Source: a virus (taxonomy: Duplodnaviria; Caudoviricetes). From it: a stretch of 64,000 nucleotides of DNA. The notes under the pieces are model-generated. The model ran no database searches and had not been told where the DNA came from. It saw nothing but the letters and a program-made list of their open reading frames with translations. The DNA lies in the IMG/VR virus record IMGVR_UViG_2974703250_000001, positions 13,567 to 77,566 of that record; one strand, given 5' to 3'. Both the position numbers and the translations under genes were made by a program. Positions 1-64,000 of this stretch are shown here, one piece after another (the stretch's first letter is position 1; each line of letters begins with the position of its first letter).

Positions 1-2252
1 TCCACATGCGCAAGGACCGCGCGTCTCAGTATGTGACGCCGGGTGCGTATGCGGGTGGCGGTCTGCTCAGCGGGCCGGGCACGGGTCGTAGCGATTCGAT
101 GTTGGCGCGGGTGTCGAACGGTGAGTTCATCATTCGGGCTGATTCGGTGGCTAAGTACGGTCGTGACTTCTTCTCGTTGCTGAACGAAGGTCAGCTACCG
201 AGGTTCGATGGTGGCGGTTTGGTGGACTTGATTCTGCCGCCGGGTGGTTCGAGTGTGCCGCCTCCTGCGCCTTCGCAGAGCCTTAACCCTGTTGACCTTG
301 CACGTGGTTTTCCGCGTTTCCCTGCCCAGAGTTCAGCTCCGGCCAATCGTTTCGATTCCCCGACGCCTCTGGACATGCTGCCTAAGCCGGTTATTCCGAT
401 GCCGGACCTTGCTAATCCGGGTCTCTACGATCCGGCGTCAGGCAAGTACGGTGCTGCGCCAGCGTCAGCGGTTCAGCAGCCGCTTAGGCCTGGTGTTGAT
501 GGAGACAAGGGTGAGGCGAGCGGGCCTAATGTGCCGCCGACCGATCCTCGTAGCCCTGGCTACAAGCAGCCAAATCACGGTTTGGGTGGGTCTCCTGGTC
601 CAGGTAATGGCACTCCGCATCTGACGGGTCCGGGTGGGACTCCGGTCAGCCCTGGGGTTGCTTCGGCGCTGCCATCTAACGGTGGTATTCCGGGGTTGAC
701 GCCTAGCGCTACTGATCCTTTGGGCCTAAGCGGTTTGCCTAAGGAAATTCAGCCGGTGACCATCTTGGAGCAGATCGGGGAGATTCTGCTTAGTGCGGTG
801 CTCGGGTTCTTCGGGCTTGATCCGACGTATTTCAATATCGGTAAGCGCATCTTTACTGGCCTTAAGGGTGATAAGCCTAATGAGGCTAATCCGGGTGTGC
901 AGTCGATTTTGGATGGATACAAGAATCCGCTGGCTGATGGGCAGAACCCCTATGTCGGTACGTCGATCTATGACACGCAGTTTGATCCGGCTTCGCAGCG
1001 GGCGTCGAACATGGCTGAGCTTATGCGCGGCAAGCCGTACACGTGGGGCGGTTCGACGCTAGACGGGACTGACTGTTCCGGCCTGGTGATGTACGTCGTC
1101 GATGCTTACGAGGGTAAGGAGTTCTCTGGCCGTACCGGCGGAACTGGCGGCTTCGCGTCGTCGCTTCCAGCCAAGGGCGGTGTGATCATTTCTGATCCGT
1201 CACAAGCGCCTCCGGGCACGTTGCGGGTGGGTTGGAATGCTTCACATACGGCAGGAACGCTGCCAGATGGCCGTAACTTTGAGTCAAGCACGTTTGGTAA
1301 GCCGATTGCGGTCGGCGGCGGCGCGTCGGGTTACAACGATCCACAGTTCACGAACTGGGCCTACTTCCCAGCTCCGGGGTACGCCAATGGCGGGTTCCTG
1401 AGCGGGGCCGGTACGGGCCGGTCGGATTCGATGCTGGCTCGGGTCAGTAACGGTGAGTTCATCACGCGGGCGTCGAGTGTCGCTAAGTACGGGCGCTCGC
1501 TGTTCGATGCGTTGAACGCCGGGACGATTGATCCGGGCATGTTGCCGGGGTTCGCGGACGGTACGCCTCCGATTCCGGGGCTGCCGGTGCCGGTTCCTCA
1601 GACGCCGCAGCAGGCCGGGCCGCTGCCTGATCCGAACGGACAGGACGCGCAGGCCGCGCAGCAGGTCACGGACACGGCAGCCAATGCGCTTGATGGCGTA
1701 GCTGGCGCGCTGAACGGCGTGAACATGGGCTCTAGTGGGGCCATTCCTGGCGCTGACGCTCCGGATGGTGCGCAGCAGGGTAAAGACCCACGGTCGATCC
1801 TTGGTGCGGCTCCGACGAATACCGACCACAACAACCCTGCTTTGTCTAAGGGCATTCAGGGCGCGTTTAGCACGGTTGGCTCTCTGGCGTCTATGGCGGC
1901 TTCGGCGGCGATGACGGCGGGGACGATGGGTGCTGGCGCGGCGGCTGGCCCGGCTGGCGGTGCTGCGGGTGCAGGCATTCAGGCTGGCGCGCAGATCGCG
2001 GGGCAGGTGGCAACGGGTGCGTTGAACATTCTGTCCAGCTTGCTTGTGGGTTCAGCTCCGGGTTCAACGGGGACGACGCAGAGCGCTTACGGCGCTCCGG
2101 TGTTGCCTCAGGGGCCTCCGCAGTCAAGCGGTGGTGGACCGGCTGTGGTTAACAACTACGGCGATATCCACACGGCTAACTACGACGAGTTCTACAAGGG
2201 ACAGCAGCGTAGGGAAGCGCAGCAGCAGGCACCAATCCTGCCGCAGCGATAG
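1..2252 (+). CDS. Tape measure protein, C-terminal part (5' truncated by window), with NlpC/P60-like peptidase domain
   Basis: Frame is open to the window edge and lies directly upstream of the minor tail genes. Two copies of the GG.LSG.GTGRSDSMLARVSNGEFI motif typical of actinophage TMP C-termini. GKPYTWGG...DCSG...HT resembles NlpC/P60. Confidence 0.85.
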   Translation, partial: HMRKDRASQYVTPGAYAGGGLLSGPGTGRSDSMLARVSNGEFIIRADSVAKYGRDFFSLLNEGQLPRFDGGGLVDLILPPGGSSVPPPAPSQSLNPVDLARGFPRFPAQSSAPANRFDSPTPLDMLPKPVIPMPDLANPGLYDPASGKYGAAPASAVQQPLRPGVDGDKGEASGPNVPPTDPRSPGYKQPNHGLGGSPGPGNGTPHLTGPGGTPVSPGVASALPSNGGIPGLTPSATDPLGLSGLPKEIQPVTILEQIGEILLSAVLGFFGLDPTYFNIGKRIFTGLKGDKPNEANPGVQSILDGYKNPLADGQNPYVGTSIYDTQFDPASQRASNMAELMRGKPYTWGGSTLDGTDCSGLVMYVVDAYEGKEFSGRTGGTGGFASSLPAKGGVIISDPSQAPPGTLRVGWNASHTAGTLPDGRNFESSTFGKPIAVGGGASGYNDPQFTNWAYFPAPGYANGGFLSGAGTGRSDSMLARVSNGEFITRASSVAKYGRSLFDALNAGTIDPGMLPGFADGTPPIPGLPVPVPQTPQQAGPLPDPNGQDAQAAQQVTDTAANALDGVAGALNGVNMGSSGAIPGADAPDGAQQGKDPRSILGAAPTNTDHNNPALSKGIQGAFSTVGSLASMAASAAMTAGTMGAGAAAGPAGGAAGAGIQAGAQIAGQVATGALNILSSLLVGSAPGSTGTTQSAYGAPVLPQGPPQSSGGGPAVVNNYGDIHTANYDEFYKGQQRREAQQQAPILPQR

Positions 2253-2271
2253 CTAAATACGGATAACGAGG

Positions 2272-2319
2272 TAAGGCCCGTGCGGGGGTGGTGTTAATCC
2301 ACCTACCGGCGGGCCTTAT
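2272..2319 (+). terminator. Long stem-loop between tape measure and first minor tail gene
   Basis: TAAGGCCCG...CGGGCCTTA outer stem with inner GGTGG/CCACC stem; no clear U-tract. Confidence 0.45.
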
Positions 2320-2342
2320 CCCGTTGGAAAGACAACTGAATA

Positions 2343-3230
2343 GTGACCGATTTTCTCAAGATCGAATTGATTGGTCGGGACGGTTCACACTGGGTGTTGT
2401 CCGGACCGGGCATGGGTCAGCAGGGCGTAACCCTGAATCCCAATTTGCAGCAGTTCTACGACGCACCGGTTAAGACGCTTTACGTTCCGGGGCCGTTTGG
2501 CGAGGAATACGCGGGTAAGCGCGTTCAGCGCCGCGAGATTGTGTTCTCAGTTCAGGCGTATGACGAAGACCCGGACACATGGAGCACCGTCGATTCCCTT
2601 TGGCGTTGGGCCTGGGATTACGACGAGGAGTCAGAGCTAAGGGTTACCACGAGTGACGGCACCCGCTTTCTAAAGGTGCGCCTCATGGAGGAACCCAAGC
2701 CGTATTACGAGAAAGACCCGCATATCACTGCGGATAACCCAATCGTGATGACGGTTACGGCGACGTTCCCGTATTGGCAGGACGAGCCGGAAGAACTTAT
2801 TTGGACGACGCTTAGCACCGAGGACATGACGCGCTTTCCAGTGCGGAATGACGGCGATGTTCCGGTGTGGCTTAAGTGGACGCTCACCGCGCCGGGTCTG
2901 TGGATTCTGCCGGACTTCTCGTGGGCGAACGACATGTACTCGCGCGGGCGTGAGGACTTGGGCCGGACTGTTGCGCTCCCGGAGCTGGTCTCTGGTGAAC
3001 ACGTCTCGGTCGATTCAGACCCGCGCGTTCAGACGCTTATCGCGGTCAACGGGATGCCGACGCAGAACCGGTGGAAGGGCAATGACCTGCTCTATCCGCT
3101 GATGCCGGGTAAGGGCGCGGAAATCCCTGTGCAGCTTAAGAAAGCGCCGGAGGGCGGGGCTTGCAAGTTGACGCGTCCGCGCTGGTATTCGCGTCCGTGG
3201 TCTCGGCCAGGGGTGCGTCTCAATGGCTAA
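2343..3230 (+). CDS. Minor tail protein (distal tail/Dit-like)
   Basis: First gene after the TMP; 295 aa; sequence resembles mycobacteriophage minor tail proteins. Confidence 0.8.
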   Translation: MTDFLKIELIGRDGSHWVLSGPGMGQQGVTLNPNLQQFYDAPVKTLYVPGPFGEEYAGKRVQRREIVFSVQAYDEDPDTWSTVDSLWRWAWDYDEESELRVTTSDGTRFLKVRLMEEPKPYYEKDPHITADNPIVMTVTATFPYWQDEPEELIWTTLSTEDMTRFPVRNDGDVPVWLKWTLTAPGLWILPDFSWANDMYSRGREDLGRTVALPELVSGEHVSVDSDPRVQTLIAVNGMPTQNRWKGNDLLYPLMPGKGAEIPVQLKKAPEGGACKLTRPRWYSRPWSRPGVRLNG

Positions 3231-4986
3231 CAACTGGACCGACATTCTCGCGGCTTCGGATGGCGATGAGTGGGCGGCATTCAAGACGATTGAGGCGCAG
3301 GCTGACGAGGTTCGGGCGGGGCACCAGGCGCTAAGGCGCGCTAAGCCGCTAATCCGACTTTGGATGAACAACCCGGACGGCTCGGAAGGGCTGGTGTACG
3401 TCGGACGTGTTGATTACGACGATACGATTCGCGGCTCATTCCCGTTTAAGAACAACACTCCGTCTCAGGGCGTGTTGGAACTGCGGGATGACAACTATCT
3501 AGCGGTCTGGCTTAAGCAGCTACCTAACAACCCTGAGCTTAAAAAGAACGTCGTTATCACGGTCGACTTCTACGGCGGTAAGAAGCGGTGGAGTGGACTT
3601 CTCGATAAGTGGACGATTAAGTCAAAGGAGCACGTTAAGTACCTAGAGGTCACTTTTAACGATGACCTCACTATGTTGCAGTATCTTTTGTGCCCGCCGA
3701 ATCCGGCATTGCCAATTCCGGTCCTACAATTTCCACGCATTTTCGGAATTGCTGGACCTGCAAAATGGGCCATTTCTACCCTAATTTTTATCAACCTATT
3801 TCGAGTTCAGGGTAACTTGTGGACTCTGCCGGATGACCCATTCAACTTGGAGTCTTGGGACGACATTCTGGATTGGTCGGATTGGCAGTGTTTCGTTAAG
3901 TCTGATTCGTTCCTGCTGGACGATTCTTCTGTTTGGACGTTCCTGTCCTCGCGGATGAATCCGGTGGACTCGATTATCGCTGACGCGTTGGATGATGCGC
4001 AGTTGACGATCACTTACCGGCGTGTGCTGACTGATGACGGTGAGACCGCAGAGGGATTCCCTGGCGCTCATGGCATTAAGAATGGCGCGCTTGTCTTTGA
4101 GATTGTCGATAACAGCAACGCTACGGCTCTTGAGGGCACGTTCTTCTCGGGCACGATTGTTGACGGTTTCGCGCGGTCGGTGCTGCTTTACGGCGGCGGG
4201 TTCGTCGAGGACACGCTAAGCGTCGTTAGCGACGACCAGACGTTGCAGCCTGACGAGTATTACCAGTCCGGGTGGCTGGCGACTATGGCGAAGATGCCGT
4301 GGCTCGTGGTCCGCGACAACGAATGGACGCCTATTGAGTCGTCTGATCTGTCGTGGGGACCGGCTAAGAACGTCAGCGTCATTGTGGGTGGCGATAACCC
4401 GGCTGCCGATGCCATTGCGAAGCTCATCATTGAGACGACCGGAAACCTGCTGGGGTATTTCCTGCTAGGTGGCTTTAGCTCTGCGGGCACGATTGCCGCA
4501 GACATCATTATGCCGTTCTTGGTCGGCACTATCGCGGCGTGGTTGCAGTGGAAGAACACGGGCCGGGCGACGGAGCTTGGTTGGGTTCATTACTGGGAGC
4601 TGTACCAGCAGGGCGCGGAAAGCAATAGCTGGTCGCTAGCTGCTTTGGCCGCTTTGCGTGGCGGGTTCCTGGTGGGACGCAGCGAGACGGTTCACCTAAT
4701 GGCGCTGCATGACTCTTGGATTATTCCGGGTCTGCATATCGACATTGGTCAGCGTATGGGTTCGACGGTCAATTCTAAGGGCGTCGAGAACATCGTTTGG
4801 GTTAACCAGCTAGAGGAAATGACCGCTGCCTGGGATAACACGGCGGGTCAGCCGATGCCTCTTTCTTGGGTGCTTAAGGCCGGTAAGTCGGAACGTGCCA
4901 TGTCTATTGGTGAACGGGTCGCGCGCTTGGCAAAGAAGATGAGCGAGGCGCTGAACAACGTGGGTGTCCACATTGTTCAGAGTTAA
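3223..4986 (+). CDS. Minor tail protein (baseplate hub-like)
   Basis: 587 aa; second gene after the TMP; RLWMNN...GRV and PLPIPVLQFPRIF segments resemble D29 gp28-like proteins. Confidence 0.8.
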   Translation: MANNWTDILAASDGDEWAAFKTIEAQADEVRAGHQALRRAKPLIRLWMNNPDGSEGLVYVGRVDYDDTIRGSFPFKNNTPSQGVLELRDDNYLAVWLKQLPNNPELKKNVVITVDFYGGKKRWSGLLDKWTIKSKEHVKYLEVTFNDDLTMLQYLLCPPNPALPIPVLQFPRIFGIAGPAKWAISTLIFINLFRVQGNLWTLPDDPFNLESWDDILDWSDWQCFVKSDSFLLDDSSVWTFLSSRMNPVDSIIADALDDAQLTITYRRVLTDDGETAEGFPGAHGIKNGALVFEIVDNSNATALEGTFFSGTIVDGFARSVLLYGGGFVEDTLSVVSDDQTLQPDEYYQSGWLATMAKMPWLVVRDNEWTPIESSDLSWGPAKNVSVIVGGDNPAADAIAKLIIETTGNLLGYFLLGGFSSAGTIAADIIMPFLVGTIAAWLQWKNTGRATELGWVHYWELYQQGAESNSWSLAALAALRGGFLVGRSETVHLMALHDSWIIPGLHIDIGQRMGSTVNSKGVENIVWVNQLEEMTAAWDNTAGQPMPLSWVLKAGKSERAMSIGERVARLAKKMSEALNNVGVHIVQS

Positions 4987-5009
4987 GAAGTTTAGGGGGT
5001 TTAGCCGAA

Positions 5010-5462
5010 ATGGCTAAAACGCAAGCAGAGTCCAATTTGGACGATCCAAAGGAAATGTTCGCGTGGATGTTCGCGGCGGGTGTTCCTGATCCTAGGAGCA
5101 ATGAGAAGGTTCAGTATCCGAATCAGCCGCTAATTCCGCCGCAGTGCTATCCGGCGCTTAGCGAGATGCTCTACAAGATGGGTGCTCGCTTTCACCCGGA
5201 TAAGCAAGAGCTGTGGGTTCAGGGCGCTACGGGCATTGAGCGCAACTTTGTTGTTGCGACGACGACGGACATTAAGCCGGAGGATATCGCGCCTGATGTG
5301 GCGGCGATGGTCGCTGATCAGTTCCCGGAGGTTGCCGCTCAGGTGGGGGCGGTTACTCCGGCCACTCACCAGGAGGCGCTACAGGCTCAGGCCGACAAGC
5401 TACTAGACAACCTTGCCCGCCTTAAGGCTGCGCGTGCGCAGATGGAGGGGGGTAAGAGCTAG
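5010..5462 (+). CDS. Minor tail protein (DUF2744-like)
   Basis: DDPKEMFAWMF...PLIPP...LSEMLYKMGARFHP pattern; position in the tail module. Confidence 0.7.
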   Translation: MAKTQAESNLDDPKEMFAWMFAAGVPDPRSNEKVQYPNQPLIPPQCYPALSEMLYKMGARFHPDKQELWVQGATGIERNFVVATTTDIKPEDIAPDVAAMVADQFPEVAAQVGAVTPATHQEALQAQADKLLDNLARLKAARAQMEGGKS

Positions 5463-8099
5463 ATGACGATGCCGAATGGCTCCGGGGGATTGGACCCCGG
5501 AGCCTGGCTCGCCCATTGGGTTAATCAGGCTGACCTTTCGTCGCTCGCTGGCCGTACCGAGACTGAGGTACGGGCGTACTTCGAGAACCTGGTTCAGGCC
5601 GACTCGGGTTGGGGCGATGCCTCTAACACGTTCTTCAACATGATCCTTGGCGGATTTCAGAACCTAAGCGAGTTCGTCACCCTCATTGTCCATGCGATCA
5701 CCGGTACGCCGGGCGGGCTTACCGACTTGCAGGCGTTCCTAACTGAACGCTGGGGCGATCTAGCAGACGCGTTTGAGTCCGTGGCTAACCTTATCGACGC
5801 TATCGCGGGTGAGGTTGGGTCAAGCCTGGCGGATGCTATCGCCAAGCTGGCTACGTTCCTTACGGAGCTGTCTCCGCTGAATGCCGGGATGCTGTTTGGC
5901 CTGATTGGCACGAACCACCTGCCGCTGTTGTCAGTCTCGCACATTGCGAATATCAACCCTGAGCTGCTTGTTAACGCCGGGTTCGACACGGACGTTTCGG
6001 TGGTCGATAACCCGTATTGGGATTGGGACGGCACGGTGGGCCGGACGGCTCCGCTGGGGTCGGTGAAGGTGGTCGCTGACGGCACGATTAAGGACTTGCT
6101 GTCTGGGCCTGACGCTATCCCGGTTGTTGAGGGCCAGAAGCTCAATGTGTCGGCGTGGTTTAAGTACGCGGGACTAGTCGCGGGCGCGGGTAGTGGTGCT
6201 ATCCGGTTGTCTGGCACTGCATATTCGGCTGACGGCGAGGTTGTGGCTTACCCGGACTTCGGGGGCGTTCCGGACGGGACAACGGGCACAGGCGATTGGG
6301 CGCAGATCACGGGTCAGTACGTGGTGCCAGCGGGTGTGACGCAGTTCAGGCTGCGGCTATCTGTGCGGGACAACGCGACCGCCGGAACGGTTTGGTTTGA
6401 CGACTGTTCGGTTAAGAAGGCTGGCCTGCTTCCGCAGGGGCTCGTGGATGGTCTGACGCAGGCGCTTAATGACCTGCTTACGTGGTTGGAATCGCTAGTA
6501 GACAACGTTCTGGCGGCGCTCGGTCTCGATCCCATCGGGACGATTGTGGACAAGATTCTGGACCTGGCCGACGAGTTCGGAGATTGGCTTGGGTCCACTG
6601 AGGACACGGCAGCGCACCTGACGAACCTTCTGTCCAACCTGCTGACCAATCCGGCTTCGGTGATTGGCCCGCTGGCGCAGTCGATGATTACGGGCCTTAC
6701 GGGCGCGCTAGGGAACCTAAACACTGCTATCAACCAGATCGGTGACGTTCTGGTCGGCACGGTGGTGACTCCGATTAACTCGGCAATCTCTAACGTGATC
6801 GACTGGTTTAACAGTCTGTTGAACTTTCAGGACACCACGGCGGCTAACCAGGTCAACCAGCAGAACTTTCAGATTGCCACCTTGGCAAGTGGCATTAAGA
6901 AGCAGCAGTGGGAGTGTCGTTATAGCACTGCTTTCGTCACGTTCCCTGAGATGTTTTGCGACTGGGGTTTCGCGCTAGGTGGTGTTACCGGCGCACAGTC
7001 GACGGGCACCGCACATACGCACATGCTGAACACTGACGGTCTTGCTGCGCTGCAACTTTCGATTTTGCCTGCGGGCTACGCGGTTGGTGGGTACATCGGC
7101 ATTTCGGACACGACCATCGTGGACACGCTTGCCATGAAGATGTACAAGGAGACCAGCTCGGCAATCAACAATGTTTACCTTGAGGTTTTCCGTGAAGATC
7201 CGACTGGGGCTCTAACGGTGGTTGGTTCCGTTGATGTATCGGGGCAGTTGACCACTACCAGTGACTATGTAGAAGCGGCTTTGCCTGCTGGCGTAATTGT
7301 TAATGCGGGTGAGCGGTATGTGGTTCGCATGCGGAACGCGTCGACTGTCGGTAACCGTGTCGGCATCTCGGTGATGAAGGAACTGGTTGGCGGGCGCGAA
7401 CTTAGCATTCGCACGGAAACCGCTGCCGACTCAAACAAGACCACTTATACGCCTTCGGAGGTTCTGGCCGCGCAGGGATTGTCGGTCATTATGCCGTGGG
7501 CGATGATGGCCGCTAAGAATCTCGCTACTACTGACCAGTCGTTTTCGGATGACTTTAACCGCTCTGCGATGGGTGGTTTGTGGTTCCTTAAGTCGGATAC
7601 CGGGACTAACCAAGTTGGTGTCTCTGGTGGTCGCGCGGCGTTTTCGGGCCTTACGGATGGAAACCAGAATGCGCTTTATATCCGGCCTACGGCGGGGGAT
7701 AAGCAATGGGTTGAAGCCAATCTCTATGAGACTGGTATTGCGGCTAGTGGCGCACGCGAAGGTCTGCTCATGCACGCTAATCGTGACCTTAGTCAGGTTG
7801 TGTACCTAGGCGTCAATCTGAATAGCGCGAAAATTTACACCGGTCCGTGGAACTCGTTGACTGAGCGTGCGTCTGTTAGCACTGCCGGTAATGACGTGCT
7901 GTGGCAGATGTATTTCGATCCTGCGACTGCGGCGTACACGGTGCTTAAGAACGGTCAGGCCAGCGGTCTTACGTGGACGGATAGCGGGTCAGTTGTTGCG
8001 CATGGACCGAACTACCGGTTCGGGGGTCTCCGTATTTCGCGTAGCACGTTCTTTAACGCGGGTCGGGTTGACAACTGGACGTTGAAGGACTGGACATAA
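5463..8099 (+). CDS. Large minor tail protein with carbohydrate-binding-like domains
   Basis: 878 aa; LLVNAGFD...VWFDDCSV galactose-binding-like segment; position in the tail module. Confidence 0.8.
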   Translation: MTMPNGSGGLDPGAWLAHWVNQADLSSLAGRTETEVRAYFENLVQADSGWGDASNTFFNMILGGFQNLSEFVTLIVHAITGTPGGLTDLQAFLTERWGDLADAFESVANLIDAIAGEVGSSLADAIAKLATFLTELSPLNAGMLFGLIGTNHLPLLSVSHIANINPELLVNAGFDTDVSVVDNPYWDWDGTVGRTAPLGSVKVVADGTIKDLLSGPDAIPVVEGQKLNVSAWFKYAGLVAGAGSGAIRLSGTAYSADGEVVAYPDFGGVPDGTTGTGDWAQITGQYVVPAGVTQFRLRLSVRDNATAGTVWFDDCSVKKAGLLPQGLVDGLTQALNDLLTWLESLVDNVLAALGLDPIGTIVDKILDLADEFGDWLGSTEDTAAHLTNLLSNLLTNPASVIGPLAQSMITGLTGALGNLNTAINQIGDVLVGTVVTPINSAISNVIDWFNSLLNFQDTTAANQVNQQNFQIATLASGIKKQQWECRYSTAFVTFPEMFCDWGFALGGVTGAQSTGTAHTHMLNTDGLAALQLSILPAGYAVGGYIGISDTTIVDTLAMKMYKETSSAINNVYLEVFREDPTGALTVVGSVDVSGQLTTTSDYVEAALPAGVIVNAGERYVVRMRNASTVGNRVGISVMKELVGGRELSIRTETAADSNKTTYTPSEVLAAQGLSVIMPWAMMAAKNLATTDQSFSDDFNRSAMGGLWFLKSDTGTNQVGVSGGRAAFSGLTDGNQNALYIRPTAGDKQWVEANLYETGIAASGAREGLLMHANRDLSQVVYLGVNLNSAKIYTGPWNSLTERASVSTAGNDVLWQMYFDPATAAYTVLKNGQASGLTWTDSGSVVAHGPNYRFGGLRISRSTFFNAGRVDNWTLKDWT

Positions 8100-8112
8100 A
8101 AGAGGGGGTTGT

Positions 8113-9195
8113 ATGTCATGGGGAGTATCCCCGCCAACCCTTATCGTCGCTCCCGTTAAAGGGTGGCTTACTGATCCTGTTAACACTCCGGCGGCTCCGG
8201 TTGCCGGTTGGTGGATTCAGTACAGCGCGTTAGCTGCCGCGATCATTACGATTATCGGCACGGCGGAAGCTACTGCCGTTGCGCAGGCTATCGCCACGCT
8301 TGGAATCACGAGCAGTGGCGACACCGAGCAGTTCCATTTTGTTGAGGCTAGCGCGCTTATCAACTTGGTTGCTTCGGCTTCCACGGTCGCTGTCGTTGAT
8401 GGCGTGCCGGGCTTGGTGGGCCTTACGGCTAGTGCCGGTGCGGTGCCGTCGTTGGCGGCGGATATTTCGTTCGCGTTGTCGACGGCAGCGGCCCAAGCGG
8501 TCGCTGTTGTCGACGCCTACGCGGCGCTGGTGGTGAATCCAAGCGGTACGGCGCTGGCGATTGCTGATGCAGTTGCCACGCTGAATGTGCTCGCGTCTGG
8601 AACGGCAGAGTTCCCGGCTAACGGGCCTACGTCTACGACGTACTCGGCTGTCGGCGCGTTCGCTTACCCGATTCCGTGGTGGAGCCGGTATGTCGACGAG
8701 GTTCTGTTGAGCGCTGGCGGCGGCGGGTCCGGTGGCGGCGTGGTGATTGGTGGCGCTGGCGGGCAGGGCGGCGAATGGCGCTGGCGGACTCTAGAGCGGG
8801 GTGTGGATATCCCGTGGGCGCAGACAGTCATTAACGGCTCCGTGGGCACTGGTGGTGTGCGTGGGGCTGGTGGCCCGTCTCCTGGCAATGGTTCGGCTGG
8901 CGGCGACACGGTAGGTACTCAGACCGCGCCGGGCGGGGCCGGAGGCGGTAGCTGGGGTGCTGGCGGCATGAATGGTGGGCCAGCTCGTAACGGCAACGCT
9001 ACTTCTGGCCGTGACGTGACGTTAAACGGCATCACCTACGTCGGTGGTGCGCAGGCATCGGTCAACGCTTCTGGCGTCGGACCGAACGGTAACCCTCCGG
9101 GTGGTGGCGCGTCGGGCGGTGGCGTCTTTTTTGGTATCGGGCAGAACGGTGGTACTGGCGCTAACGGTCAAGCGTGGTATCGGGCTTATCAATAA
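8113..9195 (+). CDS. Minor tail protein, Gly-rich C-terminus
   Basis: Ala-rich N-terminal half; YPIPWW...GGGGSGGG Gly-rich domain typical of mycobacteriophage tail proteins. Confidence 0.75.
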   Translation: MSWGVSPPTLIVAPVKGWLTDPVNTPAAPVAGWWIQYSALAAAIITIIGTAEATAVAQAIATLGITSSGDTEQFHFVEASALINLVASASTVAVVDGVPGLVGLTASAGAVPSLAADISFALSTAAAQAVAVVDAYAALVVNPSGTALAIADAVATLNVLASGTAEFPANGPTSTTYSAVGAFAYPIPWWSRYVDEVLLSAGGGGSGGGVVIGGAGGQGGEWRWRTLERGVDIPWAQTVINGSVGTGGVRGAGGPSPGNGSAGGDTVGTQTAPGGAGGGSWGAGGMNGGPARNGNATSGRDVTLNGITYVGGAQASVNASGVGPNGNPPGGGASGGGVFFGIGQNGGTGANGQAWYRAYQ

Positions 9196-9215
9196 TCGAA
9201 TAGGGAAAACTGAAT

Positions 9216-9557
9216 ATGGCTTTTACTACAGGCGCGAAGAACGACGCCGTTAATGCCACGGTCACTGGTTATACCTGGATCAGCCTGCATACGGGTGATC
9301 CAGGTACAACCGGCGCTAACGAGGCCAGTGGTGGCTCTTATGCGCGAAAGCAAACGACGTGGCCTACGTCTACGGTTGGCGTTTCGCTGGGCTCTAAGGT
9401 GTCATTTACCAACCTGATCGCCGCTGGTTACACACATTACGGCGTGTGGTCTGCGGCTAGCGGTGGAACGTTCCGGTTTGGGAACCCGCTGTCTCCCGGC
9501 GTGACGCTTAACGGTCCGGGTGGTATCGACGTGACTCCGAAGTGTGAGTTTCCGTAA
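9216..9557 (+). CDS. Small minor tail protein
   Basis: SLHTGDPGTTGANEASGGSYARK motif common in phage tail proteins. Confidence 0.7.
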   Translation: MAFTTGAKNDAVNATVTGYTWISLHTGDPGTTGANEASGGSYARKQTTWPTSTVGVSLGSKVSFTNLIAAGYTHYGVWSAASGGTFRFGNPLSPGVTLNGPGGIDVTPKCEFP

Positions 9558-10492
9558 TGCTTAGCGTCGGACCGATTATGGAGACGCTGACCCTAACGGT
9601 GGGCAGCGCATTTGAGATTCCGGGGTGGAAGCTCCGGGGTGAGTATCCGGCGGGAACTACGTCGCATCTGGTATTTACTGATGCGGCGGGCGGGACGCTG
9701 GGCGAGTTTGAGGGCACGGTCAGCGCTAAGGAAATTCACTACCTGCAAGCGCCGGACGATGTTAAGGACATTCCGCATGGGGCGAACTTTCAACTGTTCG
9801 TGACCTATCCGTCTATGCAGCCTCAGTGCTTGTATTACGGGACGGCGATCCGTAAGGAACCTAGGTATCCGCTTAGCACGGTGGTTAGTCCTGAGGACTC
9901 GGCTGTGCAGTACAAGGCGAACTTTATTGGTGAGTACATCGGGCCTATGTGGAAGCCGATGGGTAACGGCTGGGGCTCGCTTGGTATTCACACGCACGCG
10001 TTGATTTCGGAAGTCCCGTCTATGGGTCCGAATTACTCGCTGTTCTCGTCTGCGGCTGCGCGTTGGCTTTGGTCAATGAACATGGATTCGGTAACCATCG
10101 TGGTCCGGGTTCTTAACGTCGGCGCGGGCAAGTTCAACGTGATCGTTTGCGCCGATTATCAGATGCAAACCTATCTCGGCATTCAGTTCGAGACGGGCAT
10201 TAGTAACAACAAGGTTCATGTCATCACTGGTGATGGCCCGCTGGACTGGGATTACCAGGGCGCAGCGGTAGATAACACCACGGCTAACGGCGACGTTTAC
10301 ACGATCAAGTACAACGATCTGCTGGACACGATTTCGTGTTACAAGGGCACTTCGTTGACGCCACTCATTGAGGCTTCGGGGCTAGATGTTCCGCACGGTG
10401 AGGGCTTCCGCTATACGGGCTTGGCATGGAATACCGCGCTGCTTTCTCCGGGTGTTGAACCTACGGCTTGGGAAGCTAAGGACGGTGTTTAG
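9557..10492 (+). CDS. Minor tail protein with beta-sandwich (ConA-like) C-terminus
   Basis: Last large gene before the lysis cassette; beta-rich C-terminal domain. Confidence 0.65.
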   Translation: MLSVGPIMETLTLTVGSAFEIPGWKLRGEYPAGTTSHLVFTDAAGGTLGEFEGTVSAKEIHYLQAPDDVKDIPHGANFQLFVTYPSMQPQCLYYGTAIRKEPRYPLSTVVSPEDSAVQYKANFIGEYIGPMWKPMGNGWGSLGIHTHALISEVPSMGPNYSLFSSAAARWLWSMNMDSVTIVVRVLNVGAGKFNVIVCADYQMQTYLGIQFETGISNNKVHVITGDGPLDWDYQGAAVDNTTANGDVYTIKYNDLLDTISCYKGTSLTPLIEASGLDVPHGEGFRYTGLAWNTALLSPGVEPTAWEAKDGV

Positions 10493-10728
10493 TGGGATTC
10501 ATTGAGTCTCTAATTGAGAAGATCGCGGTTGAGGTTGCTAAGCAAGTGGCCGCTAAGTTGGCGGATGAACTTGGCGACCTAGCGGGGGATATCTCTAAGC
10601 AAGTTGTCGATGAGGTCGGCGAAGTAGCAGGCGAGATTTCTAAGTCGGTTATCTCGGAGATTTCCGATTCGGTGCAGGGCATTGCGGGTCAACTGATTAA
10701 GGCCGTCACTGGCGGCTTCTTTAAGTAG
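10492..10728 (+). CDS. Small acidic hypothetical protein before lysin A
   Basis: Overlaps the upstream stop by 1 nt; repetitive amphipathic helix. Confidence 0.55.
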   Translation: MGFIESLIEKIAVEVAKQVAAKLADELGDLAGDISKQVVDEVGEVAGEISKSVISEISDSVQGIAGQLIKAVTGGFFK

Positions 10729-10733
10729 GCCGC

Positions 10734-11906
10734 ATGGCTCCATTGGGACAGTTAACGGTTAATTCCAGTCCTGATGACGTAGCGGAAGCGATTATCAAGG
10801 AAACGATTGCGCGCGGGTACACGCGCGATGAGTCGATTGCTTGCGATTCGACGCTTAGGCAGGAATCCGGGCTGCGAATGGTCTGGGACTCAAGTAAGCG
10901 CTGGTTCGGCTACGCACAGCAGGACGCTAGTTATTCAGACCGGATGGACCCGAATGGGAACCTCCGGGGGTTCTTGAATCGGTTGGACGTTAAGCGCAAG
11001 AGCGCGGGGGCGTCACCGGATATCTGGAAGAACATCTTTTGGCTACAGCAGCGTCCGGGAGAACCGACTGCTGACATCGCTTACGCGAATGGACGCAAGG
11101 CGTATTTGACGGAGATTAAGCAGCACGTTGCGCAAGCGACTGCTGACTATGAGAAGTATTCGGGGGGTGGTGTTGTCGTGCCAGATAATCGGCCCGACTT
11201 CAACGAGTATTCGATTTGGAGTCCGAACTATTCATCGCGCGGTGGTGTTAAGCCGACGATGTTCCTTTTGCATACGCAGGAGGGTGATGGTAACGCGGAC
11301 TCGCTGGCGAAGTATTTCACTTCCGCTAGTCAGGTTAGTTATCACTACACGATCAGTAAGGGCGCTAACGACGACGGCGTGACGGTCGTGGATTGCGTGG
11401 ACACGGATTACGGGTCGTGGTCGGTTGGTAACGCCAACTCGGTTTCGATCAATCTGTGCTTCGCGGGCTCTAAGGCGAGCTGGTCGCGTGAGCAGTGGCT
11501 TGTTAAGGCTGGCCGCGCTATCGACGTGGCCGCGTATCTGGCGGTCCAGGACGCTAAGAAGTACGGCTTCTCGACGCTGGTTGTGCCGCCGCCGTACACG
11601 AACGGCAAGCCGGGAATCAGCGACCACCAGTGGGTCACGAAGGTGTTCGGCTGGGGGACGCACACGGACGTGGGTCCGAACTTCCCTTGGGACGCCCTGA
11701 CGGCCTCTGTGGCGAAGTATTTGGGCGCTGCGGTACCGGAGACCCCGGCGGGCTTCACGTACCCGTCTACGGACGTGATGATCCGCGAGATTTGGGAGCA
11801 GCTACGCGGGCCGCAGGGCAAGGGCTGGCCTCAGCTCGGGCAGAACGCCAACGGGCAGAACCTATCGCTGGTCGACGCTATCGCGGAGCTTAAGGCGGCG
11901 GCCTAA
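10734..11906 (+). CDS. lysA: Lysin A (N-acetylmuramoyl-L-alanine amidase endolysin)
   Basis: Amidase-2 residues LLHTQEG, SYHY, SINLCFAG and HTDVG; C-terminal IREIWEQLRGPQGKGWPQLG cell-wall-binding motif. Confidence 0.92.
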   Translation: MAPLGQLTVNSSPDDVAEAIIKETIARGYTRDESIACDSTLRQESGLRMVWDSSKRWFGYAQQDASYSDRMDPNGNLRGFLNRLDVKRKSAGASPDIWKNIFWLQQRPGEPTADIAYANGRKAYLTEIKQHVAQATADYEKYSGGGVVVPDNRPDFNEYSIWSPNYSSRGGVKPTMFLLHTQEGDGNADSLAKYFTSASQVSYHYTISKGANDDGVTVVDCVDTDYGSWSVGNANSVSINLCFAGSKASWSREQWLVKAGRAIDVAAYLAVQDAKKYGFSTLVVPPPYTNGKPGISDHQWVTKVFGWGTHTDVGPNFPWDALTASVAKYLGAAVPETPAGFTYPSTDVMIREIWEQLRGPQGKGWPQLGQNANGQNLSLVDAIAELKAAA

Positions 11907-12928
11907 TGGCTGCCGGGCCGGACGGCAAGTGGATTGGCTACGGGCTGGGGGACTCTGGTCTCCCAGTCCTTAACGCCATCCAGAAGCTAAAGGCGAAGTT
12001 CTCTTACGCGAAGCAGTTGGTGGAGACCACGCTCTACACCGACGAGCTAGTGCCGGTGCTCGTGGAGTATCAGCTCCGGAAGAACGTTGAGTTCTGGGCT
12101 GCCGGTAAGAAGCTGTTGCGGACGGACGGGATTCTCGACTACGCCACGCAGGTAGCGCTAGGGGTGGTCGCTCCGGCTCCGTTGGTCAAGCCGCTGTTGT
12201 TCACGGTTCACGGCACGGGGCAGCCGGTGTCAGATGGGCCGGGCCTGCCTGCTGACACTGCACGCGCGGTGCTCGACAAGTGGGACTGGCAGCCTATCGG
12301 TAACTATCCGGCGAATCCGTTCCCCATGTGGCCGTCGATTCAGGATGGGGTTGAGGAACTTAGGGTCCAGATTCGTAAGGCGCTGGCCGCTAACCCGAAC
12401 CGCAAGCTCGGTCTGGCGGGGTACTCGCAGGGTGCCATCGTGGTCTGCCTGGTGTTTAAGTACGACTTCCAGGCTGAGGACGGCGAGTTCCACCAGGCGT
12501 ATAAGAACGGGCAGCTTATCGCGGGCGTTACGTGGGGTAACCCGATGCGTGAGCGCGGCGTTCAGCACGCGGATAACTGGAAGGAAATTGCGCCCGCTGA
12601 CACGTGCGGAATCCTTGACGACCTTATGGTCGATACCCCGTCGTTCTGGCGTGAGTATGCCCATAAGAAGGACATGTACGCGGCGTGCGAGTTGAACCAG
12701 AACGGCGATAACAAGCGCGCTATCTGCAAGATCGTTATGTGGCATGACGTGCTTAAGGGGCAGAACAGCATTATTGCGCAGATCGCGGAGCTTCTACAGA
12801 AGCCGGTCCTGTATGTCATTCCGTTGTTCCAGTCGCTTATCGACGCGGGCATGTTCTTCGCGGCTGGGCTTAACTCGCCTCACGCTTACGCGATTGGCCC
12901 GGCCATTGATTATCTAAGGAGTATTTAG
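11906..12928 (+). CDS. lysB: Lysin B (cutinase-like mycolylarabinogalactan esterase)
   Basis: FTVHGTG, GYSQGA nucleophile elbow, GNPMR, D and H catalytic candidates; N-terminal peptidoglycan-binding-like segment. Confidence 0.92.
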   Translation: MAAGPDGKWIGYGLGDSGLPVLNAIQKLKAKFSYAKQLVETTLYTDELVPVLVEYQLRKNVEFWAAGKKLLRTDGILDYATQVALGVVAPAPLVKPLLFTVHGTGQPVSDGPGLPADTARAVLDKWDWQPIGNYPANPFPMWPSIQDGVEELRVQIRKALAANPNRKLGLAGYSQGAIVVCLVFKYDFQAEDGEFHQAYKNGQLIAGVTWGNPMRERGVQHADNWKEIAPADTCGILDDLMVDTPSFWREYAHKKDMYAACELNQNGDNKRAICKIVMWHDVLKGQNSIIAQIAELLQKPVLYVIPLFQSLIDAGMFFAAGLNSPHAYAIGPAIDYLRSI

Positions 12929-13378
12929 TTGTTGGTATATGACGAACAGTTGCCAGTTCTGGACGACTCATTCGAGGGGTCCGAGGTAGCTATTTTGGCG
13001 GTGCGCGGCGGCAAGGTCGATAAGAACTTCCGCCGCAATTACGCATGGGCGAAGCACGCGGTTGACCGGGGCGCGGTCCGCAAGGTTGTTGTCGTCGTGG
13101 GGCTGGGCCGGGAATCTTGGGTGCATACCGTTGGCGCGGTCACTTCGGCACTTTCCGGCGGCAAGCTGCACCAGGGCGCGCGGTTCAAGGTTGATTCGGA
13201 GATTAGCGATATCGGCGGGGAGAAGCTGACTCAGGTTCTCGCTGCACTGAAAGAGCTTGAGGGGCCTAAGAACGTATTTGTGCTTAGTGATCCGAAGGCG
13301 CTTGCAACGGTGCAGCAGAAAGCAGCCGCTCCGGCCAAGGCCAGTGCTCCCGCTAAGGATGTTAAGGACGGTGAGTAA
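12929..13378 (+). CDS. Hypothetical protein in lysis cassette
   Basis: 149-aa ORF abutting lysB and the putative holin. Confidence 0.55.
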   Translation: MLVYDEQLPVLDDSFEGSEVAILAVRGGKVDKNFRRNYAWAKHAVDRGAVRKVVVVVGLGRESWVHTVGAVTSALSGGKLHQGARFKVDSEISDIGGEKLTQVLAALKELEGPKNVFVLSDPKALATVQQKAAAPAKASAPAKDVKDGE

Positions 13379-13692
13379 TGAAGATTTTCGGGCACAAGCC
13401 CAGCGAGATTCGCAAGGCCCTGATGGGGTTTGCGTCGGCGCTACTGGTGCTGCTCATCGCGCTGCCGGTGGCCGGGCTGCCGGTGGCCGTATCTGCTGCG
13501 GTGGCAGGCGTGGTGTCGTTTCTTGTGGGCGTGAGTGTGTACCTGTCAAAGCCGAACGTAGCTGCCGTTATTGATGCTGCGGACAATCTGCCGGGGGACT
13601 ACCCCGACGATCTGGAAGCGCAGTTCGCGCCGCTTGTGGGCTGGCTAAAGAGCCTTCTGGGTCGCGTCGTCGGCCTAGTTAAGAAGCAGTAA
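13378..13692 (+). CDS. Holin
   Basis: Two hydrophobic helices, charged C-terminus, located in the lysis cassette. Confidence 0.7.
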   Translation: MKIFGHKPSEIRKALMGFASALLVLLIALPVAGLPVAVSAAVAGVVSFLVGVSVYLSKPNVAAVIDAADNLPGDYPDDLEAQFAPLVGWLKSLLGRVVGLVKKQ

Positions 13693-13698
13693 GCGCGT

Positions 13699-14118
13699 AT
13701 GGAAGCGGAGATTGTGAAGCTGATGACCGAGCAGTGGCCCGGTTGGGTAATGCTAGTCATCGCTGGTCTGTGCGCGCTTTATCTGGCGGTCCGCTTCCTG
13801 TCGTTAACTTTTGAGTCGGTGAGTAGGGCGCTGGGGCCGATTGGTAATTACTTTCGGCGTCGGCGCGCTATTACACATGCTGAGGCAGACGACATGCGGG
13901 AACGTATCGAATACCTGAATGGTCGGGTGGAACAGATGCTTTACCGCGATCAGTGTTATTTCGCGTACGTGTTAGCGGATACGGAGTGGCATCGTAGGCA
14001 TGAGCTAAAGGCAGCGGCGTTGGGTTGGGCGTTTGAACCGCACGTCTCATTCCTTGAGTTCCGCGACCGGTGGATGCGCGAGCGTGGACTAGATAAGGAT
14101 TTGGACATTTGGAAGTAA
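13699..14118 (+). CDS. Membrane protein (lysis accessory)
   Basis: N-terminal TM helix followed by a coiled segment; follows the holin. Confidence 0.6.
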
Positions 14119-14372
14119 CGGTTTACTCACCTTCGGCACCTTGTACCGGTTGCATGGCTACTAAGCTAGCGCTAAAGAAAGCGGGCATTCCGTTTCAGCC
14201 GGTAATCGCCAGCGAAGAACAGATCGAAAGGTTTAAGGCGGATGGTCATTCCGCGTTCCCGGTTGTTGTGGTCGATTGCGGCGACGGCGCTACATGGACG
14301 TGGAGTGGTTATCGACACGACGACATTAATCGACTAAAGGAACTGCGGCAGGATAAGCCACTTGCGGCTTAA
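14109..14372 (+). CDS. nrdH: NrdH-like glutaredoxin
   Basis: VTVYS...CTGC..TK..L...GI.F and FPVVVV...WSGYR motifs. Confidence 0.88.
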
Positions 14373-14380
14373 ATAGACTA

Positions 14381-14435
14381 CGGGCACTCGCGCTCCCCTC
14401 TTTCCCCTGGGGTTGAGCGCGGGTGCCCGTTTTTT
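14381..14435 (+). terminator. Intrinsic terminator ending the late operon
   Basis: CGGGCACTCGCGCTC...GAGCGCGGGTGCCCG hairpin followed by TTTTTT. Confidence 0.85.
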
Positions 14436-14559
14436 GACGTTTAGGTTAGTTTGCCGATGCTAGGGGAGAGGACCGCTTAGTGTCGGCCAACCGATCCCCT
14501 CCTAAGGATACGGTACCGACGATTCGCTAAGTGTCAAACCGCCATCGCATGTACCCTGG

Positions 14560-14970
14560 CTACGCGGGGACGGGTTTACGGCCTCTAACGACTGCTGCGC
14601 CGATGATGGTCAGCACCCCGACGCCCACAAGCCCGTAGAACACGAACCGGTACGGCGCTAGCTTCTCGATGCACTGCCCGGCCAGGCTCTCGCTGTAGGC
14701 CCCGTACCGCATCCGGTTCTGAATGTCGCGGTTAGCGACTTCATCGCTCACCGGGTGGACATAGTTGCCGCACTGGACGCTGCCGTAGTTGGTCGACACG
14801 GACGGGCTGTACTGGCTCACGTACAGGCCCGCCGCGACGAGGATCACACCGACGATGCCGACGAACCATCTAGGACTCATGCGGCGCATCCTAACTTCCG
14901 CCAAGCCTCCTGGTGGGTCTGAATTAGCCAGCGGTTGATCTTGGCGTAGTCCGGGTGGTCCGGCAGGCAC
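14560..14970 (-). CDS. Membrane protein, two TM helices flanking a Cys-pair loop
   Basis: Hydrophobic segments at both ends; true start probably the ATG near 14880-14890. Confidence 0.6.
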   Translation of the reverse strand: MPAGPPGLRQDQPLANSDPPGGLAEVRMRRMSPRWFVGIVGVILVAAGLYVSQYSPSVSTNYGSVQCGNYVHPVSDEVANRDIQNRMRYGAYSESLAGQCIEKLAPYRFVFYGLVGVGVLTIIGAAVVRGRKPVPA

Positions 14971-15614
14971 GTGGTGGCCTCTGCCGCTTGGATCAACCCG
15001 CGCCAGTCCGCGATGTCCTCTAGAGCCTGTTCCTTGGGCACCTGGCCGTTGCGGACGCTCAGCAGGTAGTCGCGGCGCAGCTCGTGCATGGGCATCTCCA
15101 TGTACCCGGTGGTCAGCATTTCGTGGCCCTGCATGAGCAGCCGGATAGCGTGGAACGCTGCCTTGGTGTCGTAGCCATGCTTGGCGATTAGCTCGGGCCG
15201 GTTGGTCCGGGGAGCCTTCTGGCCGGTGAGCCGGGCTGACATGTTGTCGGCGTAACCGATATGCCGGGCGACCAGCCGCTTAGATAGGAACATGTACCGG
15301 TTAGCTTGCAAACCGATGTGATCCGGCACGGTGAGGTTTGGCGTGTACAGCAACGTCAAAACGGTGGGGTTGCCCTGCGCGGCCAGCTTTGCGTATTTAC
15401 GCAACCCGTAATAAGTGGTCTCGCTGTCGCCCGCCTCAGACTTGACACCTTCGGGCTTGTCCCGGTCGCGCACCGCGCCTGTCTCAGCCGCGAGGCCGAT
15501 TAGCGATTCTGGCGGGTCGAGGTAGATGCCGATGTAGTCGTGGTCTGAGTCTTCGTTGTGCAAGCCGTGGGCAACCGATCCGATTTCACCCACTATCACT
15601 GGATTAATCTCCAT
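14877..15614 (-). CDS. Pol-beta superfamily nucleotidyltransferase (RlaP/PF10127-like)
   Basis: GSVAHGL...SDHDYIG NTase motif, GNPTVLTLL, GYDTKAAFHAIRLL, and LPDHPD..KIN C-terminus typical of this family. Confidence 0.85.
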   Translation of the reverse strand: MEINPVIVGEIGSVAHGLHNEDSDHDYIGIYLDPPESLIGLAAETGAVRDRDKPEGVKSEAGDSETTYYGLRKYAKLAAQGNPTVLTLLYTPNLTVPDHIGLQANRYMFLSKRLVARHIGYADNMSARLTGQKAPRTNRPELIAKHGYDTKAAFHAIRLLMQGHEMLTTGYMEMPMHELRRDYLLSVRNGQVPKEQALEDIADWRGLIQAAEATTCLPDHPDYAKINRWLIQTHQEAWRKLGCAA

Positions 15615-15692
15615 GTGCTTCCCCCTTAACGTAAGCTAGCCCTGGCGCGCCCCCTCCCAAGAGCGCCACCAGGGCCAGCATTCGGTTGGTCC

Positions 15693-16163
15693 TTAGGACG
15701 GACCGGCGGATGAAAACGCCGGTTCGTCTTTTTTGACGGTCGGTGCCTTCTTGGCCGGGGCCTTTTTCGGTTCCGGCTTTGAGGGTGTCTCGTCGATTTC
15801 GTCTCCCACGGGCGAGCCTGCCGCCTTCCAGGCCCGGACAATCTCTGCGGAGACGCGGCCCTTCGTGCTCACGTCGGGGAATCCGTTGCCCTTAGCCCAC
15901 TTACGGATATCCGCGAGAGGCAGGCCCGGTTCGCCACCGGAGGCCGTTGTGCCGCGTGCAGTGCGGCGACGTGCGCTACCCGCTTTGCCGACGCGCTCTG
16001 CAATCTCGATCCACTTGGACATGTCCTTGTCGAACTCGGCAGCGTTTTTGCTTGACAGGTCCATGCGGTAAGCCACGCCATCGACGGAAAATTCCTTCTC
16101 GGTGTCGGCTTCCAGGTCGGGGTCCAGGTCGTCAAAAACGGTGACGGTTACTCGCTTACCCAT
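15693..16163 (-). CDS. lsr2: Lsr2-like nucleoid-associated protein
   Basis: KRVTVTVFDDLD...EFSVDGVAYRMDLS dimerisation domain and IRKWAKGNG..VSTKGRV DNA-binding domain. Confidence 0.9.
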   Translation of the reverse strand: MGKRVTVTVFDDLDPDLEADTEKEFSVDGVAYRMDLSSKNAAEFDKDMSKWIEIAERVGKAGSARRRTARGTTASGGEPGLPLADIRKWAKGNGFPDVSTKGRVSAEIVRAWKAAGSPVGDEIDETPSKPEPKKAPAKKAPTVKKDEPAFSSAGPS

Positions 16164-16167
16164 GTCG

Positions 16168-16398
16168 CTAATCCTTTCGTATCGGGTACGTGCTGTGTAC
16201 GGACATTAATTCACGTAATTGCTTAATGTCAACAGGGATACCGTCTGCGGTCATTTTGCCGCGATACCTCATGCACTCGCATCGTTCCCCTTTGCGCTTA
16301 CGCCCGTGGTAGTGGCATCGCCAGCCGCCGCCGCGCTCGGGTGCGTGTGATGCGCGCCCGTGACCACAGCTTTCGCACAGCGGCCAGCGGATTCTCAC
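16168..16398 (-). CDS. Small Cys/His-rich (zinc-binding) protein
   Basis: CESCGH..SH...C.....CECMRY pattern; 4-bp GTGA overlap with the upstream small ORF. Confidence 0.55.
   Translation of the reverse strand: MRIRWPLCESCGHGRASHAPERGGGWRCHYHGRKRKGERCECMRYRGKMTADGIPVDIKQLRELMSVHSTYPIRKD
16203..16232 (-). promoter_or_regulatory. SigA-like promoter for lsr2
   Basis: Minus strand TTGACA-18 bp-TAATGT; a GTAC-N7-GTAC site lies just downstream at 16186-16200. Confidence 0.65.
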
Positions 16399-16523
16399 GT
16401 GCGTGCGTCCCGGTTAGGCGCGCAGTAAAGGTGCCATATTTTCGCCCAGCCGCGCCCGTATTCCTTGTAGAAGTGGCGCGCTGGCACTTCGTGTCCGCAC
16501 TTGACGCAGGTCGTGTCGCTCAT
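16395..16523 (-). CDS. 42-aa CxxC protein missing from the ORF track (MSDTTCVKCGHEVPARHFYKEYGRGWAKIWHLYCAPNRDART)
   Basis: Read by hand; GGAGA RBS upstream; stop overlaps the next start (GTGA). Confidence 0.55.
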   Translation of the reverse strand: MSDTTCVKCGHEVPARHFYKEYGRGWAKIWHLYCAPNRDART

Positions 16524-16638
16524 GCGCGCGTGTCTCCTACCGCACTTAGGTAACCACTAGTTCTCTGATCTGTTCGCTTACTCAACGTGAGTTGCGTTAG
16601 GGAGAGGATTAGGTTTTCGTTTCACAACCACATCTCAA

Positions 16639-17043
16639 GGTGACACTAGGTGGGTTGTTGTCGTCGCCTTAGTCGGGAACGGTACTAGCGACTCTCCTTG
16701 AAGAATCTTCTGCGGTTTTGCGATCTTCTGGAAATCTTAAGAAATTTCCTCATGGGAACCTCAGGCCCGGAAGTGGCCCCCGACATGTCCGCAGGTACAC
16801 GCCCTGTACAGCCCTGACCTGCGCCGACAGCGTTCTTAGTTGACACTTTTGGTGACACCTGACGAGAAAAAGCCTCTGACCTGCATGTTCTTAGCGGCAT
16901 CAGGGGATTAAAAGTCCGTAGAGGCAGGTGCTATCGTGCCAGGTGCGACATGTCAAACACGCAGCTAAGCGGGGTTTAGCACGCCTGTGCAGGCTTATGC
17001 AGGCACCGCGTAGTTGACACCTGTTGTTGACACTAGTTGACAC
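16639..17043. other. attP region with integrase arm-type repeats and candidate core at 16905-16921
   Basis: Non-coding gap before int. G(T/G)TGACAC repeats at 16639, 16839, 16851, 17013, 17026 and 17036. Core reverse complement CTACGGACTTTTAATCC is a tRNA-Lys(UUU) anticodon arm. Confidence 0.8.
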
Positions 17044-17057
17044 CTGGGAGGGTTCAG

Positions 17058-18365
17058 ATGGCCGAGACCGAGGAAAAAAATAAGAGGCGCAAGAGGGGTG
17101 ACGGAGGTCTCACTTACGACCCAAAGCGCGGCCTGTACATCGGCACCGTATGGGATAAGTGGCCGGACGGGAGGCCGCGCCAGCGCCGCGTCTCGTCAAA
17201 GAAAGAATCGGTGGCCGTAACGAAGCTGAACACGCTTCGCGCGGACGTTCTCAGCGGCAAGGCCGCGACGACGAACAAGACCATGACGGTTAGTGAGTGG
17301 CTGGACAAGTGGCTGGTGATCAAAAAGGCTGAGGTCCGGCCCAAGTCCTACGACAGCTACGAACTCGCGGTCCGGCTCTATATCAAGCCGCACATCGGGG
17401 ACAAGCGGTTGTCCAAGTTGACGGCGGCTGACGTGCGCGCCATGCAGACGGCGGTACAGAAAGGCACCAAGGGCATTAAGGGGTCTACCCGGAGCGCTCA
17501 GAAGGCCCACCAGACCCTCAACATGGCCCTCACGCAGGCCGTCCACGACGAGCACCTACACCGCAACCCATGCGTAGCCGTGAAGTTCCCCAAGCATGCA
17601 AAGAAGCAGCGTGGCGTGTTCGAGACGAGCGCGGCGGTTCACATTCTGCGGACGGCGGCGAAACGTGACGACGAGGACGACGCTAAGCGGCCTAAGCTCG
17701 CGTCCCGGTGGGTGGCCGCGTTTATGACCGGCGCGCGGCAAGCCGAGTGCATCGGTTTGGAGCTGGACCGTATCGACTTCAAGAACGACGTTATGGATAT
17801 CTCGTGGCAGTTGCAGCGGCTTTCGTATGACCACGGCTGCGGAGAGCCCGACGCTGACGGTAAGTACCCGTGCGGGCGGGTGCGAGTGGGGTACTGCCCG
17901 ACCCGCAAGTTCAACCCGCCACCCGGATTCGAGTACCGGCCCTGTCATCACTCGCTGTTCTGGACCCGGCCTAAGAGCTACGCCGGAGAACGGGTGGTTC
18001 CAATGGCACCGCTACTGAAAGAGTCGCTTAAGGTCCATATCCAGATGGATAAAGACCCGAACCCTTACGGGCTGGTGTGGCATCACCGAGACGGTAGGCC
18101 GATAAGCCAAGAGGACGATAACGAACAGTGGAACATGCTGATGGCTGCTGCTGGCGTCGATAAGAAGGCCGGAGAGGCTGTATTGCACGAGGCCCGGAAT
18201 ACGTCAGCGACGATGCTTCTAGAGTCGGGCGTTGACGTTAAGGTCATTCAGCAGATATTGGGGCACGCGTCGATCTTGCAGACGCGGGAATACCAGCGGG
18301 TGAGTTTGGAGCTGAGCAAGAGCGCCGTTAGTAATGCTTTCGACGCTCTGCTCCCGAACCTCTAG
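17058..18365 (+). CDS. int: Tyrosine integrase
   Basis: Catalytic R (TGARQAE), HEAR, LGH and Y (REYQ); N-terminal arm-binding and SAM-like domains; GGGAGG RBS before ATG 17058. Confidence 0.95.
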   Translation: MAETEEKNKRRKRGDGGLTYDPKRGLYIGTVWDKWPDGRPRQRRVSSKKESVAVTKLNTLRADVLSGKAATTNKTMTVSEWLDKWLVIKKAEVRPKSYDSYELAVRLYIKPHIGDKRLSKLTAADVRAMQTAVQKGTKGIKGSTRSAQKAHQTLNMALTQAVHDEHLHRNPCVAVKFPKHAKKQRGVFETSAAVHILRTAAKRDDEDDAKRPKLASRWVAAFMTGARQAECIGLELDRIDFKNDVMDISWQLQRLSYDHGCGEPDADGKYPCGRVRVGYCPTRKFNPPPGFEYRPCHHSLFWTRPKSYAGERVVPMAPLLKESLKVHIQMDKDPNPYGLVWHHRDGRPISQEDDNEQWNMLMAAAGVDKKAGEAVLHEARNTSATMLLESGVDVKVIQQILGHASILQTREYQRVSLELSKSAVSNAFDALLPNL

Positions 18366-19150
18366 ACTGCGCCGTCGAGCTGCTTAGGCGCAGTGGCCTT
18401 AGCGTTGCGCTTAAGCGGCTTCTGGCGGCGTACCGCCCGCCACATGTGAGCTTTCATGTAGCGCAGCTTCCGACGCCACGAAAGCGTTGAACCGACCATT
18501 AGCAGGATTGCGCCGACTGTGGCGAGCCGCCAACCCCAGTTCGTCGTGATGCTTAGCGAAACGATGTACCGGGATGACCAAGCGAGCCCACAGAGCGCGA
18601 AGGCAACCATGTACACATCAATGACCAGGTGTGAGCGTCGGTCGCTGGTGCGGATGCACCACAGGAGCCAGCAGATATGGCTTAGGAGCCACACGTAGCC
18701 GATCAGGACCATTGGGAAGACCAACCAGTGGCTACCGGTGATCCACGCGCCCACGGCGGTTGGCAGGGCGATAGTGGTAGGTAGGGAGATTCGTCGGGTG
18801 ATGTATCGGTGCTTCTGTGACTCGTCCCAGTCCATACGCCCGGCTAGATCGTAAAGAAACGTGCCGTAGGCGAGCATGAGCACGAGATATCCGGCCATGA
18901 CTTGCGGATAGACGCGGCCACTCTCAAGCGCGTCCGGAAGGAACGGGTTGAACGCAACGAGGTTCGGCGATAACAAGATCAGTGCGGCACACATGAGCGC
19001 GCCGGTAAGGGTGGTTCCCGTTTCCCATCGCACGTGCCACGTTCGTCGTCGGATCGCTTGGGTAATGACCGTCGTGACGACGAGTAGAAACATGAGTGCC
19101 CGATCTTCTACGGGTACGACGGCAGCGACATGCGCGAGCTGATGGATCAT
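18362..19150 (-). CDS. Multi-pass membrane protein downstream of repressor
   Basis: About 7 hydrophobic helices; own promoter candidate TTGACG-18-TACATT at about 19245-19274. Confidence 0.75.
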   Translation of the reverse strand: MIHQLAHVAAVVPVEDRALMFLLVVTTVITQAIRRRTWHVRWETGTTLTGALMCAALILLSPNLVAFNPFLPDALESGRVYPQVMAGYLVLMLAYGTFLYDLAGRMDWDESQKHRYITRRISLPTTIALPTAVGAWITGSHWLVFPMVLIGYVWLLSHICWLLWCIRTSDRRSHLVIDVYMVAFALCGLAWSSRYIVSLSITTNWGWRLATVGAILLMVGSTLSWRRKLRYMKAHMWRAVRRQKPLKRNAKATAPKQLDGAV

Positions 19151-19323
19151 GCGGCGGGGAGCCTTTACAAGAGTGGGCTTTTGTTCAGCCCGAAGGGAGG
19201 GAGGTAACGAGTTGATCGCGGTTGCGACTCAGCGCGTTACACGCAATGTACGCACACGCGAGCGCGTGCGTCAATATGCATTCGCAAGGATCTAGCAAAC
19301 TGGCCCGAAAGCCCGAAGGCGCG

Positions 19324-19704
19324 TCACAGAGGGGGTATGTCTGTGCGCGCCTTCGGCTTACTCATCCGGGGTTTCGGTCTTCGGACCACCCTCAAGATCG
19401 TTGCTTGTGGAGGGTTTGCCAGTTCTTCGTCAGCAATTACCTCTCCCTCGCGTTCTAGGTACGTGAGCAGGTCCGTTTTATCTAAGTGACCGAATCGGAC
19501 TAATAGGTCAACTTTGTCTAGGCCGAAGTGGTCGGCCAGCGCCATGAGGTTGGGGATGCTATTGAGCACCCCTTTGTCCCGCTGTTCGTAGTAGGTGGAG
19601 CGGGACATGCCCAGTGCGCCCAGCGCCTCCTGCATGCGTACCTGCCTCTTGAGTAGGTACGAGATGACCACTATCAGGTCGTTGTCTTCATCTTTGGCCG
19701 ACAT
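19324..19704 (-). CDS. Immunity repressor (HTH)
   Basis: Leftward HTH gene (ALGALGMSRSTYYEQR...LMALADHFGL) next to int and divergent from Cro-like and Xis genes. Confidence 0.75.
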   Translation of the reverse strand: MSAKDEDNDLIVVISYLLKRQVRMQEALGALGMSRSTYYEQRDKGVLNSIPNLMALADHFGLDKVDLLVRFGHLDKTDLLTYLEREGEVIADEELANPPQATILRVVRRPKPRMSKPKARTDIPPL

Positions 19705-19716
19705 GCGGACAAGTAT

Positions 19717-19799
19717 GTCCCGTTTTCCGGACCGGCACAACTACCCGCTACCTGCGAAAACAGAATGACATTCGTGTAATTTTGTCCGGAAAATCGGAC
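19717..19799. promoter_or_regulatory. Divergent immunity switch with two GTCC(G/C)-N6-CGGAC operators
   Basis: GTCCCGTTTTCCGGAC at 19717 and GTCCGGAAAATCGGAC at 19784. Confidence 0.65.
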
Positions 19800-20141
19800 A
19801 ACTTGAGACGACACCGGATTGTGATGTGTATGTTTCATCTCGTGCCGATCACAACCGCCTCACAGCCCAGCTACAAGATCGAGTGGATTCCCGAAGCCGT
19901 CGAGAACCTGCTCCACAACCACGACATTCTGAACCGCAACGAGCTAGCTAAAGAACTCAAAGTATCCAGGTCACGCGTCTACGAGACGTTTTCTGAGAAC
20001 TGGTCGGGCCGCGCCAGCATGAGGGTTCTGGAAGCCATGTGCGGACACTTCCGCGTACCGATCAGCCGCATCGTTACCGAGCCGGGTCGAGCGTCTGCCC
20101 AAGCTCGTGCCCGCCGACAGACTGTCCGGAAAACCGTATGA
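19782..20141 (+). CDS. Cro-like HTH protein
   Basis: RNELAKELKVSRSRVYETF HTH; divergent from the repressor; true start probably downstream of 19782. Confidence 0.75.
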   Translation: MSGKSDNLRRHRIVMCMFHLVPITTASQPSYKIEWIPEAVENLLHNHDILNRNELAKELKVSRSRVYETFSENWSGRASMRVLEAMCGHFRVPISRIVTEPGRASAQARARRQTVRKTV

Positions 20142-20353
20142 GCACGAACACAGTCGGACTGTCCGATGAACCGGACCGAGTTCTGGTGACCAGGCCCGAG
20201 GCCGCGCGCATCCTCTCCCTAAGCCTTCGGGAGGTGGACAACCTGCGCCGGAGCGGACGGCTGATGGCCAAGAAGCACGGAGCCAAGGTGCTGTTCCCGG
20301 TCGAAGAACTCGAACGCTTCGCCAACGACCTCCCGTGGGAGGTCGACCAGTGA
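20138..20353 (+). CDS. xis: Excisionase (HTH_17-like)
   Basis: LVTRPEAARILSLS..EV..LRRSGRL..KKHG.KVLFP..ELERF pattern; ATGA overlap with the Cro-like gene. Confidence 0.8.
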   Translation: MSTNTVGLSDEPDRVLVTRPEAARILSLSLREVDNLRRSGRLMAKKHGAKVLFPVEELERFANDLPWEVDQ

Positions 20354-20709
20354 CCGAACTGCTTAAACCGGACGCTGAGGCAGTTAACGAACTTAAGGCC
20401 GCGCTAGAGCGGCTACGAAAGGACGGATGGAACCGTGGAAAGTTTCACGATGTCATCACAGGCGAGTGCTGTGCTCTTGGGGCATTCGGCTACGCATTCC
20501 CCACAGACTCGCCCGGAGTCGCTTACCTCGCGTATGCAATCCGAAACCGCAAGGGTGGGCACCCATACCCACCGGACATGCCGGATATGTCCGTCGTCAT
20601 TCGTTTCAACGATGCACACGGACGTAAGTGGGCCGAAGTGGAAGCCGTCTTTCTCGCTGCAATCCGTTACGCAGAGGGTAAAGGCGTGCATGTCCGATCA
20701 AGCGCTTAG
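20350..20709 (+). CDS. Hypothetical protein
   Basis: GW.RG....GECCALGA...FNDAHGR.WAEV..VF pattern seen in actinophage small proteins. Confidence 0.6.
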   Translation: MTELLKPDAEAVNELKAALERLRKDGWNRGKFHDVITGECCALGAFGYAFPTDSPGVAYLAYAIRNRKGGHPYPPDMPDMSVVIRFNDAHGRKWAEVEAVFLAAIRYAEGKGVHVRSSA

Positions 20710-20880
20710 GGACAACGTTCTGGCGGTGCTGTCCCTGCTGGTCCTCATCGCGTTCATGGCCGTCATCTTGAATGCGTGGTTCACGGGATGGTGACCTTAG
20801 ATGCAGCCGATGTACTCGTTTCTTGTTTAACTTCCGAAACGCCAGCCTCAGCCCTAAGCTGGTTTACAGAGGGGGAGGGG

Positions 20881-21210
20881 ATGAGAAAGTTTCGAGGCGT
20901 GATCAACGAAACGCGAAGGGTAGCGATGACTAACCCGCTTGGCCGGAATGAAGCTCCGGAATACAGGCGGAACGGAAAGCCTTGCTGCATCTTTGGTCAC
21001 GTCTTGGAACGGCTCGGAATCCCAGTCGCCAAATGGGAGCTTGAGCTTCTTCTCAACAACCACACACTTGCAGACTTGCCCTGGGAAGACTGGGGCTTTG
21101 AGAAGCCTAACGAATACCAACTGCTCTGGATCACTAAGGTTCAGGCTAACGCAGATAACCGGGATGCGTGGATCATAGCTATTGCTATGGCTGACGCAAC
21201 CCTGATCTAA
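20881..21210 (+). CDS. Hypothetical protein
   Basis: GGAGGG RBS; P.Y..NGKPCCIFGHVL pattern. Confidence 0.6.
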   Translation: MRKFRGVINETRRVAMTNPLGRNEAPEYRRNGKPCCIFGHVLERLGIPVAKWELELLLNNHTLADLPWEDWGFEKPNEYQLLWITKVQANADNRDAWIIAIAMADATLI

Positions 21211-21394
21211 CGCTTAAAAATCTTATAGCTGTCACTTACGAAGTAACTCCGTAGTCGGAGGGTCCGTGTTTAGCGTCCGGGCCGCAGAGTGGTTCGCCTG
21301 CAAGTAAGCCAGCATTGAATACGTGTGTATTTCCGCACTACGAACTGGTCCCTGATGGGTTTATGTCCTATCGGCAGCCGGAGACGTGCGGGGT

Positions 21395-21505
21395 AGCGAT
21401 ACGCGGTTGGTACCTGAGGGTGACCGCATGAAAACGCTCTGGCGGGGTCCGTGGCCGAATCTACGGGTCAGAGCATCCCCGGTTCGATTCCGGGGTATCG
21501 CACCA
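21395..21505 (+). ncRNA. tRNA-like structured RNA (acceptor stem, T-arm and CCA, with non-tRNA interior)
   Basis: GCGATAC/GTATCGC 7-bp stem, A discriminator, CCA; CCCGG-TTCGATT-CCGGG T-arm; two long internal hairpins. Confidence 0.6.
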
Positions 21506-21652
21506 AGCCGGAGCGGTTGAGACGCACAGCGCTAACGGGCATTAGCGCTTATAGGTGCGCGACGTAAGGGTGTGGCGTCCGCTGCCACCTGTTGCGCTCC
21601 CGCTCCGGCCTTTCACTTTCCACCTTCACCACAACCACGAAAGGGCAGTCAG

Positions 21653-22069
21653 ATGACGGTTATTTACTTGGGTGAACCAACCGGCCCACGACTCCGCGAC
21701 CTCAGCCGGTCGCAGGAGAAAGCCCTTAACGACTGGCTCACGATGGCACTGGTTGTGCCACCGACGAGGCGCGAAGAAATCCCCGTCGACTTTACGCGAG
21801 CGCTTAGTGCCCTGGCTAAGCGTAGGGGTATCCGGTTCCACTTCAACAGTGACCGGATGCGGGTACGCGGCGAAGCTGTGCTCGGTAAGAACATGCCCGG
21901 CTGCGTTGGCGGCACCAAACGAAAGGTCACGGTTACCGATGAAAGGCAAGTGGCTACGAAAGCTCAATCCTCTATCCGGGTCAAAGCCCGGTCCGGAGGT
22001 TTCGTCTCCGGCGGTGGAGAAGGTATCGCCCCTTACCACGACCGGGACTGGCGCGACGACTACCTATAG
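21653..22069 (+). CDS. Hypothetical protein
   Basis: GAAAGGG RBS preceded by the CACCACAACCAC leader motif. Confidence 0.6.
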   Translation: MTVIYLGEPTGPRLRDLSRSQEKALNDWLTMALVVPPTRREEIPVDFTRALSALAKRRGIRFHFNSDRMRVRGEAVLGKNMPGCVGGTKRKVTVTDERQVATKAQSSIRVKARSGGFVSGGGEGIAPYHDRDWRDDYL

Positions 22070-22310
22070 CTATAGGCGGTGTGCGCGCTGCAACGCCCTA
22101 TTGACGTTCAAGTACAGGAGATGTACGGTATGCAACATGGAACCGGAACTGGCCGCGTGGAAGAAGGAACTGCTGTGGCGTGCGACCTGGGATGCGGAGC
22201 GGTTTACCCCGCCGGGCGTGCATGGCAGCGCGACCTTCACCACTACGCCTCCGAAAAGGGCATCCTTCCCACCTGCGGGCGGGGTGCAGAGCGAAAGGCG
22301 CGAGCCGCTA

Positions 22311-23108
22311 ATGCTGAGGCAGCCTGAAAAGTTGATGCTGGCCGGTGACTGGCACGGTAACTTGCCGTGGGCATTCAAGGCCATTAACTACGCCAAGTTC
22401 AACCGTGCAGACACGATTCTGCACGTTGGCGACTTCGGCTGGTGGAAGGCTGGTCCAGCCACCTACCAGTTCCTCGAAGAGGTCAACAAAGAGTGCGAGC
22501 ACCACGGCATCGACTTGCTGTGGGTTGACGGTAACCACGAGGACCACGCGTTCTTAGGTTCGTTCAACGTCCCCGGCGCTCAGCCGCTCACTACTAAGTC
22601 CTATCCGCGCATTACGCACCTACCGCGCGGGTACCGGTGGGTGTGGTGGGGCGATACGTGGATGGCGCTTGGCGGCGCTCATTCGGTCGACCGCTCATTC
22701 GCTGTTGAGGGTGAGTCCTGGTGGCCGGGCGAGTGGCTGGATGACAAGCAGATGGATTACGCGATGCGACCTGGCAAGGTCGACATCATCGTGGCCCATG
22801 ACGCGCCTACCAACGTCGAGATTCCCGGCATTGAGCCTGGTAAGGACATTTGGCTTCGTATCGACGGTAAGCCGCGCAAGGTTCCTCAGGTCGACAAGCT
22901 TAAGGCCGAGGAACACCGCGCCCGTATCCAGCAAGTGTGCGATGCGGTTAAGCCGGTCGAGTTCTATCACGGCCACTATCACCGCGACTACAACGCGTTG
23001 TGCCGGATTGAGGGCGGCGGCTACATGAACGTCCGGGGCCTCGATAAGGACGAAACCACGATTGCCAAAAACACGTATTTCATCACGGAAGGGCTAGACG
23101 AGGAATGA
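22311..23108 (+). CDS. Calcineurin-like metallophosphoesterase
   Basis: GDWHG, VGDFG, GNHE, AHDAP and GHYH motifs; true start near 22311, not 21672. Confidence 0.9.
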   Translation: MLRQPEKLMLAGDWHGNLPWAFKAINYAKFNRADTILHVGDFGWWKAGPATYQFLEEVNKECEHHGIDLLWVDGNHEDHAFLGSFNVPGAQPLTTKSYPRITHLPRGYRWVWWGDTWMALGGAHSVDRSFAVEGESWWPGEWLDDKQMDYAMRPGKVDIIVAHDAPTNVEIPGIEPGKDIWLRIDGKPRKVPQVDKLKAEEHRARIQQVCDAVKPVEFYHGHYHRDYNALCRIEGGGYMNVRGLDKDETTIAKNTYFITEGLDEE

Positions 23109-23178
23109 ACGTCGAGCTGATGGCGGCGGCGCGCTCTGATCGGCGCGTGCATGGGTCTATGTGGTGGAGGTCGCGGCG

Positions 23179-23496
23179 ATGAAGGCTAGTGAGCGTTTAG
23201 CGGAGCGTAACGAGCTGCTGGAAGTGATCGCAGAAATCGACTCCGACCTAAGCGGCCTTATTGAGGATAAGAGTTTCCGGGCTGCCCAACAGTGCCGGGA
23301 AATGTTGGACGCGCGGCGTGAGACGGCGCGCGAGCTGAACGCGCTTGGGTTTAGCGCACCTGAGCTTGACGAAAGGTTGAGGCGGCGTGAAAGTGTTCCT
23401 GCTGCTGGTAGTGGTGATCGCGCTGGTGTTCGTGATAGCGGCGGTGATTGTGTCGTTGCAAAGCGCCGTATCGGCCCGTCGCAAGAGGCGGGCTAA
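23179..23496 (+). CDS. Hypothetical coiled-coil protein
   Basis: GGAGG RBS; helical composition. Confidence 0.5.
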   Translation: MKASERLAERNELLEVIAEIDSDLSGLIEDKSFRAAQQCREMLDARRETARELNALGFSAPELDERLRRRESVPAAGSGDRAGVRDSGGDCVVAKRRIGPSQEAG

Positions 23497-23620
23497 CGAT
23501 CCACTGTTCTACCTCACGCGTCGTGAACGGCGCGAGTATTCACGAGCTATCGCTAAGCGAAAGCTATCCGAAGCTGATGAGGCTTACTATCAGCGGCTTA
23601 ACGACATGCTCACCCGGTAG
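23387..23620 (+). CDS. Small membrane protein
   Basis: N-terminal TM helix followed by a basic patch. Confidence 0.55.
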   Translation: MKVFLLLVVVIALVFVIAAVIVSLQSAVSARRKRRANDPLFYLTRRERREYSRAIAKRKLSEADEAYYQRLNDMLTR

Positions 23621-23645
23621 TACCCACAACTAAATACCCACACAC

Positions 23646-23680
23646 AAAACCCCTGTTAGCTGCGGCTAGCGGGGGTTTTC
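23646..23680. terminator. Bidirectional-type intrinsic terminator
   Basis: AAAACCCCTGTTAGC-TGCG-GCTAGCGGGGGTTTT. Confidence 0.75.
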
Positions 23681-23698
23681 CTATGGAAGGAAACTTCT

Positions 23699-24658
23699 TT
23701 GAACCGTAAGAAGATCGCGGCGTTGGTGTTGGCGGCTGCGGCCACCCTGCCGATTGTCGCGTGTTCGACTTCGGTCCCGGCTGGCATTACCGCCGTCAAG
23801 GTGGACGACTACGCGTTCGTCCCCACTGACCCGACCGTGGAGGGCTGCATTAAGCCTGAGACGAATGAGTTCAACCCAATTGGCGGGTTCAAGGCGTACA
23901 TGTACCCGGCCCGGCAGATCAGCTACGACGCGCTGGACCAGCAGGGCGCGGAGGCTCCGGCCACCGTCGTCGTGTCGAACCGCGAGGCTCCGGCTGAGCT
24001 TAAGGTGCCGGTGACGGTCACGTTCGACCTCACGCAGGATTGCGAGCTGCTTAAGCAGTTCCATCGGGACTTCGGCACGAAGTACCAGGGCTGGCTTAAC
24101 GATGACGGCACGGTGTCTCAGGGCTGGAAAGACCTGCTGAACTACGTGGTCGGCCAGCCGTTGCAGAACACGTTGGTGTCGATCGCGCAGAAGTACGAGT
24201 GGCGCAAGATTTGGAACGACGAGGCCGTGCGCGTCGAGTTCCAGAACGCGCTGCGTGAGACGCTGCCTAAGGTGTCGCGGGACCGTACTAACGGTGTCGA
24301 CTACTTCACCAACTTTCAGGTGACGGTGATGAAGCCGGACCCGGTAGACGCGACTCTCAAGCAGGCGATCATTGCGGAGCAGCAGGCCATCGCTCAGGCT
24401 AACGCCACTAAGGCGAAGGGTGTTGCCGATGCAGAGGCGGCGCAGGCGAAGGCTGACGCGGACGTTAAGGCTGCGGAGGCTCAGACCAAGGTGGCTGAGC
24501 AGGAGGCGCTTAAGCGTCAGGCTGAGGTGCGCGGTTATCCGAGCATTGAGGCTTACCTTGACGCGCAGGAAATCGCCGCCAAGCGTGAGGCTATCTCGCG
24601 GGGTATCAATCCGTACCCGTCGCCCATCGTCGCTGGCGTTGGTGCCACCGGGCGCTAA
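23699..24658 (+). CDS. SPFH/band-7-like lipoprotein
   Basis: Lipobox-like IVAC; VPAG..AVKV; C-terminal AEA/AQA coiled coil. Confidence 0.75.
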   Translation: MNRKKIAALVLAAAATLPIVACSTSVPAGITAVKVDDYAFVPTDPTVEGCIKPETNEFNPIGGFKAYMYPARQISYDALDQQGAEAPATVVVSNREAPAELKVPVTVTFDLTQDCELLKQFHRDFGTKYQGWLNDDGTVSQGWKDLLNYVVGQPLQNTLVSIAQKYEWRKIWNDEAVRVEFQNALRETLPKVSRDRTNGVDYFTNFQVTVMKPDPVDATLKQAIIAEQQAIAQANATKAKGVADAEAAQAKADADVKAAEAQTKVAEQEALKRQAEVRGYPSIEAYLDAQEIAAKREAISRGINPYPSPIVAGVGATGR

Positions 24659-24837
24659 TGCTTAGCCGCATCACGCCGGGTGACATTCGCTTTCTGGCCG
24701 TGTGCGTCACCGTGATAGCGGTGTGCGTTATCGGCCTGGCGATCTTCGCCTAACTAACTCTCCCTAGATGGGGCGCGCATATCTAGGGGTGATTAGCGCA
24801 CGCGCACCCTAAACCCTCTTTAGTAAAGGAAATACCC

Positions 24838-25266
24838 ATGTCGAAAAAGAGCCTGTTCAAGCAACCAGGTGTCGAGCAACTGATTCCCGGCCACGAGCTG
24901 CCGGTAGGCGTCAAGGTGACCGGGCGAAACATGCACGCGGTTACCCTGCTGGTCTCAGTGTCCGGGGAGGCGAACGGTAGTCGCTCTACCGCTACCGCCT
25001 TCTTTGAGAGCGACGGTTCGCTGTCGCACGTCAAGCTGGCCGACAACACCGGCAACGTTGACGTTAAGGCCGGTGAGTACCTGATCCTTAGCGACGACCT
25101 CAAGACCGTGGTAGTTGCGTCGGCTGAGGACTACGAGTTCTTCAAGACCCTGTTCCCGCTGCTGAGCGCGGTGGGTGACGCGTTCGACTCGCTGGCCGCG
25201 AGCTTGGCGAGTAGCGATGTGGACTTGGCCGGTCTGCTCGGGGGCCTGCTGGTTGGGGACTTGTGA
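24838..25266 (+). CDS. Hypothetical protein
   Basis: AAAGGA RBS; in frame with operon. Confidence 0.6.
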   Translation: MSKKSLFKQPGVEQLIPGHELPVGVKVTGRNMHAVTLLVSVSGEANGSRSTATAFFESDGSLSHVKLADNTGNVDVKAGEYLILSDDLKTVVVASAEDYEFFKTLFPLLSAVGDAFDSLAASLASSDVDLAGLLGGLLVGDL

Positions 25267-25502
25267 TGAGTCTCTTCAAAAAGAGCGCGCCCGTCTTCGC
25301 TCCTAAGTCCGTCGCGTCTATTACGGCGGGGCTGAGCGACACTCTCGCGGAGCTTGAGGCTCACGCCGAGGACCAGACCTCGCAGGCCGCTTTCCAGAAA
25401 GCGATGGCCGACCAGGCGTTGACCGCTGCCGCTGAGCACGCGGCAGAGTCCGAGTTGGCGCTAAAGGTCGCGGGGAATGTTAGGGCGCTGCTCGGCGCGT
25501 GA
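25263..25502 (+). CDS. Hypothetical protein
   Basis: Overlaps the upstream stop; helical. Confidence 0.55.
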   Translation: MMSLFKKSAPVFAPKSVASITAGLSDTLAELEAHAEDQTSQAAFQKAMADQALTAAAEHAAESELALKVAGNVRALLGA

Positions 25503-25615
25503 TCAATTACGTATGGCGGCACCTGTCCGCGCTCTACTACTTCGGTAGGGAGCGCGGCAGGTTGCCCACCCTTAAAGAGCTACGCGATGACACTAAGACT
25601 TAAGAGGCTGAACGC

Positions 25616-25840
25616 ATGAGCGTTAAGAAGCGCACACCCGAACAAGGGCGCATCGTGATCACACTCGAATACACGATGCCCCGTACGTACTGGTCTGAGT
25701 ACGCCGACGACGGAAAGCGAATCATTACGGATGCTGTCGATTGCCTTCGGCAGAACGTCCAAGACTGGAAAGACGGTGCTCTTTCCCTAGGAGACCTAAT
25801 TCAAGGTGCCGACGAAATCCACGTCGAAGCCACTAAGTAA
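25616..25840 (+). CDS. Hypothetical protein upstream of TROVE-like gene
   Basis: GAGG RBS; 74 aa. Confidence 0.55.
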   Translation: MSVKKRTPEQGRIVITLEYTMPRTYWSEYADDGKRIITDAVDCLRQNVQDWKDGALSLGDLIQGADEIHVEATK

Positions 25841-25854
25841 AGAGAGGGTAAGCA

Positions 25855-27273
25855 ATGGCTACCTTTTTGCAGAGCTTGCAGTCCCAGTTCAACACCACTC
25901 GCACGGAGAACGGCGATAAGGCGCACAAGTCGTCGCTTGATCCGGTGGTGGATTACTTCGGCCTAGCGGGCGCTATGCGTGACCGCGCCGAGGCGTCGGC
26001 TGACCTGTTCGAGAAGGCGTTCCGATTCGACCCACAGGCGGCGGTCCGGACCCTGTTCTATCTGCGTGACGTGCGCGGGGGCCAGGGCGAGCGTGACGTG
26101 TTCCGTGCGGGCCTCAAGCGGCTTCTGGCGAAGTGGCCGGGCGCTGACTACTCGGTGCTCAAGCATGTGCCGTTCTACGGGCGCTGGGACGACCTGTTCT
26201 ACGACGGCGCGAACGTCACGCCCGCCGTGGCCCGGATTCTCCACTATCAGTGGGCCTCCGACGTTGCGGCGTACGAGCGTGGCGATCAGGTGTCGCTCAT
26301 GGCTAAGTGGCTGCCGTCCGACAAGGCCGCTAACAAGGAGCTGGCTATCGCGGTGCGTCAGGCGCTCGGTCTGACTCAGCGTGAGTACCGGCAGACCCTT
26401 ACGGCTCTTAGGGGCCGGATTGGTCTCGTCGAGCACGATATGTCGGAGCGCACTTACGAGCACATCGACTACTCGCGGCTCCCGGCTCAGGCGCACCGTA
26501 AGCACGTTAAGGCGTTCCGGCGCAACGACGGTGAGCGGTACCAGGCGTTCCTTGACGCGGTGCAGCGTGGCGAGGCGAAGGTGAACACGTCGACCCTGTA
26601 TCCGTACGAACTGTTCGACCTGTGCCGGTCGGACCCTTCGGCGGCTGACGCGTTGTGGAAGAACCTGCCGGACTACACGCAGCCGGGCCAGGATGCGCTA
26701 GTCCTGCCGGACGTTTCCGGTTCGATGGCGGGGCGTCCTATCTCGGTGTCGGTGTCGCTGGCGCTGTACTTCGCTGAGCGCAACACGGGTCCGTACAAGG
26801 GCTATTTCCTGTCGTTCGACACCACGCCCAAGCTGGTTCAGGTGCCGGAGTCGGGAGACTTGCAGAGCAAGTTACGGGCGATCAGTAGCCATACCAACAA
26901 CTGGGGTTCGACCAACTTGCGGGCCGCGTTTACCGCGATCCTCAGGGCGGGGTTGCAGTCGGGCACCGTCCCGGCCACGCTCTACGTCGTGTCGGACATG
27001 CAGTTCGATCAGGCGCTTAACAACGCCGATCTGAGCGTGTTCGAGTCGGCCAAGCTCTCGTTCCAGCAGGCGGGCCTTGAGCTGCCGCACGTCGTGTTCT
27101 GGAACGTGAACGCGCGGCATGATCAGTTGCCCGCGACGGCTATGGACGGAAACGTGACTCTCGTTTCCGGGCTGGCTGCTACGACGTTTGCGCTGGCTGT
27201 GCAGGGTAAGTCCCCGCGTGAGCTGGTGGACGACGTAATCAATTCGGAGCGATACGAGAAAATCGTTCTGTAA
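25855..27273 (+). CDS. TROVE-like plus vWA protein (Ro60-like, DUF2828-type)
   Basis: TENG...SS.DP.VD.F start; LFYLRDVRGGQGER; GRWDDL; AKWLPS; MIDAS motif DVSGSM; GSTNL..AF; VVSDMQFD; VFWNVNA. Confidence 0.85.
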   Translation: MATFLQSLQSQFNTTRTENGDKAHKSSLDPVVDYFGLAGAMRDRAEASADLFEKAFRFDPQAAVRTLFYLRDVRGGQGERDVFRAGLKRLLAKWPGADYSVLKHVPFYGRWDDLFYDGANVTPAVARILHYQWASDVAAYERGDQVSLMAKWLPSDKAANKELAIAVRQALGLTQREYRQTLTALRGRIGLVEHDMSERTYEHIDYSRLPAQAHRKHVKAFRRNDGERYQAFLDAVQRGEAKVNTSTLYPYELFDLCRSDPSAADALWKNLPDYTQPGQDALVLPDVSGSMAGRPISVSVSLALYFAERNTGPYKGYFLSFDTTPKLVQVPESGDLQSKLRAISSHTNNWGSTNLRAAFTAILRAGLQSGTVPATLYVVSDMQFDQALNNADLSVFESAKLSFQQAGLELPHVVFWNVNARHDQLPATAMDGNVTLVSGLAATTFALAVQGKSPRELVDDVINSERYEKIVL

Positions 27274-27316
27274 AACTTCCATCTTGCCGGGATGGCTCGG
27301 TAAGGTTGGAAACAGG

Positions 27317-27371
27317 TGGACGCGAACAGCAATCAAAACTTCTTCTGCTAAAAGAAACCAAGTGCGTCCAG
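27317..27371 (+). ncRNA. Y-RNA-like unit 1 (short)
   Basis: TGGACGC/GCGTCCA closing stem with ACAGCAAT motif. Confidence 0.6.
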
Positions 27372-27382
27372 TTTAAAACCTG

Positions 27383-27513
27383 TGGACCCCCACAGCAATA
27401 AAACTACTTCCATGATAAGGACGAGGCGCGGGTTCAAATCCCGCAGCTCTTACGGTTTTCACCGTAAGGGTTTAGCTCAGGGGCAGAGCGCGTAAGTAAA
27501 AACAGGGGTCCAG
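27383..27513 (+). ncRNA. YrlA-like Y RNA with circularly permuted tRNA mimic
   Basis: TGGACCCC/GGGGTCCA stem enclosing a T-arm (GCGGG-TTCAAAT-CCCGC), a loop-closed acceptor-like stem (CTCTTACGG/CCGTAAGGG) and a D-arm (TAGCTCAGGGGCAGAGCG). Confidence 0.85.
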
Positions 27514-27526
27514 TACATAGCGGCTG

Positions 27527-27581
27527 TGGACACTAACAGCGATTCTAACTCTTTCAAATGGTGAAAATAGAATGTGTCCAG
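27527..27581 (+). ncRNA. Y-RNA-like unit 3 (short)
   Basis: TGGACAC/GTGTCCA stem with ACAGCGAT motif and inner ATTCTA/TAGAAT stem. Confidence 0.6.
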
Positions 27582-27596
27582 TTCCACCGCGTTTGA

Positions 27597-27636
27597 TCCG
27601 CCCCGCGCCTAAATGACTGCGGGGCGGATTTTTTTA
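27597..27636 (+). terminator. Intrinsic terminator after the Y-RNA array
   Basis: TCCGCCCCGC...GCGGGGCGGA followed by a T7 run. Confidence 0.85.
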
Positions 27637-27775
27637 TGCCTAACGGAGGAAACATGCCAGGACCGATGTCCGCACCTAACGGAAACAAGCTGATCACGGT
27701 GAGCGCAGAGGCCCGTAAGAAAGCCGGTCGGACCGGCAAGACGGAGCTGGTGCGCGAGCGGAAAGGTAACAAGCA

Positions 27776-28123
27776 ATGAAGGCTCTGGTTATCGCGGCTG
27801 CGGTCGCGGTTGGCCTGTCTATGTCTGCGTGCGCTACGCAGGACCAGCACTGGGAGACCGGCTGCAAGGTCACGGATAAGCAAATCCTGACCGACGTGAG
27901 CGGGTCCAACGGCAGCACGAGCACTACCCGCACTAAGCGTCTGAGCACGTCGTGCGGCGCTTTCAACGTCGAGGACGCATGGGAAGCGGGTTCGTTCAAC
28001 TCGTATGACCTGTGGTCAAAGCTAGAGGTTGGTAAGACCTACGACCTCAAGGTGGGCGGCATTCGGAACGGGTTCTTTTCGATGTTCCAGACCGTCTTGG
28101 AGGTAAAGGAATCGAATGGCTAG
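27776..28123 (+). CDS. Lipoprotein
   Basis: Signal peptide with lipobox MSAC; OB-like C-terminus. Confidence 0.65.
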   Translation: MKALVIAAAVAVGLSMSACATQDQHWETGCKVTDKQILTDVSGSNGSTSTTRTKRLSTSCGAFNVEDAWEAGSFNSYDLWSKLEVGKTYDLKVGGIRNGFFSMFQTVLEVKESNG

Positions 28124-28436
28124 CAAGCTGGTCGCAGAGGCCATCGCCAAGTACCTAGAAGGCAGGGGCGACGCGTCGAACGCGGACCGGTTCTATCCGG
28201 TGCCTAACCGGGTGATGCGCCGCGCTATGCGCTTCGGCGGTTCCCGCCAGTTGATTCCCGGCGCGAACGGTAAGCCTGCCACTTTCTATCAGCCTCAGCG
28301 GTCGCGGATTCAGAGGGGTATTTCGCGGCCCGGCGTGCGCGGCAAGGTGCTTACCGAGGGCCTTACGCCGATCTTCGTTAGTGAGGATGGCGACCGCATG
28401 GATATGCGCGAGTTCTACGACAAGGCGGCTGCCTGA
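28116..28436 (+). CDS. Hypothetical protein
   Basis: AAGGA RBS; operonic. Confidence 0.55.
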   Translation: MASKLVAEAIAKYLEGRGDASNADRFYPVPNRVMRRAMRFGGSRQLIPGANGKPATFYQPQRSRIQRGISRPGVRGKVLTEGLTPIFVSEDGDRMDMREFYDKAAA

Positions 28437-28852
28437 TGTACATGGTGGATATCCGCCTAGCTACAGGCGAGGTTAAGCACGCGCGCACCAATGAGCTACC
28501 GGTGCATGACGATCACAACAACCTGGCTATTGCCTTGGCGGTTGGCGGCGCTCTTGTCTACGCGGCTGGGCATTACGCCGGATACGCGGTTAGGGAAATT
28601 AAGGAGAGCAACGATGGCTAAGCCTGTTGGCACCGTGCTGCACAAGACATACCCGAACGGAAAGTTTGACGTTGCCGTTCACACCCTAAAGGGCTGGGTG
28701 ATTGTCGATCAGCACGGCTCTTACAGCATTCCAGGCGAGCCCGCGACCGCTAACGGCAGTTCATGGATCGAGCTTGAGCCTGCCCCTTTGAAGGTTAGCG
28801 GGGCGGCATAACTGACTATCAGGTAAAGCGCGACTACTGGGACCGCCCAATC

Positions 28853-29785
28853 GTGTATCCGGATGGCTACACGGCAGGCGACCCTAACGGCGTATGGCGC
28901 GAAGGTAGGGGGCGCGATGGAAAGCAAAAGCGCTGGTGGTACACCAAAGACGGCAAAGGCTACAGCCGCGCGTCCGGTGCTGGCAAAGGGCTCGACACTA
29001 AAGACGGGCTCATTGACTGGGCGGCGTGTCAGGCAGCCGTTGGAATCCTCTTGGACGCCTCCGCGCGCTCAGAGGTCGCAACGCTTATCAATGAGTACGA
29101 CGCCGATCCTTGGTACAAAGGCGACGACGGCGGAACCCGCTCAGGCAAAGAGCGGCTTAAAGCTGCTGTTGAGAAAGCGCGTAACGTTGCCGGTCAGCAC
29201 ACTGCTGCTTCTGCTGGCACTGAGTTCCATAAGCTCGGCGAACTTCGCAATAAAGGCGAGAGCCCGCGCATCGTCCAGGACCACCTAAAGGAACCGCTGG
29301 CGCAGTATGACCGCGCCGTGGAACCTATCGAGTTCCTAGAGCAGGAAATGTTAGTGGTCAATGACCATCTGGAACTCTGCGGGTCGGTCGATTACCTAAT
29401 GGGCTTGCCGCCGGGCATTACCACGCCGGACGGCGAATACCACGAAGATTCTCTAGTCGTGGTGGGCGACCTTAAGACGGGTCGCTGGGACGCTAAGCGT
29501 CCAATGAGCGTGACCTGCCAGTTGACCGCTTACGGGACTGGCGTCCGCTACGACCAGGAGACGAATACACGTACTCCGCTGCATCCCCGCATTAACAACA
29601 AATGGGGCGTCATGGTCCATTTCCCGATTATGACTAAGAACCCTAAGGTCCGCTTCTATTGGGTGGATTTGACGCTGGGGTTGAAGGCTTCGCTTCTCGC
29701 TAAAGAGGTTGAGGCTATGCGGCGAGTTTTCAGTTCTAAGGATTCTGAGCTAAAGGAGTTGAACCTTGACCATTACCAGTGGTGA
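28853..29785 (+). CDS. PD-(D/E)XK exonuclease (Cas4-like/RecE-like)
   Basis: GTEFH, GSVD, GDLKTG and QL.AY motifs; upstream of the ERF gene. Confidence 0.85.
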   Translation: MYPDGYTAGDPNGVWREGRGRDGKQKRWWYTKDGKGYSRASGAGKGLDTKDGLIDWAACQAAVGILLDASARSEVATLINEYDADPWYKGDDGGTRSGKERLKAAVEKARNVAGQHTAASAGTEFHKLGELRNKGESPRIVQDHLKEPLAQYDRAVEPIEFLEQEMLVVNDHLELCGSVDYLMGLPPGITTPDGEYHEDSLVVVGDLKTGRWDAKRPMSVTCQLTAYGTGVRYDQETNTRTPLHPRINNKWGVMVHFPIMTKNPKVRFYWVDLTLGLKASLLAKEVEAMRRVFSSKDSELKELNLDHYQW

Positions 29786-30074
29786 TACGAGCTTGGCTGC
29801 ATGGCAGTCGTTGGATAAGGACTATCTGCGCGAGTCGCAGCGGGCGGTCCTTAAGGCGCTCGGGCGTCTCCGCAAGGGTGGCACCGATACGGATATCGCT
29901 CGGGTCTACAACCGGTCGAAGTGGGGCGCGGTGCTGCCGCAGTCACCTTCGGGTCTGCGTACGCGTCGGGCTGAGCTGGTGAAGCAAGGCTTTGTGGTCG
30001 ATTCCGGCGCGCGTAAGCGTCTGCCGTCTGGCCGCTTGTCGGTCGTGTGGACCAAGGCAAAGAGCGGGGCCTAG
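29766..30074 (+). CDS. Small winged-HTH-like protein
   Basis: GTDTDI...SPSGLRTRRAELV..G.V.DSG..K..PSGR..VVW pattern. Confidence 0.6.
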   Translation: MTITSGDTSLAAWQSLDKDYLRESQRAVLKALGRLRKGGTDTDIARVYNRSKWGAVLPQSPSGLRTRRAELVKQGFVVDSGARKRLPSGRLSVVWTKAKSGA

Positions 30075-30833
30075 TTGACGGCAACTAAGGCTGATCTAGA
30101 GGCGGCGTTGGCTGAGGCTGACGCCAAGATTGAGCATCTTGAGGAAGAACTCAAGAATGCTCCGCAGTGGGACAAGTCGGAGACGCCCACGGTTTACGAG
30201 GCGTGGAACCGCGTTATGCGCGATGTGCAGTTCATTAGTAAGAACTCGCGCAACGAACAGCAGAAGTTCAACTTCCGTGGCATTGACGCGGTGATGAACG
30301 CGGTTGGTCCGGTGCTGCGCCAGCACGGCGTAATCGTCGTGCCGACCGGGGCGGCTCACGAGGCAGAGCGGTACCTGTCAAAGAACGGCGGGCAGATGTG
30401 CAACCGCACCGCCGAGATGAGCTACCGCGTCTATGGCCCGGCTGGCGACTTCTTTGACGGGGTAGCGGTCGGTGAGGCCGCAGACTCCGGCGACAAGTCG
30501 ATGACTAAGGCCGAGTCCGTGGCGCTGCGTACGTTCCTGCTGCAATCCCTGATGCTGCCGACCGACGATCCAGACCCGGATGCCAGCTCACATGAGCGCG
30601 CGGTTCCGGTCCGTACTCAGGCTCAGCAGATGCCAGCCGCTCCGGACGATAACCCGGAGTCCCGCGAGGCGCGGGGAAAGCTCCGCTCTATGGCGGATGA
30701 AAAGGGCTGGAACCTGGGCGCTATTGCCGACAAGTTCTCTAAGGACAACAAGGGTAAGGCGCTTAAGGATGCCACGGCTGCCGAAGTCGAGGCTTATACG
30801 AACCTTCTAGCGACAGGGGCGGTTACCGTCTGA
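30075..30833 (+). CDS. erf: ERF-family ssDNA annealing protein
   Basis: FNFRGIDAVMNAVGPVLRQHG and DKSMTKAES.ALRTFL...L.LPT.DPDPD motifs. Confidence 0.85.
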   Translation: MTATKADLEAALAEADAKIEHLEEELKNAPQWDKSETPTVYEAWNRVMRDVQFISKNSRNEQQKFNFRGIDAVMNAVGPVLRQHGVIVVPTGAAHEAERYLSKNGGQMCNRTAEMSYRVYGPAGDFFDGVAVGEAADSGDKSMTKAESVALRTFLLQSLMLPTDDPDPDASSHERAVPVRTQAQQMPAAPDDNPESREARGKLRSMADEKGWNLGAIADKFSKDNKGKALKDATAAEVEAYTNLLATGAVTV

Positions 30834-31256
30834 TGTTCAACAACACGATTGCGGGTATCCCCGTGGAGCTGGTCGACGCTCCACGGGGCATTATGGTTCC
30901 GTGCGAATTGTGCTTCGTTAAAGAAGCTGAGTTCGCGGTCGGCTCGCACGATCACAAGCTGGTCTGCGAAGGCTGCCTTGATTACGGGGATAGCCGCCGG
31001 TTCTGGAACCTGGAACCGAGGCAGGCGCTTTGATCGAGTTCTTTACCGTCGTTGACACGACGCCTGGTGATCAGTCCGCGCGGGGCCGGTTAGCCCGGCA
31101 GTGGAAGCCTTCACGCGTCCATTCCTTGGCAGATGTCGGCCAAGCGCGCGCCCGTCGCACTCGCCTAACGAATGAGAACAAGGGGCGGCGCTACGACATT
31201 CTGCACACTGTGGTGCATGAGGGCGGCATTCCGCAGACGACATGGCTGGGTGACGA

Positions 31257-31529
31257 GTGAGCGATGTCAAATCTCAAGTGTTCGATGCGGACACATTCAT
31301 TAGCATTTTCCAGCCCGGAGACAGCGATAACGGCTGGCCTAACGAGCTGCAATACCTCTGGACTTCGGACCAGGCTCGTACCTTGGCGTTGCTCGACGAG
31401 GTTGTCTCGGCGGGCGGTATCAATAAGCCGGTTTGGGTCGGCCCGGATAAGCGGGTTTGGGATGGGCATCACCGCGTAGCCATCGCACTGGCGTTGCGGA
31501 TTCCTTTGCCTGTCGAGTTTCGCAAGTAA
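31257..31529 (+). CDS. ParB/Srx-like domain protein
   Basis: GGINKPVWV...VWDGHHRV.IA..L motif. Confidence 0.7.
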   Translation: MSDVKSQVFDADTFISIFQPGDSDNGWPNELQYLWTSDQARTLALLDEVVSAGGINKPVWVGPDKRVWDGHHRVAIALALRIPLPVEFRK

Positions 31530-31539
31530 AGGGGGAACT

Positions 31540-31899
31540 TTGAGTGAATACAATCCGGTCTCCATAGAGCAGGATATCTTAGCGACTGTTAACGAAATCT
31601 CGCAGGGTGTTATCACTGCGCGAGATGCCCACGAGAAGCAGTTAGAGTCCGAACGCGAGTACAAGCGCGCTTATGCGCGTGCGTTCATGGCCCATAAGGG
31701 TCCGCAGACTGAGAAGAAAGTCGCCGCGAACATTGTCCCAGAGGTCATGGAAGCCGAGGACATGCGGGACGCGTGGGACGTGGCTTACACGTACGCGAAG
31801 GAAAACAACAAGGCGCTTAGCTCAAAGCTAGACGCTATTCGTTCGGTGGGCGCTTCGGTGCGCCAGGCATACGCGAACGCGGGTAGGGGTGAGTGGTGA
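31540..31899 (+). CDS. Hypothetical helical protein
   Basis: GGGGGAA RBS; common actinophage pattern. Confidence 0.55.
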   Translation: MSEYNPVSIEQDILATVNEISQGVITARDAHEKQLESEREYKRAYARAFMAHKGPQTEKKVAANIVPEVMEAEDMRDAWDVAYTYAKENNKALSSKLDAIRSVGASVRQAYANAGRGEW

Positions 31900-31962
31900 T
31901 GGACGACGCTCAAGTGTGGGCCGTGGTGTGGGTCGTCGTGTTCATCCTGTTCGCCCTGGCCC

Positions 31963-32343
31963 TTGTCTGAGGCGAAATGCCGCCGTCTGATCAAGCCGCG
32001 CTCTGAGGGCTTCTGTGAAAGGTGTACCCGCTGGGGCGGGCTAACACTCCATCACCGACAGAAACGCTCTCAGGGCGGCTTGTGGACGGCTGAAAACTGC
32101 GTCCTGGTGTGCGGCCACGGTACGACCGGCTGCCACGGGTGGATTGAGCATCACCCCGACGCGGCAGAGGTCCAGGGCTGGCATATCCGGCCTTGGCTAA
32201 ACCCGGCTGACGTTCCGCTGCTTTGGCGCGGCTCGGACTGGGTTCTGTTAACGAGTGACGGAGGAATGAAGCATGTCGAGAAACCTCAAGGCGCTCCTAG
32301 TAGCTGGCGGGATAGTGTTGGCGCTGACCGCCTGCCAACCTAG
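31963..32343 (+). CDS. HNH endonuclease
   Basis: CERC...HHRQKRSQGG...NCVLVCG..TTGCHGWIEHH. Confidence 0.8.
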   Translation: MSEAKCRRLIKPRSEGFCERCTRWGGLTLHHRQKRSQGGLWTAENCVLVCGHGTTGCHGWIEHHPDAAEVQGWHIRPWLNPADVPLLWRGSDWVLLTSDGGMKHVEKPQGAPSSWRDSVGADRLPT

Positions 32344-32499
32344 CGCGGCTAACGGGGTTAGCACTGACCCTGGCACGGACGATTCGGGCGGCTCCGGCTT
32401 CGTGATCACCCCGAAGGGTGGGGTGGGTATTGACCTTGGCGGCGGTATCCACATTGACCCGTCGACCGGTGGCATCGGCTTCGGGGGCCTCCCGCTGGG

Positions 32500-33180
32500 A
32501 TGAACGACTTTGGGAAAATCCATCGCAAGTTCCACGAGCACCGGAAAGTCAAGCAGTGCAGTAACGGCGCTATCGGACTATGGGCCAAAGCTAACGCTTG
32601 GTGCCGCGATACTCGCTCAGCCGGATATATCCCGCGAGATATCGCGGAGACTTTCGGAACTCAGGGCGAAATCGGAGAGCTTATCGCGGCCCGGCTCTGG
32701 CTCAAAGATATGTCGGGTAGTGCGTGTGTGGGATTCCGGTTTAACGACTATCAGCACTGGAACGATGACGTTGAACCTGACACCGAGGCGGGGAACCTTG
32801 TTCGGAAGGTGGTTCCGGAAGCGCATCCTGCGGCGATCCGTAAGCAACTCGCTGCACAGTCTGCAAAGCTCCTGGCAGAGGGAATCGACTCCGAGATTGT
32901 TGAGCGAGCGCTTAATTTGTGGCTATCCAAAAGCTTGCCCGTCTCATTCCTTCCGAACCTTACTTCGGAGGCAATGAAAGAGGCGCAGCGCGCGGCCACG
33001 CTTAGGAACACTATTGGTGAGTGCCTTAAGTCGGGTCAGGTGTCACCGCTTAAGGCATATGGGTTCATCTTCACGCCTCCTAATCCGCCTGATGGGCTGA
33101 ACGTCGAGCAGCGGCGGCAGTTCATGGACTTAGAGAAGCGGAAGTGGCTCAGGGAACTTTGGGGAAGGGTTGCCGCGTGA
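32500..33180 (+). CDS. Putative replication initiator/helicase loader
   Basis: N-terminal K.H.KF.EH.KV....AIGLW.KA..WC pattern; upstream of DnaB. Confidence 0.55.
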   Translation: MNDFGKIHRKFHEHRKVKQCSNGAIGLWAKANAWCRDTRSAGYIPRDIAETFGTQGEIGELIAARLWLKDMSGSACVGFRFNDYQHWNDDVEPDTEAGNLVRKVVPEAHPAAIRKQLAAQSAKLLAEGIDSEIVERALNLWLSKSLPVSFLPNLTSEAMKEAQRAATLRNTIGECLKSGQVSPLKAYGFIFTPPNPPDGLNVEQRRQFMDLEKRKWLRELWGRVAA

Positions 33181-33463
33181 CCAGTGGCATTGCTTATCCA
33201 CGCCGTGATGACGCGGTGCGGTACGAGAAGTTCGATGGGACTCTTGAGTCGGCGCAAAGGATTGCGAATCTCACTGGATTAGTCCTGCATATCAAGGTTG
33301 CTCCTAATCGGAGCTTTCTACCCGGCGATGTGTTGAGCCTGGCCGAAATCAACGTAAATGCCGACCGGCTGAGGTTGGGTGATTACGTCGTTAAGAGTCG
33401 GACCGGGCAAGGCGTGATTGTTCCTGCGGATGACTTTCACGACAAGTACAGCAAGGACGGTAA

Positions 33464-34765
33464 TTGACAGGGGTTGACGAGCACTGGCCTGACGAGGAAT
33501 CGTACGGCGCACAGCCGCCAAGCGACCTGGGCGCGGAGCAGTGCGTTATTGGATCGGCCCTTCTGTCAAAGAAGGCCCTTAACACGCTAACGACGCTAAT
33601 CACGCCAGCCGACTTTTACCGGCCAATCCACGGCGACATTTTCTCAGCCGCTACAGCCCTAGCGTCAGCCGGTGAGCCGGTCGACGCGATGACGGTTGCC
33701 CGCGAGCTTGAGACGCGCGGCCAGCTCAAAAAGATCGGCGGGGCACCGTACCTGCTGACCTGTATGGAGAACACGCCGACCGCTACTAACGCTGAGGCGT
33801 ACGCGCGGATGGTCCTCGACAAGGCGAAGCTCCGGCGGCTCGACGAGCTGGGCACCCGCCTTAAAGCCCTGGCGTATTCCGAGGCCACGACGAGTGACGA
33901 CGTTAACGCCCTGATGGGCCAGGGTGAGAAGTTCTTCCGGTCTCAGCATGAGCCTGACGACACAGCGGTGTCGTTCGACGGCATGGTTGCCTCGTGGGAG
34001 GAATGGCAGGCCACCGACGTTGGTTCGATTCAGACGCCTTGGGAGGCTCTGAACGCACGTCTGAACGGCGGGCTACAGCGCGGGCGGCTCTACACCATAG
34101 CGGCCAGGCCGGGTGTCGGTAAGAGTGTCGCAGCATTGCAAATGGCGGCGTTTGCGGCCCACTGGGGTTTCCCGGCGGCGTATTTCACCTTGGAGATGTC
34201 CAAGGATGAGGTTACGTCGCGGCTTATCTCTGCCGGGTCGAACACTGACTTTAGCAAGATCATGCAAAAGCGGCTGGACCTACAAGACCGCGAGAAGATC
34301 GACCGGTACCTAAAGGACAGTCGCAATCAGCCTTTGCAGACTGTCGACCGGTCAAGGGTCACGGTTGAGCAGATCGTGGCGCACTGCCGGTCACTCGGAA
34401 AGCTCGACGTGCTCGTGGTCGATTACTTGCAGCTCATGTCAGCGAGCGACACTAAGGCGTCTCGTGAGCAGCAGGTAGCTCACATGTCGCGTTCGTTGAA
34501 GATTGCCGCTAAGGAACTGGACGTAGCGGTTATCGCGTGTTCGCAGTTGAACCGTGGCCCCGTTAAGGACGGTAAGCCGCGCGCTCCGACGATTGGCGAT
34601 CTGCGCGAGTCGGGAGCGATTGAACAGGATAGCGATGTGGTCCTGTTGCTGCATACCGACGAGGACGATCCAGGGATTATCCAGATGATTATCGGTAAGA
34701 ACCGAAATGGCCGGATGGGGGACTTGATGTTCAACTTTGAGGGCCACTATCAGCGGATCACATGA
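33464..34765 (+). CDS. dnaB: DnaB-like replicative helicase
   Basis: AARPGVGKS Walker A, LEMS, VVDYLQL, SQLNR, LRESG.IEQDSD, KNRNG. Confidence 0.95.
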   Translation: MTGVDEHWPDEESYGAQPPSDLGAEQCVIGSALLSKKALNTLTTLITPADFYRPIHGDIFSAATALASAGEPVDAMTVARELETRGQLKKIGGAPYLLTCMENTPTATNAEAYARMVLDKAKLRRLDELGTRLKALAYSEATTSDDVNALMGQGEKFFRSQHEPDDTAVSFDGMVASWEEWQATDVGSIQTPWEALNARLNGGLQRGRLYTIAARPGVGKSVAALQMAAFAAHWGFPAAYFTLEMSKDEVTSRLISAGSNTDFSKIMQKRLDLQDREKIDRYLKDSRNQPLQTVDRSRVTVEQIVAHCRSLGKLDVLVVDYLQLMSASDTKASREQQVAHMSRSLKIAAKELDVAVIACSQLNRGPVKDGKPRAPTIGDLRESGAIEQDSDVVLLLHTDEDDPGIIQMIIGKNRNGRMGDLMFNFEGHYQRIT

Positions 34766-35016
34766 GCGCTGAGATTAAGGCGCTTATGTCGCCTAAGCCC
34801 TTGCATTGGACCGAAGAGGCGGTGTGTCACGACGACCGGCGCTTTACCGGTCGCTACTCCGATCTAAGCACGGCTGACATTTCCCAGATGATTAGCAAGT
34901 GCTCTCGCTGCCCGGTTTACGAGCAGTGCGGAGACTGGGCCGTCCGTGAGCAAGTAATTGAAGTATTCGCAGCAGGCTATTGGAGGTCTGATGGACGCGT
35001 TACTGAACCGGATTAA
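34762..35016 (+). CDS. whiB: Divergent WhiB-family protein
   Basis: W...AVC...C..CPV..QC..WA with variant GVWGG (AAGYW). Confidence 0.65.
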   Translation: MSAEIKALMSPKPLHWTEEAVCHDDRRFTGRYSDLSTADISQMISKCSRCPVYEQCGDWAVREQVIEVFAAGYWRSDGRVTEPD

Positions 35017-35239
35017 TCGGCACGGTTGTGCTGGCTGCGGCCAGTCCGTGTATTTCACCCGTCACGGCGCTTGCGAGCGATGCGAGGGCGGCTACGACGA
35101 CGAGGAATACCCCCGTGACTGAACCAGACGAGGACTACGAGAACCCGGTAGGGGAAGTGCTGGACGACGAGACCGTGGACGAACTTGCTAAGTCGCACCT
35201 GGTCTACAGCATTTCCAAGTTCTTAGGGGTGGGGAACAA

Positions 35240-36100
35240 ATGGCCGTTCATCTGAGGGCTTACAACGAGGAACTGGGCACCGTCCGTGATGTGGCGGTGC
35301 CCTTTCAGTTTCCGGGTGGCGAATGGGACTTGAAGCAGGTCCATGAGTTCGACCAACGGGTGACATGGGTTGCGGACGTTCGCGGTGCTGACCTTAACGA
35401 CCTAATGGCGGCAGCTCTGCTGTCTAACGTCGCTGTGCAGCGTGGCGAGGACTTCGTTCTGATGATTCCGTACTTGCCAGCGGCCCGTGCGGACCGGGGC
35501 CACCCGACCGGGTGTGTCCCGTACGGCAACTTCATCTCGTCAATGGGCGCGTCGGGGATCATTACCGTTGATCCACACTCGCGCCGCATGCCGGACTACC
35601 TGGGATTCCAGGCTTCTACCGTCACGGCGCTGGACCCACTGCCGCTGCTGGACAGGGCTTTGGAGAGCCAGGGCCACTGGCGGTACGACGCAATCATTGC
35701 GCCAGATAAGGGCGCTGTGGATCGCGCTGGGGTCATCGCTAAGCATTACGGGCTAGACCTGGTTGTTTGCGACAAGGAACGCGATTTCGACACGGGCAGG
35801 ATCACCAAGTACAAGGTGCCGATCCTGCCTCGTAGCGGTAAGTACCTGGTGGTCGATGACATCTGCGACGGAGGCGGGACTTTCGCGCTGCTGGCTAGTG
35901 AGGCGCTTATCTCTAAGCCCAACCTAGACCTTTGGGTTACGCACGGCATTTTCTCCGGTAAAGCAACCATGCTGCCGAGTTACTACGGGCGCATTATGAC
36001 GAGTGATTCACACCCCGGCCATAACCGGGTCGGTGTCGCTACGTCGATTGTTCCCACTTTCACCTATATGCACGAAACGATGGTTAAGGGGCTTAAGTGA
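35240..36100 (+). CDS. PRPP-synthetase-like protein; candidate ADPR-PP synthetase (Adps) of NARP1
   Basis: [55 protein letters not shown]. Confidence 0.88.
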
Positions 36101-36513
36101 GCACGAACTATTCGCCTATCCAGTGGCCGGTGGCCGAGACGCTGCTAGAGCGGCAGGCGATCTTCATTTATGAGGGTGCCCGGTTGCAGGCGGCAGCCGT
36201 TAACGCGCCGATCATTCCTGAGCCGTGGGACAAGCGCGATGAAGCTTTCAAGACGCAGTTCCTTGGTATCACGCAGAAGATGATGGGTCCGGACCGCTTC
36301 ACTGATCCGGAAGCCGCCCACGATTCGTGGTGGCGCGCATACGAAGCCTTGGGGTGGAGCTATGGCCCCGTTCGGGATACGGAAGCTAAGACGCACCCGG
36401 ACATGGTTCCTTTCGCTGACCTGGGCTGGGAGGAACGCATGAAAGACGCGGTGTGGATAGCGCTGTGTGAAATCGCCCGGCAGTGGATCGTGGAGGAAAA
36501 TCCTTATGAGTAA
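36097..36513 (+). CDS. Stand-alone RyR-domain protein
   Basis: AHDSW...[23 protein letters not shown]...ERMKD matches the RyR repeat consensus (H..W....GW.YG..RD...K.HP.L.P...L...K..D). Confidence 0.82.
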
Positions 36514-37990
36514 GTTTGCACCCGTTGCGGCGCTCTTTCAGACAGACGCGTACAAGCTGGGCCATATCGACCAGTACGCGCTTAGCGGGGAAGTGACCCG
36601 CGTCTATTCCAACTGGACTAACCGGAAGTCGCGCCTGCCCGGCGTGGATAAGGTGGTCCACTTCGGATTGCAGGCGTATATCCAGGCCCACTTGGTGGAC
36701 GCGTTCGAGCCGTTCTTTAAGACGCTCGACGAGGACCAGGTAGCGGAGCTTTACGAGGAACGGGTAGCGCAGATTCTCGGGCCGGACGCGGCTAAGAGTA
36801 TCGGCAGCGACCACATTCGGAAGCTGCACCGTCTGGGGTATCTGCCGCTGCGGTTTAACGCGGTGCCGGAGGGTACGGCGGTGCCTATCGGGGTGCCGTC
36901 GTTCACGGTGGAGAACACGCACCCGGACTTCTACTGGCTGACGAACTACGTGGAGACCGGCCTGAGTGCCGGGGTGTGGCAGGCCAGCACGTCCGCGACC
37001 ATTGCCCGCGAGTACCGCAAGGTGCTTGACGCGGCTGCCAAGCGGACTGGCGCTGATCCGGCGGGCGTCGACTGGCAGTGCCACGACTTCTCTTACCGGG
37101 GCATGTCGTCGCACGAGTCGGCGGCGTCGTCGGGGGCCGCGCACCTGTTGAGCTTCACGGGTACGGATTCGCTGGTGGCGCTCGACTGGATTGACCGCTA
37201 CTACGGCGGCGAGTTCGTCGCGGGCTCGGTCCCGGCTACGGAGCACTCGGTGATGTGTACCGGCATTGAGACGGTCGGGGAGCTTGAGACGTTCAAGCGG
37301 CTGCTGGACCTGTACCCGACCGGCATCGTTAGCGTCGTCAGCGACACGTTCGACCTTTGGGCCGTGCTGACTCGGTATTTGCCGACGCTCTACGGCCAGA
37401 TCGTGGGCCGGGACGGCAAGCTGGTTATCCGGCCCGACTCGGGCGATCCGGAGAAGATCATTTGCGGTGATCCCAACGCGCCCAAGGGTTCTAACGAGTG
37501 GTGGGGCGCTCTTAACCTGCTTTACGACACGTTCGGCGGGGTTAAGAACGACGCGGGCTACATCGAACTGGACTCGCATGTCGGCCTGATCTATGGCGAC
37601 TCGATCACGTTGGATCGCGCTAAGAGCATCACTGATCGCATGGAGAAGCTGGGCTTCGCGTCGTCAAACGTGGTGTTCGGCGTCGGGTCGTTCACGTATC
37701 AGCACAACACGCGTGACACGTTCGGGTCCGCGATGAAGGCGACGTGGGCCGAGGTCGACGGCAGGGGCTACAACCTGCTCAAGAACCCGGTGACCGACGA
37801 CGGCACCAAGAAGTCCGCGACCGGGCGTCTGGCAGTGCTGCGCGACCTGCAAGGGGAGCTGGTGCTTGTCCAGAACGCAGACCAGTACGACGAGTTCGCA
37901 TCGGAACTGCGTCCGGTTTGGGAGAACGGAAAGTTCGTCCTGAGGCAGTCATTCGCCGGGGTCAGGGGCACTTTAGCCCAGCAGAGCTAG
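36506..37990 (+). CDS. NAMPT-like protein; candidate nicotinamide ADPR-transferase (Namat) of NARP1
   Basis: [68 protein letters not shown]. Confidence 0.9.
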
Positions 37991-38090
37991 ACGGTTAAGT
38001 CCGGGTTTCCGGACGTTTTCGTGGGCATTGGGTACATGCGACGTACTGTTGTGTGTACCCAACAGCCCGACGAAAGAAAGGGGGTTGAAA

Positions 38091-39029
38091 ATGACTCTGA
38101 CTCTTACCGCAATGCGCGGTTATCCCGGCTCGGGGAAGTCGACTACGGCGCGCACTGTTGCTAATAACACGGGCGCGGTGGTGGTTTGTCGTGACGAGCT
38201 GCGGAACATGCTGCACGGCGTGTACTTCAACGATGGTTCTAACCATCCTAAGTCGCCTAAGGACTTTGAGGATGAGGTAACCATTGCGGAGCGTGCGCAG
38301 GTCGCAGCCTTTCTCAAGGCTGGCGTTTCGGTAGTTGTCGACGCTACGCATTTGGAGCCGTCTTACTTGCGTAAGTGGGCGAAGATGGCCTCAATGTACG
38401 GCGCTGACTTCGTGCGGGTCGATCACATCACGCCGGTTGACGAGTGTCGTAAGCGGGACCACGCCCGGATGCTCGCTGGTGGCCGGTACGTGGGTGACAA
38501 GGTTATCGAGAAGATGGCTAAGCGTCACCCGGTGAAGAACTGGCCGGATATTCAAGCGCCACCGACGTTCACGCCGGAGCCGGTTGAGTGGGAGCCGGGC
38601 CTGCCTACGGCAATCATTGTCGATATCGACGGCACGGTGGCGCACATGACGGGGCGTTCACCTTACGACTACAGCCAGGTCCATACCGACGTGGTTGATG
38701 AGCAGATTCGATGGCTGGTCAACACGGTTGAGTCCGAAGGCGTGTTCGTCCTGTTCGTGTCGGGCCGGGATGACGAGTGCCGGGAGGCTACTGAGAAGTG
38801 GCTTGCGGAAAACGGCATCGTCTACGACGAGCTGTACATGCGGCCTACCGGCGCTAAGGACAACCACGGGAACAAGCTGCCCGACTACCTGGTGAAGTCC
38901 GACCTGTTCGATAAGCATATTCGCGGCAAGTACAACGTGCGGTTTGTGCTCGACGACCGGGACCAGGTTGTGAACCTGTGGCGTGCGCTGGGCCTTAAGT
39001 GCCTGCAAGTTCAGCCGGGCGACTTCTGA
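38091..39029 (+). CDS. pnk: Polynucleotide 5'-kinase/3'-phosphatase (T4 PseT-like)
   Basis: GYPGSGKS P-loop, RDELR, VVVDAT; HAD motif DIDGT, SGRD, LDDR. Confidence 0.92.
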   Translation: MTLTLTAMRGYPGSGKSTTARTVANNTGAVVVCRDELRNMLHGVYFNDGSNHPKSPKDFEDEVTIAERAQVAAFLKAGVSVVVDATHLEPSYLRKWAKMASMYGADFVRVDHITPVDECRKRDHARMLAGGRYVGDKVIEKMAKRHPVKNWPDIQAPPTFTPEPVEWEPGLPTAIIVDIDGTVAHMTGRSPYDYSQVHTDVVDEQIRWLVNTVESEGVFVLFVSGRDDECREATEKWLAENGIVYDELYMRPTGAKDNHGNKLPDYLVKSDLFDKHIRGKYNVRFVLDDRDQVVNLWRALGLKCLQVQPGDF

Positions 39030-39267
39030 TGGGCGTCACGATCACGACCAGCAAGGGTGGCGTGGCTATCTCGGATAGGCGGGTGCAGATTAGCTTGCCG
39101 GATACCGACGTGGTGTTTAAGTACGACGCGGACACGCACACAATCGTGCTTGAGGGCGCAGACGTTGCCCTGTCGCGCGAGGACAACACGGTTTATCTCC
39201 GGCAACGTGATGGGTTGAGGACAGAGCTTGTCCTCTTGCATCCGGATTGGCCCGGCTTTAAGGGTTA

Positions 39268-39654
39268 GTGCAGCACGTTCTAACCGTGCCTATGCCACGA
39301 CCGCCAATGAGCGCTAATGATCAGCGGAGAATGCACTGGGCGGCGCAGGCTAAGGCAAAGAAGCAAGTCGGAGAAGCAGCAAGAAAGCTGGCACAGCAGG
39401 CGGGTCTACAAGACCTAGGCCCGTCTGTTGTGTCGGTTACCTGGTACGCGCCAGATAAACGGCGGCGCGATACCGACTCACTAGGGCCGTTTCTTAAAGC
39501 AGCGCTGGACGGATTAGTTCAGGCTGGCGTGTGGCCCGACGACCATTCCGATTACGTCGTAGAGACACGCATGGCGATTAACAAATCGCAGGTACGAAAC
39601 CCGCGAATCGAGATAAAGGTTATAGAGGCGAATGCAGGATCAGGCTTGGCGTGA
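39268..39654 (+). CDS. rusA: RusA-like Holliday junction resolvase
   Basis: RRRDTDSL...KAALDGL...VWPDDH motif. Confidence 0.85.
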   Translation: MQHVLTVPMPRPPMSANDQRRMHWAAQAKAKKQVGEAARKLAQQAGLQDLGPSVVSVTWYAPDKRRRDTDSLGPFLKAALDGLVQAGVWPDDHSDYVVETRMAINKSQVRNPRIEIKVIEANAGSGLA

Positions 39655-39922
39655 GCTGGCGGTGTGCCAGTTCATTGACCCGGAAATGTTCTTCCCGCTT
39701 AAGGGCGGTGCAACAGAGGCACCTAAGCGTGTTTGCAACACGATGTGCTCGGTGCGTGAGGACTGCTTAGAGGCCGCGATGCAAGAGGAATACGGCTTAA
39801 GCAAAGGCATGCGCTTCGGAATCCGGGGCGGGTTAGTGCCGGATAGCCGTCATCGGCTAGCCCGTGAACGCGGCGAACGCGTCATTTGGGACGACGAACT
39901 AGACCTAGGAGAGGTTGCGTGA
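39632..39922 (+). CDS. whiB: WhiB-family transcription factor
   Basis: C...DPEMFFP...K.VC..C.VREDC...FGIRGG. Confidence 0.9.
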   Translation: MQDQAWRELAVCQFIDPEMFFPLKGGATEAPKRVCNTMCSVREDCLEAAMQEEYGLSKGMRFGIRGGLVPDSRHRLARERGERVIWDDELDLGEVA

Positions 39923-40305
39923 GGGCACGAAGCAGCGGAGCAAGCCGGGGGCCGGGGTCGTATGGATCGCGCACCCGGACGCCGCAAATCGCCGGGGTCA
40001 ACGTCGGCGGGGTGCGTCACCGCGAGATTCCCGAACTCGCCATTCCAGACCTGCCAGGGGCTCTCTGCAAGGGCATTGATGACCCGGAGATGTTCTTTCC
40101 CTCGCAACGCAAGGGAGGCCGTAAGGCTGCCGCTGAGGCCCGCAAGATGTGCCAGCGCTGCCCGATCCAAAAGCGCTGCTTGGAATGGGCGCTCGACTGG
40201 GACCGCGAGCACCCCGACTTCTACGACCGGTTGGAAGGCATCTGGGGCGGGACTAACGAAGCTGAGCGCCGGGAAATCCTTAAGGAGGAAAGCAATGCGG
40301 CTTAA
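39919..40305 (+). CDS. whiB: WhiB-family transcription factor
   Basis: LC...DPEMFFP...ARKMCQRCPIQKRC...GIWGG..E.ERR. Confidence 0.9.
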   Translation: MRARSSGASRGPGSYGSRTRTPQIAGVNVGGVRHREIPELAIPDLPGALCKGIDDPEMFFPSQRKGGRKAAAEARKMCQRCPIQKRCLEWALDWDREHPDFYDRLEGIWGGTNEAERREILKEESNAA

Positions 40306-40606
40306 GGCCAGTATCAAGCTCAAGTGCGGCGTGTTGGACTACGCGTTCACCTTCGCTAATGGCAGCGAGTACCACTCGGTAAGGATCGCTCAGGGCTGTT
40401 CAAACTCGGTCCGGCATTCGGTGCATGGGACGCCGGGCGAAGCAATTAACGAGCTGGTTCCTTACCGGGACGATAACCCGGAGGTCGCAGACCTGATCCG
40501 GTGGTTGTCCCGCTTTCCGCACGATGCGTAGGCGGCGTAAGCGCCGGAACTGGCGGCGCTTTCTAAGCGACATGTTCGACGCGCTGCTAGAAGGGTTAAT
40601 CGACGC

Positions 40607-41173
40607 ATGGGACTAGAGCCACGCTGCCGGTCGGGGAAGAAGTGCGTTTCCCGTACACCTGACGGTCCGGCGATAGTAGCGCTACGCCCGCTCTGCGACG
40701 GCTGCGTTAAGGACATTCAAAAGTGCCTTGACGACCTGCCGACATACGCGGCCCTGCTTGAGCAGTACAAGGGCTACGTGCCCGGCTCGGTGGGGCAGTC
40801 AAAGGTCAGCTCATCGGCTGAACCTAAGTCACCGCTAAACCTGACGGTCATTGACCTTATCGGCCAGATCGGCGCGGTAATCCATCGCACGCAGGGCTAC
40901 CAGGTACGTGACCTGATCACGCTAAGCGGCGGCTTGGAAGTAGCGCTAGATATCCGGTCGGTCTATTCAAAGTCAGACGGGATTATCGGCCTGCAAAGGG
41001 TGTGGGAGCGGCGGCGCGTCCCATGCCCGGAATGCAACTTGCCCACTCTCGGGGGATGGGTAGGCGAAGGCACCATTTACTGCACTAACAGTGAGTGCCG
41101 GAATGCGCTTAGCAAGGCGCAGTACGAAGAATATTGCGAAATGAAATCAAGGGAGAAGGTTAAGCGTGCCTAA
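40607..41173 (+). CDS. Cys-rich (zinc-binding) hypothetical protein
   Basis: CRSGKKC, CDGC, CPEC and C...C motifs. Confidence 0.65.
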   Translation: MGLEPRCRSGKKCVSRTPDGPAIVALRPLCDGCVKDIQKCLDDLPTYAALLEQYKGYVPGSVGQSKVSSSAEPKSPLNLTVIDLIGQIGAVIHRTQGYQVRDLITLSGGLEVALDIRSVYSKSDGIIGLQRVWERRRVPCPECNLPTLGGWVGEGTIYCTNSECRNALSKAQYEEYCEMKSREKVKRA

Positions 41174-41573
41174 CGCTGAAATTCAGATTCAGGGCAACCT
41201 CACTGCTGATCCGGAGCTGCGGTTCCTTGACTCGGGCGTGGCTACAGCTCAGTTCTCCGTGGCGTCGACTCCCCGTATCAAGCGGGGCGACGAGTGGGTA
41301 GACGGCGAGACAGTGTTTCTCCGTACCACGGTATGGCGCGAGCTGGCCGAGGGCGCGGCTGATGCGCTTAAGAAGGGCGATTCGGTCGTGGTGATTGGGA
41401 AGCTCAAGCAGCGGAGCTTTGAGGATAAGAAGACCGGCGAGAAGCGGACGGTCTTTGAGATTGACGGCGAGTTCGTCGGTAAGAGCGTTCGTAAGCGTCG
41501 TGAGCGCAACGGCGGCGGCTATTCGGGCGGTGGCAATTCCAACAACTGGGTCGGGGATGAACCTCCGTTCTAA
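41166..41573 (+). CDS. ssb: Single-stranded DNA-binding protein
   Basis: IQGNLTADPELRF...VW..LAE...KGDSVVV.G.L..R; acidic DEPPF tail. Confidence 0.95.
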   Translation: MPNAEIQIQGNLTADPELRFLDSGVATAQFSVASTPRIKRGDEWVDGETVFLRTTVWRELAEGAADALKKGDSVVVIGKLKQRSFEDKKTGEKRTVFEIDGEFVGKSVRKRRERNGGGYSGGGNSNNWVGDEPPF

Positions 41574-41601
41574 GGCTTACTAACCGCTACGAAAGGTTCG
41601 C

Positions 41602-41823
41602 ATGTCTCACGAAAAAACTTCCGTGGTGCTGCGGAAGATTGATAAAGCGGCTCGGGTCCGGGGGATGACTTTTGTCCTCCGGCGTCCGGGCGGCAATCAC
41701 AGCATTTACGACCTCGACGGCCACATGGTGACGATTCCTAACGGGTCCAAGGTGACGCGGGTTGAGGCGACTTATCGGCAGTTGCAGGACAAGCTTGGGA
41801 GAGGTTGGTGGCGTGACGTTTGA
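41602..41823 (+). CDS. HicA-like dsRBD-fold RNase, no adjacent HicB
   Basis: LRRPGGNHSIY...VTIP motif with the catalytic His position. Confidence 0.65.
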   Translation: MSHEKTSVVLRKIDKAARVRGMTFVLRRPGGNHSIYDLDGHMVTIPNGSKVTRVEATYRQLQDKLGRGWWRDV

Positions 41824-42236
41824 CGCGTCGAATCTTAGTTACCGGTTCCCGCGATTGGGCTGACCGGAATCATGTTTTCTTAACGCTGTCTATCCATATG
41901 GTCGGGGTGGATTCGGCAGTGATCGTTCACGGGGATTGCCCTACGGGTGCTGATCTGTTCGCGGACGACTTTGGTACGCGCCACCCGCGTTGCACGGTGG
42001 AACCGTACCCGGCTGATTGGTTCAAGGCTTGCACTGACAAGTGCTATCACAAGCCGCGCCTTAAGGATGGAAAGCCGTATTGCCCGGTTCAGGGCTTTAT
42101 CCGTAATCAGAAGATGGTTGACCTGGGCGCGGACGTTTGTCTGGCATTCCCGCTTGGTAAGTCGCCGGGCACTCGTGACTGTATGCGCCGCGCTAAGAAG
42201 GCGGGCATTCACGTAATCAACTGTGGAGACGAATAG
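41820..42236 (+). CDS. SLOG-family protein (YspA/DUF2493-like)
   Basis: RILVTGSRDW, IVHGDCPTGAD, RNQKMVD.GAD.CLAF..G.SPGT.DC..RA.KAGI. Confidence 0.85.
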   Translation: MTRRILVTGSRDWADRNHVFLTLSIHMVGVDSAVIVHGDCPTGADLFADDFGTRHPRCTVEPYPADWFKACTDKCYHKPRLKDGKPYCPVQGFIRNQKMVDLGADVCLAFPLGKSPGTRDCMRRAKKAGIHVINCGDE

Positions 42237-42325
42237 ATGAAGAAGTTTCTTAAGAGCATTGACCGCCGGAAAGTGCTCAAGGTCATTGACCGGATTCTGT
42301 GGGGTGTGGAAGGGCGGTGGGTTAA

Positions 42326-43603
42326 GTGAGCTTTGATACGCCGGAGAACGTTAACTACGCGGCGACAATCGTCAAGCTGCCGCAGGGCCTTCTCCTAGAA
42401 GGTCTCGACAACCTGGTGGGCGTGCCCATGTTCGGCTACCAGGCGCTCACCCAAAAAGAAGGCTACGAGCTGGGCGCTCTGCGGGTGCTGTTCATGGCCG
42501 AAACGCAGCTCGACGCGGACTACGCGCGGGAGAACAACCTGTTCCGCGAGGCCACGTTGAACCGGGACGCCAGCGAGACCGGCTACCTAGAGCCGAACGC
42601 CCGTGTGAAGGCGATCCGGCTGCGCAAGCACCAGTCAGACGCACTGCTGATGCCGTTGTCGTCGCTGGCCTACACCGGCTACGACGTGTCCACGCTCAAG
42701 CCGGGCGACACGTTCGACAAGCTGAACGGCCACACGATCTGCCGCAAGTACATCCCGAAGGGTAAGAAGCAGGCCACGCAGGGCCAGCCCAAGGTGCGTA
42801 AGCAGGTCGACGAGCGTCTGTTCCCGAAGCATCTGGACACGGAGCACTTCTTCCGGAACCTGCACTACTTCCGTACGGAGCGGCGCGTTGTGGTGACGCA
42901 GAAGCTCCACGGCACGAGCTGGCGGGGCGGCAATATCCCAGTTAACCGGACTAAGGGCTGGTTTGAGCGGTTCATTAACTGGCTGGGCTGGTTCACCCAT
43001 GACACCGAGTACAAGCACGTCTACGGCTCTCGGAACGTCGTTAAGGGCCGCTCGGAGAATAACCACTACTACGCGTCTGATCTGTGGGCCGAGTACGGAA
43101 AGAAGCTTGAGGGGAAGATTCCCGAGAACTTCATCATTTACGGCGAGCTGATCGGATGGGTTGATAACGACACCCCGATTCAGAAGGGCTACACGTACAA
43201 CCTGCCTCCGGGCCAGTGTGAGCTTTACGTGTACCGGGTGGCGACGGTTAACAACCAGGGTGTGATTGCGGACCTGTCGTGGGAGGGCGTTAAGGACTTC
43301 TGCGCGAGCTTGGACCTTAAGACGGTGCCGGAGTTTTACCTGGGCGTCGATCATTACCCGTTCGCGGACAATGACGATGCCGTTGTCAAGATTGCCTCTG
43401 AGGCGTACCTGGACAAGCGGTATGCCGACGAGGGGTTCCCGAACGCGGTTCCGCTGAGTGACCGCAAGACGGTTGACGAGGGTGTCTGCGTCCGTGTTGA
43501 GGGCCAGATTCCGCACGTCTTTAAGGCGAAGTCTCCGAAGTTCCTTGAGCACGAGACTAAGCAGTTTGATAAGGGAGAGGTTGACCTTGAAGCGGTGGCA
43601 TAA
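42326..43603 (+). CDS. ATP-dependent RNA ligase (Rnl2/DRB0094-like with N-terminal extension)
   Basis: Motif I TQKLHGT, motif III IYGELIG, motif IV EGVCVR, motif V FKAKS. Confidence 0.88.
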   Translation: MSFDTPENVNYAATIVKLPQGLLLEGLDNLVGVPMFGYQALTQKEGYELGALRVLFMAETQLDADYARENNLFREATLNRDASETGYLEPNARVKAIRLRKHQSDALLMPLSSLAYTGYDVSTLKPGDTFDKLNGHTICRKYIPKGKKQATQGQPKVRKQVDERLFPKHLDTEHFFRNLHYFRTERRVVVTQKLHGTSWRGGNIPVNRTKGWFERFINWLGWFTHDTEYKHVYGSRNVVKGRSENNHYYASDLWAEYGKKLEGKIPENFIIYGELIGWVDNDTPIQKGYTYNLPPGQCELYVYRVATVNNQGVIADLSWEGVKDFCASLDLKTVPEFYLGVDHYPFADNDDAVVKIASEAYLDKRYADEGFPNAVPLSDRKTVDEGVCVRVEGQIPHVFKAKSPKFLEHETKQFDKGEVDLEAVA

Positions 43604-43795
43604 AGCCGCAGCGGTGGTGGCAGCCGGGGCAGTGATCCTGTCCGGCTGCGCCTCCAATATCCAAGATAAGCAGACGTACGGCGGTGACACCGAGTCTGGT
43701 GCCCAGTATTGGGACGGCTACCTAAAGACGCGCAAGGGTGAGGTTTTCTGCGTGTTCTATGACCGTGGCCTGAGTTGCGATTGGAGCAGCACTAA

Positions 43796-44485
43796 GTGAG
43801 CGTTAGCACAGACGAGAATCTGTCGGTCAGCAAGATTGACCCGTGGAAAGCTCAGTTCAAGGCAGAGAAGCTGCGTCAGGTTAAGGCTGAGCGCGAGCTT
43901 GCAGAGCTGCGTACCGCGCAGGCATTGCGCGAGGAACGTCATTTCAACGCGACCGACGACATGATGCGTCAGCACTATTTCATCGGCGGCGTGGATAGCG
44001 TCAACGTGAACTCTGCTGCGCAGCACTTGGCGTTCTGGCACCGGGTGGACCCGACGTGCGACATGAACATTGAGATTCACTCCGGCGGCGGTTCCGCTCT
44101 GGCGGGAATCAACCTGTTCGACACGCTTACGCGTTACTCGCTGCGTGGCGGCGGGCAGCACAAGCTCACTATCACCGTGCGTGGCTTGGCCGCGTCTATG
44201 GCGACGGTGCTTGTGCAGGCGGCAGACGAGCGGGTTATTGGCCCTGAGTCGTTCTTCATGGTTCACGAATTGTCCGGCCAGACGGCGGGCAAGATCGGCG
44301 AAATGGAAGACACGATGAAGTTCTACGCGAAGCTGAACACTCGCATTGGCGAGATTTACGCGGAGCGGTCGGGCGGTAAGTGCTCCGTTGAGCAGTTTAG
44401 GGCGCTGTGGTCGCGTCAGGACGTTTGGCTGAATGCCCGCGAGGCATTCGAGCTTGGATTTGTGGATCGGATTGAGGGGGACTAA
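43796..44485 (+). CDS. clpP: ClpP-like serine protease
   Basis: IHSGGGS, GLAASM (Ser), FMVHE (His), DVWLNAREA..LGFVD (Asp). Confidence 0.9.
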   Translation: MSVSTDENLSVSKIDPWKAQFKAEKLRQVKAERELAELRTAQALREERHFNATDDMMRQHYFIGGVDSVNVNSAAQHLAFWHRVDPTCDMNIEIHSGGGSALAGINLFDTLTRYSLRGGGQHKLTITVRGLAASMATVLVQAADERVIGPESFFMVHELSGQTAGKIGEMEDTMKFYAKLNTRIGEIYAERSGGKCSVEQFRALWSRQDVWLNAREAFELGFVDRIEGD

Positions 44486-45009
44486 TGACTGTTAACAACT
44501 TTTTCGTGGATACCGCTAAGGCTCCCACCTTGAGCGAGCCACGCGCCTATACGCGGCCCGTCAACCTCGACTCAGACCGGGTTATCCCGGCTGAGCCGGC
44601 TGGGGTCAATCGGGTTAAGGCGGTTAAGGCGCTGCGGGAGGAATTTCCCGGCATGGGCCTGAAAGAGGCTGTGGACATCGTTGATGGCAAGGCAGCGCGT
44701 CCGGCGAAGCCGGAGAACCTGGTCGAGCTGACCGACGAAGAGGCCGAGGCGGCGGCTCGGGCGATCCGTGAGAACACGGGCCGGGTGTTCGGCTTGCAGG
44801 TCAATGCTGTCGTCGCGGCGATCAACAAGGTTCGTGCGAGCGATCCGGTCGGGACGTTGCGTAAGTCGGTGGCCGGGCAGTACGCGTTCGCGGTGGCGGC
44901 GGGTCAGTACCTCGTGATCGAGACGGGTGACCGTCCCCGGTTCCGGGCTGCGACCGAGCAGGAGGCCCGCGACATTAAGCGCGCGTGGTCGCTGGTCACT
45001 AACGCCTAG
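44485..45009 (+). CDS. Protein with ribosomal bL12 CTD-like motif
   Basis: NRVKAVKALREEFPGMGLKEAVDIVD resembles the L7/L12 K..VIK.VR..TGLGLKEAK.LVE motif. Confidence 0.55.
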   Translation: MTVNNFFVDTAKAPTLSEPRAYTRPVNLDSDRVIPAEPAGVNRVKAVKALREEFPGMGLKEAVDIVDGKAARPAKPENLVELTDEEAEAAARAIRENTGRVFGLQVNAVVAAINKVRASDPVGTLRKSVAGQYAFAVAAGQYLVIETGDRPRFRAATEQEARDIKRAWSLVTNA

Positions 45010-45407
45010 TGGCTGATCGTTTTGCGTGGTGGTTCGTGGGCGCGGTCAGTGGGGCCGCGCTCACGTTCTACCTGTTTGGACGCGGATGGATTGCTGTAGC
45101 TGAGGGGGATGAGTGACGTACACGCTTCTAGCTGGGGCTAAGGACTTGGCCCTGATCATGCACGACAACGGCTCAGTGTTCCGTTACAACCTTGGTCGGC
45201 GGGACGGGATTGTCTTCTACCAGGACGCGGACCATGCGGCGGCGCTGAATCCGGGCGAGAACCTGTCATGGACGTACTACGGCAAGACGTTCGAGGGTAT
45301 GCCCGCGCTGCGGGCCTGGTGGGACTATGTTCGCCTGCCGGGCGATCTTGGCGAGACTGACTTCGCTAAGCGTCGGGTGGACAAGGCCCTGGCCGACCTG
45401 CTGACTA

Positions 45408-45761
45408 ATGCCGCCTAAGTGGCCCTGGCCTGGCGACACTAAGGACGACCGATACCGCCGGATTATTGACCATTACCGGACAGCGCTGGCGGATATCGAC
45501 CTTGAGGCGTGCTTAGTGGTCGATAAGAAGATGGCCGAGTATGGGCAGCCGTGGGTGTCGGATAACTCGATTATCGACGTAAACGAAATGCTGAGCGCTA
45601 AGCAATTGGCTGAGAGGTTCGGCCTTTCGGAGTGGAATGTGCGCGATTGGGCGCGGCGTCACCCGGAGCGGATTCGCAAGCATAAGGCTGCTAACGGTCG
45701 GACACTATTCCGCGTTGGGGACGTGCTCACGTACCACGCGACTAAGGGGAGTAATGGCTAA
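45408..45761 (+). CDS. HTH DNA-binding protein
   Basis: LSAKQLAERFGLSEWNVRDWARR HTH. Confidence 0.75.
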   Translation: MPPKWPWPGDTKDDRYRRIIDHYRTALADIDLEACLVVDKKMAEYGQPWVSDNSIIDVNEMLSAKQLAERFGLSEWNVRDWARRHPERIRKHKAANGRTLFRVGDVLTYHATKGSNG

Positions 45762-45964
45762 CCTAGAGCTTAAGGGGCAGAGCAAAGAGTTCCTGGCGAA
45801 CACGAAGGCGATCAGTGGGCTCCGGGATGATGTAGAGAGCCAGAAGGTTTTTGCGCTGATCGAAATTAGCCGGTCGTTGGATCGCATCGCCACCTTTCTA
45901 GAGAAGCCGCTCTAAAGGGAACTCGTGAGCGTGCTTTAATAAATGAGGGGAGAATTTTACCCAA

Positions 45965-46372
45965 ATGTGGATTGATAGCCCGATTGTGCCTGGTATTCAG
46001 GTGTCCGATCAGGGCAAAGTTAGGGGTCCACGAAAGGAACTCTCCCAGTGGACTGACGACCGGGGCTGTAGGCGCGTCAAAGCGAACGGGAGGCCCTGGG
46101 CGGTACATATCCTCGTCTTGACTGCGTTCGTCGGCCCTAGGCCCGATGGGGCGGTGCCAAAGTGGCTTAATGGCGATCCAACGGATAACCGGCTGGTCAA
46201 TCTCAAGTGGCAGTTGCCGGATGACCCTGAGGTTCAGACTCGGGTCAATCGTTGCCGTAACGGTCACGTGTATTCACGAGAGAACACAAAGGTATGGGGG
46301 TCGGGTCACCGGATTTGTTTGGACTGCGAGAAAGGTAGTCCTCCGGTGTATCGGCTGCCAGAAGTGATTTAG
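45965..46372 (+). CDS. NUMOD4/HNH homing-type endonuclease
   Basis: QVSDQGKVRG...VHILVLTAFVGPRP...NGDPTDNRLVNL; C-terminal CRNGH...CLDC. Confidence 0.8.
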   Translation: MWIDSPIVPGIQVSDQGKVRGPRKELSQWTDDRGCRRVKANGRPWAVHILVLTAFVGPRPDGAVPKWLNGDPTDNRLVNLKWQLPDDPEVQTRVNRCRNGHVYSRENTKVWGSGHRICLDCEKGSPPVYRLPEVI

Positions 46373-46472
46373 CGCGCCCGCTTGTAAGCGGTTCTGGCTG
46401 CGCTAGGCGGATGCCGCGTAAGTCCCGTGGGGGAAACCTTAGGGGCGGCGGCGTCCGTTTTCTCGTAGGGGG

Positions 46473-46718
46473 GTGACTGTGAAGCCGTCAGACTTTGCAT
46501 GGTTAGCGCTCGCTATCGGCATTATCTCGTATGAGGTTGCGGCTCCACCTGGTGAGCTTATGAGTGAGGGCTGGGACCGCTATTTGCAGAGATTTCCGGT
46601 TACGGCGCGGGTGTTCCCGCTGCTGCTGACTCTGCATGTAATTAACGCGTTGCCTGACCGCTATGACCCGGTTCATCGCCTGGCTGTGTGGTTGGGAACG
46701 CTTGGGGGAAAGAATTGA
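46473..46718 (+). CDS. Small membrane protein
   Basis: AWLALAIGIISYE...GELMSEG.DRY pattern. Confidence 0.6.
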   Translation: MTVKPSDFAWLALAIGIISYEVAAPPGELMSEGWDRYLQRFPVTARVFPLLLTLHVINALPDRYDPVHRLAVWLGTLGGKN

Positions 46719-47083
46719 CCGATCCAAAGGAAGTGCTTGAGCATCTAGCAGCCGAGAAGGCCGCTAAGGCGGTTAAGCGTGACGCTATCAACCCGCAGCA
46801 TTACAAAGACGGCTGGTCAGACGGCGCAGAGCTGATCAGCATTACAGAGAACTTGACTAGCTCAGGCGGGCAGGCTGTGCAGTACATTGCACGGTCGACG
46901 CGGCTGGATTCCAGTAAGAACAAGGGCAAGAACACACTTGAGTGGATTCAAGACCTAGAGAAGGCTAAGTGGTTCCTTGACCGGGAGATTAAGCGTCTCC
47001 GGGGCAAGACCGCGATGCCGGTTAAGCCGTACTTGGTCAATGAGTTCGTGTACCCGATGAACGTTTACGGCGGCTTTCGTTGA
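46715..47083 (+). CDS. DUF3310-like protein
   Basis: DAINPQHYK...GQAVQYI.R...QDLEKAKWFLDREI. Confidence 0.75.
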   Translation: MTDPKEVLEHLAAEKAAKAVKRDAINPQHYKDGWSDGAELISITENLTSSGGQAVQYIARSTRLDSSKNKGKNTLEWIQDLEKAKWFLDREIKRLRGKTAMPVKPYLVNEFVYPMNVYGGFR

Positions 47084-47862
47084 GCGCCCGCGTCCTGATC
47101 CTCGACATTGAGACGCAGCGCGCCATTGTCGAGACATTCGGACTGTTTAAGCAGTTCGTCGGCATTGATCAGGTGCAGGTACCTACACGGGTGCTGTGTT
47201 TCGCGGCCAAGTGGCGCAATGAAGACAAGGTGATCTTCAAAGCTGCCTGGGCCGACAACGACGAGGACGCTTACCTGCGCATGATGCAGGCTGCGTGGGA
47301 GTTGCTTAACGAAGCCGATATCGTGGTCACTTGGAACGGTGACCGCTTCGACCTGCAATGGTTCGAGTCCGAGTTTCTACGCGTGGGCCTGAGTCGCCCC
47401 TTGCCATACAAGTCTGTTGACCTGATTAAGACGGTCCGGCGGTGGTTCAGGGGCGGGCTGATGAGCATGAAGCTCGATTGGTCGTCTCGCATGATCCTTA
47501 AGGACCGCAAGGTTCACCACGGCGGCACTGACCTTTGGTGGGATATCCGGCACGGTACGCGTGCTGAGCAGCGCGCGGCGCAGAAGCTCATGCGTGAGTA
47601 CAACGAGCACGACGTTGTTTTGACGGGTCGGCTATTTGAGAAGCATCTGCCGCATATCAACGTGAACTTGGCTTTGTACGAGGAAACGGTGGATGACGGC
47701 GAAATGCACTGCACTAAGTGCAACTCTACGGAACTTAAGAAAGACGGCGTGAAGGCTTACGTCACTGCTGCGGGTGTCTATCAGATGTACCGCTGCAAGG
47801 ACTGTGGGGCGACTTCGCGCGGTAAGCGTATTAGCGGAACTACTGAATTGAGGCCAGTGTGA
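47080..47862 (+). CDS. DnaQ/RNase H-like 3'-5' exonuclease with C-terminal zinc ribbon
   Basis: LDIET, WNGDRFD, KLD, YNEHDV; CTKC...CKDC. Confidence 0.85.
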   Translation: MSARVLILDIETQRAIVETFGLFKQFVGIDQVQVPTRVLCFAAKWRNEDKVIFKAAWADNDEDAYLRMMQAAWELLNEADIVVTWNGDRFDLQWFESEFLRVGLSRPLPYKSVDLIKTVRRWFRGGLMSMKLDWSSRMILKDRKVHHGGTDLWWDIRHGTRAEQRAAQKLMREYNEHDVVLTGRLFEKHLPHINVNLALYEETVDDGEMHCTKCNSTELKKDGVKAYVTAAGVYQMYRCKDCGATSRGKRISGTTELRPV

Positions 47863-48525
47863 GTTACCTTGCCGGGTTTTTGGCCCTGGGCTTGGTGTTG
47901 TGGTTGTCCTGGTTTGTTGTTGACCTTACCCAGAGGGGGTTGTGGTGAAGCCGGTTGCGCAGCCTAACTTGCTGCATCAGATGATCTTGGGTTCCTTGGT
48001 GGATAACAAGCAGGTGTTTGTTCCTGTCAAGGATGGTCAGGGTTATTGGCGTGGCACGTTGGCTAACAACGTTTCGGCACAGAATGTGGACCTCGCGGCT
48101 CGTCGCTGGATCAAGTGATGTCCGGCCCGAAGTTTGGTGTCCTGGCTGGGACGCGGGAGCGCGCTAAGGCGATCTTCCGTCAGCTCGGCTGGGAGCAAGG
48201 CCACGACCGGACGTTCGCGCTGAGCAAGTGGGGCGAGGACGCGCGTGGCGTCCAGCTCGACGTGCTCCTGGTCGACGAGACGGCGTTGCCGATTGATCGG
48301 ACCACCTGGGAGAGCTACAAGCCATGCCTGGCGACACGTAATGGTGTCGCGTACGCGTTGCAGTCGCTCGGGCCTGAGCACATTAGGCCGTCCTGGTGAG
48401 TAAGAGGGCAGCCACGGCGCGGCAGGAATTGCGCCGGTCGAACGCGGCGGTGCCACATCGCAACCGATACCGAGAGCGTAAGTCCGGTCAGGACGACGTT
48501 CGCATTCACATGATGGCCGGTTGGG

Positions 48526-48969
48526 GTGCTCCAAGGGAAGGGGGTTCTTATCCCTGGGAACCTTCGGAAGAAGGGCGGGACTGGGAAGACTGAGCGGGAC
48601 TACCTAAGGGCACGTAAGCGTGTTCTCAGGCAGTCGCAGATTTGCGCTCACCCGCATTGCCGAAAGGCAATCGACCTGAACCTTAAGCCGATCTGTCAGT
48701 TTGTCGACACGGCGAAGTACACGGTAGAGACGGCGCACCTGATCCCGCTTGTCTGTGGCCCTGACTGCCGCGAGTTGAAACATGCGCGCAAGGCTAACCC
48801 TTGGTCAGCTTCGGCTAACCATAAAATCCCGGTCTCGCAGTTGATGCCGGATTCAAACATGCTCGCCAGCGTTAAAAACTTGGAGCCTATGCACCTTAAG
48901 TGCAACCAGTCTCTTGGGGATGGCGACCTTAAGCCTCGAAATAAGACTTCGAGAGATTGGTTCGCATAG
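48526..48969 (+). CDS. HNH endonuclease
   Basis: Y.RARK.VL...CAHPHC...NHKIPVS...NLEPMHLKCN. Confidence 0.75.
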   Translation: MLQGKGVLIPGNLRKKGGTGKTERDYLRARKRVLRQSQICAHPHCRKAIDLNLKPICQFVDTAKYTVETAHLIPLVCGPDCRELKHARKANPWSASANHKIPVSQLMPDSNMLASVKNLEPMHLKCNQSLGDGDLKPRNKTSRDWFA

Positions 48970-50237
48970 TGTCGGAATACGATCCTGATGACGACCAGGG
49001 TAAGAACATTCTGGTTCGTGAGCTTCGCGTCATTCAGTACATCGACGAGGATGGTTCGCTTAATACGGTGGACTTCTCGCAGGGTGCTAATGGCGCTGAG
49101 CTTGACGATGATGGTTACGCGGTGCTGACGGATTGGGCACAGGCGTTTTCGTTGTCGTCTAAGGTCGCGGCGATTCTTTCTGATGAGTGAGGTTTATCGC
49201 TCGGACGTTGAGTGTCGTTGCATGGATTGTGACGACATGATTCGGCTTGGTGACGAGGTTGTCGAGTATGCGGGGGAGATGTTTCATGCCGAGTGCGTCT
49301 AAGCACTTCTTTTACCATGCCTGCTTGTCTGACATTACGCACACCGCGATTAAGCGTTCGCTTGATGCGGTGCAAGCGGTGGCTGACGATAACGGGGTCG
49401 ATATCTCGAATGAGAATCTTGAGCTGTGGGTTAAGCCTGACTGGTACCTGGTGGGTGTAGCTATCGGCTATGACGACGCTGACGAGCGTTCCCATCGTGC
49501 TCAGATGGAAGCTGATGGGTGGACGCGCCGTGTCTAACCCGTGGGGTCCATTGCCGACCGTCCAAGAGGCTGAGCGCGCGGTGCAGTTCACCGGCTGGGC
49601 CTACGAGGGCGGCTATGACACTGCGTTGGAGATTTACCGCGAGAAGTATGGGGATGAACCGAACTTCGCGGTGGACTCGCCGGACGGCGGCTTGCTGAAT
49701 GCGTTGGCGTTCCTTAAGCGCGCTCTGGCGCTGCTGCCGAACACACGTGAGGGGCAGGCAACCGTTGACGTGCTTGGCTACTGACTGTGACTGTCACGAG
49801 CGGCTGAGGCCGGGTCGGCACTGTTCCTGGTGCGATCCGGAGGACGTGTTCGATGACGGCTGCCGCGAGGCGGATTGCAGTGTGTGTGAGTGCTGTGAGG
49901 GGGAGTGATGGCGTGGGATGAAGCTAAGGCCGCGCAGTACGAGCAGGCGTTGCATGACTTCGCTGATCAGAACGGGTACCTGCCGGTGCTGACGGCAATC
50001 AATGCGATTAACGCGTTCGGTGCGCAGTGGATCGCTGACCATGTAAACGACTAATGAAGTACCTAGCCGAGTGTTGTGTTCCGGAGCACGGGCTATGTGA
50101 TCCGTGTTGTGTGTGTGGTGAGCCTGAGGGTTTGAATGACCGTGAGGATTGGGTTGTGACTAACCCGTTGCCGTCTCGGATTAAGAAGCCTAAGAGGGTG
50201 ATCAATAACCCTTGGCCGCAGGAGAAACGCGGCTGAT

Positions 50238-50310
50238 GCCACCTTAGCTCAGTTGGTAGAGCAGCCCCTTCGTAACGGGCAGGTCAGCGGTTCGACTCCG
50301 CTAGGTGGCT
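50238..50310 (+). tRNA. tRNA-Thr(CGT)
   Basis: Cloverleaf; anticodon loop TT-CGT-AA. Confidence 0.88.
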
Positions 50311-50311
50311 C

Positions 50312-50542
50312 GTGAGTGATAGATACCAGGCGACGGTTGGTCGCATAGTGCATTACCAGTCGTACGGCACGCCTAACGGCGAGTATTTACCCGAACCGCG
50401 CGCAGCCATTGTGACGACGGTGGGGCACGATGGAAATGTGGGGTTGGCAGTCCTTAACCCTACGGGCATGTTCTTTAACGAGTATGTGCCTTATGCGGAT
50501 AAGCCGACGCCGGGGCATTGGAATTGGCCTCCGCGCGTATAA
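50312..50542 (+). CDS. Conserved hypothetical protein
   Basis: TVGRIVHY...PRAAIVT.V...GLAVLNPTGMFF...GHWNWPPRV, a widespread phage pattern. Confidence 0.7.
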   Translation: MSDRYQATVGRIVHYQSYGTPNGEYLPEPRAAIVTTVGHDGNVGLAVLNPTGMFFNEYVPYADKPTPGHWNWPPRV

Positions 50543-50759
50543 CTGAATAGGGAGTAGATATGACTGATTTTGAGGGTAGAGACCCAATCAAGGTGGCTAA
50601 GGACGCGCTTGGCGTCGTGCAGGAACTTCGGGACCGCGCAGAGTGGCCTAAGGGTGAGATTCCCGAGCAGGCTAAGAAGCCTGCCAAGGTTGGGAACGCG
50701 TAAGTTTCAACAGTCATTGCCAAGGCTATGCGTAAGCATCCTCAAACCGGCAATGCAAT

Positions 50760-50833
50760 CTGGCTGTAGCTCAACTTGGTAGAGCGCTGGCTTTGGGTGC
50801 CAGGGGTTCGGGGTTCAAATCCTCGCAGTCAGA
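50760..50833 (+). tRNA. tRNA-Pro(TGG)
   Basis: Cloverleaf; CTGGC-TTTGGGT-GCCAG. Confidence 0.9.
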
Positions 50834-51182
50834 CCTAGGGAATCATCGGACCCGTACAATCCGGTGTTGTGGTGACAGAGTGTGCAGTTCGTAGCCGGGC
50901 TGCAATGTGGCGTGAAGCCCCTAAGCGGGGGCGGATGGAATCGGTTAGCTACCGTAGCGTGCTGGACTGAGCTTGATGGGGTACACATAGCCTACGGCTA
51001 CCCCTGTTTTGCTTGGACTCGGAGGCTGGAATACCTCCCCACTATCCCGTTTTTCTTTAGGGGAGCACCCTTGCCTTGTGGGCTTGTGGCCCCTTCGGTT
51101 GGTCCACCGACTGGACGGCCCGCGCTCGACGCGCGTTATAAGAAGCGGCCAGGGCGGGAGCCGTACCCAATCCCGCCGTCTA

Positions 51183-51259
51183 AGCTCGGTAGCTCAGTCT
51201 GGTAGAGCGGCGGTCTCCAAAGCCGCATGTCGCAGGTTCAAATCCTGTCCGGGTTGCCA
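51183..51259 (+). tRNA. tRNA-Trp(CCA)
   Basis: GCGGT-CTCCAAA-GCCGC; encoded CCA. Confidence 0.9.
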
Positions 51260-51282
51260 TTGGCGTACAAGCCGTGTACTAT
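51254..51282 (+). promoter_or_regulatory. Promoter for the main tRNA block with GTAC-N7-GTAC operator
   Basis: TTGCCA-17 bp-TACTAT; ATG 7 nt downstream (leaderless). Confidence 0.7.
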
Positions 51283-51622
51283 GTGTGACATGAAAGCTGA
51301 ACTGTTGAACGCAGCAGGTATCTTGGCGCGACGGCTGGGTGATCAGTTCTCCCGGTTGCACCTGTGGCTGTATGGGTTGTCGGGCACGTTGGATGGCATG
51401 GCTGACAGCGCCGGGTACTGGGATCGCCACGATGCCTAAGACGCCCGACTTTCGTCACTTGGTGGTCGAGGACACGGCTGGGTTTCTGCGTCGTCGCTTC
51501 GGCATGTCTGAGGTCGACGCGAAAGCTGAGGCTGAGCGCCAGGTGGACGCTCTGGCTGAGCGGTCCGAGCAGGGCTACTCAGACTCTTTGGGGCTGTGGT
51601 GACATAAAGGCCGATTTTTTCA

Positions 51623-51696
51623 GGGACCGTAGCCCAATTGGCAGAGGCAATAGGCTTAGACCCTATCCAGTGTGCGTTCGAGTCGCACCGGTTCTA
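51623..51696 (+). tRNA. tRNA-Leu(TAG), short variable loop
   Basis: ATAGG-CTTAGAC-CCTAT; variable region about 5 nt. Confidence 0.8.
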
Positions 51697-51768
51697 CGCT
51701 AAGTAGCTTAATGGTAAAGCGCCCGGTTGTGGTCCGGGTGATTCCGGTTCGACTCCGGGCTTAAGCCA
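51697..51768 (+). tRNA. tRNA-His(GTG)
   Basis: CCCGG-TTGTGGT-CCGGG; irregular acceptor stem. Confidence 0.78.
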
Positions 51769-51769
51769 C

Positions 51770-51842
51770 GCGCGGGTAGCTCAGTGGTTAGAGCACTGCT
51801 CTGATAAGGCAGGGGTCCGTGGTTCAAATCCACGTTCGCGCA
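51770..51842 (+). tRNA. tRNA-Ile(GAT)
   Basis: CTGCT-CTGATAA-GGCAG. Confidence 0.88.
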
Positions 51843-51906
51843 CTTATCACACCTATGTTAGTTTTGTCAAACAACCAAAACGGCGAAATTGGCGGTTTGG
51901 TTGTAT

Positions 51907-51978
51907 TGCCTGGTCTTCTAATTGGCAGGATGCCGGAATCTGACTCCGGTGGTTGAGGTTCGAGTCCTTGCCGGGCAG
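51907..51978 (+). tRNA. tRNA-Gln(CTG)
   Basis: CCGGA-ATCTGAC-TCCGG. Confidence 0.85.
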
Positions 51979-51979
51979 C

Positions 51980-52053
51980 GTGCTAGTAACCCATGTTGGC
52001 TGGGTGCCTGCCTTCCAAGCAGGATTTCGCGGGTTCGATTCCTGTCTAGCACA
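51980..52053 (+). tRNA. tRNA-Gly(TCC)
   Basis: CCTGC-CTTCCAA-GCAGG. Confidence 0.85.
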
Positions 52054-52102
52054 CACTGCCCCCTTCTAAGCCTCTCAGCGATGCTCAAATAGGAGGGGCC
52101 TT

Positions 52103-52175
52103 GCCTCGTTAGCTCAGTTGGTAGAGCTGCCGACTCTTAATCGGTAGGTCACAGGTTCAAGTCCTGTACGGGGTA
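52103..52175 (+). tRNA. tRNA-Lys(CTT)
   Basis: GCCGA-CTCTTAA-TCGGT. Confidence 0.92.
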
Positions 52176-52207
52176 CTTACACACACGTATTCAATGCTGG
52201 CTTACTG

Positions 52208-52289
52208 GGAGAGTACCGCTCATGGGAGCAAGCCGCCTTGAAAGCGGTAGGCAGGCGAAAGCCTGGGAGTTCGATTCTTCTACTCTCCG
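52208..52289 (+). tRNA. tRNA-Ser(TGA)
   Basis: GCCGC-CTTGAAA-GCGGT; long variable arm CAGGC-GAAA-GCCTG. Confidence 0.85.
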
Positions 52290-52295
52290 CGTTTA

Positions 52296-52367
52296 GGGGT
52301 TATAGCTTAGTTGGTAAAGCACCGGTCTTGCACACCGGCGTCCGGGGTTCGATTCCCCGTTTCTCCA
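52296..52367 (+). tRNA. tRNA-Ala(TGC)
   Basis: CCGGT-CTTGCAC-ACCGG; G3:U70 present; two U-U mismatches in the acceptor stem. Confidence 0.82.
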
Positions 52368-52381
52368 CTTAAGGGGGTTCG

Positions 52382-53071
52382 GTGTCGGAGGTTAAGAGCC
52401 TTTATGGCACGCGAACGTCGAAATACTGGGAGGCCGCTCCGGCGAAGATGGACGCGCTGAATCTGCGCATGATCTTCCCGTCGAGCAACCGTTACGGGTT
52501 CCCTGATCTAGAGCTGTGTGATTGGCTGCCGGATTGCTTGGGTGCGTGGCATCTGCCGCGTCAGCGGGACCGGGCAGCGGCCAACAACGGCGCTGTGCAT
52601 TTCTTTTTGGATGACTACCGCTTTGAGACCGCGTTTACGAGCCCTGAGAGGACCGTGGGTCGAGTTTTGGCGGTGGGTGGGGCACTGACGCCTGATTTCA
52701 GTCTGTGGCGCGATATGCCGCGTGCTGGGCAGCTCTGGAATGTGTACCGGTCGCGCTGGTGTGGTGCGTACTGGCAGAGCCAGGGCGTGAGGGTCATTCC
52801 TACGGCCTGCTGGGCTCGCTCAGACACTTTTGACTTCTGTTTCGATGGACTACCGCAGGGCGGGCCGGTGGCGGTCTCAGCGCTTGGTGTGCGGGCGAAC
52901 GGTGAGGATCGCGGCGTGTTCCGCGACGGCCTGGCCGAGCTGGTCGCGCGTGTCCGGCCTTCGTGCATCTTGAGCTACGGACGCCTGGTGCATGTCGACG
53001 AGCTTGATCTGCCGCCGGTTCGTGAGTATCCGACCTTTTGGGATGAGCGTCGTAAGGCGGTTAAGGCTTAG
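52382..53071 (+). CDS. DUF4417-family protein
   Basis: HFFLDDYRFE, TPDFSLWRDMP, QLWNVYRSRW.G.YWQ..G..VIPT..W, CFDG.P. Confidence 0.82.
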   Translation: MSEVKSLYGTRTSKYWEAAPAKMDALNLRMIFPSSNRYGFPDLELCDWLPDCLGAWHLPRQRDRAAANNGAVHFFLDDYRFETAFTSPERTVGRVLAVGGALTPDFSLWRDMPRAGQLWNVYRSRWCGAYWQSQGVRVIPTACWARSDTFDFCFDGLPQGGPVAVSALGVRANGEDRGVFRDGLAELVARVRPSCILSYGRLVHVDELDLPPVREYPTFWDERRKAVKA

Positions 53072-53080
53072 GGGGTTCTG

Positions 53081-53431
53081 GTGGGCGGTCGCGGTGGTGG
53101 TGGCGGTGGCCCGGCTAGTTCCCGGTCGTCAACGGTGACGTTGTATCACCGGACGAGTGCGAGTGCTGCGCGGTCGATTGTGGATCGTGGGTTCAATCCG
53201 GAGTTTCGGCCTGGCACTAACAAGTCTTATCGTGATGAGAACTCGCAGTATGGGTTCTTTACTAAGACGGTTAAGGGTCAGGAGGGATACGGCCAGAATG
53301 TTGTGGCTGTGGAAGTCCCTAAGTCTGCTGTGCAGCGTGATCCGTGGTCGGGTCATGTTCGTGTGAAGGTGGAAGACCTTAGAAACGCAAACTTCCGGCA
53401 CTATGAGGGTAAGCGCCGGAAGAAGCGGTAG
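53081..53431 (+). CDS. MGGRG-leader protein with ADP-ribosyltransferase-like core
   Basis: LYHRT...SIVDRGF...YGFFT...YG..VVAVEVP resembles the H-Y-type ART fold. Confidence 0.55.
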   Translation: MGGRGGGGGGPASSRSSTVTLYHRTSASAARSIVDRGFNPEFRPGTNKSYRDENSQYGFFTKTVKGQEGYGQNVVAVEVPKSAVQRDPWSGHVRVKVEDLRNANFRHYEGKRRKKR

Positions 53432-53432
53432 T

Positions 53433-53507
53433 GCCGTCATGGCTGAGTGGTTAGGCGTCGGACTGCAAATCCGGCTTATCCCGGTTCGATTCCGGGTGGC
53501 GGCTCCA
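53433..53507 (+). tRNA. tRNA-Cys(GCA)
   Basis: TCGGA-CTGCAAA-TCCGG; U discriminator plus CCA. Confidence 0.9.
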
Positions 53508-54054
53508 TTCGCAGGTATGCCCTACGGGTAGCTCTACGTAGGTGCGTAGGCACTTGAGGCATAGCGTAAGGCCCCACACGGCTACTCTCCGTGAAGGCGC
53601 TTGTATTCGGCGATTTCAGCGTCCGTGGCTTCGCGGATGCCGACAACTTTCCACTTGCGCCTGATCAGACCCTTATCCATGAGCCAGCCTTTGATCTTGG
53701 CGTAGACGGCGATAGGCCACAGGAAACGGCCTAGGCCAGCCCAGCCGGGTTCGATATCGTCGGGGTCGTTCTTGCTCATTCTTCCTCCATCCAAACGTTA
53801 GCGTCGGGCAGGATGCCCAACAGGTTGTTTACGAGACGGTCGGCTTTCTCGTGGTCTATGTCGCTGAGCACGATCCGGTCGTCGTCTATGACGTCTTTCA
53901 TCCAGACTGTCCACATGGCCTATGCCTTCCGTGGCTCTTGTGGGGCGCGCTTGCAGCCGGGTTTGCATGGTTGCCCAAGTTTTGCGCCACAGCCGCCGTA
54001 TGCGCGAGGGCAAAGCTCGGTTAGCGCGAGTTGTTTCATGGTTGGCATGTTTAT

Positions 54055-54127
54055 TCCTCCGTAGCTCAATTGGCAGAGCGCGCGACTGTTAATCGCGTGG
54101 TTGGTGGTTCGAGTCCACCCGTTGGAG
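54055..54127 (+). tRNA. tRNA-Asn(GTT)
   Basis: CGCGA-CTGTTAA-TCGCG; two acceptor mismatches. Confidence 0.85.
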
Positions 54128-54323
54128 CTTATTGGCGCTTAATCGTCACACTGGCTATGTGGCCGTGTTTCTCGATTTCGTGCTGTACCGCTTCGGCTGC
54201 TAGTTCACGTATGAACGTCTTAGCGGTGAGCGGTCCGACTAACTTAAAGTCCTCTATCAACTTGTCTAGGTCCATTGTGCAGACGAGTGTGATGAGGAAT
54301 TGACCTTTAGGGCGTTGCATGGG

Positions 54324-54396
54324 TGCCCCCACTAGGGATCGAACCTAGGACCCGATGATTAAAAGTCACCTGCTCTGCCAACTGAGCTATAGGGGC
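54324..54396 (-). tRNA. tRNA-Lys(TTT), the only leftward tRNA
   Basis: Reverse complement GCCCCTATAGCTCAGTTGGCAGAGCAGGTGACTTTTAATCATCGGGTCCTAGGTTCGATCCCTAGTGGGGGCA. Confidence 0.92.
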
Positions 54397-54719
54397 GCGG
54401 CGCATAGTGTATCAGACCGCTTCGGCGTGAGCGCATCGGTGGGTAGCAGTTGCAAGATGTAATCGGCCATGTCCAGCGCCGACATTTCAGATATACCCTT
54501 AAGTGACTCAAGGTCGGGGTACCCGTACATGTCGAACGTGTCCAATATTGCCTTAATGAAGGCGTGTTCGTCGCTTACGTCGTAACCCCATAAGTCTCTG
54601 ATCACGTCGTAGGCCATTTCAGCGATGTCCTGCTGACTCTTCGCTGCGGTGCTTTCTTCGTCGCATCCGAAATGCAGAGATAGCGCAACTGAATTGAGTC
54701 GATCATAGAGCGGTGCCAT
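54387..54719 (-). CDS. Acidic hypothetical protein whose stop overlaps the tRNA-Lys 5' end
   Basis: Operonic with the upstream leftward genes. Confidence 0.55.
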   Translation of the reverse strand: MAPLYDRLNSVALSLHFGCDEESTAAKSQQDIAEMAYDVIRDLWGYDVSDEHAFIKAILDTFDMYGYPDLESLKGISEMSALDMADYILQLLPTDALTPKRSDTLCAAPL

Positions 54720-54721
54720 AG

Positions 54722-55156
54722 CTAGCCCATCCTTACGTCGTTGCGGCGCTTAACGATCTTGGCGATTGCTCGCTCTGCGTCCTCGTCTGGTGCGTCGATA
54801 TCACGCATTCCATGCTCTGCGGCTTCGTGCCCACTGGTGAAGAGTGGGACGGGGCTGGTGTAGTCGAATGTGTGGTCCAGTTCCTCGCGGGACATGGACC
54901 CGAACGCAGAGGCCAGCCTTAAAGCTAGGAGATGGTCGGGACCACGGTGGCCGACCCACCCGGAGCAGAGCCGCTGATGCTCGCTCCCAGCGTCGTGTTG
55001 GTGGCAGAGGAATAGACCTGTGGCTTGTGATGCCATGTCGTGGTCGTACTCTTTGAGCTTGGTGTATTCCTCGGCTGCCCATATGCCGCTGGGCACGTCG
55101 CGCCGGTATGGGCATGATCCGCAGGGGTTCGGCGCGGGGGCCTTAACGTCGCTCAC
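54722..55156 (-). CDS. Cys-rich protein (DUF6283-like)
   Basis: PCGSCPYRRDVPSGIW..EEY.KL..YD...F.CH...LCSGW. Confidence 0.7.
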   Translation of the reverse strand: MSDVKAPAPNPCGSCPYRRDVPSGIWAAEEYTKLKEYDHDMASQATGLFLCHQHDAGSEHQRLCSGWVGHRGPDHLLALRLASAFGSMSREELDHTFDYTSPVPLFTSGHEAAEHGMRDIDAPDEDAERAIAKIVKRRNDVRMG

Positions 55157-55361
55157 TGGTCTGCCTCCTTACGCTTAATCACTGCACCGTCAAGCACTGA
55201 GGCGAGTTCTTCAAGCTCGATCAGGTCAAGGGCTTCTTTGAAGGCGCGTGACCGTGCGGCTGCCGCAAACCCGTTTAAGGCTGTTGTGCTTGGGTTGTAG
55301 ATTATGGCGTCAGCTTCGGCGCGCAGTTCCTTGAGTCCGGCTTTGACGTTTTCAAGGGCGC

Positions 55362-55682
55362 TCATTGCTGCACCGTCCACATGAGGCGGGCCGCAACCAA
55401 CTCGGCCTCAACGAGGTTGACCGTGGTCAGGGTGGTGTGAAACGAGCGGGCGTCAGCCTCGGTGTTGCACCGGATGACCTCATGCTCATAGTTCGGCCCG
55501 TAGGGCTGATAACGAACACCCCAGATCGTTCCGCCTGAGTAGACACCAGAGACGCCGGTTGGCCGCTTCTCGCCGCAGTCCTTGCAGATGTGCCCTTTGA
55601 GCAGGCGCTTTCCGCCCGTGTTGCACCTGACGCAGATACCTACTCCGATGAACTTGGGAGGCTTTGGTTTCGTGGTGGACAT
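55362..55682 (-). CDS. Zinc-finger hypothetical protein, leaderless
   Basis: CVRC...CKDC; ATG 7 nt after the -10 box TACAGT. Confidence 0.6.
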   Translation of the reverse strand: MSTTKPKPPKFIGVGICVRCNTGGKRLLKGHICKDCGEKRPTGVSGVYSGGTIWGVRYQPYGPNYEHEVIRCNTEADARSFHTTLTTVNLVEAELVAARLMWTVQQ

Positions 55683-55735
55683 GTCTATCACTGTACAACC
55701 CGTGTACCGTGGTGTCAACTACCAATTTTGCCGTT

Positions 55736-56599
55736 TCAGGCGGCGATGAGGTTTAGCTCTTTAAGCACACCCTTAACGAACTGCCCAGCCTCACTGTCCC
55801 GTGAGATGACGGGAATGTAGATCGAGTAAGGCGGAAAGTCTTCCATGTCCTGAGCGTTGTGGATCGGGCTACCGTATCCACCCTCCGGGTAAATGCCGCA
55901 CTTCTTACGAACGTCGGCGGGGTGCGAGTGCATCGCGTTGAACAGGTGGCACCGCAGGAATGAGTTGTGCGTAAGCGAGTACATGAACATGCTTACGTCG
56001 AACGGCTCACCGGCCTTCTTGAGGCGCACAGCGGTGCGGGCGTACTTCTTAGTTTCGTCCCAGCCGCCGCTAACGTACATGTCGACCCAAATTTCGGCCT
56101 GCATGCCCGTGGTTTCGATGGCCTCGACGAGTGCCATCATGGCCTGACCATTCTTTTTGATCGCTTCTGCGCTGATCATGCAGTTGTAAGTAACGTTAAG
56201 GATCAGGGCAACGATCTTGGACTGGCCTGGTTCCTCGACGGGGTAATACTGCACCATGCACTCAGGCTCACCCTCGACGTAGCGGCCCATGTCCACGACA
56301 GCGCCGGACACGTCGTAGGTCTCATCGAACATTGGCCGGTGCAGCTCGCCAGCCATGAGCGCCACGTTCTGACTAGCCAGCTTGATTGCCTCGACACCTG
56401 ACCGGGGGAGGCCCTGGCGGGCCAGCTTGTCGGCTTCCTGCATGTTGTCACAGCCGTAGAAGCGCTTGCCGCCACCGTCGCCCATGTGTGCGGAACGGTA
56501 GTCGTGCTCGCGGTTGTGGTTGATCAGATCGTGGAACGACTCGAACGTGATAACGGACCGGTCGCGGCCTTCTTCGGAAGTCTCACGGATTTTGCGCAT
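55736..56599 (-). CDS. vWA-like partner of AAA ATPase (paralogue 2)
   Basis: YDVSGAVVDMGRYVEGEPECM; LILNVTYNC; paralogue of 59470-60300. Confidence 0.75.
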   Translation of the reverse strand: MRKIRETSEEGRDRSVITFESFHDLINHNREHDYRSAHMGDGGGKRFYGCDNMQEADKLARQGLPRSGVEAIKLASQNVALMAGELHRPMFDETYDVSGAVVDMGRYVEGEPECMVQYYPVEEPGQSKIVALILNVTYNCMISAEAIKKNGQAMMALVEAIETTGMQAEIWVDMYVSGGWDETKKYARTAVRLKKAGEPFDVSMFMYSLTHNSFLRCHLFNAMHSHPADVRKKCGIYPEGGYGSPIHNAQDMEDFPPYSIYIPVISRDSEAGQFVKGVLKELNLIAA

Positions 56600-56659
56600 G
56601 GTTAAGCCGCCTTAGAATTACTTGGATTTCAGAACTTAGAAGAATTAGAAAAGTGAAAG

Positions 56660-56695
56660 CAGGTGGGCGGTACTTACTCGCCGCCCACCTGCTCC
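56660..56695 (-). terminator. Leftward intrinsic terminator
   Basis: GCAGGTGGGCG...CGCCCACCTGC hairpin with an A-rich tract on its left. Confidence 0.65.
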
Positions 56696-57060
56696 ACTAC
56701 TTCGACCACCTGTGCCGGGACGGATAGGGTGTCTCCGTCCTCGTTCGCGCCACCGGTCACCACAACCACGCCGCGAAGGCAGTCGACGCCGCGAGCGTGC
56801 GGGTTCAGGCTCCACCATAGAGCCGTGGCCTGCACGTTCTCCGGCTGATTCAAGATTCTACCCATGTCGTTGCCGTAGAAGGTGACATCGAACGCGCCAT
56901 CGCCTGCGACGGCTGCGGGTGTCCACCCGTATACGGCCTCAATATCCCCGTTGACCAGGGCGCGAATCGTAGCCAGCTCGGTCCTACGGGGAACGGTGAT
57001 CACGTCGTGCGTGCCGTCCAGGTTCAGGACTAGTGCCGTGTACTGCGGTTCGCTGCTCAT
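56674..57060 (-). CDS. DUF3846-like protein, leaderless
   Basis: L.TIRALVNGDIEAV...YGND.G.....PEN..AT..W...L.GVVVVTG..E.GDT. Confidence 0.7.
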   Translation of the reverse strand: MSSEPQYTALVLNLDGTHDVITVPRRTELATIRALVNGDIEAVYGWTPAAVAGDGAFDVTFYGNDMGRILNQPENVQATALWWSLNPHARGVDCLRGVVVVTGGANEDGDTLSVPAQVVEVVEQVGGE

Positions 57061-57093
57061 GTCACTCAGCGTACATGCGGTGTACCGAGTCTG

Positions 57094-57327
57094 TCAACAC
57101 CTATCTTCAACTGAAAATCGGGGGTTCTTCCCTGCGGCGATGTTCTGCAAGGTGCCACGCGGAAAGCCGGTGACTACCTCTAGTTCGTTATAGGAATAGC
57201 CAGAGTCTTTAGCTTCGCGGATGGCATCATAGAGCGCCACAATGCCAGCGGTGACAGTGCGGGCCTGTTCCTCTATCCCAGCTAGGGTGGCGTCAGTTGC
57301 CATGCTCGGAGAGTACACGCTCTCCAT
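57094..57327 (-). CDS. Small HTH protein
   Basis: IREAKDSGYSYNELEVVTGFPRGTLQNI. Confidence 0.6.
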   Translation of the reverse strand: MESVYSPSMATDATLAGIEEQARTVTAGIVALYDAIREAKDSGYSYNELEVVTGFPRGTLQNIAAGKNPRFSVEDRC

Positions 57328-58847
57328 CGTTAACCTCTCTTAGGCGCGCGTCGATCCAGTCGATACGGGCTTGCCGTTGCTCTATCTCACGCACTAGTTC
57401 GGCACGCTCAGCACCTAGCTTGGCGCGCTCGTTTCGGAGCATTGACGCTGCAACACTGTCCGGAATGTTCTTTAGAACATTAGCCATAGTTAAACCGCCC
57501 TAGTTCAGCCTCAGTTCGTTAAACTCGATGGCTTTTATGTGTGGGTTCGATTCTTTCCAGTCGGCTATTGCGCCTAGCACGTAGGTGACGGGTCCGTCGA
57601 ACTCGCGTACCACTACGGGCTGTAGTCCGTGGCGTTCGTAGCGGGCGTTGTCGAACCCGCTGATTCTTACGTACATGCGTACGCCTCCGCTGCTTGTACT
57701 CGGTGCTCGAAGCTGGGACGCACCGCCTGGTCATATGAGTCTAGCTTGACCAGCATGTTTCCGATCCGACTCACGGGCTCATTCCTCTTGCTTGAGTGCT
57801 TCGTGGCGGCGCTGTATGTCGTCGTTGAGTAGGCCCTCTAGGAGGGCGACACGCGACTTTAGCTCTGTTACCTGGTGTACCCACGCGTCAGCGTTGGCCT
57901 TGACGATGCCCTGCCAAGACTCTGACCAGCGCTGGTTCACGTCGTGGAGTCGCTGGATTTCGGCGACCAGTTCGGCGCGTGTCGCGGTGTCGAGGTCAAC
58001 TCGAATGTCACCCATGTCAGTCCTGTCCAGGCAGTGTGAGGCCGACCCTTGGTGGCAGTGTGGGGTGTAGGGCGACGACTGGGGTACCTCCGAAGTAGAG
58101 GGACGCCAGGACGACACGCCAGATCGCCTGTGCTTGCTCGTGCCATGCCAGCATGTCAGTTGTCCTCATCGTTGGGGTTCCAGAGCACTACGGCAGGAAA
58201 GGCTTCTTCGGGGAACTGGTGGCTCCACATGTAGTCGTCGTCCCCGGCGGGGTACCACGCTTCGTCCAACTGCCAAACGATCCGGTTGTTCTCGCCTAAG
58301 GCTTCGCCTCGAAACTGCACCACGGAGAACTGTGGCAGTTCGTTGAGTTCATCAACGTTGTCTACGCGCTTCATGTCAGCTCGCCATCGCCAGCGCGTCG
58401 TCCAGGTCGTCATCAGCCACAGCCTCAACCGCGGCCTTGAGACCGAACTTGCCCCGGTTGGACGTGTCCTTGAACGGGAGCTGCGGGTGCGGCTCATCCG
58501 GGAACACGGTGGTCCCGTCCTCATAGATGACGGTCAGTCCGGTCGGGCTGACCCACTTGATTTTGGCTTCGGTCATGTCAACCACGATACACAGCGTGTA
58601 CTCAGTGGTCAACACCAATTGTTTGGAGGCATTAAGCGCAATTTAGTTTGCGGTTAGCGCAATTTAGTTGGGGGCCGGGCCGGTGGCCGCTGAGCCCTGG
58701 TTAGGGCCGGGGTGGTGCGAAACCAAGCAGCTCCCACGGCTGAGGCCGGACCGCACTAAGCGGCTAAGGCTGGTCAGCGCGTATGAGACCTAAGGACCGG
58801 GGCGGTTCAGAACCGAGCAGCTCCCACCGAGAGGGGATGAATTAGCT

Positions 58848-59318
58848 ATGGGTGGACGCGGCGGCGCAGGCGGCGGGCGTGGTACCGGCGGTAACAGTAA
58901 CCCCGATTTGGACTCTAAGGATTCCTTAGACAATACCGCTGAGCAAACCTCAAACCCTAATGCCGCTGCTGACGCGCTAGGTCTCACTGGCGCGGATAAA
59001 GAACACTTTGTGAACGGTGCCAATGCTGAGGGCAAGCGGATTCCGCGCATTGGCCGCGATGAGAGCCAAGTGATTAAGCCAGCGGACGTGTCTAAGTTGG
59101 TCGCGGCCCATAAGGCCGCTGTGGTTGCGTATGAGCGCAAGCATGGCCGCTATGCCGCGCATGCCTACGCACGCGGCGGTTACTGGTCACTGTTGCGGGT
59201 TATCCGTACGGCTATGGCTGTGGGTGCCATCGCTACGCAAGCGCCAGCCGCGCCAGCTCTGGCAGCCGCTAACACGGCTCTCATGGCCGCGTACTGGACA
59301 CACAGGGCAGGCCGCTAG
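58848..59318 (+). CDS. Isolated rightward MGGRG-leader protein
   Basis: Starts MGGRGGAGGGRG; GAGGGG RBS; the only rightward ORF of note among the leftward operons. Confidence 0.6.
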   Translation: MGGRGGAGGGRGTGGNSNPDLDSKDSLDNTAEQTSNPNAAADALGLTGADKEHFVNGANAEGKRIPRIGRDESQVIKPADVSKLVAAHKAAVVAYERKHGRYAAHAYARGGYWSLLRVIRTAMAVGAIATQAPAAPALAAANTALMAAYWTHRAGR

Positions 59319-59422
59319 CCGTAACGGTGCGCTAAAGGCCGCTAGGTTCGACGCTAAGCGACGAAACCGGGTCAACCGGATAGATGGCACTAGCCAGCCG
59401 CTAGGGATGGCTTAGAAACGAC

Positions 59423-59454
59423 AAAAGCGCCAGGGTAGTAACTCACCCTGGCGC
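59423..59454 (-). terminator. Leftward intrinsic terminator
   Basis: GCGCCAGGG/CCCTGGCGC hairpin followed by TTTT on the minus strand. Confidence 0.75.
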
Positions 59455-59469
59455 TGTGTCTGGTACGGG

Positions 59470-60300
59470 CTAGGCCGCAATACCCAAGTCTCGGAGAATC
59501 TTGGTAACGATGGCCTCCCCATTGTCACCCATGCGGATAGATGGCAGATAAACCGCGTCCGGCCCGTAGCTCTCGACTACGCCATTCTCACCCTTAGCGG
59601 GGTAACCGTACGTGCCACCTACGCCGTAGTTGCTGTGCAGGTTCTCAGGCATATGGTGCATAGCGTTCAGGCCAAGTACCCGCATCATTGATGCGTCGGT
59701 GTACGCGTACATGACTGCGCCCATGTCCAGCGGTGCGCTTGCTGGCTTGATTTTGACGCTGGCGCGCCAGTGGTGCTTAGGCTTAGTCCAGCTAGGCGCA
59801 ACCGTAAAGTCTGCCCATAGCTCAGTGCTCCGTCCGCTGGACTCGATAGCCTTGACCAGAGCGACAACCAAGCGGCCACGTGCGGCCATCTCAGCGGTAG
59901 AGATACCGCAGCTAGCCGCAATGTTGGACACCAGCGTAACCACGGGCCGCTGGACTGGCGCGGCCTGGATCACGTATTCCACCATGCACTCAGGCTCACC
60001 GGTCATGTAGCGGCCCATGTCTACGTACGAGCCGCCAACGTCATACGTGCCCTGCAAGTCCTGAGCGTCAATCTGACGCATGGCCGCGTCAGTGAGTGAC
60101 CGGCTAGCGTCAAGCGCTTTGATGCCATTCTCTGGAATGCCAGCCTTAGCGCGGTCTACCGCGTCACCAAAGCTGGACACTCCGTAAAAGCTAGCGTTAC
60201 CTACGTGCTTGTGTTGGTTGTCCGCTTGGTAATCGGCGAACGCTGCAAGCGACGGATACACGTGCTGCAAAATGCGCTTGGACTCATTAACGGTGAACAT
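59470..60300 (-). CDS. vWA-like partner of AAA ATPase (paralogue 1)
   Basis: YDVGGSYVDMGRYMTGEPECM; directly downstream of the AAA gene; AGGAGA RBS before ATG 60300. Confidence 0.75.
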   Translation of the reverse strand: MFTVNESKRILQHVYPSLAAFADYQADNQHKHVGNASFYGVSSFGDAVDRAKAGIPENGIKALDASRSLTDAAMRQIDAQDLQGTYDVGGSYVDMGRYMTGEPECMVEYVIQAAPVQRPVVTLVSNIAASCGISTAEMAARGRLVVALVKAIESSGRSTELWADFTVAPSWTKPKHHWRASVKIKPASAPLDMGAVMYAYTDASMMRVLGLNAMHHMPENLHSNYGVGGTYGYPAKGENGVVESYGPDAVYLPSIRMGDNGEAIVTKILRDLGIAA

Positions 60301-60427
60301 GATTCTCCTAGAGGGTCGCGGGGTAGGTGGTTGTGGTGTGAGTGCCACGTTACAGGCCATGTACCCCGAACGCAAGCGACCCGGCTAGCTGAGTGCTAAC
60401 CGGGCCGCTAAGCGCTTAGGTACCGCT

Positions 60428-61681
60428 TTACGCGGCGACCTTACGCCAAGTGTCCTTATCCATACCCTTTTGCAGGGTCCAAGCGACTGCCTTATCCCAA
60501 TCGACACCCTTAGCCAGCAGAGCGGCCATGTTCTGGGACGCACGCGGGCTAATGGTCACTCCGGCGATGGCCTCACGCTGAACGTTGGCACGAACCTTTT
60601 GCACGTAGGACACGGCACGCTGAGTCAAGTCCTTAGCGGCACCCTTAGCCATCGCTGCGGCCATCTCGATATCGGTATCAATCTCGATAGTCATAGCGAT
60701 GAACCGGTCCTTAAACTCAGCGCTGAATTTCTGAGCCGCTGGGAACTCCCACGTAGGCCCGTCACCGTAGGTGTTGGTAGCGGCCAGGATCACGTGCTTG
60801 TCGTTCAGGTAGACGGTTTCACGGTTGGGCAGCGAGATAAACCGGTTGCTCAGCAGTGAGTTAAGCGCGGCCTGGATACCGGGGTGTGACCGGTCAAGTT
60901 CGTCAGTCAACAGAATGCCGCCCTCAGGGTTGCTAGCCCAGTCATAGACGACCGTAGGCACGAACTCACCGTTAGCGCTCATGTAGCCACGCAGCTCTGA
61001 GGCTGTGCTCTGCAAGTGAAAGCCGATCACGTAGAAGTCGCGGCCCAGTGCCTCAGCCACTTGCTGGCACATGTGAGTCTTACCCACACCCGGAGCACCG
61101 ACAAGCTGCACATTGCAGCCCGCGTCAATCGCGGCCAGCACGTCAAGGAACTGCTTGTGCGTGACACCTTCAATCTCGCGGGTTTCAGTCTCGGTCTGAA
61201 CGTACGTGCGGGTAGGCATAACCACGCCCTCGATAACGTCCTTAGCGATGGCCCGAACTTCATCCGCGTCAATCTGCGGGGTGCCCATGATCTGCTGTAG
61301 CAGCTTGCGCAGCATGTCAGCCTCAGACCCGTCGCTAGCCGGAGCGCCAGCCGCCGGGGTAGCCGGAGCCGGGGCGGGAGTAGGCACAGCCTCAGCGTCA
61401 CCGCTGCCGTTGTCCTCAGAGCCGGAGCCGGAGCCGGAGCCGCCGAACGCGTCACCGCCGGGCCGCTCAGGATCACCAAAAGCCTTAACGCAGATGTGAA
61501 CAAAAGACGAACTCACAGCCTGGCCCTGATCGGCAGACTTGGTAGCCGCGTTCTTAACAACCAAGTGCTCTACCCCGGCCTCGTCAGTGGCCAGGTAGAA
61601 CGGACCCTCAGCTTTGCAGGTCGGGCAGCCGGTACGCAGCGTCCGGATGCTCTGCTTGGTAAGGGTGCCGGTAACGCTCAT
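60428..61681 (-). CDS. MoxR/CbbQ/NorQ-type AAA+ ATPase
   Basis: GAPGVGKT, LLTDELDRS, ATNTYG, DRF; N-terminal CPTC and Pro/Gly linker. Confidence 0.9.
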   Translation of the reverse strand: MSVTGTLTKQSIRTLRTGCPTCKAEGPFYLATDEAGVEHLVVKNAATKSADQGQAVSSSFVHICVKAFGDPERPGGDAFGGSGSGSGSEDNGSGDAEAVPTPAPAPATPAAGAPASDGSEADMLRKLLQQIMGTPQIDADEVRAIAKDVIEGVVMPTRTYVQTETETREIEGVTHKQFLDVLAAIDAGCNVQLVGAPGVGKTHMCQQVAEALGRDFYVIGFHLQSTASELRGYMSANGEFVPTVVYDWASNPEGGILLTDELDRSHPGIQAALNSLLSNRFISLPNRETVYLNDKHVILAATNTYGDGPTWEFPAAQKFSAEFKDRFIAMTIEIDTDIEMAAAMAKGAAKDLTQRAVSYVQKVRANVQREAIAGVTISPRASQNMAALLAKGVDWDKAVAWTLQKGMDKDTWRKVAA

Positions 61682-61887
61682 GGTGTCCTCCGTAGGTGGT
61701 AGGTCGTGGTTGTGGTGTGCCCATTACGTTACAGCACGCGTACCTTAACGCGCAACTCTTAACTACAGACTATGTACTTTGTGCAGGTGAGACGGTGTGT
61801 CGACTGTCGCTAGCTGTGGTTAGGCGCAACGCAAAGCGACCCGGCTACCGCTTGGGTAACCGGGCCGCTAGGTGGTTGGTTAGTGGG

Positions 61888-62157
61888 CTACACGCGCCAG
61901 GTGCGATAGGTCGCTGTGTCACCGCTGGCAGTCGTCACGTGTCGCACGTAGCGACCTCCGTACGGGCCATCTGTAACCGTGTCGCCAGCCGCAGCGTGTC
62001 GGTCTGCGATCACGCTTAAAGCGCGTGCCGTCTCGTCAGCTCCGACGTACACCGCGCTACGTGGCGCGTCGCTCAGCGGGTCTTGGACAATAGTCCCGTT
62101 CGTGTCGGCATCGTTCGCGTGTACGCGGATACTGTGCCGGTAGATAGGTGTGCTCAT
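61888..62157 (-). CDS. Hypothetical protein
   Basis: AAGGA RBS. Confidence 0.55.
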   Translation of the reverse strand: MSTPIYRHSIRVHANDADTNGTIVQDPLSDAPRSAVYVGADETARALSVIADRHAAAGDTVTDGPYGGRYVRHVTTASGDTATYRTWRV

Positions 62158-62388
62158 GGTGTCTGGGTGTCCTTAGGTGTTGGTTGGGTTAAGTAGACAG
62201 GATGGCTTGCGCCAGCTCTACCGCTTGCAGTTCCGACAGTCCAATAAACGCGGACTGCCCGAACGTGTCGACAGTGCTTGCCACGTAGGTAACGCGTCCG
62301 TTGTCCCATAGCGCACGTTCCAGCCTGAACGTGTCTCCGTCGTCGTCGGTTGACTCATAGACGAGACTGAGGACATGGCTGGCGCTCA

Positions 62389-62631
62389 TCAGTTCCAACC
62401 GTCCGCGTCGGTGTACAGGTCGCAATCGTTCAGGTACACGTGACCGTCAACATTGGTCACTGTGCAGCGCATGACCGGGCCGCTACCGGTATCGGCCTTA
62501 GCGTGGCCGCTGAGCGTCAAGCTAAGGGCAGCCAGGGCAGCGCCAAGGGTGACGAGTAGCGCCAGCCGGTTAAGGCCGCGTCGGGTCAAGCTGCGCTGTG
62601 TTGTGACGTTGATCTGAGGTGTGGTGCTCAT
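62389..62631 (-). CDS. Small secreted protein
   Basis: TRRGLN basic patch, hydrophobic helix, AKA cleavage site; mature part has a Cys pair. Confidence 0.6.
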   Translation of the reverse strand: MSTTPQINVTTQRSLTRRGLNRLALLVTLGAALAALSLTLSGHAKADTGSGPVMRCTVTNVDGHVYLNDCDLYTDADGWN

Positions 62632-62714
62632 GGTGGCTAGTCCTTAGGTGGTTGTGGTTGTGGGTGGTTGGGTTGCGGCCCGGCTAGCTGAGTGCCAACC
62701 GGGCCGCACGATGG

Positions 62715-63119
62715 CTAGTAGCGACCCTTAGCCGCCGCGTAAGAGTTGTTCAGCCGGTCAATCAACCGGGTTGCCTCAGCGATCAAGTGCTCAGCCTCAG
62801 CGGTAGCCCAATCGCCGGGCAGGATGGCCGCGTGCGGTAGTGCCCGCTGTGCCGTTGCAATGGCGCTCTGTGCGTATCCGACGCGGCTGGACATGTAAGC
62901 CCTATCCATGAGCCCGTGAGCCCGTGCCATGAGTCGGCTGTGTGCCGTATCGGCCTCAGCACGTGCGGCCCACTGGTGCATGTCCTCAATCTCATCAGCG
63001 GTAGGCATGGTGTCCGGGTCGCTGTGGTCCGCGTAGTGGTCAATCGTGCCCGCAACCATGCGCTTGGTCTCGATATCGGTAATGGTGTCCAGAAGCTGGT
63101 CAATGTAGGTGGTGCTCAT
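62715..63119 (-). CDS. Hypothetical protein (first gene of the right-end leftward operon)
   Basis: GGAGG RBS before MSTTYIDQ; promoter TTGCGC-18-TACGGT at 63160-63189. Confidence 0.65.
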   Translation of the reverse strand: MSTTYIDQLLDTITDIETKRMVAGTIDHYADHSDPDTMPTADEIEDMHQWAARAEADTAHSRLMARAHGLMDRAYMSSRVGYAQSAIATAQRALPHAAILPGDWATAEAEHLIAEATRLIDRLNNSYAAAKGRY

Positions 63120-63249
63120 GGTGTGTACCTCCGGTGAGTAGTGGTTGTGGTGTGCCATCACCGTACACCGCATGTACGTATACGCGCAAGCCTTAGCACT
63201 TAGGTCGCTTAGGGCAGTGGTCGCGGTACGAAACCAAGCAGCTTTTTAG

Positions 63250-63660
63250 AACGCTGCACACACACCCACACCACAAACCGGGCCATCACTCACACAGCCA
63301 TGCCACACCATGCGTCCACACAGCCCACAGCCCATACAGCGCCATATCCACGCGCCACACACAGCAGAGCGCACACAGGGCACACAGCGACCCGCTAGCA
63401 GCCACACACAGCCATCCATAGCGCTACGCCATGCCATCGCATAGGCACACCCAACACAGCCGCTCACGGAGCGCTACAGCCACACATCCACACACAGCCT
63501 CAGGGCAAGCACACACAGGGCACAGGGCAGCGCTACGCCATAGGGCACACACACCACACAGCACAGCCACCTAAGGCCATGCCTAAGCCATCGCTACCGC
63601 ACAGCCATAGGGCACACAGGGCACAGCGCTAAGGCACACACACAGAGCAACCTAAGGCCA
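63250..63660. repeat. CA-rich low-complexity tract (CACACAG-type units)
   Basis: Many CACACAG(C/G)/CACAGCC units with strong strand asymmetry; no credible ORF. Confidence 0.75.
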
Positions 63661-63990
63661 TCCCTCAAGGGTGCGACACACAGGGAACGCAACACACCGA
63701 CATAGTTGACACAGTGCGTACATGGTGTGTACCATGCCCCACCTTACGGTCGAGCTAACAGATCAAAGTGTTTGCTGGGCACACCCTAACGCATTGTTTC
63801 TAGCAAACACCCTTCACAACGCTCTGACCAGCACAAACGGTTATCGCTTAGGTGTCGAGAACTGTGACTAACCAGGCCGCTTAGACGTTGCCATGCCGCA
63901 GCAAACGCCCTCGAAAAGCGCTCTGACCTGGTGTTATGTCGTCACAATGACCCCCTGGGGGGTATCCCGCGAGCTTAGCCGGAGCCCTCC

Positions 63991-64000
63991 TCGATCAGCC
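63991..64000 (+). other. Genome right end, 10-nt 3' cohesive overhang TCGATCAGCC
   Basis: The window ends exactly on this decamer, which I recall as the Cluster L cos sequence. Confidence 0.7.

Follow-up and report, generated by a model that had tools for sequence, protein, structure and literature searches.

Described systems

In Cluster A mycobacteriophages (L5/Bxb1) the immunity repressor binds to stoperators, asymmetric 13-bp sites which lie in transcribed DNA and are orientation-dependent. MerR promoters have spacers of 19-20 bp and are activated by DNA distortion. The available part of a report on Cluster O mycobacteriophages describes 8-9 SigA-like promoters and a 17-bp repeat, TGTTCGG-N3-CCGAACA, present in more than 30 copies genome-wide, many of them within genes (PMC4351075).

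Here we describe a 15-base dyad of a temperate Cluster L (L4-like) mycobacteriophage. The window, that is, the whole stretch of 64,000 nucleotides analyzed, is the right 64 kb of the 77.6-kb genome. As in Cluster O, a cluster-specific dyad is present in many copies, SigA-like promoters are strongly predicted and part of the transcripts are leaderless, but the sequence and length of the dyad differ and the about 14 copies found here are nearly all on promoters (PMC4351075). Their fixed position within the promoter is a feature which the available part of that report does not mention for the Cluster O repeats (PMC4351075). With the Cluster A repressor and its stoperators the phage would share a single repressor with many sites and a global control of transcription; unlike stoperators, however, the sites are symmetric, on promoters and distinct from the immunity operators. 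The location of the dyad in the promoter spacer is reminiscent of MerR-type operators, and one of the candidate binding proteins is HTH_17/MerR-like. The spacers in the phage are only 17-18 bp, however, and some copies of the dyad do not lie in a spacer.

In the literature searched for Cluster L/LeBron promoters, inverted repeats and leaderless operators we did not find a description of the motif. About 90 temperate mycobacteriophages of this group have been sequenced. We came across no publication on their promoters or operators, and the dyad would provide a near-complete map of the promoters.

Sequence and number of the dyad

The pair GTAC-N7-GTAC is present nine times in the window where 0.74 copies are expected, and none of 100 shuffles reached nine. 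When pairs of GTAC were counted for all spacings from 0 to 30, N7 gave nine pairs and any other spacing zero to three. GTAC-N7-GTAC is absent from the initial 13.5 kb of the genome. An earlier note on this DNA had listed eight perfect copies; all of them are present, and the ninth (22112-22126) had been overlooked. The four one-mismatch copies which it reported (19237, 58587, 60350 and 61729) are real as well, and there is an additional site at 61763.

The fuller element reads GTACA-N5-TGTAC (15 bases) and has the core TACA-N5-TGTA. This core is the most over-represented dyad of the genome (11 versus 0.25 expected, p 4e-15) and is also the top or near the top dyad in LeBron, CELFI and Faith1. 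A search with GTACANNNNNTGTAC yields 14 sites in total, seven perfect (0.06 expected) and seven with one mismatch (1.26 expected). The earlier note had named a lack of enrichment in promoters over coding DNA as a refutation; 13 of the 14 sites fall in non-coding DNA, which makes up 13.5% of the window. The exception is the copy at 16186, which overlaps the last codons of a small open reading frame just upstream of lsr2. A one-mismatch match at 52155 was discarded, being merely a tRNA T-arm. Restriction avoidance was rejected as a reason for the GTAC motif, since GTAC is not depleted (279 observed, 241 expected).

The immunity dyad in the rep-cro intergenic region is TGTCC-N8-GGACA and not the GTAC dyad. 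The proposal that the regulon is distinct from the immunity-region operators is borne out by Baudelaire, where the two dyads dissociate. In this phage rep and cro have only about 31% identity and TGTCC-N8-GGACA is gone, whereas GTAC-N7-GTAC is present six times versus 0.53 expected.

Sites and promoters

The copies of the dyad (putative operators) and their promoters are as follows.

16186-16200, minus strand: operator copy GTACACAGCACGTAC (minus-strand reading), covering the expected lsr2 start site, 2 nt downstream of the -10
16232-16227 and 16208-16203, minus strand: lsr2 promoter, TTGACA, 18 nt, TAATGT
16795-16809, no strand assigned: perfect copy in the attP region, flanked by arm-type TTGACAC repeats
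19237-19251, minus strand: operator overlapping the -10/+1 of the promoter TTGACG (19274-19269), 18 nt, TACATT (19250-19245)
18362-19150: gene served by the latter promoter, a polytopic membrane protein (gene 36-like), beside the repressor
22101-22137, plus strand: esterase promoter, predicted to be leaderless; TTGACG, 17 nt including GTACAGGAGATG, TACGGT, 7 nt, ATG (22137); operator 22112-22126
38032-38046, plus strand: copy upstream of pnk, 45 nt before the gene (ATG 38091)
51254-51290, plus strand: predicted leaderless promoter that follows tRNA-Trp and leads into a 49-aa ORF and the main tRNA block; operator 51265-51279
55682-55718, minus strand: predicted leaderless promoter TTGACA-17-TACAGT, ATG 55682; operator 55693-55707
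57060-57097, minus strand: predicted leaderless promoter of the DUF3846 gene, ATG 57060; operator 57071-57085
58576-58612, minus strand: predicted leaderless promoter TTGACC-17-TATCGT, ATG 58576; operator 58587-58601, one mismatch
60347-60375, minus strand: Class II promoter (TTGCGT -35, TAACGT -10) with a 49-nt leader including CACACCACAACCAC, serving a DUF7192 (vWA-like) gene, ATG 60300; operator 60350-60364
61726-61777, minus strand: Class II promoter of an AAA-ATPase gene (ATG 61681); operator 61729-61743
61763-61777: second (auxiliary) copy at the AAA-ATPase promoter, 34 bp upstream of operator 61729-61743
63160-63189, minus strand: Class II promoter (TTGCGC, TACGGT) serving gene 62715-63119; operator 63163-63177
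63706-63735, plus strand: rightward promoter TTGACA-18-TACCAT, 264 nt from the right cos end; operator 63718-63732

Once the ends are joined, the last of these promoters points toward the gene that comes first, which is TerS-like (genome base 122). The DUF3846 promoter sits directly 3′ of a small candidate regulator gene (57094-57327), which in turn is the last gene of the operon headed by the promoter at 58576-58612.

Among the strong SigA-like promoter matches of the whole genome eight of eleven carry the dyad; the remaining three are antisense within genes. We could confirm the eight SigA-like promoters with embedded dyad described before and add a ninth at 22101. These nine have one layout, namely the -35, 5-6 nt, GTACA-N5-TG and TACnnT, and the spacer between -35 and -10 is 17 or 18 bp. 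In the usual register the dyad extends from -24 to -10 with the centers of its half-sites 10 bp apart, and the TA of the -10 hexamer also belongs to its right half-site. At the gene 36 promoter the register is -13 to +2 (-10/+1), and at the lsr2 promoter it is about -4 to +11 (start site). Two copies, the one in attP and the upstream auxiliary site, are outside a promoter core. The sites thus overlap core promoter elements, as in multi-copy phage operators. Five of the dyad-bearing promoters are predicted to give leaderless mRNAs. In a matrix built from 72 promoter-like sequences, for which the -35 and -10 were the sole basis of choice, G-24 T A C A-20 can be seen as well as T-14 G-13 C-10.

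The earlier note had extended the control to attP (16795) and pnk (38032). Both sites exist, but control is suggested by position only. At the attP copy we found no convincing promoter (-35); at the pnk copy TACTGT is -10-like and the -35 is poor. An immunity-type dyad, GTCCG-N6-CGGAC, is located directly upstream of the pnk copy.

One may ask whether a regulator is needed at all, as the dyad could be an intrinsic promoter feature or the frozen remnant of a promoter duplication. The TA of the -10 comes from the right half, the cro promoter has TG directly before TA as well yet lacks the dyad, and the promoters fall into two families with common flanks, all of which would suit such a view. On the other hand, the left half lies in the spacer and is not read by SigA, and the full dyad is also found at -13 to +2, just past a -10, 34 bp upstream of a promoter and in attP. 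Moreover, both N5 and the flanks differ from copy to copy and from orthologue to orthologue, and in a related provirus (G408) T-14 is changed to C alongside A-20 to G so that the dyad symmetry is retained. We consider a dyad without a regulator very improbable. Because of its symmetry, its three registers, the copies outside promoter cores and the retained half-sites the dyad behaves as an operator and not as a promoter consensus. Judged from these sequence features, GTACA-N5-TGTAC is probably the operator for a dimeric DNA-binding protein which the phage encodes and which is separate from the immunity repressor/Cro pair.

Conservation in relatives

The dyad recurs across subclusters L1-L5 with varying N5 and flanks. 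LeBron, Faith1, CELFI, Chaser, Douge, Bromden and Baudelaire have it at the same fixed promoter offset, and perfect sites number ten in Douge and nine in Bromden. When orthologous promoters are aligned, N5 and the 5-6 nt that follow the -35 drift freely, but the half-sites stay the same. This is read from the individual alignments, as a pooled table of pairwise differences mixes registers and includes false promoters. The lsr2 promoter with its downstream dyad is common to LeBron, Chaser, Douge, Bromden and Baudelaire, and the site at 19237 is kept in LeBron, Faith1, MkaliMitinis3, CELFI, Chaser, Douge and Bromden. The 15-mer of the attP copy is the same in Chaser, Douge and Bromden, the position of the pnk copy is kept in LeBron, Faith1 and CELFI, and Chaser and Douge have a perfect GTAC-N7-GTAC as the auxiliary copy (61763-61777).

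Outside of these relatives, two promoters of the same design are present in an unrelated phage contig of 72% GC. No shared protein was detected in the 12 kb compared, and neither of the two HTH candidates discussed below (57094-57327 and 45408-45761) has a match across the whole 41.6-kb record of this contig. The shared design could reflect a host factor or convergence. Phage promoters with host-factor boxes are known, for example with LexA boxes, and a host transcription factor binding to the dyad would tie the phage promoters to a host signal. The actinobacterial LexA (Cheo-type) box has the core GAAC-N4-GTTC, however, which GTACA-N5-TGTAC does not match. Each of 401 Actinomycetes genomes sampled has zero to four copies of the perfect dyad, not above the reversed control, a comparison of low power which covers perfect sites only and in which the host species is not identified. 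The sample included the unpublished genomes G264, G008, G044 and G305; the result is independent of these four. In addition, the half-sites of the related provirus show a coherent change at the fifth base (see below), which is expected of a co-evolving phage protein and not of a conserved host factor. We therefore regard a host factor as quite unlikely.

Candidate regulators

Three phage proteins were considered in particular.

57094-57327, minus strand: leading candidate for binding the operator, 77 aa long, or 69 aa if started at the second ATG
45408-45761, plus strand: second candidate, a 117-aa HTH_17/MerR-like protein
54132-54320: 63-aa protein co-transcribed with tRNA-Lys(TTT)

In the AF2 model of the leading candidate residues 13-41 form one long helix, and after it comes a helix-turn-helix (46-53, 57-64), the latter with pLDDT above 90. 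Pfam Xre-like-HTH scores 17.4 bits, which is under the cutoff of 25.8, and Foldseek returns matches only at E above 0.3, largely HTH proteins, none reaching E 0.001. Dimers of the Xre/Cro type (434 Cro, SinR, the C proteins of restriction-modification systems) are among these weak fold matches. The candidate resembles them in its size of 70-80 aa with a predicted helix-turn-helix, in half-sites one helical turn apart and in the predicted negative autoregulation. It differs in that a 29-residue N-terminal helix replaces the five-helix bundle and in the lack of a significant sequence or fold match.

In this phage, LeBron, Baudelaire, G408 and G409 the candidate gene is directly 5′ of an operator-bearing promoter. 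The sequence RGTLQNI is invariant in all genomes with GTACA operators although the overall identity is 59-73%; its residues T59 and N62 lie inside the predicted recognition helix (57-64) of the model. Operator and recognition helix appear to covary, which rests on two variant lineages, one of them with just two sites. Provirus G408 has 14 GTAC-N7-GTAC sites (control 0). At the fifth base, 21 of its 28 half-sites have G, versus 16 of 18 with A in this phage (Fisher p 2e-6), and the homologue of the candidate reads RGNLQVI in place of RGTLQNI. The second provirus has only two sites (reversed control 1); the left fifth base is G in both, the right halves are GGTAC, and the homologue reads RGSLQRI. 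A homologue from a metagenome has T59/N62, and after it comes TTACA-N5-TGTAT, again in the usual register. The metagenome scan for further recognition-helix variants gave three loci, two of which were too short.

The candidate gene is absent from Douge and Bromden, which retain the dyad sites. This is compatible with its proposed role only if these phages have undergone recent right-arm deletions. On balance the small HTH protein is the most likely binder of the operator, with a chance that we put a little below even on the basis of the comparisons above.

Another phage protein could bind in its place, be it 45408-45761, the 63-aa protein or an unrecognized small protein. The first of these is present in every one of the nine relatives examined, Douge, Bromden and Baudelaire among them, and has HTH_17/MerR-like features. 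However, its recognition region varies in Faith1 despite the same operator and is nearly unchanged in G409, Kostya (Cluster E), whose genome has relatives of this protein, contains zero copies of the dyad, and the gene is located within the early lytic operon. The family of the 63-aa protein is restricted to Cluster L, and the protein could be made in lysogens since its gene is behind the sole conserved promoter without operator. It has no DNA-binding match in Pfam, PDB or the fold search, though. Bromden has a truncated version, and in Baudelaire and G408 none was found. That one of these proteins is the regulator seems unlikely to us.

Further assignments were rejected. A ribbon-helix-helix fold of the 63-aa protein was a likeness by eye, with a low-confidence model and no support from Pfam, PDB profiles or Foldseek. 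The gene 36-like protein is a polytopic membrane protein, and the wHTH protein 29766-30074 has no Pfam/PDB match and was not found in Baudelaire.

Proposed mode of control

We suggest that the dimer bound at the -10 or start region would exclude the SigA RNA polymerase and so repress, because the operator overlaps -24 to -10, the -10/+1 or the start site. A single protein would govern how active the SigA-type promoters of the phage are, all except those of the immunity switch. Under its control would be the lsr2 cassette, pnk, the membrane protein gene next to the repressor, the blocks of the esterase and of the tRNAs, six operons of the right arm and the cos-proximal promoter. No sequencing run, of RNA or of DNA, was listed for the right arm. 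It had been proposed before that accessory and counter-defence genes are controlled. The putative set is wider and takes in essentially all SigA-like promoters apart from the immunity switch, among them the esterase promoter and the cos-proximal promoter facing the packaging/structural operon. The promoters might fire on infection, be damped afterwards and be kept low in the lysogen. The small HTH protein 57094-57327 would be negatively autoregulated since it is encoded by the last gene of an operon with an operator-bearing promoter. An argument against the model is that repression of the cos-proximal promoter gives no account of how the late genes are turned on.

Taken together it is conceivable, though we would not bet on all parts holding jointly, that Cluster L has a second circuit independent of immunity. 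It would be run by the autoregulated 69-77-aa HTH protein 57094-57327, whose specificity might have co-evolved with the operators such that T59N/N62V in the recognition helix accompanies GTACA to GTACG. The 15-bp operator would be present in every SigA-type promoter, including one which reads across cos into the packaging genes, and the lysogeny-essential tRNA-Lys(TTT) would keep an extended -10 promoter without operator.

Such a second regulon would be set apart from the immunity switch, and the putative compact repressor/operator pair with its natural specificity variant might serve as a genetic switch for mycobacteria. It also suggests a reason why the right-arm deletion variants (Douge, Bromden) might behave differently. 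Finally, the operator-free tRNA-Lys(TTT) promoter may stay on in lysogens whereas the operator-bearing promoters may be held down.

Genome context and enrichment of the dyad

The window spans bases 13567-77566 of the 77,566-bp phage genome and reaches its right end. The phage is closest to Chaser, Douge and Bromden, mycobacteriophages of Cluster L (87-90% identity); its farther relatives include CELFI, Faith1, MkaliMitinis3 and LeBron. The gene order is as in Chaser:

left part: tail and lysis genes, leftward lsr2 cassette, attP and int
middle: leftward membrane protein and repressor, then a long rightward early operon opening with cro
right part: tRNA block, then the leftward right arm

The palindrome GTAC-N7-GTAC occurs 9 times against 0.74 expected, and among the GTAC spacings only 7 stands out. 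The enrichment claimed in the earlier note is thus real; its list of eight perfect copies had overlooked the one at 22112. When all 4- and 5-mer dyads were scanned without bias, at every spacing from 0 to 12, TACA-N5-TGTA ranks first in the genome (11 copies against 0.25 expected, p 4e-15) and GTACA-N5-TGTAC leads the 5-mer dyads (7 against 0.06). The same scan places TACA-N5-TGTA at or near the top in LeBron (8), CELFI (6) and Faith1 (4). Perfect GTAC-N7-GTAC copies number 9 in Chaser, 10 in Douge, 9 in Bromden, 6 in CELFI, 4 in LeBron and 2 each in Faith1 and MkaliMitinis3; the reversed-control motif, run on Chaser, CELFI, LeBron, Faith1 and MkaliMitinis3, gave 0 copies.

With at most one mismatch GTACANNNNNTGTAC has 14 matches in the window, one of which is a tRNA T-arm. 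All others lie within the 13.5% non-coding DNA except the copy at 16186, which falls in the final codons of a small ORF just ahead of lsr2. In total we count 14 real sites once 61729 is included, which has two mismatches and the right context.

Promoter architecture

Nine promoters share one register, that is, a -35 box, 5-6 nt, GTACA-N5-TG and TACnnT. The fixed position of the dyad in SigA-like promoters, proposed from the sequence earlier, hence extends to all nine. In five of them the -10 hexamer is followed by an ATG at a distance of exactly 7 nt, so that leaderless mRNAs should be expected from these promoters. The ATGs are:

22137, esterase
51290
55682
57060, DUF3846
58576

Three promoters (60350, 61729, 63163) make up a second class. 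Their -35 box is TTGCG(C/T), and their leader, 43-49 nt long, carries both CACACCACAACCAC and a Shine-Dalgarno sequence. The exact 14-mer has three copies in the window, all of them in these 5' leaders:

60327-60340, minus strand, CACACCACAACCAC
61706-61719, minus strand, CACACCACAACCAC
63141-63154, minus strand, CACACCACAACCAC

It could act as an element of the leader RNA or of translation. The leaders of Baudelaire contain runs resembling CCAACCAAC.

The ninth promoter, at 63706, is rightward and lies 264 nt from the cos end. Since the first gene of the genome, TerS-like, begins at base 122, this promoter faces the packaging and structural operon when the genome is circularised or integrated. 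Close to the right cos end, the divergent promoters at 63189 and 63706 are separated by about 500 bp (63200-63700) of non-coding, strand-asymmetric DNA with CA-rich degenerate repeats, the units resembling GGGCACACA and GCCATAG.

Two more promoters bear a complete dyad in different registers, and two copies lie outside a promoter core:

19274, promoter TTGACG-18-TACATT; the left half-site is the -10 box itself and the dyad extends to about +2
16232, lsr2 promoter TTGACA-18-TAATGT; the dyad begins 2 nt past the -10 box
16795, copy in attP
61763, copy 34 bp upstream of the 61729 operator

We also searched the whole genome with a strict SigA-like filter which ignores the dyad (TTGnnn or a 5/6 match to TTGACA, 17-18 nt, TAnnnT). 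Only 11 sequences pass, and 8 of these carry the dyad; the three without it are antisense and inside genes.

The only conserved promoter-like element that we found without an operator belongs to tRNA-Lys(TTT) (54322-54396). This gene has its own extended -10 element, TGnTACACT, at 54414-54406 on the minus strand, which ends 9 nt ahead of the mature 5' end. It is found in Chaser, Douge, CELFI, Faith1 and MkaliMitinis3; the sequence upstream of it is unconserved and unrelated, and no GTAC dyad is present. This fits the view that the operator marks promoters which need to be held down. At the 3' end of the tRNA starts a 63-aa protein (54132-54320, minus strand), for which neither domain nor fold searches gave a match. 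Its family occurs only in phages and prophages of Cluster L; the protein is 100% identical in CELFI and truncated by a deletion in Bromden.

Conservation of the half-sites

The dyad-blind filter finds TACA-N5-TGTA promoters with the same offset (0-2 mismatches) in seven relatives, namely LeBron, Faith1, CELFI, Chaser, Douge, Bromden and the distant Baudelaire (L5). A matrix of 72 unique promoter-like sequences has raised information at -24 to -20 (GTACA), -14/-13 (TG) and -10 (C). In orthologous promoters the half-sites are kept, while N5 and the bases past the -35 box vary freely; N5 of the cos-proximal promoter reads tggtg, cgtgc, tgggg, cacca or caggg depending on the phage. The lsr2 promoters of different subclusters have unrelated spacers, and there the offset of the dyad from the -10 box varies by 0-2 nt. 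A sigma-factor contact or a duplicated relic could be thought of, but on the sequence comparison the retention of the half-sites fits a putative protein-binding site and neither of these.

Distinction from the immunity operators

The rep-cro region (19707-19801) carries a different dyad, TGTCCG-N6-CGGACA with variants, and TGTCC-N8-GGACA has three copies each in LeBron, Faith1, MkaliMitinis3 and CELFI. The recognition helices of Rep (SRSTYYE) and Cro (SRSRVYE) are alike, as would be expected if both use the TGTCCG-type operator. Baudelaire, whose rep and cro have only about 31% identity to those of this phage, dissociates the two dyads. TGTCC-N8-GGACA is absent from its entire genome and other dyads occupy its rep-cro gap, yet GTAC-N7-GTAC is second among all dyads (6 copies against 0.53 expected). 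Rep and Cro therefore do not have the GTAC dyad as their operator, in agreement with the earlier note, which had assigned this dyad to a separate regulator. Within the immunity switch (19700-19845) both genes look leaderless: the rep ATG is at 19704 with CATACT 7 nt upstream, the cro GTG at about 19840 with TATGTT 7 nt upstream.

Candidate binding proteins

The following products could bind the operator:

57094-57327, weak Xre-like match, HTH
45408-45761, HTH_17
Xis, HTH
29766-30074, winged-helix-like protein
three WhiB proteins
Lsr2

The gene after the repressor was also considered as a regulator and was dropped, its product being a membrane protein.

We suggest 57094-57327 as the specific candidate repressor. 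The main lead comes from G408, a complete 84.7-kb provirus (L085, IMGVR_UViG_2869221657_000003) which is related to Cluster L and whose right arm is syntenic. GTAC-N7-GTAC is found there 14 times (control 0) in the usual promoter register; the sites have the form GTACG(G)-N-(C)CGTAC and are often a 7-1-7 palindrome. The fifth base of the half-site is G in 21 of 28 cases, against A in 16 of 18 in this phage (Fisher p 2e-6); the change -20 A->G is accompanied by -14 T->C, and the symmetry is kept. In G408 the homologue of 57094-57327 shares 71% overall identity with it and has the predicted recognition helix RGNLQVI. In G409, a second provirus, the homologue (47% identical) reads RGSLQRI, and two sites have left halves GTACG and right halves GGTAC (reversed control 1). 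Every genome with the GTACA operator reads RGTLQNI, including LeBron (59% identity) and Faith1 (70%); Baudelaire reads RGTLQKI. In a metagenome homologue T59 and N62 are retained, and TTACA-N5-TGTAT follows it in register. The AF2 model (pLDDT 82.6) has a 29-residue helix and then a helix-turn-helix (46-53, 57-64), which would place residues 59 and 62 in the recognition helix. Foldseek gave weak matches only, largely to HTH proteins.

The gene closes the operon behind the operator-bearing promoter at 58612, and in this phage, LeBron, Baudelaire, G408 and G409 alike a further operator-bearing promoter follows directly on its 3' side. The main counter-evidence comes from Douge and Bromden, which have lost the gene in right-arm deletions and still have 10 and 9 perfect sites; our candidate thus requires that these deletions are recent. 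The Douge deletion lies between two paralogous vWA-like genes. In this phage the paralogues (DUF7192; 55736-56599 and 59470-60300, minus strand) flank a 3.7-kb block, and Douge (L002 45090-47293) has one vWA-like copy adjoining the AAA-ATPase gene, which would fit a loss of the block through recombination between the paralogues.

The HTH_17 protein is present everywhere and its helix does not track the operator; it has Cluster E relatives, whose genome (Kostya) is without the GTAC dyad.

A host transcription factor could instead bind the dyad. In 401 sampled Actinomycetes genomes, however, each genome has 0-4 copies of the perfect dyad, no more than of the reversed control, although this test, of perfect sites only, is weak. 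The sample includes four unpublished genomes (G264, G008, G044, G305), on which nothing depends.

Similar elements elsewhere

An unrelated 72% GC contig, IMGVR_UViG_3300048590_000304, has two promoters of the form TTGACA-N5-GTACAC-N3-GTGTAC-NNT (7366 and 10897 of L030, the DNA of this contig) with leaders of about 45 nt. No protein shared with this phage was detected in the 12 kb compared, and neither HTH candidate has a match anywhere in the contig's record. These promoters may have arisen by convergence, or the motif may be used more widely.

We found no description of the GTACA-N5-TGTAC element in the literature searched. The kind is familiar. Cluster A stoperators are multi-copy operators across the phage genome, and the GTAC dyad resembles them, and also the palindromes of Cluster O, in having many copies per phage genome. 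The latter are multi-copy elements of unknown function (PMC4351075). Here the operator comes with a specific, testable candidate repressor.

Other dyads were counted in this phage, LeBron, Faith1, MkaliMitinis3, CELFI and Baudelaire. In the Cluster L genomes scanned, CGCT-N1-AGCG reaches 11-23 copies where 2-4 would be expected, and LeBron has 6 copies of ACGCT-N1-AGCGT. Finally, this genome, Faith1, MkaliMitinis3 and CELFI contain 9-12 copies of CCTTAAGG, where about 1.3 would be expected.

What the first reader, a model, noticed from the sequence alone, without database searches (positions are those of the whole stretch)
16905..16921. Short attP core matching only a tRNA-Lys(UUU) anticodon arm: likely tRNA-dependent lysogeny
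Seen: the reverse complement CTACGGACTTTTAATCC lies between arm-type repeats, and neither flank supplies a tRNA 5' or 3' half. It matches the mycobacterial tRNA-Lys(UUU) anticodon arm as I remember it. Established: in tRNA-dependent lysogeny, integration destroys the host tRNA and a phage tRNA of the same isotype complements it. The phage has such a tRNA at 54324-54396.
Basis: partly seen in the sequence, partly recalled or inferred. Interest (0 to 1): 0.72.

Follow-up and report, generated by a model that had tools for sequence, protein, structure and literature searches.

The report
Known tRNA-dependent lysogeny attP core
The 17-base stretch is the attachment-site core of a Cluster L mycobacteriophage; it matches only the anticodon arm of the host tRNA-Lys(UUU), so integration should break that tRNA and the phage's own tRNA-Lys(UUU) replaces it, as published in 2024 for its closest relative.

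Summary

- **The phage.** The window is an L4-like Cluster L mycobacteriophage (Bromdenvirus). It is 92% identical in DNA to phage Chaser over 12 kb.
- **The core.** The reverse complement of 16905-16921 equals positions 25-41 of tRNA-Lys(UUU) in Mycolicibacterium and other Mycobacteriales. It is present in 258 of 301 genus genomes, mostly once; a reversed control is present in none. Identity stops at once on both sides, so the common core is exactly 17 bp.
- **Its setting.** The core lies between TAGTTGACAC arm-type repeats, 137 bp upstream of a tyrosine integrase that is 91% identical to Chaser Int.
- **Effect on the host tRNA.** ARAGORN finds no tRNA at either simulated junction.
- **The replacement tRNA.** The phage tRNA-Lys(UUU) at 54322-54396 (minus strand) is 75/75 identical to Chaser's.
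- **Prior publication.** Guerrero-Bustamante and Hatfull (mBio 2024, PMC10865867) list L4 Chaser as attB-4, 17-bp core, no tRNA reconstruction, phage tRNA present. They showed that Chaser attP-int plasmids transform M. smegmatis only when they carry the phage tRNA-Lys-TTT.

Nothing was tested experimentally for this particular phage. Interest is low. One small unexplained point remains: the phage tRNA is the most host-like of the six phage tRNAs I could pair with host genes, except in its anticodon stem, which is where the core lies.

The parts
16905..16921 (-). attP common core, 17 bp, identical to positions 25-41 (anticodon arm) of host tRNA-Lys(UUU), the attB-4 site
   Evidence: It is identical in Chaser, Douge and Bromden, while the bases next to it on the P' side vary (A1).
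16837..16858 (+). P' arm: arm-type integrase-binding repeat TAGTTGACAC (16837-16846) plus a degenerate copy (16849-16858)
   Evidence: Both are conserved across six Cluster L phages.
17011..17043 (+). P arm: three arm-type repeats at 17011, 17024 and 17034, just upstream of int
16637..16646 (+). Possible distal arm-type site (GGTGACAC), conserved in all six aligned phages
   Evidence: (D2). Its role is inferred only.
17058..18365 (+). Tyrosine integrase, 435 aa
   Evidence: Pfam Phage_integrase 1.1e-18 and Phage_int_SAM_3 2e-11. It is 91% identical to Chaser gp35.
19324..19704 (-). Immunity repressor homologue
   Evidence: tblastn with Chaser gp37, annotated as immunity repressor: 92% identity over 127 aa.
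19842..20141 (+). Cro homologue
   Evidence: 83% identity to Chaser gp38.
20138..20353 (+). Excise (recombination directionality factor) homologue
   Evidence: 93% identity to Chaser gp39, annotated as excise.
54322..54396 (-). Phage tRNA-Lys(UUU), leftward transcribed, the predicted complement of the disrupted host tRNA
   Evidence: ARAGORN. The fold shows the acceptor, D and anticodon stems. It is 75/75 identical to Chaser's tRNA-Lys(ttt).

Best explanation
The window comes from a temperate Cluster L (L4-like, Bromdenvirus) mycobacteriophage. The region from about 16630 to 17050 is its attP site, and 16905-16921 is the 17-bp common core. The tyrosine integrase (17058-18365) binds the flanking TAGTTGACAC arm sites and the core. 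It then recombines attP with attB-4, the anticodon arm of the host's tRNA-Lys(UUU) gene. Because attP carries only tRNA positions 25-41, one junction joins the tRNA 5' part to phage DNA and the other joins phage DNA to the tRNA 3' part. The host tRNA is therefore destroyed. The prophage's own tRNA-Lys(UUU) (54322-54396, minus strand) then decodes AAA, so it is needed for lysogens to survive. Shown here: the anatomy, the exact extent of identity, the loss of the tRNA at simulated junctions, and near-identity to the tested Chaser system. Inferred: actual integration at attB-4 by this phage, expression of the tRNA in lysogens, and its requirement for lysogeny.
For: The 17-mer equals tRNA-Lys(UUU) positions 25-41 in many Mycobacteriales. 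It is present in 258 of 301 genus genomes, mostly once, and the reversed control is absent. Identity ends on both sides of the 17-mer. ARAGORN finds the tRNA in four host attB contexts and none in any of the eight simulated junctions. The core is central between significant arm-type repeats and lies 137 bp upstream of a tyrosine integrase. The core is invariant in the L4 phages while the adjacent P' side bases vary. Int is 91% identical to Chaser Int and the phage tRNA is 75/75 identical to Chaser's. Repressor, cro and excise homologues are present. PMC10865867 Table 2 lists L4 Chaser as attB-4, 17-bp core, no reconstruction, phage tRNA present. Chaser plasmids without the tRNA (pCG69, pCG70, pCG71) do not transform, pCG75 with the tRNA does, and attL was confirmed by PCR.
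Against: There is no experiment on this phage. The M. smegmatis mc2 155 sequence itself was not read here. The link to it rests on other Mycolicibacterium species and on the paper's statement for Chaser, whose core is identical. No Cluster-L-like prophage or natural junction was found in the 301 genus genomes searched, so there is no natural lysogen to inspect. No sigma-70 consensus promoter was detected upstream of the tRNA, so expression in lysogens is unshown. Close relatives such as Bromden have the same attP but lack the tRNA and are suspected not to lysogenise, so attP alone does not guarantee lysogeny.
Confidence: 0.9

Rival explanations
1. Classical tRNA-site integration: the phage integrates at tRNA-Lys(UUU), but attP supplies enough of the gene to rebuild a working tRNA at one junction, so the phage tRNA is dispensable.
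For: Most mycobacteriophage tyrosine integrases work this way, with 30-50 bp cores (PMC10865867 Table 2). A 53-kb element in M. canariasense uses the same tRNA with the same left boundary at position 25 and does rebuild it.
Against: Identity with the tRNA stops after 17 bp on both sides. ARAGORN finds no tRNA in any simulated junction.
Confidence: 0.02
2. The 17-bp match is coincidental or vestigial, and the real crossover site or attB lies elsewhere.
For: A 17-nt match somewhere in a 7-Mb genome is expected about 0.4 times for a 504-bp spacer. Fionnbharth tRNA mutants can use secondary sites at very low frequency.
Against: The expectation for a hit in this one tRNA gene is about 4e-6. The core is centred between arm-type sites. 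It is invariant across L4 phages while the adjacent P' side bases diverge. Related integrases in clusters K and L all target attB-4. No longer match to any of 301 genus genomes was seen.
Confidence: 0.03
3. The integration module is intact in sequence but the phage does not form stable lysogens, for example because the tRNA is not expressed in lysogens or another defect exists. In that case the tRNA serves lytic translation only.
For: Cluster L relatives Rumpelstiltskin and Bromden lack the tRNA-Lys-TTT gene; Rumpelstiltskin forms clear plaques and gave no lysogenic survivors, and Bromden was not tested. No consensus promoter was found upstream of the tRNA.
Against: This phage keeps the tRNA-Lys(UUU), identical to Chaser's, in the leftward orientation typical of the lysogeny-competent members. 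Repressor, cro, excise and int are all intact.
Confidence: 0.05

Closest known systems
Mycobacteriophage Chaser (Subcluster L4) attP/Int/tRNA-Lys-TTT, tRNA-dependent lysogeny (Guerrero-Bustamante and Hatfull, mBio 2024, PMC10865867)
   Same: The 17-bp core, the arm-type repeats and the gene order are identical. Int is 91% identical, the tRNA-Lys(UUU) is 75/75 identical and has the same leftward orientation after tRNA-Asn. The target is the same, attB-4.
   Different: The attP-int region is about 87% identical in DNA. The bases beside the core on the P' side differ. This phage's genome is 77,566 bp against 76,685 bp for Chaser. This phage is untested.
Fionnbharth (Subcluster K4), the founding example of tRNA-dependent lysogeny
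   Same: It uses the same attB-4 in tRNA-Lys(UUU), has a related integrase phamily, does not rebuild the tRNA, and needs a phage tRNA-Lys-TTT.
   Different: Its core is 10 bp, not 17 bp. It belongs to an unrelated genome cluster and carries a single tRNA gene rather than an array of 14.
Boilgate (K8) and other classical tRNA-reconstituting integrations at attB-4
   Same: They use the same host tRNA gene and a related integrase family, and the crossover is in the anticodon region.
   Different: Their 38/43-bp core carries the tRNA 3' half, so a functional tRNA is rebuilt at attL and no phage tRNA is needed. Here the 3' half is absent.
LeBron (L1), Gabriela (L2), Whirlwind (L3) and Baudelaire (L5) attP sites
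   Same: All are Cluster L phages at attB-4 and all use tRNA-dependent lysogeny.
   Different: Their core lengths are 17, 13, 9 and 14 bp. The two other Cluster L phages aligned here (Crossroads, called L2 from memory, and MkaliMitinis3; both genus Faithunavirus) carry a T-to-C change inside the core on the + strand. The integrase region is only about 75% identical in DNA to the window.

Membership tests
tRNA-dependent lysogeny (Guerrero-Bustamante and Hatfull 2024) | A tyrosine integrase with an adjacent attP flanked by arm-type sites | tested here: met
   Pfam Phage_integrase and SAM-like N-terminal domain. Arm-type repeats lie on both sides of the core.
tRNA-dependent lysogeny (Guerrero-Bustamante and Hatfull 2024) | The attP core matches a sequence inside a host tRNA gene | tested here: met
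   The 17-mer equals tRNA-Lys(UUU) positions 25-41 in Mycolicibacterium species and is present in 258 of 301 genus genomes. M. smegmatis itself is covered only through the paper's entry for the identical Chaser core.
tRNA-dependent lysogeny (Guerrero-Bustamante and Hatfull 2024) | The common core is too short to rebuild a functional tRNA at attL or attR | tested here: met
   Identity is exactly 17 bp. ARAGORN finds no tRNA in eight simulated junctions, and finds the tRNA in all four attB controls.
tRNA-dependent lysogeny (Guerrero-Bustamante and Hatfull 2024) | The phage encodes a tRNA with the same anticodon as the disrupted host tRNA | tested here: met
   tRNA-Lys(ttt) at 54322-54396, minus strand. 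The fold shows the acceptor, D and anticodon stems. It is identical to Chaser's.
tRNA-dependent lysogeny (Guerrero-Bustamante and Hatfull 2024) | The host tRNA is single-copy and essential | tested here: inconclusive
   The 17-mer is single-copy in most genomes. In M. canariasense the only other anticodon-loop matches are an element remnant and a tRNA array. Essentiality and single-copy status in M. smegmatis are taken from the paper.
tRNA-dependent lysogeny (Guerrero-Bustamante and Hatfull 2024) | The phage tRNA is required for viable integration and lysogeny | not testable with these tools
   This was shown for Chaser-derived plasmids (with and without the tRNA) in the paper, not for this phage.
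Cluster L / Subcluster L4 (Bromdenvirus) mycobacteriophages | Genome-wide nucleotide similarity and synteny with L4 members | tested here: met
   92% identity to Chaser, 89% to Douge and 91% to Bromden over window 1-12000. The attP-int region is 86.5-87% identical. The repressor, cro and excise genes are in the same order.
Classical tRNA-reconstituting integration (Boilgate-type) | attP carries the 3' part of the tRNA gene (a common core of about 30-50 bp) | tested here: not met
   There is no similarity beyond tRNA position 41 and no tRNA at the junctions.

The most novel reading that the evidence does not exclude
The phage tRNA-Lys(UUU) may have been selected to copy the host tRNA closely everywhere except the anticodon stem, so that it replaces the host tRNA without being a good attB for the phage's own integrase. 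The attP core and the phage tRNA lie on the same strand, so recombination between them would delete about 37 kb. Against the commonest host sequence, 7 of the 11 differences fall in 12 stem-region positions (Fisher p = 1e-4), and the changes preserve pairing. Only 11 bp of the 17-bp core are shared with the phage tRNA. Among six phage tRNAs paired with host genes, tRNA-Lys(UUU) is the most host-like outside the stem (12% different, against 18-30% for the others) yet differs at 5 of 10 stem positions. Counter-evidence: other phage tRNAs also vary in this stem (Ala 6/10, Ile 4/10). An unrelated tRNA-array tRNA-Lys(UUU) also differs there. The paper speculates that the plasmid-borne tRNA gene can serve as an attB for tandem integration.
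Probability: 0.15. Interest if true: 0.4.

Novelty: already known. Interest (0 to 1): 0.12.

Why it matters
It also gives a clean annotation of attP, int, excise and the complementing tRNA in this phage. In practice it predicts three things. Deleting the phage tRNA-Lys(UUU) should give a clear-plaque, lytic derivative. Integration vectors built from this attP-int need the tRNA. The 17-bp target is conserved across most of the mycobacterial genus genomes searched and in many other Mycobacteriales. It adds no new biology beyond the 2024 paper.

Tried and rejected
**Natural lysogens.**
- I queried the attP-int DNA against 301 genomes of the genus. Only weak integrase-fragment hits came back, with no junctions.
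- M. canariasense has the 17-mer without a tRNA 5' half (L010). This turned out to be the displaced 3' remnant of a classical 53-kb element whose other end carries an intact tRNA. That element's integrase shares only the generic catalytic motif with the window's Int. It is therefore not an example of this system.

**Other 17-mer copies without a tRNA.**
- I looked at L009, L045, L115 and L008 for nearby integrases. L045 lies beside a ParA gene on a plasmid, and the neighbouring ORF in L009 has no Pfam hit and no similarity to Int. I did not pursue these further.

**Other steps.**
- A sigma-70 promoter scan upstream of the phage tRNA found nothing.
- My first integrase coordinates (17060) were out of frame; the correct start is 17058.
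I therefore could not read mc2 155 directly.

Full report
**What the window is.** The window is bases 13567-77566 of a 77,566-bp virus record. Its structural region is 92% identical to Mycobacterium phage Chaser, 89% to Douge and 91% to Bromden. The attP-int region is 86.5-87% identical to those three phages and about 75% identical to other Cluster L phages. It is therefore an L4-like Cluster L phage of the genus Bromdenvirus. It carries 14 tRNA genes: 13 rightward at 50.2-54.1 kb, and one leftward tRNA-Lys(ttt) at 54322-54396.

**The observation.** The reverse complement of 16905-16921 is CTACGGACTTTTAATCC. It occurs once in the phage genome, even with 2 mismatches allowed.

These came from Mycobacterium, Mycolicibacterium, Rhodococcus, Nocardia, Gordonia, Corynebacterium, Dietzia, Williamsia, Rothia and others. 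In the nine loci where ARAGORN found a tRNA gene, the 17-mer sits at positions 25-41 of a 74-76-nt tRNA-Lys(ttt) gene. That gene lies divergent from tRNA-Glu, with tRNA-Asp and, in eight of the nine loci, tRNA-Phe following. Of 119 contexts, 113 have the tRNA flanks.

Within the genus, 258 of 301 genomes hold the exact 17-mer, nearly always once. The reversed control is found in none.

In tRNA orientation, the base before the 17-mer is T in attP and G in the host. The base after it is C in attP and G in the host. There is no similarity beyond these points. The common core is therefore exactly 17 bp. It spans the last D-stem base, nt 26, the 5' strand of the anticodon stem, the loop, and three of the five bases of the 3' strand.

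**Significance.** A 17-nt match between the 504-bp spacer and a whole 7-Mb genome is expected about 0.4 times. A match to this one 76-nt gene is expected about 4e-6 times. The match matters because of where it falls.

**Anatomy of attP.**
- TAGTTGACAC repeats lie at 16837 (with a degenerate copy at 16849) on one side of the core.
- Three more lie at 17011, 17024 and 17034 on the other side. All are on the + strand.
- The motif is enriched: 8 matches against 2.5 expected, and 0 of 100 shuffles reach 8. Four of the eight lie within about 210 bp of each other around the core.
- The integrase gene starts at 17058 and runs to 18365 (435 aa). It has the Phage_integrase catalytic domain and the SAM-like N-terminal domain.
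- In a six-phage alignment the core is identical in the window, Chaser, Douge and Bromden, while the bases next to it on the P' side vary.
- Crossroads and MkaliMitinis3 carry one internal substitution in the core. This fits the shorter uninterrupted cores reported for L2 and L3.
- Homologues of Chaser's immunity repressor (19324-19704, minus strand), cro (19842-20141) and excise (20138-20353) are present at 83-93% identity.

**Consequence of integration.** I built both recombinant junctions in silico with four different Mycolicibacterium attB contexts. ARAGORN recovers tRNA-Lys in every attB control and finds no tRNA in any of the eight junctions or in attP itself. Integration at this core would therefore inactivate the host gene.

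**The complementing tRNA.** The phage tRNA-Lys(UUU) folds with the acceptor, D and anticodon stems of a cloverleaf; the minimum-energy fold does not draw the canonical T-arm. It is 75/75 identical to Chaser's annotated tRNA-Lys(ttt). It sits in the same place and orientation, leftward after tRNA-Asn.

**Comparison with the literature.** Guerrero-Bustamante and Hatfull (mBio 2024, PMC10865867) defined tRNA-dependent lysogeny with Fionnbharth (K4) and extended it to Cluster L.
[quoted passage not shown] - They also note that the tRNA-Lys-TTT of most Cluster L phages is leftward transcribed, as it is here.
- The window's Int is 91% identical to Chaser's.

The finding is thus a correct rediscovery of a published system in a close relative of a phage that was tested at the bench.

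**Limits.**
- Nothing was tested for this phage itself.
- I could not read M. smegmatis mc2 155 directly. The link to it is the identical Chaser core plus other Mycolicibacterium genomes.
- No natural Cluster-L-like lysogen was found in the 301 genus genomes searched.
- No consensus promoter was seen upstream of the tRNA.

**A small residual point.** Against the commonest host sequence, the phage tRNA differs at 11 positions. Seven of them fall in the 12 anticodon-stem-region positions (26-31 and 39-44), and the changes preserve pairing (Fisher p = 1e-4). Only 11 bp of the 17-bp core are shared with the phage tRNA.

I paired six phage tRNAs with host genes from one complete genome. Among them, tRNA-Lys(UUU) is the most host-like outside the stem (7 of 59 positions differ, against 10-18 of about 58 for the others), yet it differs at 5 of 10 stem positions.

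The attP core and the phage tRNA are in direct orientation, so recombination between them would delete about 37 kb. Selection against self-targeting is therefore conceivable. However, stem variation is also seen in other phage tRNAs, and the published speculation is that the phage tRNA gene can act as an attB. I rate this idea at about 0.15.

**Verdict.** The system is already known, so interest is low.

Noticed in passing
L123:1472-1547 and L124/L010 (G001 contig C49, 63744-116870): Mycolicibacterium canariasense carries a roughly 53-kb element at the same tRNA-Lys(UUU). The tRNA is intact at one end. At the other end is a remnant that starts exactly at tRNA position 25 and runs to the 3' end. 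This is classical reconstituting integration with the same left boundary as the window's core. The adjacent integrase (L010:3831-4820, minus strand) shares only the catalytic motif with the window's Int.
   Followed up: partly
L122:566-2309 (G001 contig C9) and G038 contig C2 about 16-21 kb: There are dense tRNA arrays in Mycolicibacterium genomes, probably prophage- or plasmid-borne. One has 10 tRNAs in under 2 kb. On contig 2 of G038, about 28 different anticodons were found. Both include a tRNA-Lys(UUU) whose anticodon stem differs from the host's.
   Followed up: no
L045:6449-6465 (Mycobacterium sp. M23085 plasmid, 22,990 bp); L009:1210-1226; L115; L008:5069-5085: The exact 17-mer occurs without a tRNA gene in four places. 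One is next to a ParA gene on a small mycobacterial plasmid, with 21 bp of identity to the tRNA. One is in a Mycobacterium MAG, with about 30 bp of identity. One is in L115, where the surroundings were not examined beyond ARAGORN finding no tRNA. One is in a Gammaproteobacteria MAG, fused to what looks like a tRNA 3' half. No integrase was found beside the first two.
   Followed up: partly
L127 (Bromden) aligned to window 16903-16921: Bromden's attP matches the host tRNA for two extra bases (19 bp), although the paper reports that Bromden lacks a tRNA-Lys-TTT gene.
   Followed up: no
window 54322-54396 versus 16905-16921: The phage tRNA-Lys(UUU) is the most host-like of the six phage tRNAs that I paired with host genes, except in its anticodon stem. 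It shares only 11 of the 17 core bases and lies in direct orientation with the attP core.
   Followed up: partly
window 16685-16900 (minus strand): A 71-codon ORF overlaps the P' arm of attP. No gene is annotated at the corresponding place in Chaser, Douge, Bromden, Crossroads or MkaliMitinis3, so it is probably not a gene.
   Followed up: no

What the first reader, a model, noticed from the sequence alone, without database searches (positions are those of the whole stretch)
21211..21652. Unexplained 440-nt intergenic region containing a tRNA-like RNA with a non-tRNA body
Seen: a perfect 7-bp acceptor stem GCGATAC/GTATCGC with A-CCA (about 21395-21505) and a canonical T-arm. The usual D and anticodon arms are replaced by about 75 nt forming two long hairpins: GCGGTT...GACCGC, and GCTCTGGC/GTCAGAGC enclosing CCGTGG-CCGAAT-CTACGG. 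No 7-nt anticodon loop is evident. About 180 nt of upstream non-coding sequence and an AGCGCTAA/TTAGCGCT hairpin at 21528-21549 flank it. It lies in the early operon, 29 kb from the tRNA cluster. Inference: a tRNA-mimic RNA (minihelix substrate for RNase P, CCA enzyme or synthetases), a decoy, or a processing signal that releases a larger ncRNA.
Basis: seen in the sequence. Interest (0 to 1): 0.8.

Follow-up and report, generated by a model that had tools for sequence, protein, structure and literature searches.

The report
tRNA-shaped phage RNA lacking anticodon
Cluster L mycobacteriophages carry, between two early genes, a conserved ~380-base structured RNA whose core folds like the top half of a tRNA but has an interchangeable body where the anticodon arm should be. 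It matches no RNA family in Rfam, I found no description of it, and its function is untested.

Summary
Window 21396-21505 folds into a 7-bp acceptor stem, a D-like arm, a long central arm, a canonical T arm, then A-CCA. ARAGORN and Rfam (E up to 10) find nothing there.

- **Conservation:** homologous intergenic regions occur in 91 Cluster L mycobacteriophage records and one Mycolicibacterium sphagni prophage.
- **Covariation:** across 18 distinct sequences, 96% of pair cells form standard pairs, against 33-47% for slid controls. Ten pairs show compensatory changes.
- **Central arm:** it is not homologous between subclusters. In Douge and MkaliMitinis3 it is a nested, degenerate tRNA.
- **Flanks:** these are structured too. 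Domain I (21228-21313) and domain III (21507-21609) both show covariation. The unit is a ~382-nt chain of closed domains.

Best reading (confidence 0.4): a non-decoding mimic of the tRNA top half. Host tRNA-processing enzymes would cut it out of the early lytic transcript, and it would then act through its acceptor end and elbow.

Rivals are a purely cis processing or insulator site, one large uncleaved RNA, and a decaying tRNA-Leu. First readers of this scan noted the same element in other Cluster L genomes; those notes are unchecked. I class it as a new variant of a known kind.

The parts
21228..21313 (+). Domain I: four-way junction. P1 pairs 21228-21233 and 21236-21239 with 21304-21313. 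Hairpin 1 is 21247-21260, hairpin 2 is 21261-21283, and hairpin 3 is 21284-21301 with the invariant loop AGUGGUUCGC.
   Evidence: Alignment A2. 94.9% of pair cells are paired against 26-40% for slid controls, and 6 pairs change on both sides. The single-sequence MFE recovers the same fold.
21318..21331 (+). Short hairpin AAUAC-GUGU-GUAUU, present only in the L4-type sequences.
   Evidence: MFE fold. It is absent or different in other subclusters.
21333..21391 (+). Domain Ib. The closing helix is CCGCAC (21333-21338) with GUGCGG (21386-21391). The inner helix is CUGG/CCGG, and the variable hairpin lies at 21352-21374.
   Evidence: MFE fold. By inspection, the closing helix is replaced by other complementary pairs in CELFI (CACACAC/GUGUGUG) and Archie (UUCACCG/CGGUGAA).
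21396..21402 (+). Acceptor stem, 5' strand GCGAUAC.
   Evidence: Pairs 1-3 and 5 are invariant; pairs 4, 6 and 7 covary.
21403..21427 (+). Arm 1 (D-like). It has a 6-bp outer stem GCGGUU/GACCGC, an invariant GG bulge, and an inner ACC/GGU stem with a UGAG loop.
   Evidence: helices 2 and 3 covary. It shares the frame GCGG-UUGG(Y)A-GAC-CGC with host and prophage tRNA-Leu D arms, plus a 9-nt insertion.
21428..21435 (+). Unpaired linker AUGAAAAC.
21436..21474 (+). Arm 2, the interchangeable body. It has an 8-bp outer stem, a GGGGU bulge, a 6-bp inner stem and a 6-nt loop CCGAAU.
   Evidence: It is not homologous between subclusters. In Douge and MkaliMitinis3 it is a nested degenerate tRNA.
21478..21494 (+). 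T arm CCCGG-UUCGAUU-CCGGG.
   Evidence: 100% paired, and 3 of 5 pairs covary.
21495..21505 (+). Acceptor 3' strand GUAUCGC, discriminator A21502, and encoded CCA at 21503-21505.
   Evidence: CCA is encoded in L4 and L3 only.
21507..21609 (+). Domain III. The long closing stem is D1 (21507-21516 with 21600-21609) plus D2 (21519-21526 with 21593-21599). Hairpin D3 is 21528-21549 with loop CGGGCA. Hairpin D4 is about 21557-21582 with the conserved loop UAAGGGUGUGG.
   Evidence: Alignment A3. 89.6% paired against 38-49% for slid controls, and 5 pairs change on both sides. MFE fold.
21610..21655 (+). Pyrimidine/CA-rich spacer containing the conserved UUCNCUU, then the ribosome-binding site GAAAGGG (21639-21645) and the ATG (21653) of the downstream gene (21653-22069, phrog_5916).

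Best explanation
The element is a non-decoding tRNA mimic made from the early lytic transcript of a subcluster L4 mycobacteriophage.

**Shown**
- It keeps a 7-bp acceptor stem stacked on a 5-bp T stem, a tRNA-type T loop, and a D-like arm with an invariant GG.
- Everything below the elbow is an arbitrary stable hairpin, or in some phages a nested tRNA-like cloverleaf.
- It sits in a chain of closed RNA domains (21228-21609) that are 1-5 nt apart.

**Inferred**
- The conserved half is the half that RNase P, the 3' tRNA-processing and CCA-adding enzymes and other acceptor/elbow readers recognise. Host enzymes would therefore cut at 21395/21396 and after A21502 or the CCA.
- This would release a stable RNA of about 107-110 nt. 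It would also leave domains I/Ib at the 3' end of the upstream RNA and domain III at the 5' end of the downstream mRNA.
- The released RNA cannot decode. I take it to be the functional product: a handle or decoy for a protein that reads the acceptor end and elbow.
- Candidate readers are the phage's own RNA-repair set (RlaP nucleotidyltransferase, Ro-like protein, RNA ligase/kinase) or a host factor such as LeuRS, SmpB or an acceptor-end toxin.
For: - **Structure under selection.** Covariation supports the acceptor, arm 1 and T arm. Only that half is conserved, while arm 2 is replaced by at least six unrelated bodies of 30-75 nt.
- **Sequence constraint beyond pairing.** Acceptor pairs 1-3 and 5 never vary, although T-stem pairs do. 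The GG bulge and the CUGAGG loop of arm 1 are conserved in every subcluster except L3. This argues for a sequence-specific reader beyond what RNase P would need.
- **The body is not always junk.** The nested tRNA in Douge and MkaliMitinis3 keeps its own T stem through two double changes. Rfam tRNA scores it 36.2 and 26.2 bits.
- **Likely tRNA ancestry.** Arm 1 shares a frame with class II tRNA-Leu D arms.
- **Domain layout.** Neighbouring domains are closed and abut the tRNA-like domain (z -3.8).
- **Genomic setting.** The phage invests in tRNA/RNA biology: 14 tRNAs, a Ro-like gene with a YrlA-like module and an RlaP nucleotidyltransferase. LeBron has an RNA ligase and a polynucleotide kinase (PMC13148394).
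- **Precedent.** Mycobacteriophage DS6A has an RNA that is little more than the tmRNA tRNA-like domain. The authors suggest it may titrate SmpB (PMC4131195).
Against: - There are no expression, end-mapping or cleavage data.
- No promoter-like or terminator-like site was found at 20700-22000, so the RNA would have to be processed from read-through transcription.
- The encoded CCA is not conserved.
- Arm 1 lacks the U8/N9 linker and a standard D stem-loop, so recognition by tRNA enzymes is not guaranteed.
- The variability of arm 2 fits equally well with a purely cis processing signal.
- The acceptor has G3-C70, so it carries no alanine/tmRNA identity.
- No partner protein has been identified.
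- All homologues come from one phage cluster, so part of the apparent conservation reflects shared ancestry.
Confidence: 0.4

Rival explanations
1. It is a purely cis-acting punctuation or insulator site. The tRNA shape exists only to recruit RNase P and 3' processing enzymes. This separates the immediate-early message (cro, excise, small genes) from the downstream block. Domain III plus the U/C-rich tract then acts as a protective leader or weak terminator for genes that are toxic to the host. The released tRNA-like piece would be a by-product.
For: - Only the half of the tRNA that RNase P needs is conserved, and the body is free to vary.
- Closed domains abut both ends.
- Domain III ends in a strong 10+7-bp stem followed by the conserved UUCNCUU, then the ribosome-binding site.
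- In LeBron, the gene two positions downstream (gp46, phosphoesterase) could not be cloned. Genes 47, 49, 50, 53 and 54 are also toxic (PMC13148394).
Against: - Acceptor pairs 1-3 and 5, the arm-1 GG and the CUGAGG loop are constrained in sequence beyond what a cleavage signal should need.
- The nested tRNA is maintained by compensatory changes.
- The terminator scan found nothing.
- A stem enclosing 83 nt is an atypical terminator.
Confidence: 0.25
2. The whole 21228-21609 stretch acts as one uncleaved, ornate non-coding RNA. It would be comparable in spirit to the large phage-associated RNAs GOLLD and ROOL, with the tRNA-like fold as one structural domain.
For: - All domains are conserved together in every Cluster L genome examined, and each shows covariation.
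- Invariant single-stranded loops (AGUGGUUCGC, CGGGCA, UAAGGGUGUGG) suggest tertiary or protein contacts.
- The full-length fold gives z -3.8.
Against: - No Rfam family, GOLLD and ROOL included, matches at E<=10.
- L1 phages lack hairpin D3.
- The linker domains vary greatly in length.
- A free-standing acceptor stem with A73-CCA is hard to explain if the ends are never exposed.
Confidence: 0.15
3. It is a real or decaying class II tRNA gene (tRNA-Leu), as annotated in Rose5 and Silverleaf, or an intron-containing tRNA.
For: - ARAGORN calls tRNA-Leu(caa) in Rose5.
- Arm 1 resembles a tRNA-Leu D arm.
- The discriminator is A73.
Against: - The Rose5 call uses a different, mismatched acceptor. 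It disappears in LeBron, which differs by one base within the element.
- There is no ARAGORN or Rfam tRNA hit in the window or in 11 of the 12 fetched homologue loci; only Rose5 is called.
- No conserved anticodon loop exists.
- The forced relaxed call (tRNA-Gln with a 20-nt intron) has a mismatched acceptor.
- Compensatory changes show continuing selection on the structure, unlike a pseudogene.
Confidence: 0.05
4. It is an RNase P-processed antisense regulator, like the C4 RNA of phages P1/P7 or the CI RNA of P4. In those, a tRNA-like scaffold displays loops that pair with target sites in the same operon. The variable arm 2 would set the specificity.
For: - It lies next to the immunity region of a temperate phage.
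- A conserved scaffold with a variable displayed arm is what this model expects.
- The P1/P7 and P4 precedents are from my own knowledge and were not checked here.
Against: - Duplex scans of the arm-2 region against -4 to +6 kb in nine phages gave nothing better than shuffled arms.
- The conserved loops have no complementary site in the 64-kb window.
- They show no enrichment in a mycobacterial genome either.
Confidence: 0.05
5. It is a small protein-coding gene, as annotated for LeBron gp44. The window's equivalent is the ORF at 21386-21520, 44 aa.
For: An ORF exists in the window, and LeBron has an annotated CDS there.
Against: - Element lengths of 96-142 nt differ by amounts that are not multiples of three.
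- The near-identical window and Chaser sequences differ by a 1-nt indel.
- The central part is non-homologous between phages.
- The substitutions are paired, as expected for RNA helices.
Confidence: 0.01

Closest known systems
YrlA / bacterial Y RNAs (Rfam RF02553; Chen et al. 2014, PMC4201824)
   Same: A non-coding RNA with a tRNA-like T arm and D-like arm and no decoding function. It is found in mycobacteriophages that encode a Ro60-like protein.
   Different: - YrlA is circularly rearranged. Its 5' and 3' ends form the Ro-binding stem and the acceptor stem is closed by a loop. Here the ends form an open acceptor stem with A-CCA.
- There is no Rfam match.
- This element lies 4.3 kb from the Ro-like gene, and a separate YrlA-like module sits directly after that gene.
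tmRNA-like RNA of mycobacteriophage DS6A consisting of the tRNA-like domain only (Hudson et al. 2014, PMC4131195)
   Same: A mycobacteriophage RNA that keeps little more than an acceptor/T-arm tRNA-like head. It is proposed to work by titrating a tRNA-head-binding protein (SmpB).
   Different: - This element has G3-C70, not G3-U70.
- It has a hairpin arm 1 rather than the open D-loop analogue.
- It has a large central arm.
- ARAGORN and Rfam do not call it tmRNA.
- There was no sequence match to DS6A in BLAST.
mascRNA at the 3' end of MALAT1, and other tRNA-like processing signals (own knowledge)
   Same: A tRNA-like cloverleaf embedded in a longer transcript. In those cases RNase P cleavage defines the ends of the neighbouring RNA and releases a small CCA-ended RNA.
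   Different: Those are eukaryotic nuclear RNAs. Processing is unproven here, and this element has conserved structured domains on both sides.
C4 RNA of phages P1/P7 and CI RNA of P4 (own knowledge)
   Same: Small RNAs of temperate phages encoded within an operon near the immunity region. They have a tRNA-like end structure that RNase P processes.
   Different: Those act through antisense loops with targets in the same transcript. No such complementarity was found here.
Class II tRNA-Leu
   Same: It shares the 7/5 acceptor/T architecture, A73, a long arm next to the T arm, and an arm-1 frame of GCGG-UUGG(Y)A-GAC-CGC like tRNA-Leu D arms.
   Different: - There is no anticodon arm.
- A 9-nt hairpin is inserted in the D loop.
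- There is no 8/9 linker.
- It is not scored as tRNA.
- No tRNA with this acceptor stem turned up in 101 mycobacterial genomes.
Species 1 and 2 stable RNAs of the phage T4 tRNA cluster (own knowledge)
   Same: Phage-encoded stable RNAs of unknown function that are processed together with tRNAs.
   Different: Those lie inside the tRNA cluster. This element lies 29 kb from it, in the early operon.

Membership tests
tRNA (RF00005) | 7-bp acceptor stem stacked on a 5-bp T stem with a 7-nt T loop | tested here: met
   The acceptor is 99% paired, the T stem is 100% paired, and the loop is UUCGAUU.
tRNA (RF00005) | Anticodon arm with a 5-bp stem and a 7-nt loop (U33, purine 37) | tested here: not met
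   The window's loop is 6 nt (CCGAAU). No loop is conserved across subclusters.
tRNA (RF00005) | Standard D arm after a 2-nt linker | tested here: not met
   Arm 1 abuts the acceptor stem. It has a 6-bp stem plus an inner hairpin.
tRNA (RF00005) | Detected by a tRNA model or program | tested here: not met
   ARAGORN finds none. Rfam gives no tRNA hit at E<=10. The only call comes from relaxed, intron-allowing ARAGORN and has a mismatched acceptor.
tmRNA tRNA-like domain | G3-U70 alanine identity pair | tested here: not met
   G3-C70 is invariant in all 18 sequences.
tmRNA tRNA-like domain | Recognised by tmRNA models | tested here: not met
   ARAGORN tmRNA search and Rfam are both negative.
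YrlA (RF02553) | Ends form a Ro-binding stem and the acceptor-like stem is closed by a loop | tested here: not met
   The topology is the opposite: an open acceptor stem with A-CCA.
YrlA (RF02553) | Covariance-model match and a position adjacent to the Ro60 gene | tested here: not met
   There is no match at 21150-21700. A weak YrlA match (20.1 bits) lies at 27427-27489, beside the Ro-like gene.
YrlA (RF02553) | Bound by the Ro60 orthologue | not testable with these tools
   This needs immunoprecipitation.
GOLLD / ROOL / T-box and other Rfam families | Covariance-model match | tested here: not met
   The only hit at E<=10 is a spurious snoRNA match on the minus strand.
RNase P-processed antisense RNAs (P1 C4, P4 CI type) | Loops complementary to target sites in the same phage | tested here: not met
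   nothing above the shuffled controls.
RNase P substrates | Cleavage at the 5' end of the acceptor stem | not testable with these tools
   The 12-bp acceptor/T stack, T loop and A73(-CCA) are present, but no cleavage assay or read data were available.

The most novel reading that the evidence does not exclude
The element may be a modular tRNA scaffold. A conserved acceptor/elbow top half would present interchangeable cargo arms, up to whole nested tRNA-like cloverleaves. It would belong to the RNA-repair and counter-defence kit of Cluster L phages (Ro-like protein with Y RNAs, RlaP nucleotidyltransferase, RNA ligase, kinase, tRNAs). One possible role is as a decoy or substrate that absorbs host enzymes attacking the tRNA acceptor end, such as nucleotidyltransferase toxins of the MenT/AbiE type known in mycobacteria (own knowledge). 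Another is as a cofactor that brings the phage repair enzymes to tRNAs.
Probability: 0.15. Interest if true: 0.85.

Novelty: new variant of a known kind. Interest (0 to 1): 0.62.

Why it matters
tRNA mimics are recurring tools in conflicts between viruses and hosts, but few bacterial-virus examples have defined architecture. This one has four useful properties.
- It is strongly supported by covariation.
- It is absent from Rfam.
- It is mis-annotated in public records, as tRNA-Leu in Rose5 and Silverleaf, as a CDS in LeBron, and as nothing in most others.
- It sits in a phage cluster that is easy to handle genetically in M. smegmatis.

Natural variants already provide an allelic series: six or more different bodies on one scaffold, including a tRNA nested within a tRNA. 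The element lies just upstream of a block of genes that are very toxic to the host, in phages that also carry Ro/Y-RNA and RNA-repair genes. It could therefore make the role of tRNA mimicry in phage RNA biology directly testable.

Tried and rejected
- **Rfam.** Gathering thresholds on the whole window and E<=10 on 21150-21700 found no family. Homologues gave only the nested tRNA in Douge and MkaliMitinis3.
- **ARAGORN, relaxed and allowing introns.** It produced only a forced tRNA-Gln with a mismatched acceptor.
- **Promoter and terminator scan of 20700-22000.** Nothing was found. The TTGACC I first took for a -35 box in L2/L3 is the 5' strand of the covarying P1 helix.
- **Wider distribution.** There were no extra copies in the phage's own genome. 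Only 1 of 151 Mycobacteriaceae genomes had a match. A metagenome pattern scan found none, and BLAST found only Cluster L phages.
- **Host tRNA with the same acceptor stem.** The pattern matches in 101 genomes were chance palindromes in other sequence.
- **Antisense-target model.** Rejected. The second AAGGGTGTG at 40996 lies inside an ORF.
- **Alternative pairing of the upstream GCCGGAG with the 3' strand of D1.** It does not covary: L2 changes the 3' strand but not the upstream copy, and L1 lacks the upstream copy.
- **Kissing interaction between the arm-1 loop and the D3 loop CGGGCA.** It is inconsistent across subclusters, and L1 lacks D3.
- **Literature searches.** No description of this element was found.

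Full report
**Where this is.** The window is part of a 77,566-bp virus record. Its nearest relatives are Mycobacterium phages Chaser and Bromden, at 93.5% and 91.5% identity over 21150-21700. Guerrero-Bustamante and Hatfull list Chaser as subcluster L4 (PMC10865867). In Chaser, the homologous intergenic gap lies between gp42 and gp43 in the rightward early operon. That operon follows the immunity repressor, cro and excise. [quoted passage not shown]

**The observation.**
- The acceptor stem is GCGATAC (21396-21402) paired with GTATCGC (21495-21501), followed by A21502 and CCA 21503-21505.
- The T arm is CCCGG-TTCGATT-CCGGG (21478-21494).
- Arm 1 is 21403-21427 and arm 2 is 21436-21474, with a 6-nt loop.
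- The hairpin at 21528-21549 is present.
- The tRNA cluster lies at 50238-54396.

ARAGORN reports no tRNA or tmRNA in the gap. Rfam finds nothing at gathering thresholds or at E<=10. Folded alone, the 111 nt give the same four-way junction (-50.3 kcal/mol, z -2.3).

**Conservation and covariation of the tRNA-like core.** BLAST finds the region in 91 phage records, all Cluster L phages of M. smegmatis. A motif scan adds IMG/VR copies and one prophage in Mycolicibacterium sphagni ATCC 33027. I collected 18 distinct versions of the core and aligned them as A1.
- For the acceptor, both helices of arm 1 and the T stem, 96.0% of pair cells are standard pairs. Sliding the partners by 1-3 columns gives 33-47%.
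- Ten of 21 pairs change on both sides, and no shuffle out of 500 reaches the observed values.
- T stem pairs vary, for example between CG, UA and AU, or CG, AU and GC.
- Acceptor pair 6 switches between AU and GC, and pair 4 between AU and CG.
- The arm-1 stems change completely in the M. sphagni copy (GGGCUG/CGGCCC).
- By contrast, acceptor pairs 1-3 and 5 never vary, and the GG bulge of arm 1 is invariant. The CUGAGG loop is shared by L1, L2, L4 and the prophage.
- Many G-U pairs would be A-C mismatches on the other strand, so the RNA is read from the + strand.

**The body is interchangeable.** Between arm 1 and the T arm the sequences are not homologous between subclusters.
- The window shares its hairpin with Chaser, Bromden, Bazzle, Tourach and CELFI.
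- Faith1-type, Archie, L1, L3 and the prophage each have a different stable arm.
- Total element length ranges from 96 to 142 nt.
- In L1 the arm ends in a 7-nt loop, UUCAAGC. That loop explains ARAGORN's tRNA-Leu(caa) call in Rose5. The call uses a mismatched alternative acceptor and vanishes in LeBron, which differs by one base within the element. LeBron instead carries a CDS annotation, gp44, over the element.
- In Douge and MkaliMitinis3 the body is a nested, degenerate tRNA. Rfam tRNA scores it 36.2 bits (above the cut-off of 29) and 26.2 bits. Its own T stem differs between the two phages by two double changes (GCCAG/CUGGC versus ACCGG/CCGGU), so this nested cloverleaf is also maintained.

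**The flanks are structured RNA as well.**
- *Domain I (21228-21313).* A closing helix encloses three hairpins. On alignment A2, 94.9% of cells are paired against 26-40% for slid controls, and six pairs change on both sides. The sequence that looks like a -35 box in L2/L3 (GTTGAC) is in fact the 5' strand of this helix. It pairs with GUCAGC or GUCAAC.
- *Domain Ib (21333-21391).* It is closed by CCGCAC/GUGCGG. CELFI and Archie replace this with other complementary pairs.
- *Domain III (21507-21609).* A long stem encloses a hairpin with the invariant loop CGGGCA and a hairpin with the conserved loop UAAGGGUGUGG. 89.6% of cells are paired against 38-49% for slid controls, and five pairs change on both sides.
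- *Whole unit.* A single-sequence fold of 21228-21609 recovers this chain of closed domains. The energy is -175.2 kcal/mol, z is -3.8, and 0 of 100 shuffles fold as well.
- *Downstream of domain III.* A conserved U/C-rich tract follows, then the ribosome-binding site and the ATG at 21653 of a gene of unknown function.

**Distribution.** A covariance model of the core (R1) gave the following results.
- One copy in the phage's own genome at 112.5 bits. The next hits, at 22 bits or less, are true tRNAs.
- The M. sphagni prophage at 69.3 bits.
- Nothing in 150 other Mycobacteriaceae genomes sampled.
- A metagenome motif scan found nothing.

In the data searched, the element is confined to Cluster L phages and one related prophage.

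**Origin.** I found no host tRNA with this acceptor stem in 101 mycobacterial genomes. The pattern matches were chance palindromes. Arm 1 shares the frame GCGG-UUGG(Y)A-GAC-CGC with the D arms of mycobacterial and prophage tRNA-Leu genes (GGCGGAAUUGGCAGACGCGC), with a 9-nt hairpin inserted. Taken with A73 and a long arm next to the T arm, this suggests descent from a class II tRNA. That is an inference, not a demonstration.

**How it most likely works.** Only the structure and its selection are shown; the rest is inference. The conserved part is the tRNA top half: a 12-bp acceptor/T stack, a T loop with a GG partner, and a discriminator. From established tRNA biology, that is the part recognised by RNase P, the 3' processing and CCA-adding enzymes, and other elbow or acceptor readers. 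The part needed for decoding is absent.

I therefore consider it most likely (0.4) that host enzymes excise the element from read-through early transcription. No promoter-like site was found nearby. The released CCA-ended RNA would then act as a non-decoding mimic for an acceptor/elbow-reading protein. Sequence invariance in the acceptor stem and arm 1, and the maintained nested tRNA, favour a functional product over a mere cleavage signal.

Context fits an RNA-biology role. The phage has 14 tRNAs, a Ro-like gene with a weak YrlA-like module directly after it and an RlaP-family RNA-repair nucleotidyltransferase. Its relative LeBron has an RNA ligase and a polynucleotide kinase (PMC13148394). 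A precedent for a tRNA-head-only RNA in a mycobacteriophage is DS6A, for which SmpB titration was suggested (PMC4131195). This element lacks G3-U70, however.

**Rivals.**
- *Purely cis punctuation or insulator role (0.25).* This is hard to separate from the best reading without experiments. It gains from the position just upstream of genes that are highly toxic in LeBron.
- *One uncleaved ~380-nt RNA (0.15).* It fits the co-conserved domains and the invariant loops.
- *Real or decaying tRNA (0.05).* Argued against by the detector results and by continuing compensatory evolution.
- *Antisense regulator (0.05).* No complementary targets were found.
- *Protein-coding (0.01).* Ruled out by frame-breaking length differences.

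**Comparison with known families.** The element fails the defining tests for tRNA (no anticodon arm, no model hit). It fails those for the tmRNA tRNA-like domain (G3-C70, no model hit). It also fails those for YrlA (opposite topology, no model hit, not adjacent to the Ro-like gene). It matches no Rfam family. It resembles in principle the tRNA-like processing signals and RNase P-processed phage RNAs that I know from the literature, but I could not test that. Searches of the paper library found no description of it.

First readers of this scan flagged the same region in other Cluster L genomes. Those notes are unchecked, but they agree with the alignments made here.

**Verdict.** Its function is unproven. 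I class it as a new variant of the known kind 'tRNA-mimic non-coding RNA', with interest 0.62.

Noticed in passing
window 27427-27489 (gap 27274-27650 after the Ro-like gene 25855-27273): A YrlA-like module lies directly downstream of the Ro-like gene. It has a T arm GCGGGUUCAAAUCCCGC, a closed hairpin and a D arm UAGCUCAGGGGCAGAGC. Rfam YrlA scores it 20.1 bits, well below the gathering score of 69. The Ro-like protein matches DUF2828 and DUF7788.
   Followed up: partly
window 52062-52098: An Rfam abiF RNA match (41.1 bits, gathering score 37) lies inside the tRNA cluster, between tRNA-Gly and tRNA-Lys(ctt).
   Followed up: no
window 14877-15614 (-) and 15693-16163 (-): An RlaP-family nucleotidyltransferase (RNA repair pathway DNA polymerase beta family, E 1.8e-26) lies beside an Lsr2-like gene. 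Both are leftward genes near the integrase.
   Followed up: partly
window 51623-51697: The tRNA-Leu(tag) is only 75 nt, so it lacks the long variable arm expected of a bacterial tRNA-Leu. It directly abuts tRNA-His, which starts at 51698.
   Followed up: no
L002 (Rose5) 442-525; L003 (LeBron) 449-586: Public annotations over this element look wrong. The tRNA-Leu(caa) in Rose5 and Silverleaf rests on a mismatched alternative acceptor stem. LeBron gp44 is a CDS drawn across the tRNA-like RNA.
   Followed up: yes
L010 (Douge) 451-523; L012 (MkaliMitinis3) 452-516: A degenerate tRNA is nested inside the tRNA-like scaffold. It has a canonical D arm, a T loop UGCAAAU, a non-standard anticodon loop (aligned with an extra base in Douge) and a defective acceptor stem. 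Its T stem covaries between the two phages.
   Followed up: partly
L026 (Mycolicibacterium sphagni NZ_NOZR01000003.1) 5630-6116; G001:C33 227-230 kb: This genome carries a Cluster-L-like prophage. It holds the most divergent copy of the element and a tRNA cluster about 29 kb downstream, the same spacing as in the window.
   Followed up: partly
L004 (Faith1) about 245-275: In L2 phages the motif GAAGTAAC occurs twice, about 25 nt apart, just upstream of and at the start of domain I. It could be a protein-binding repeat.
   Followed up: no
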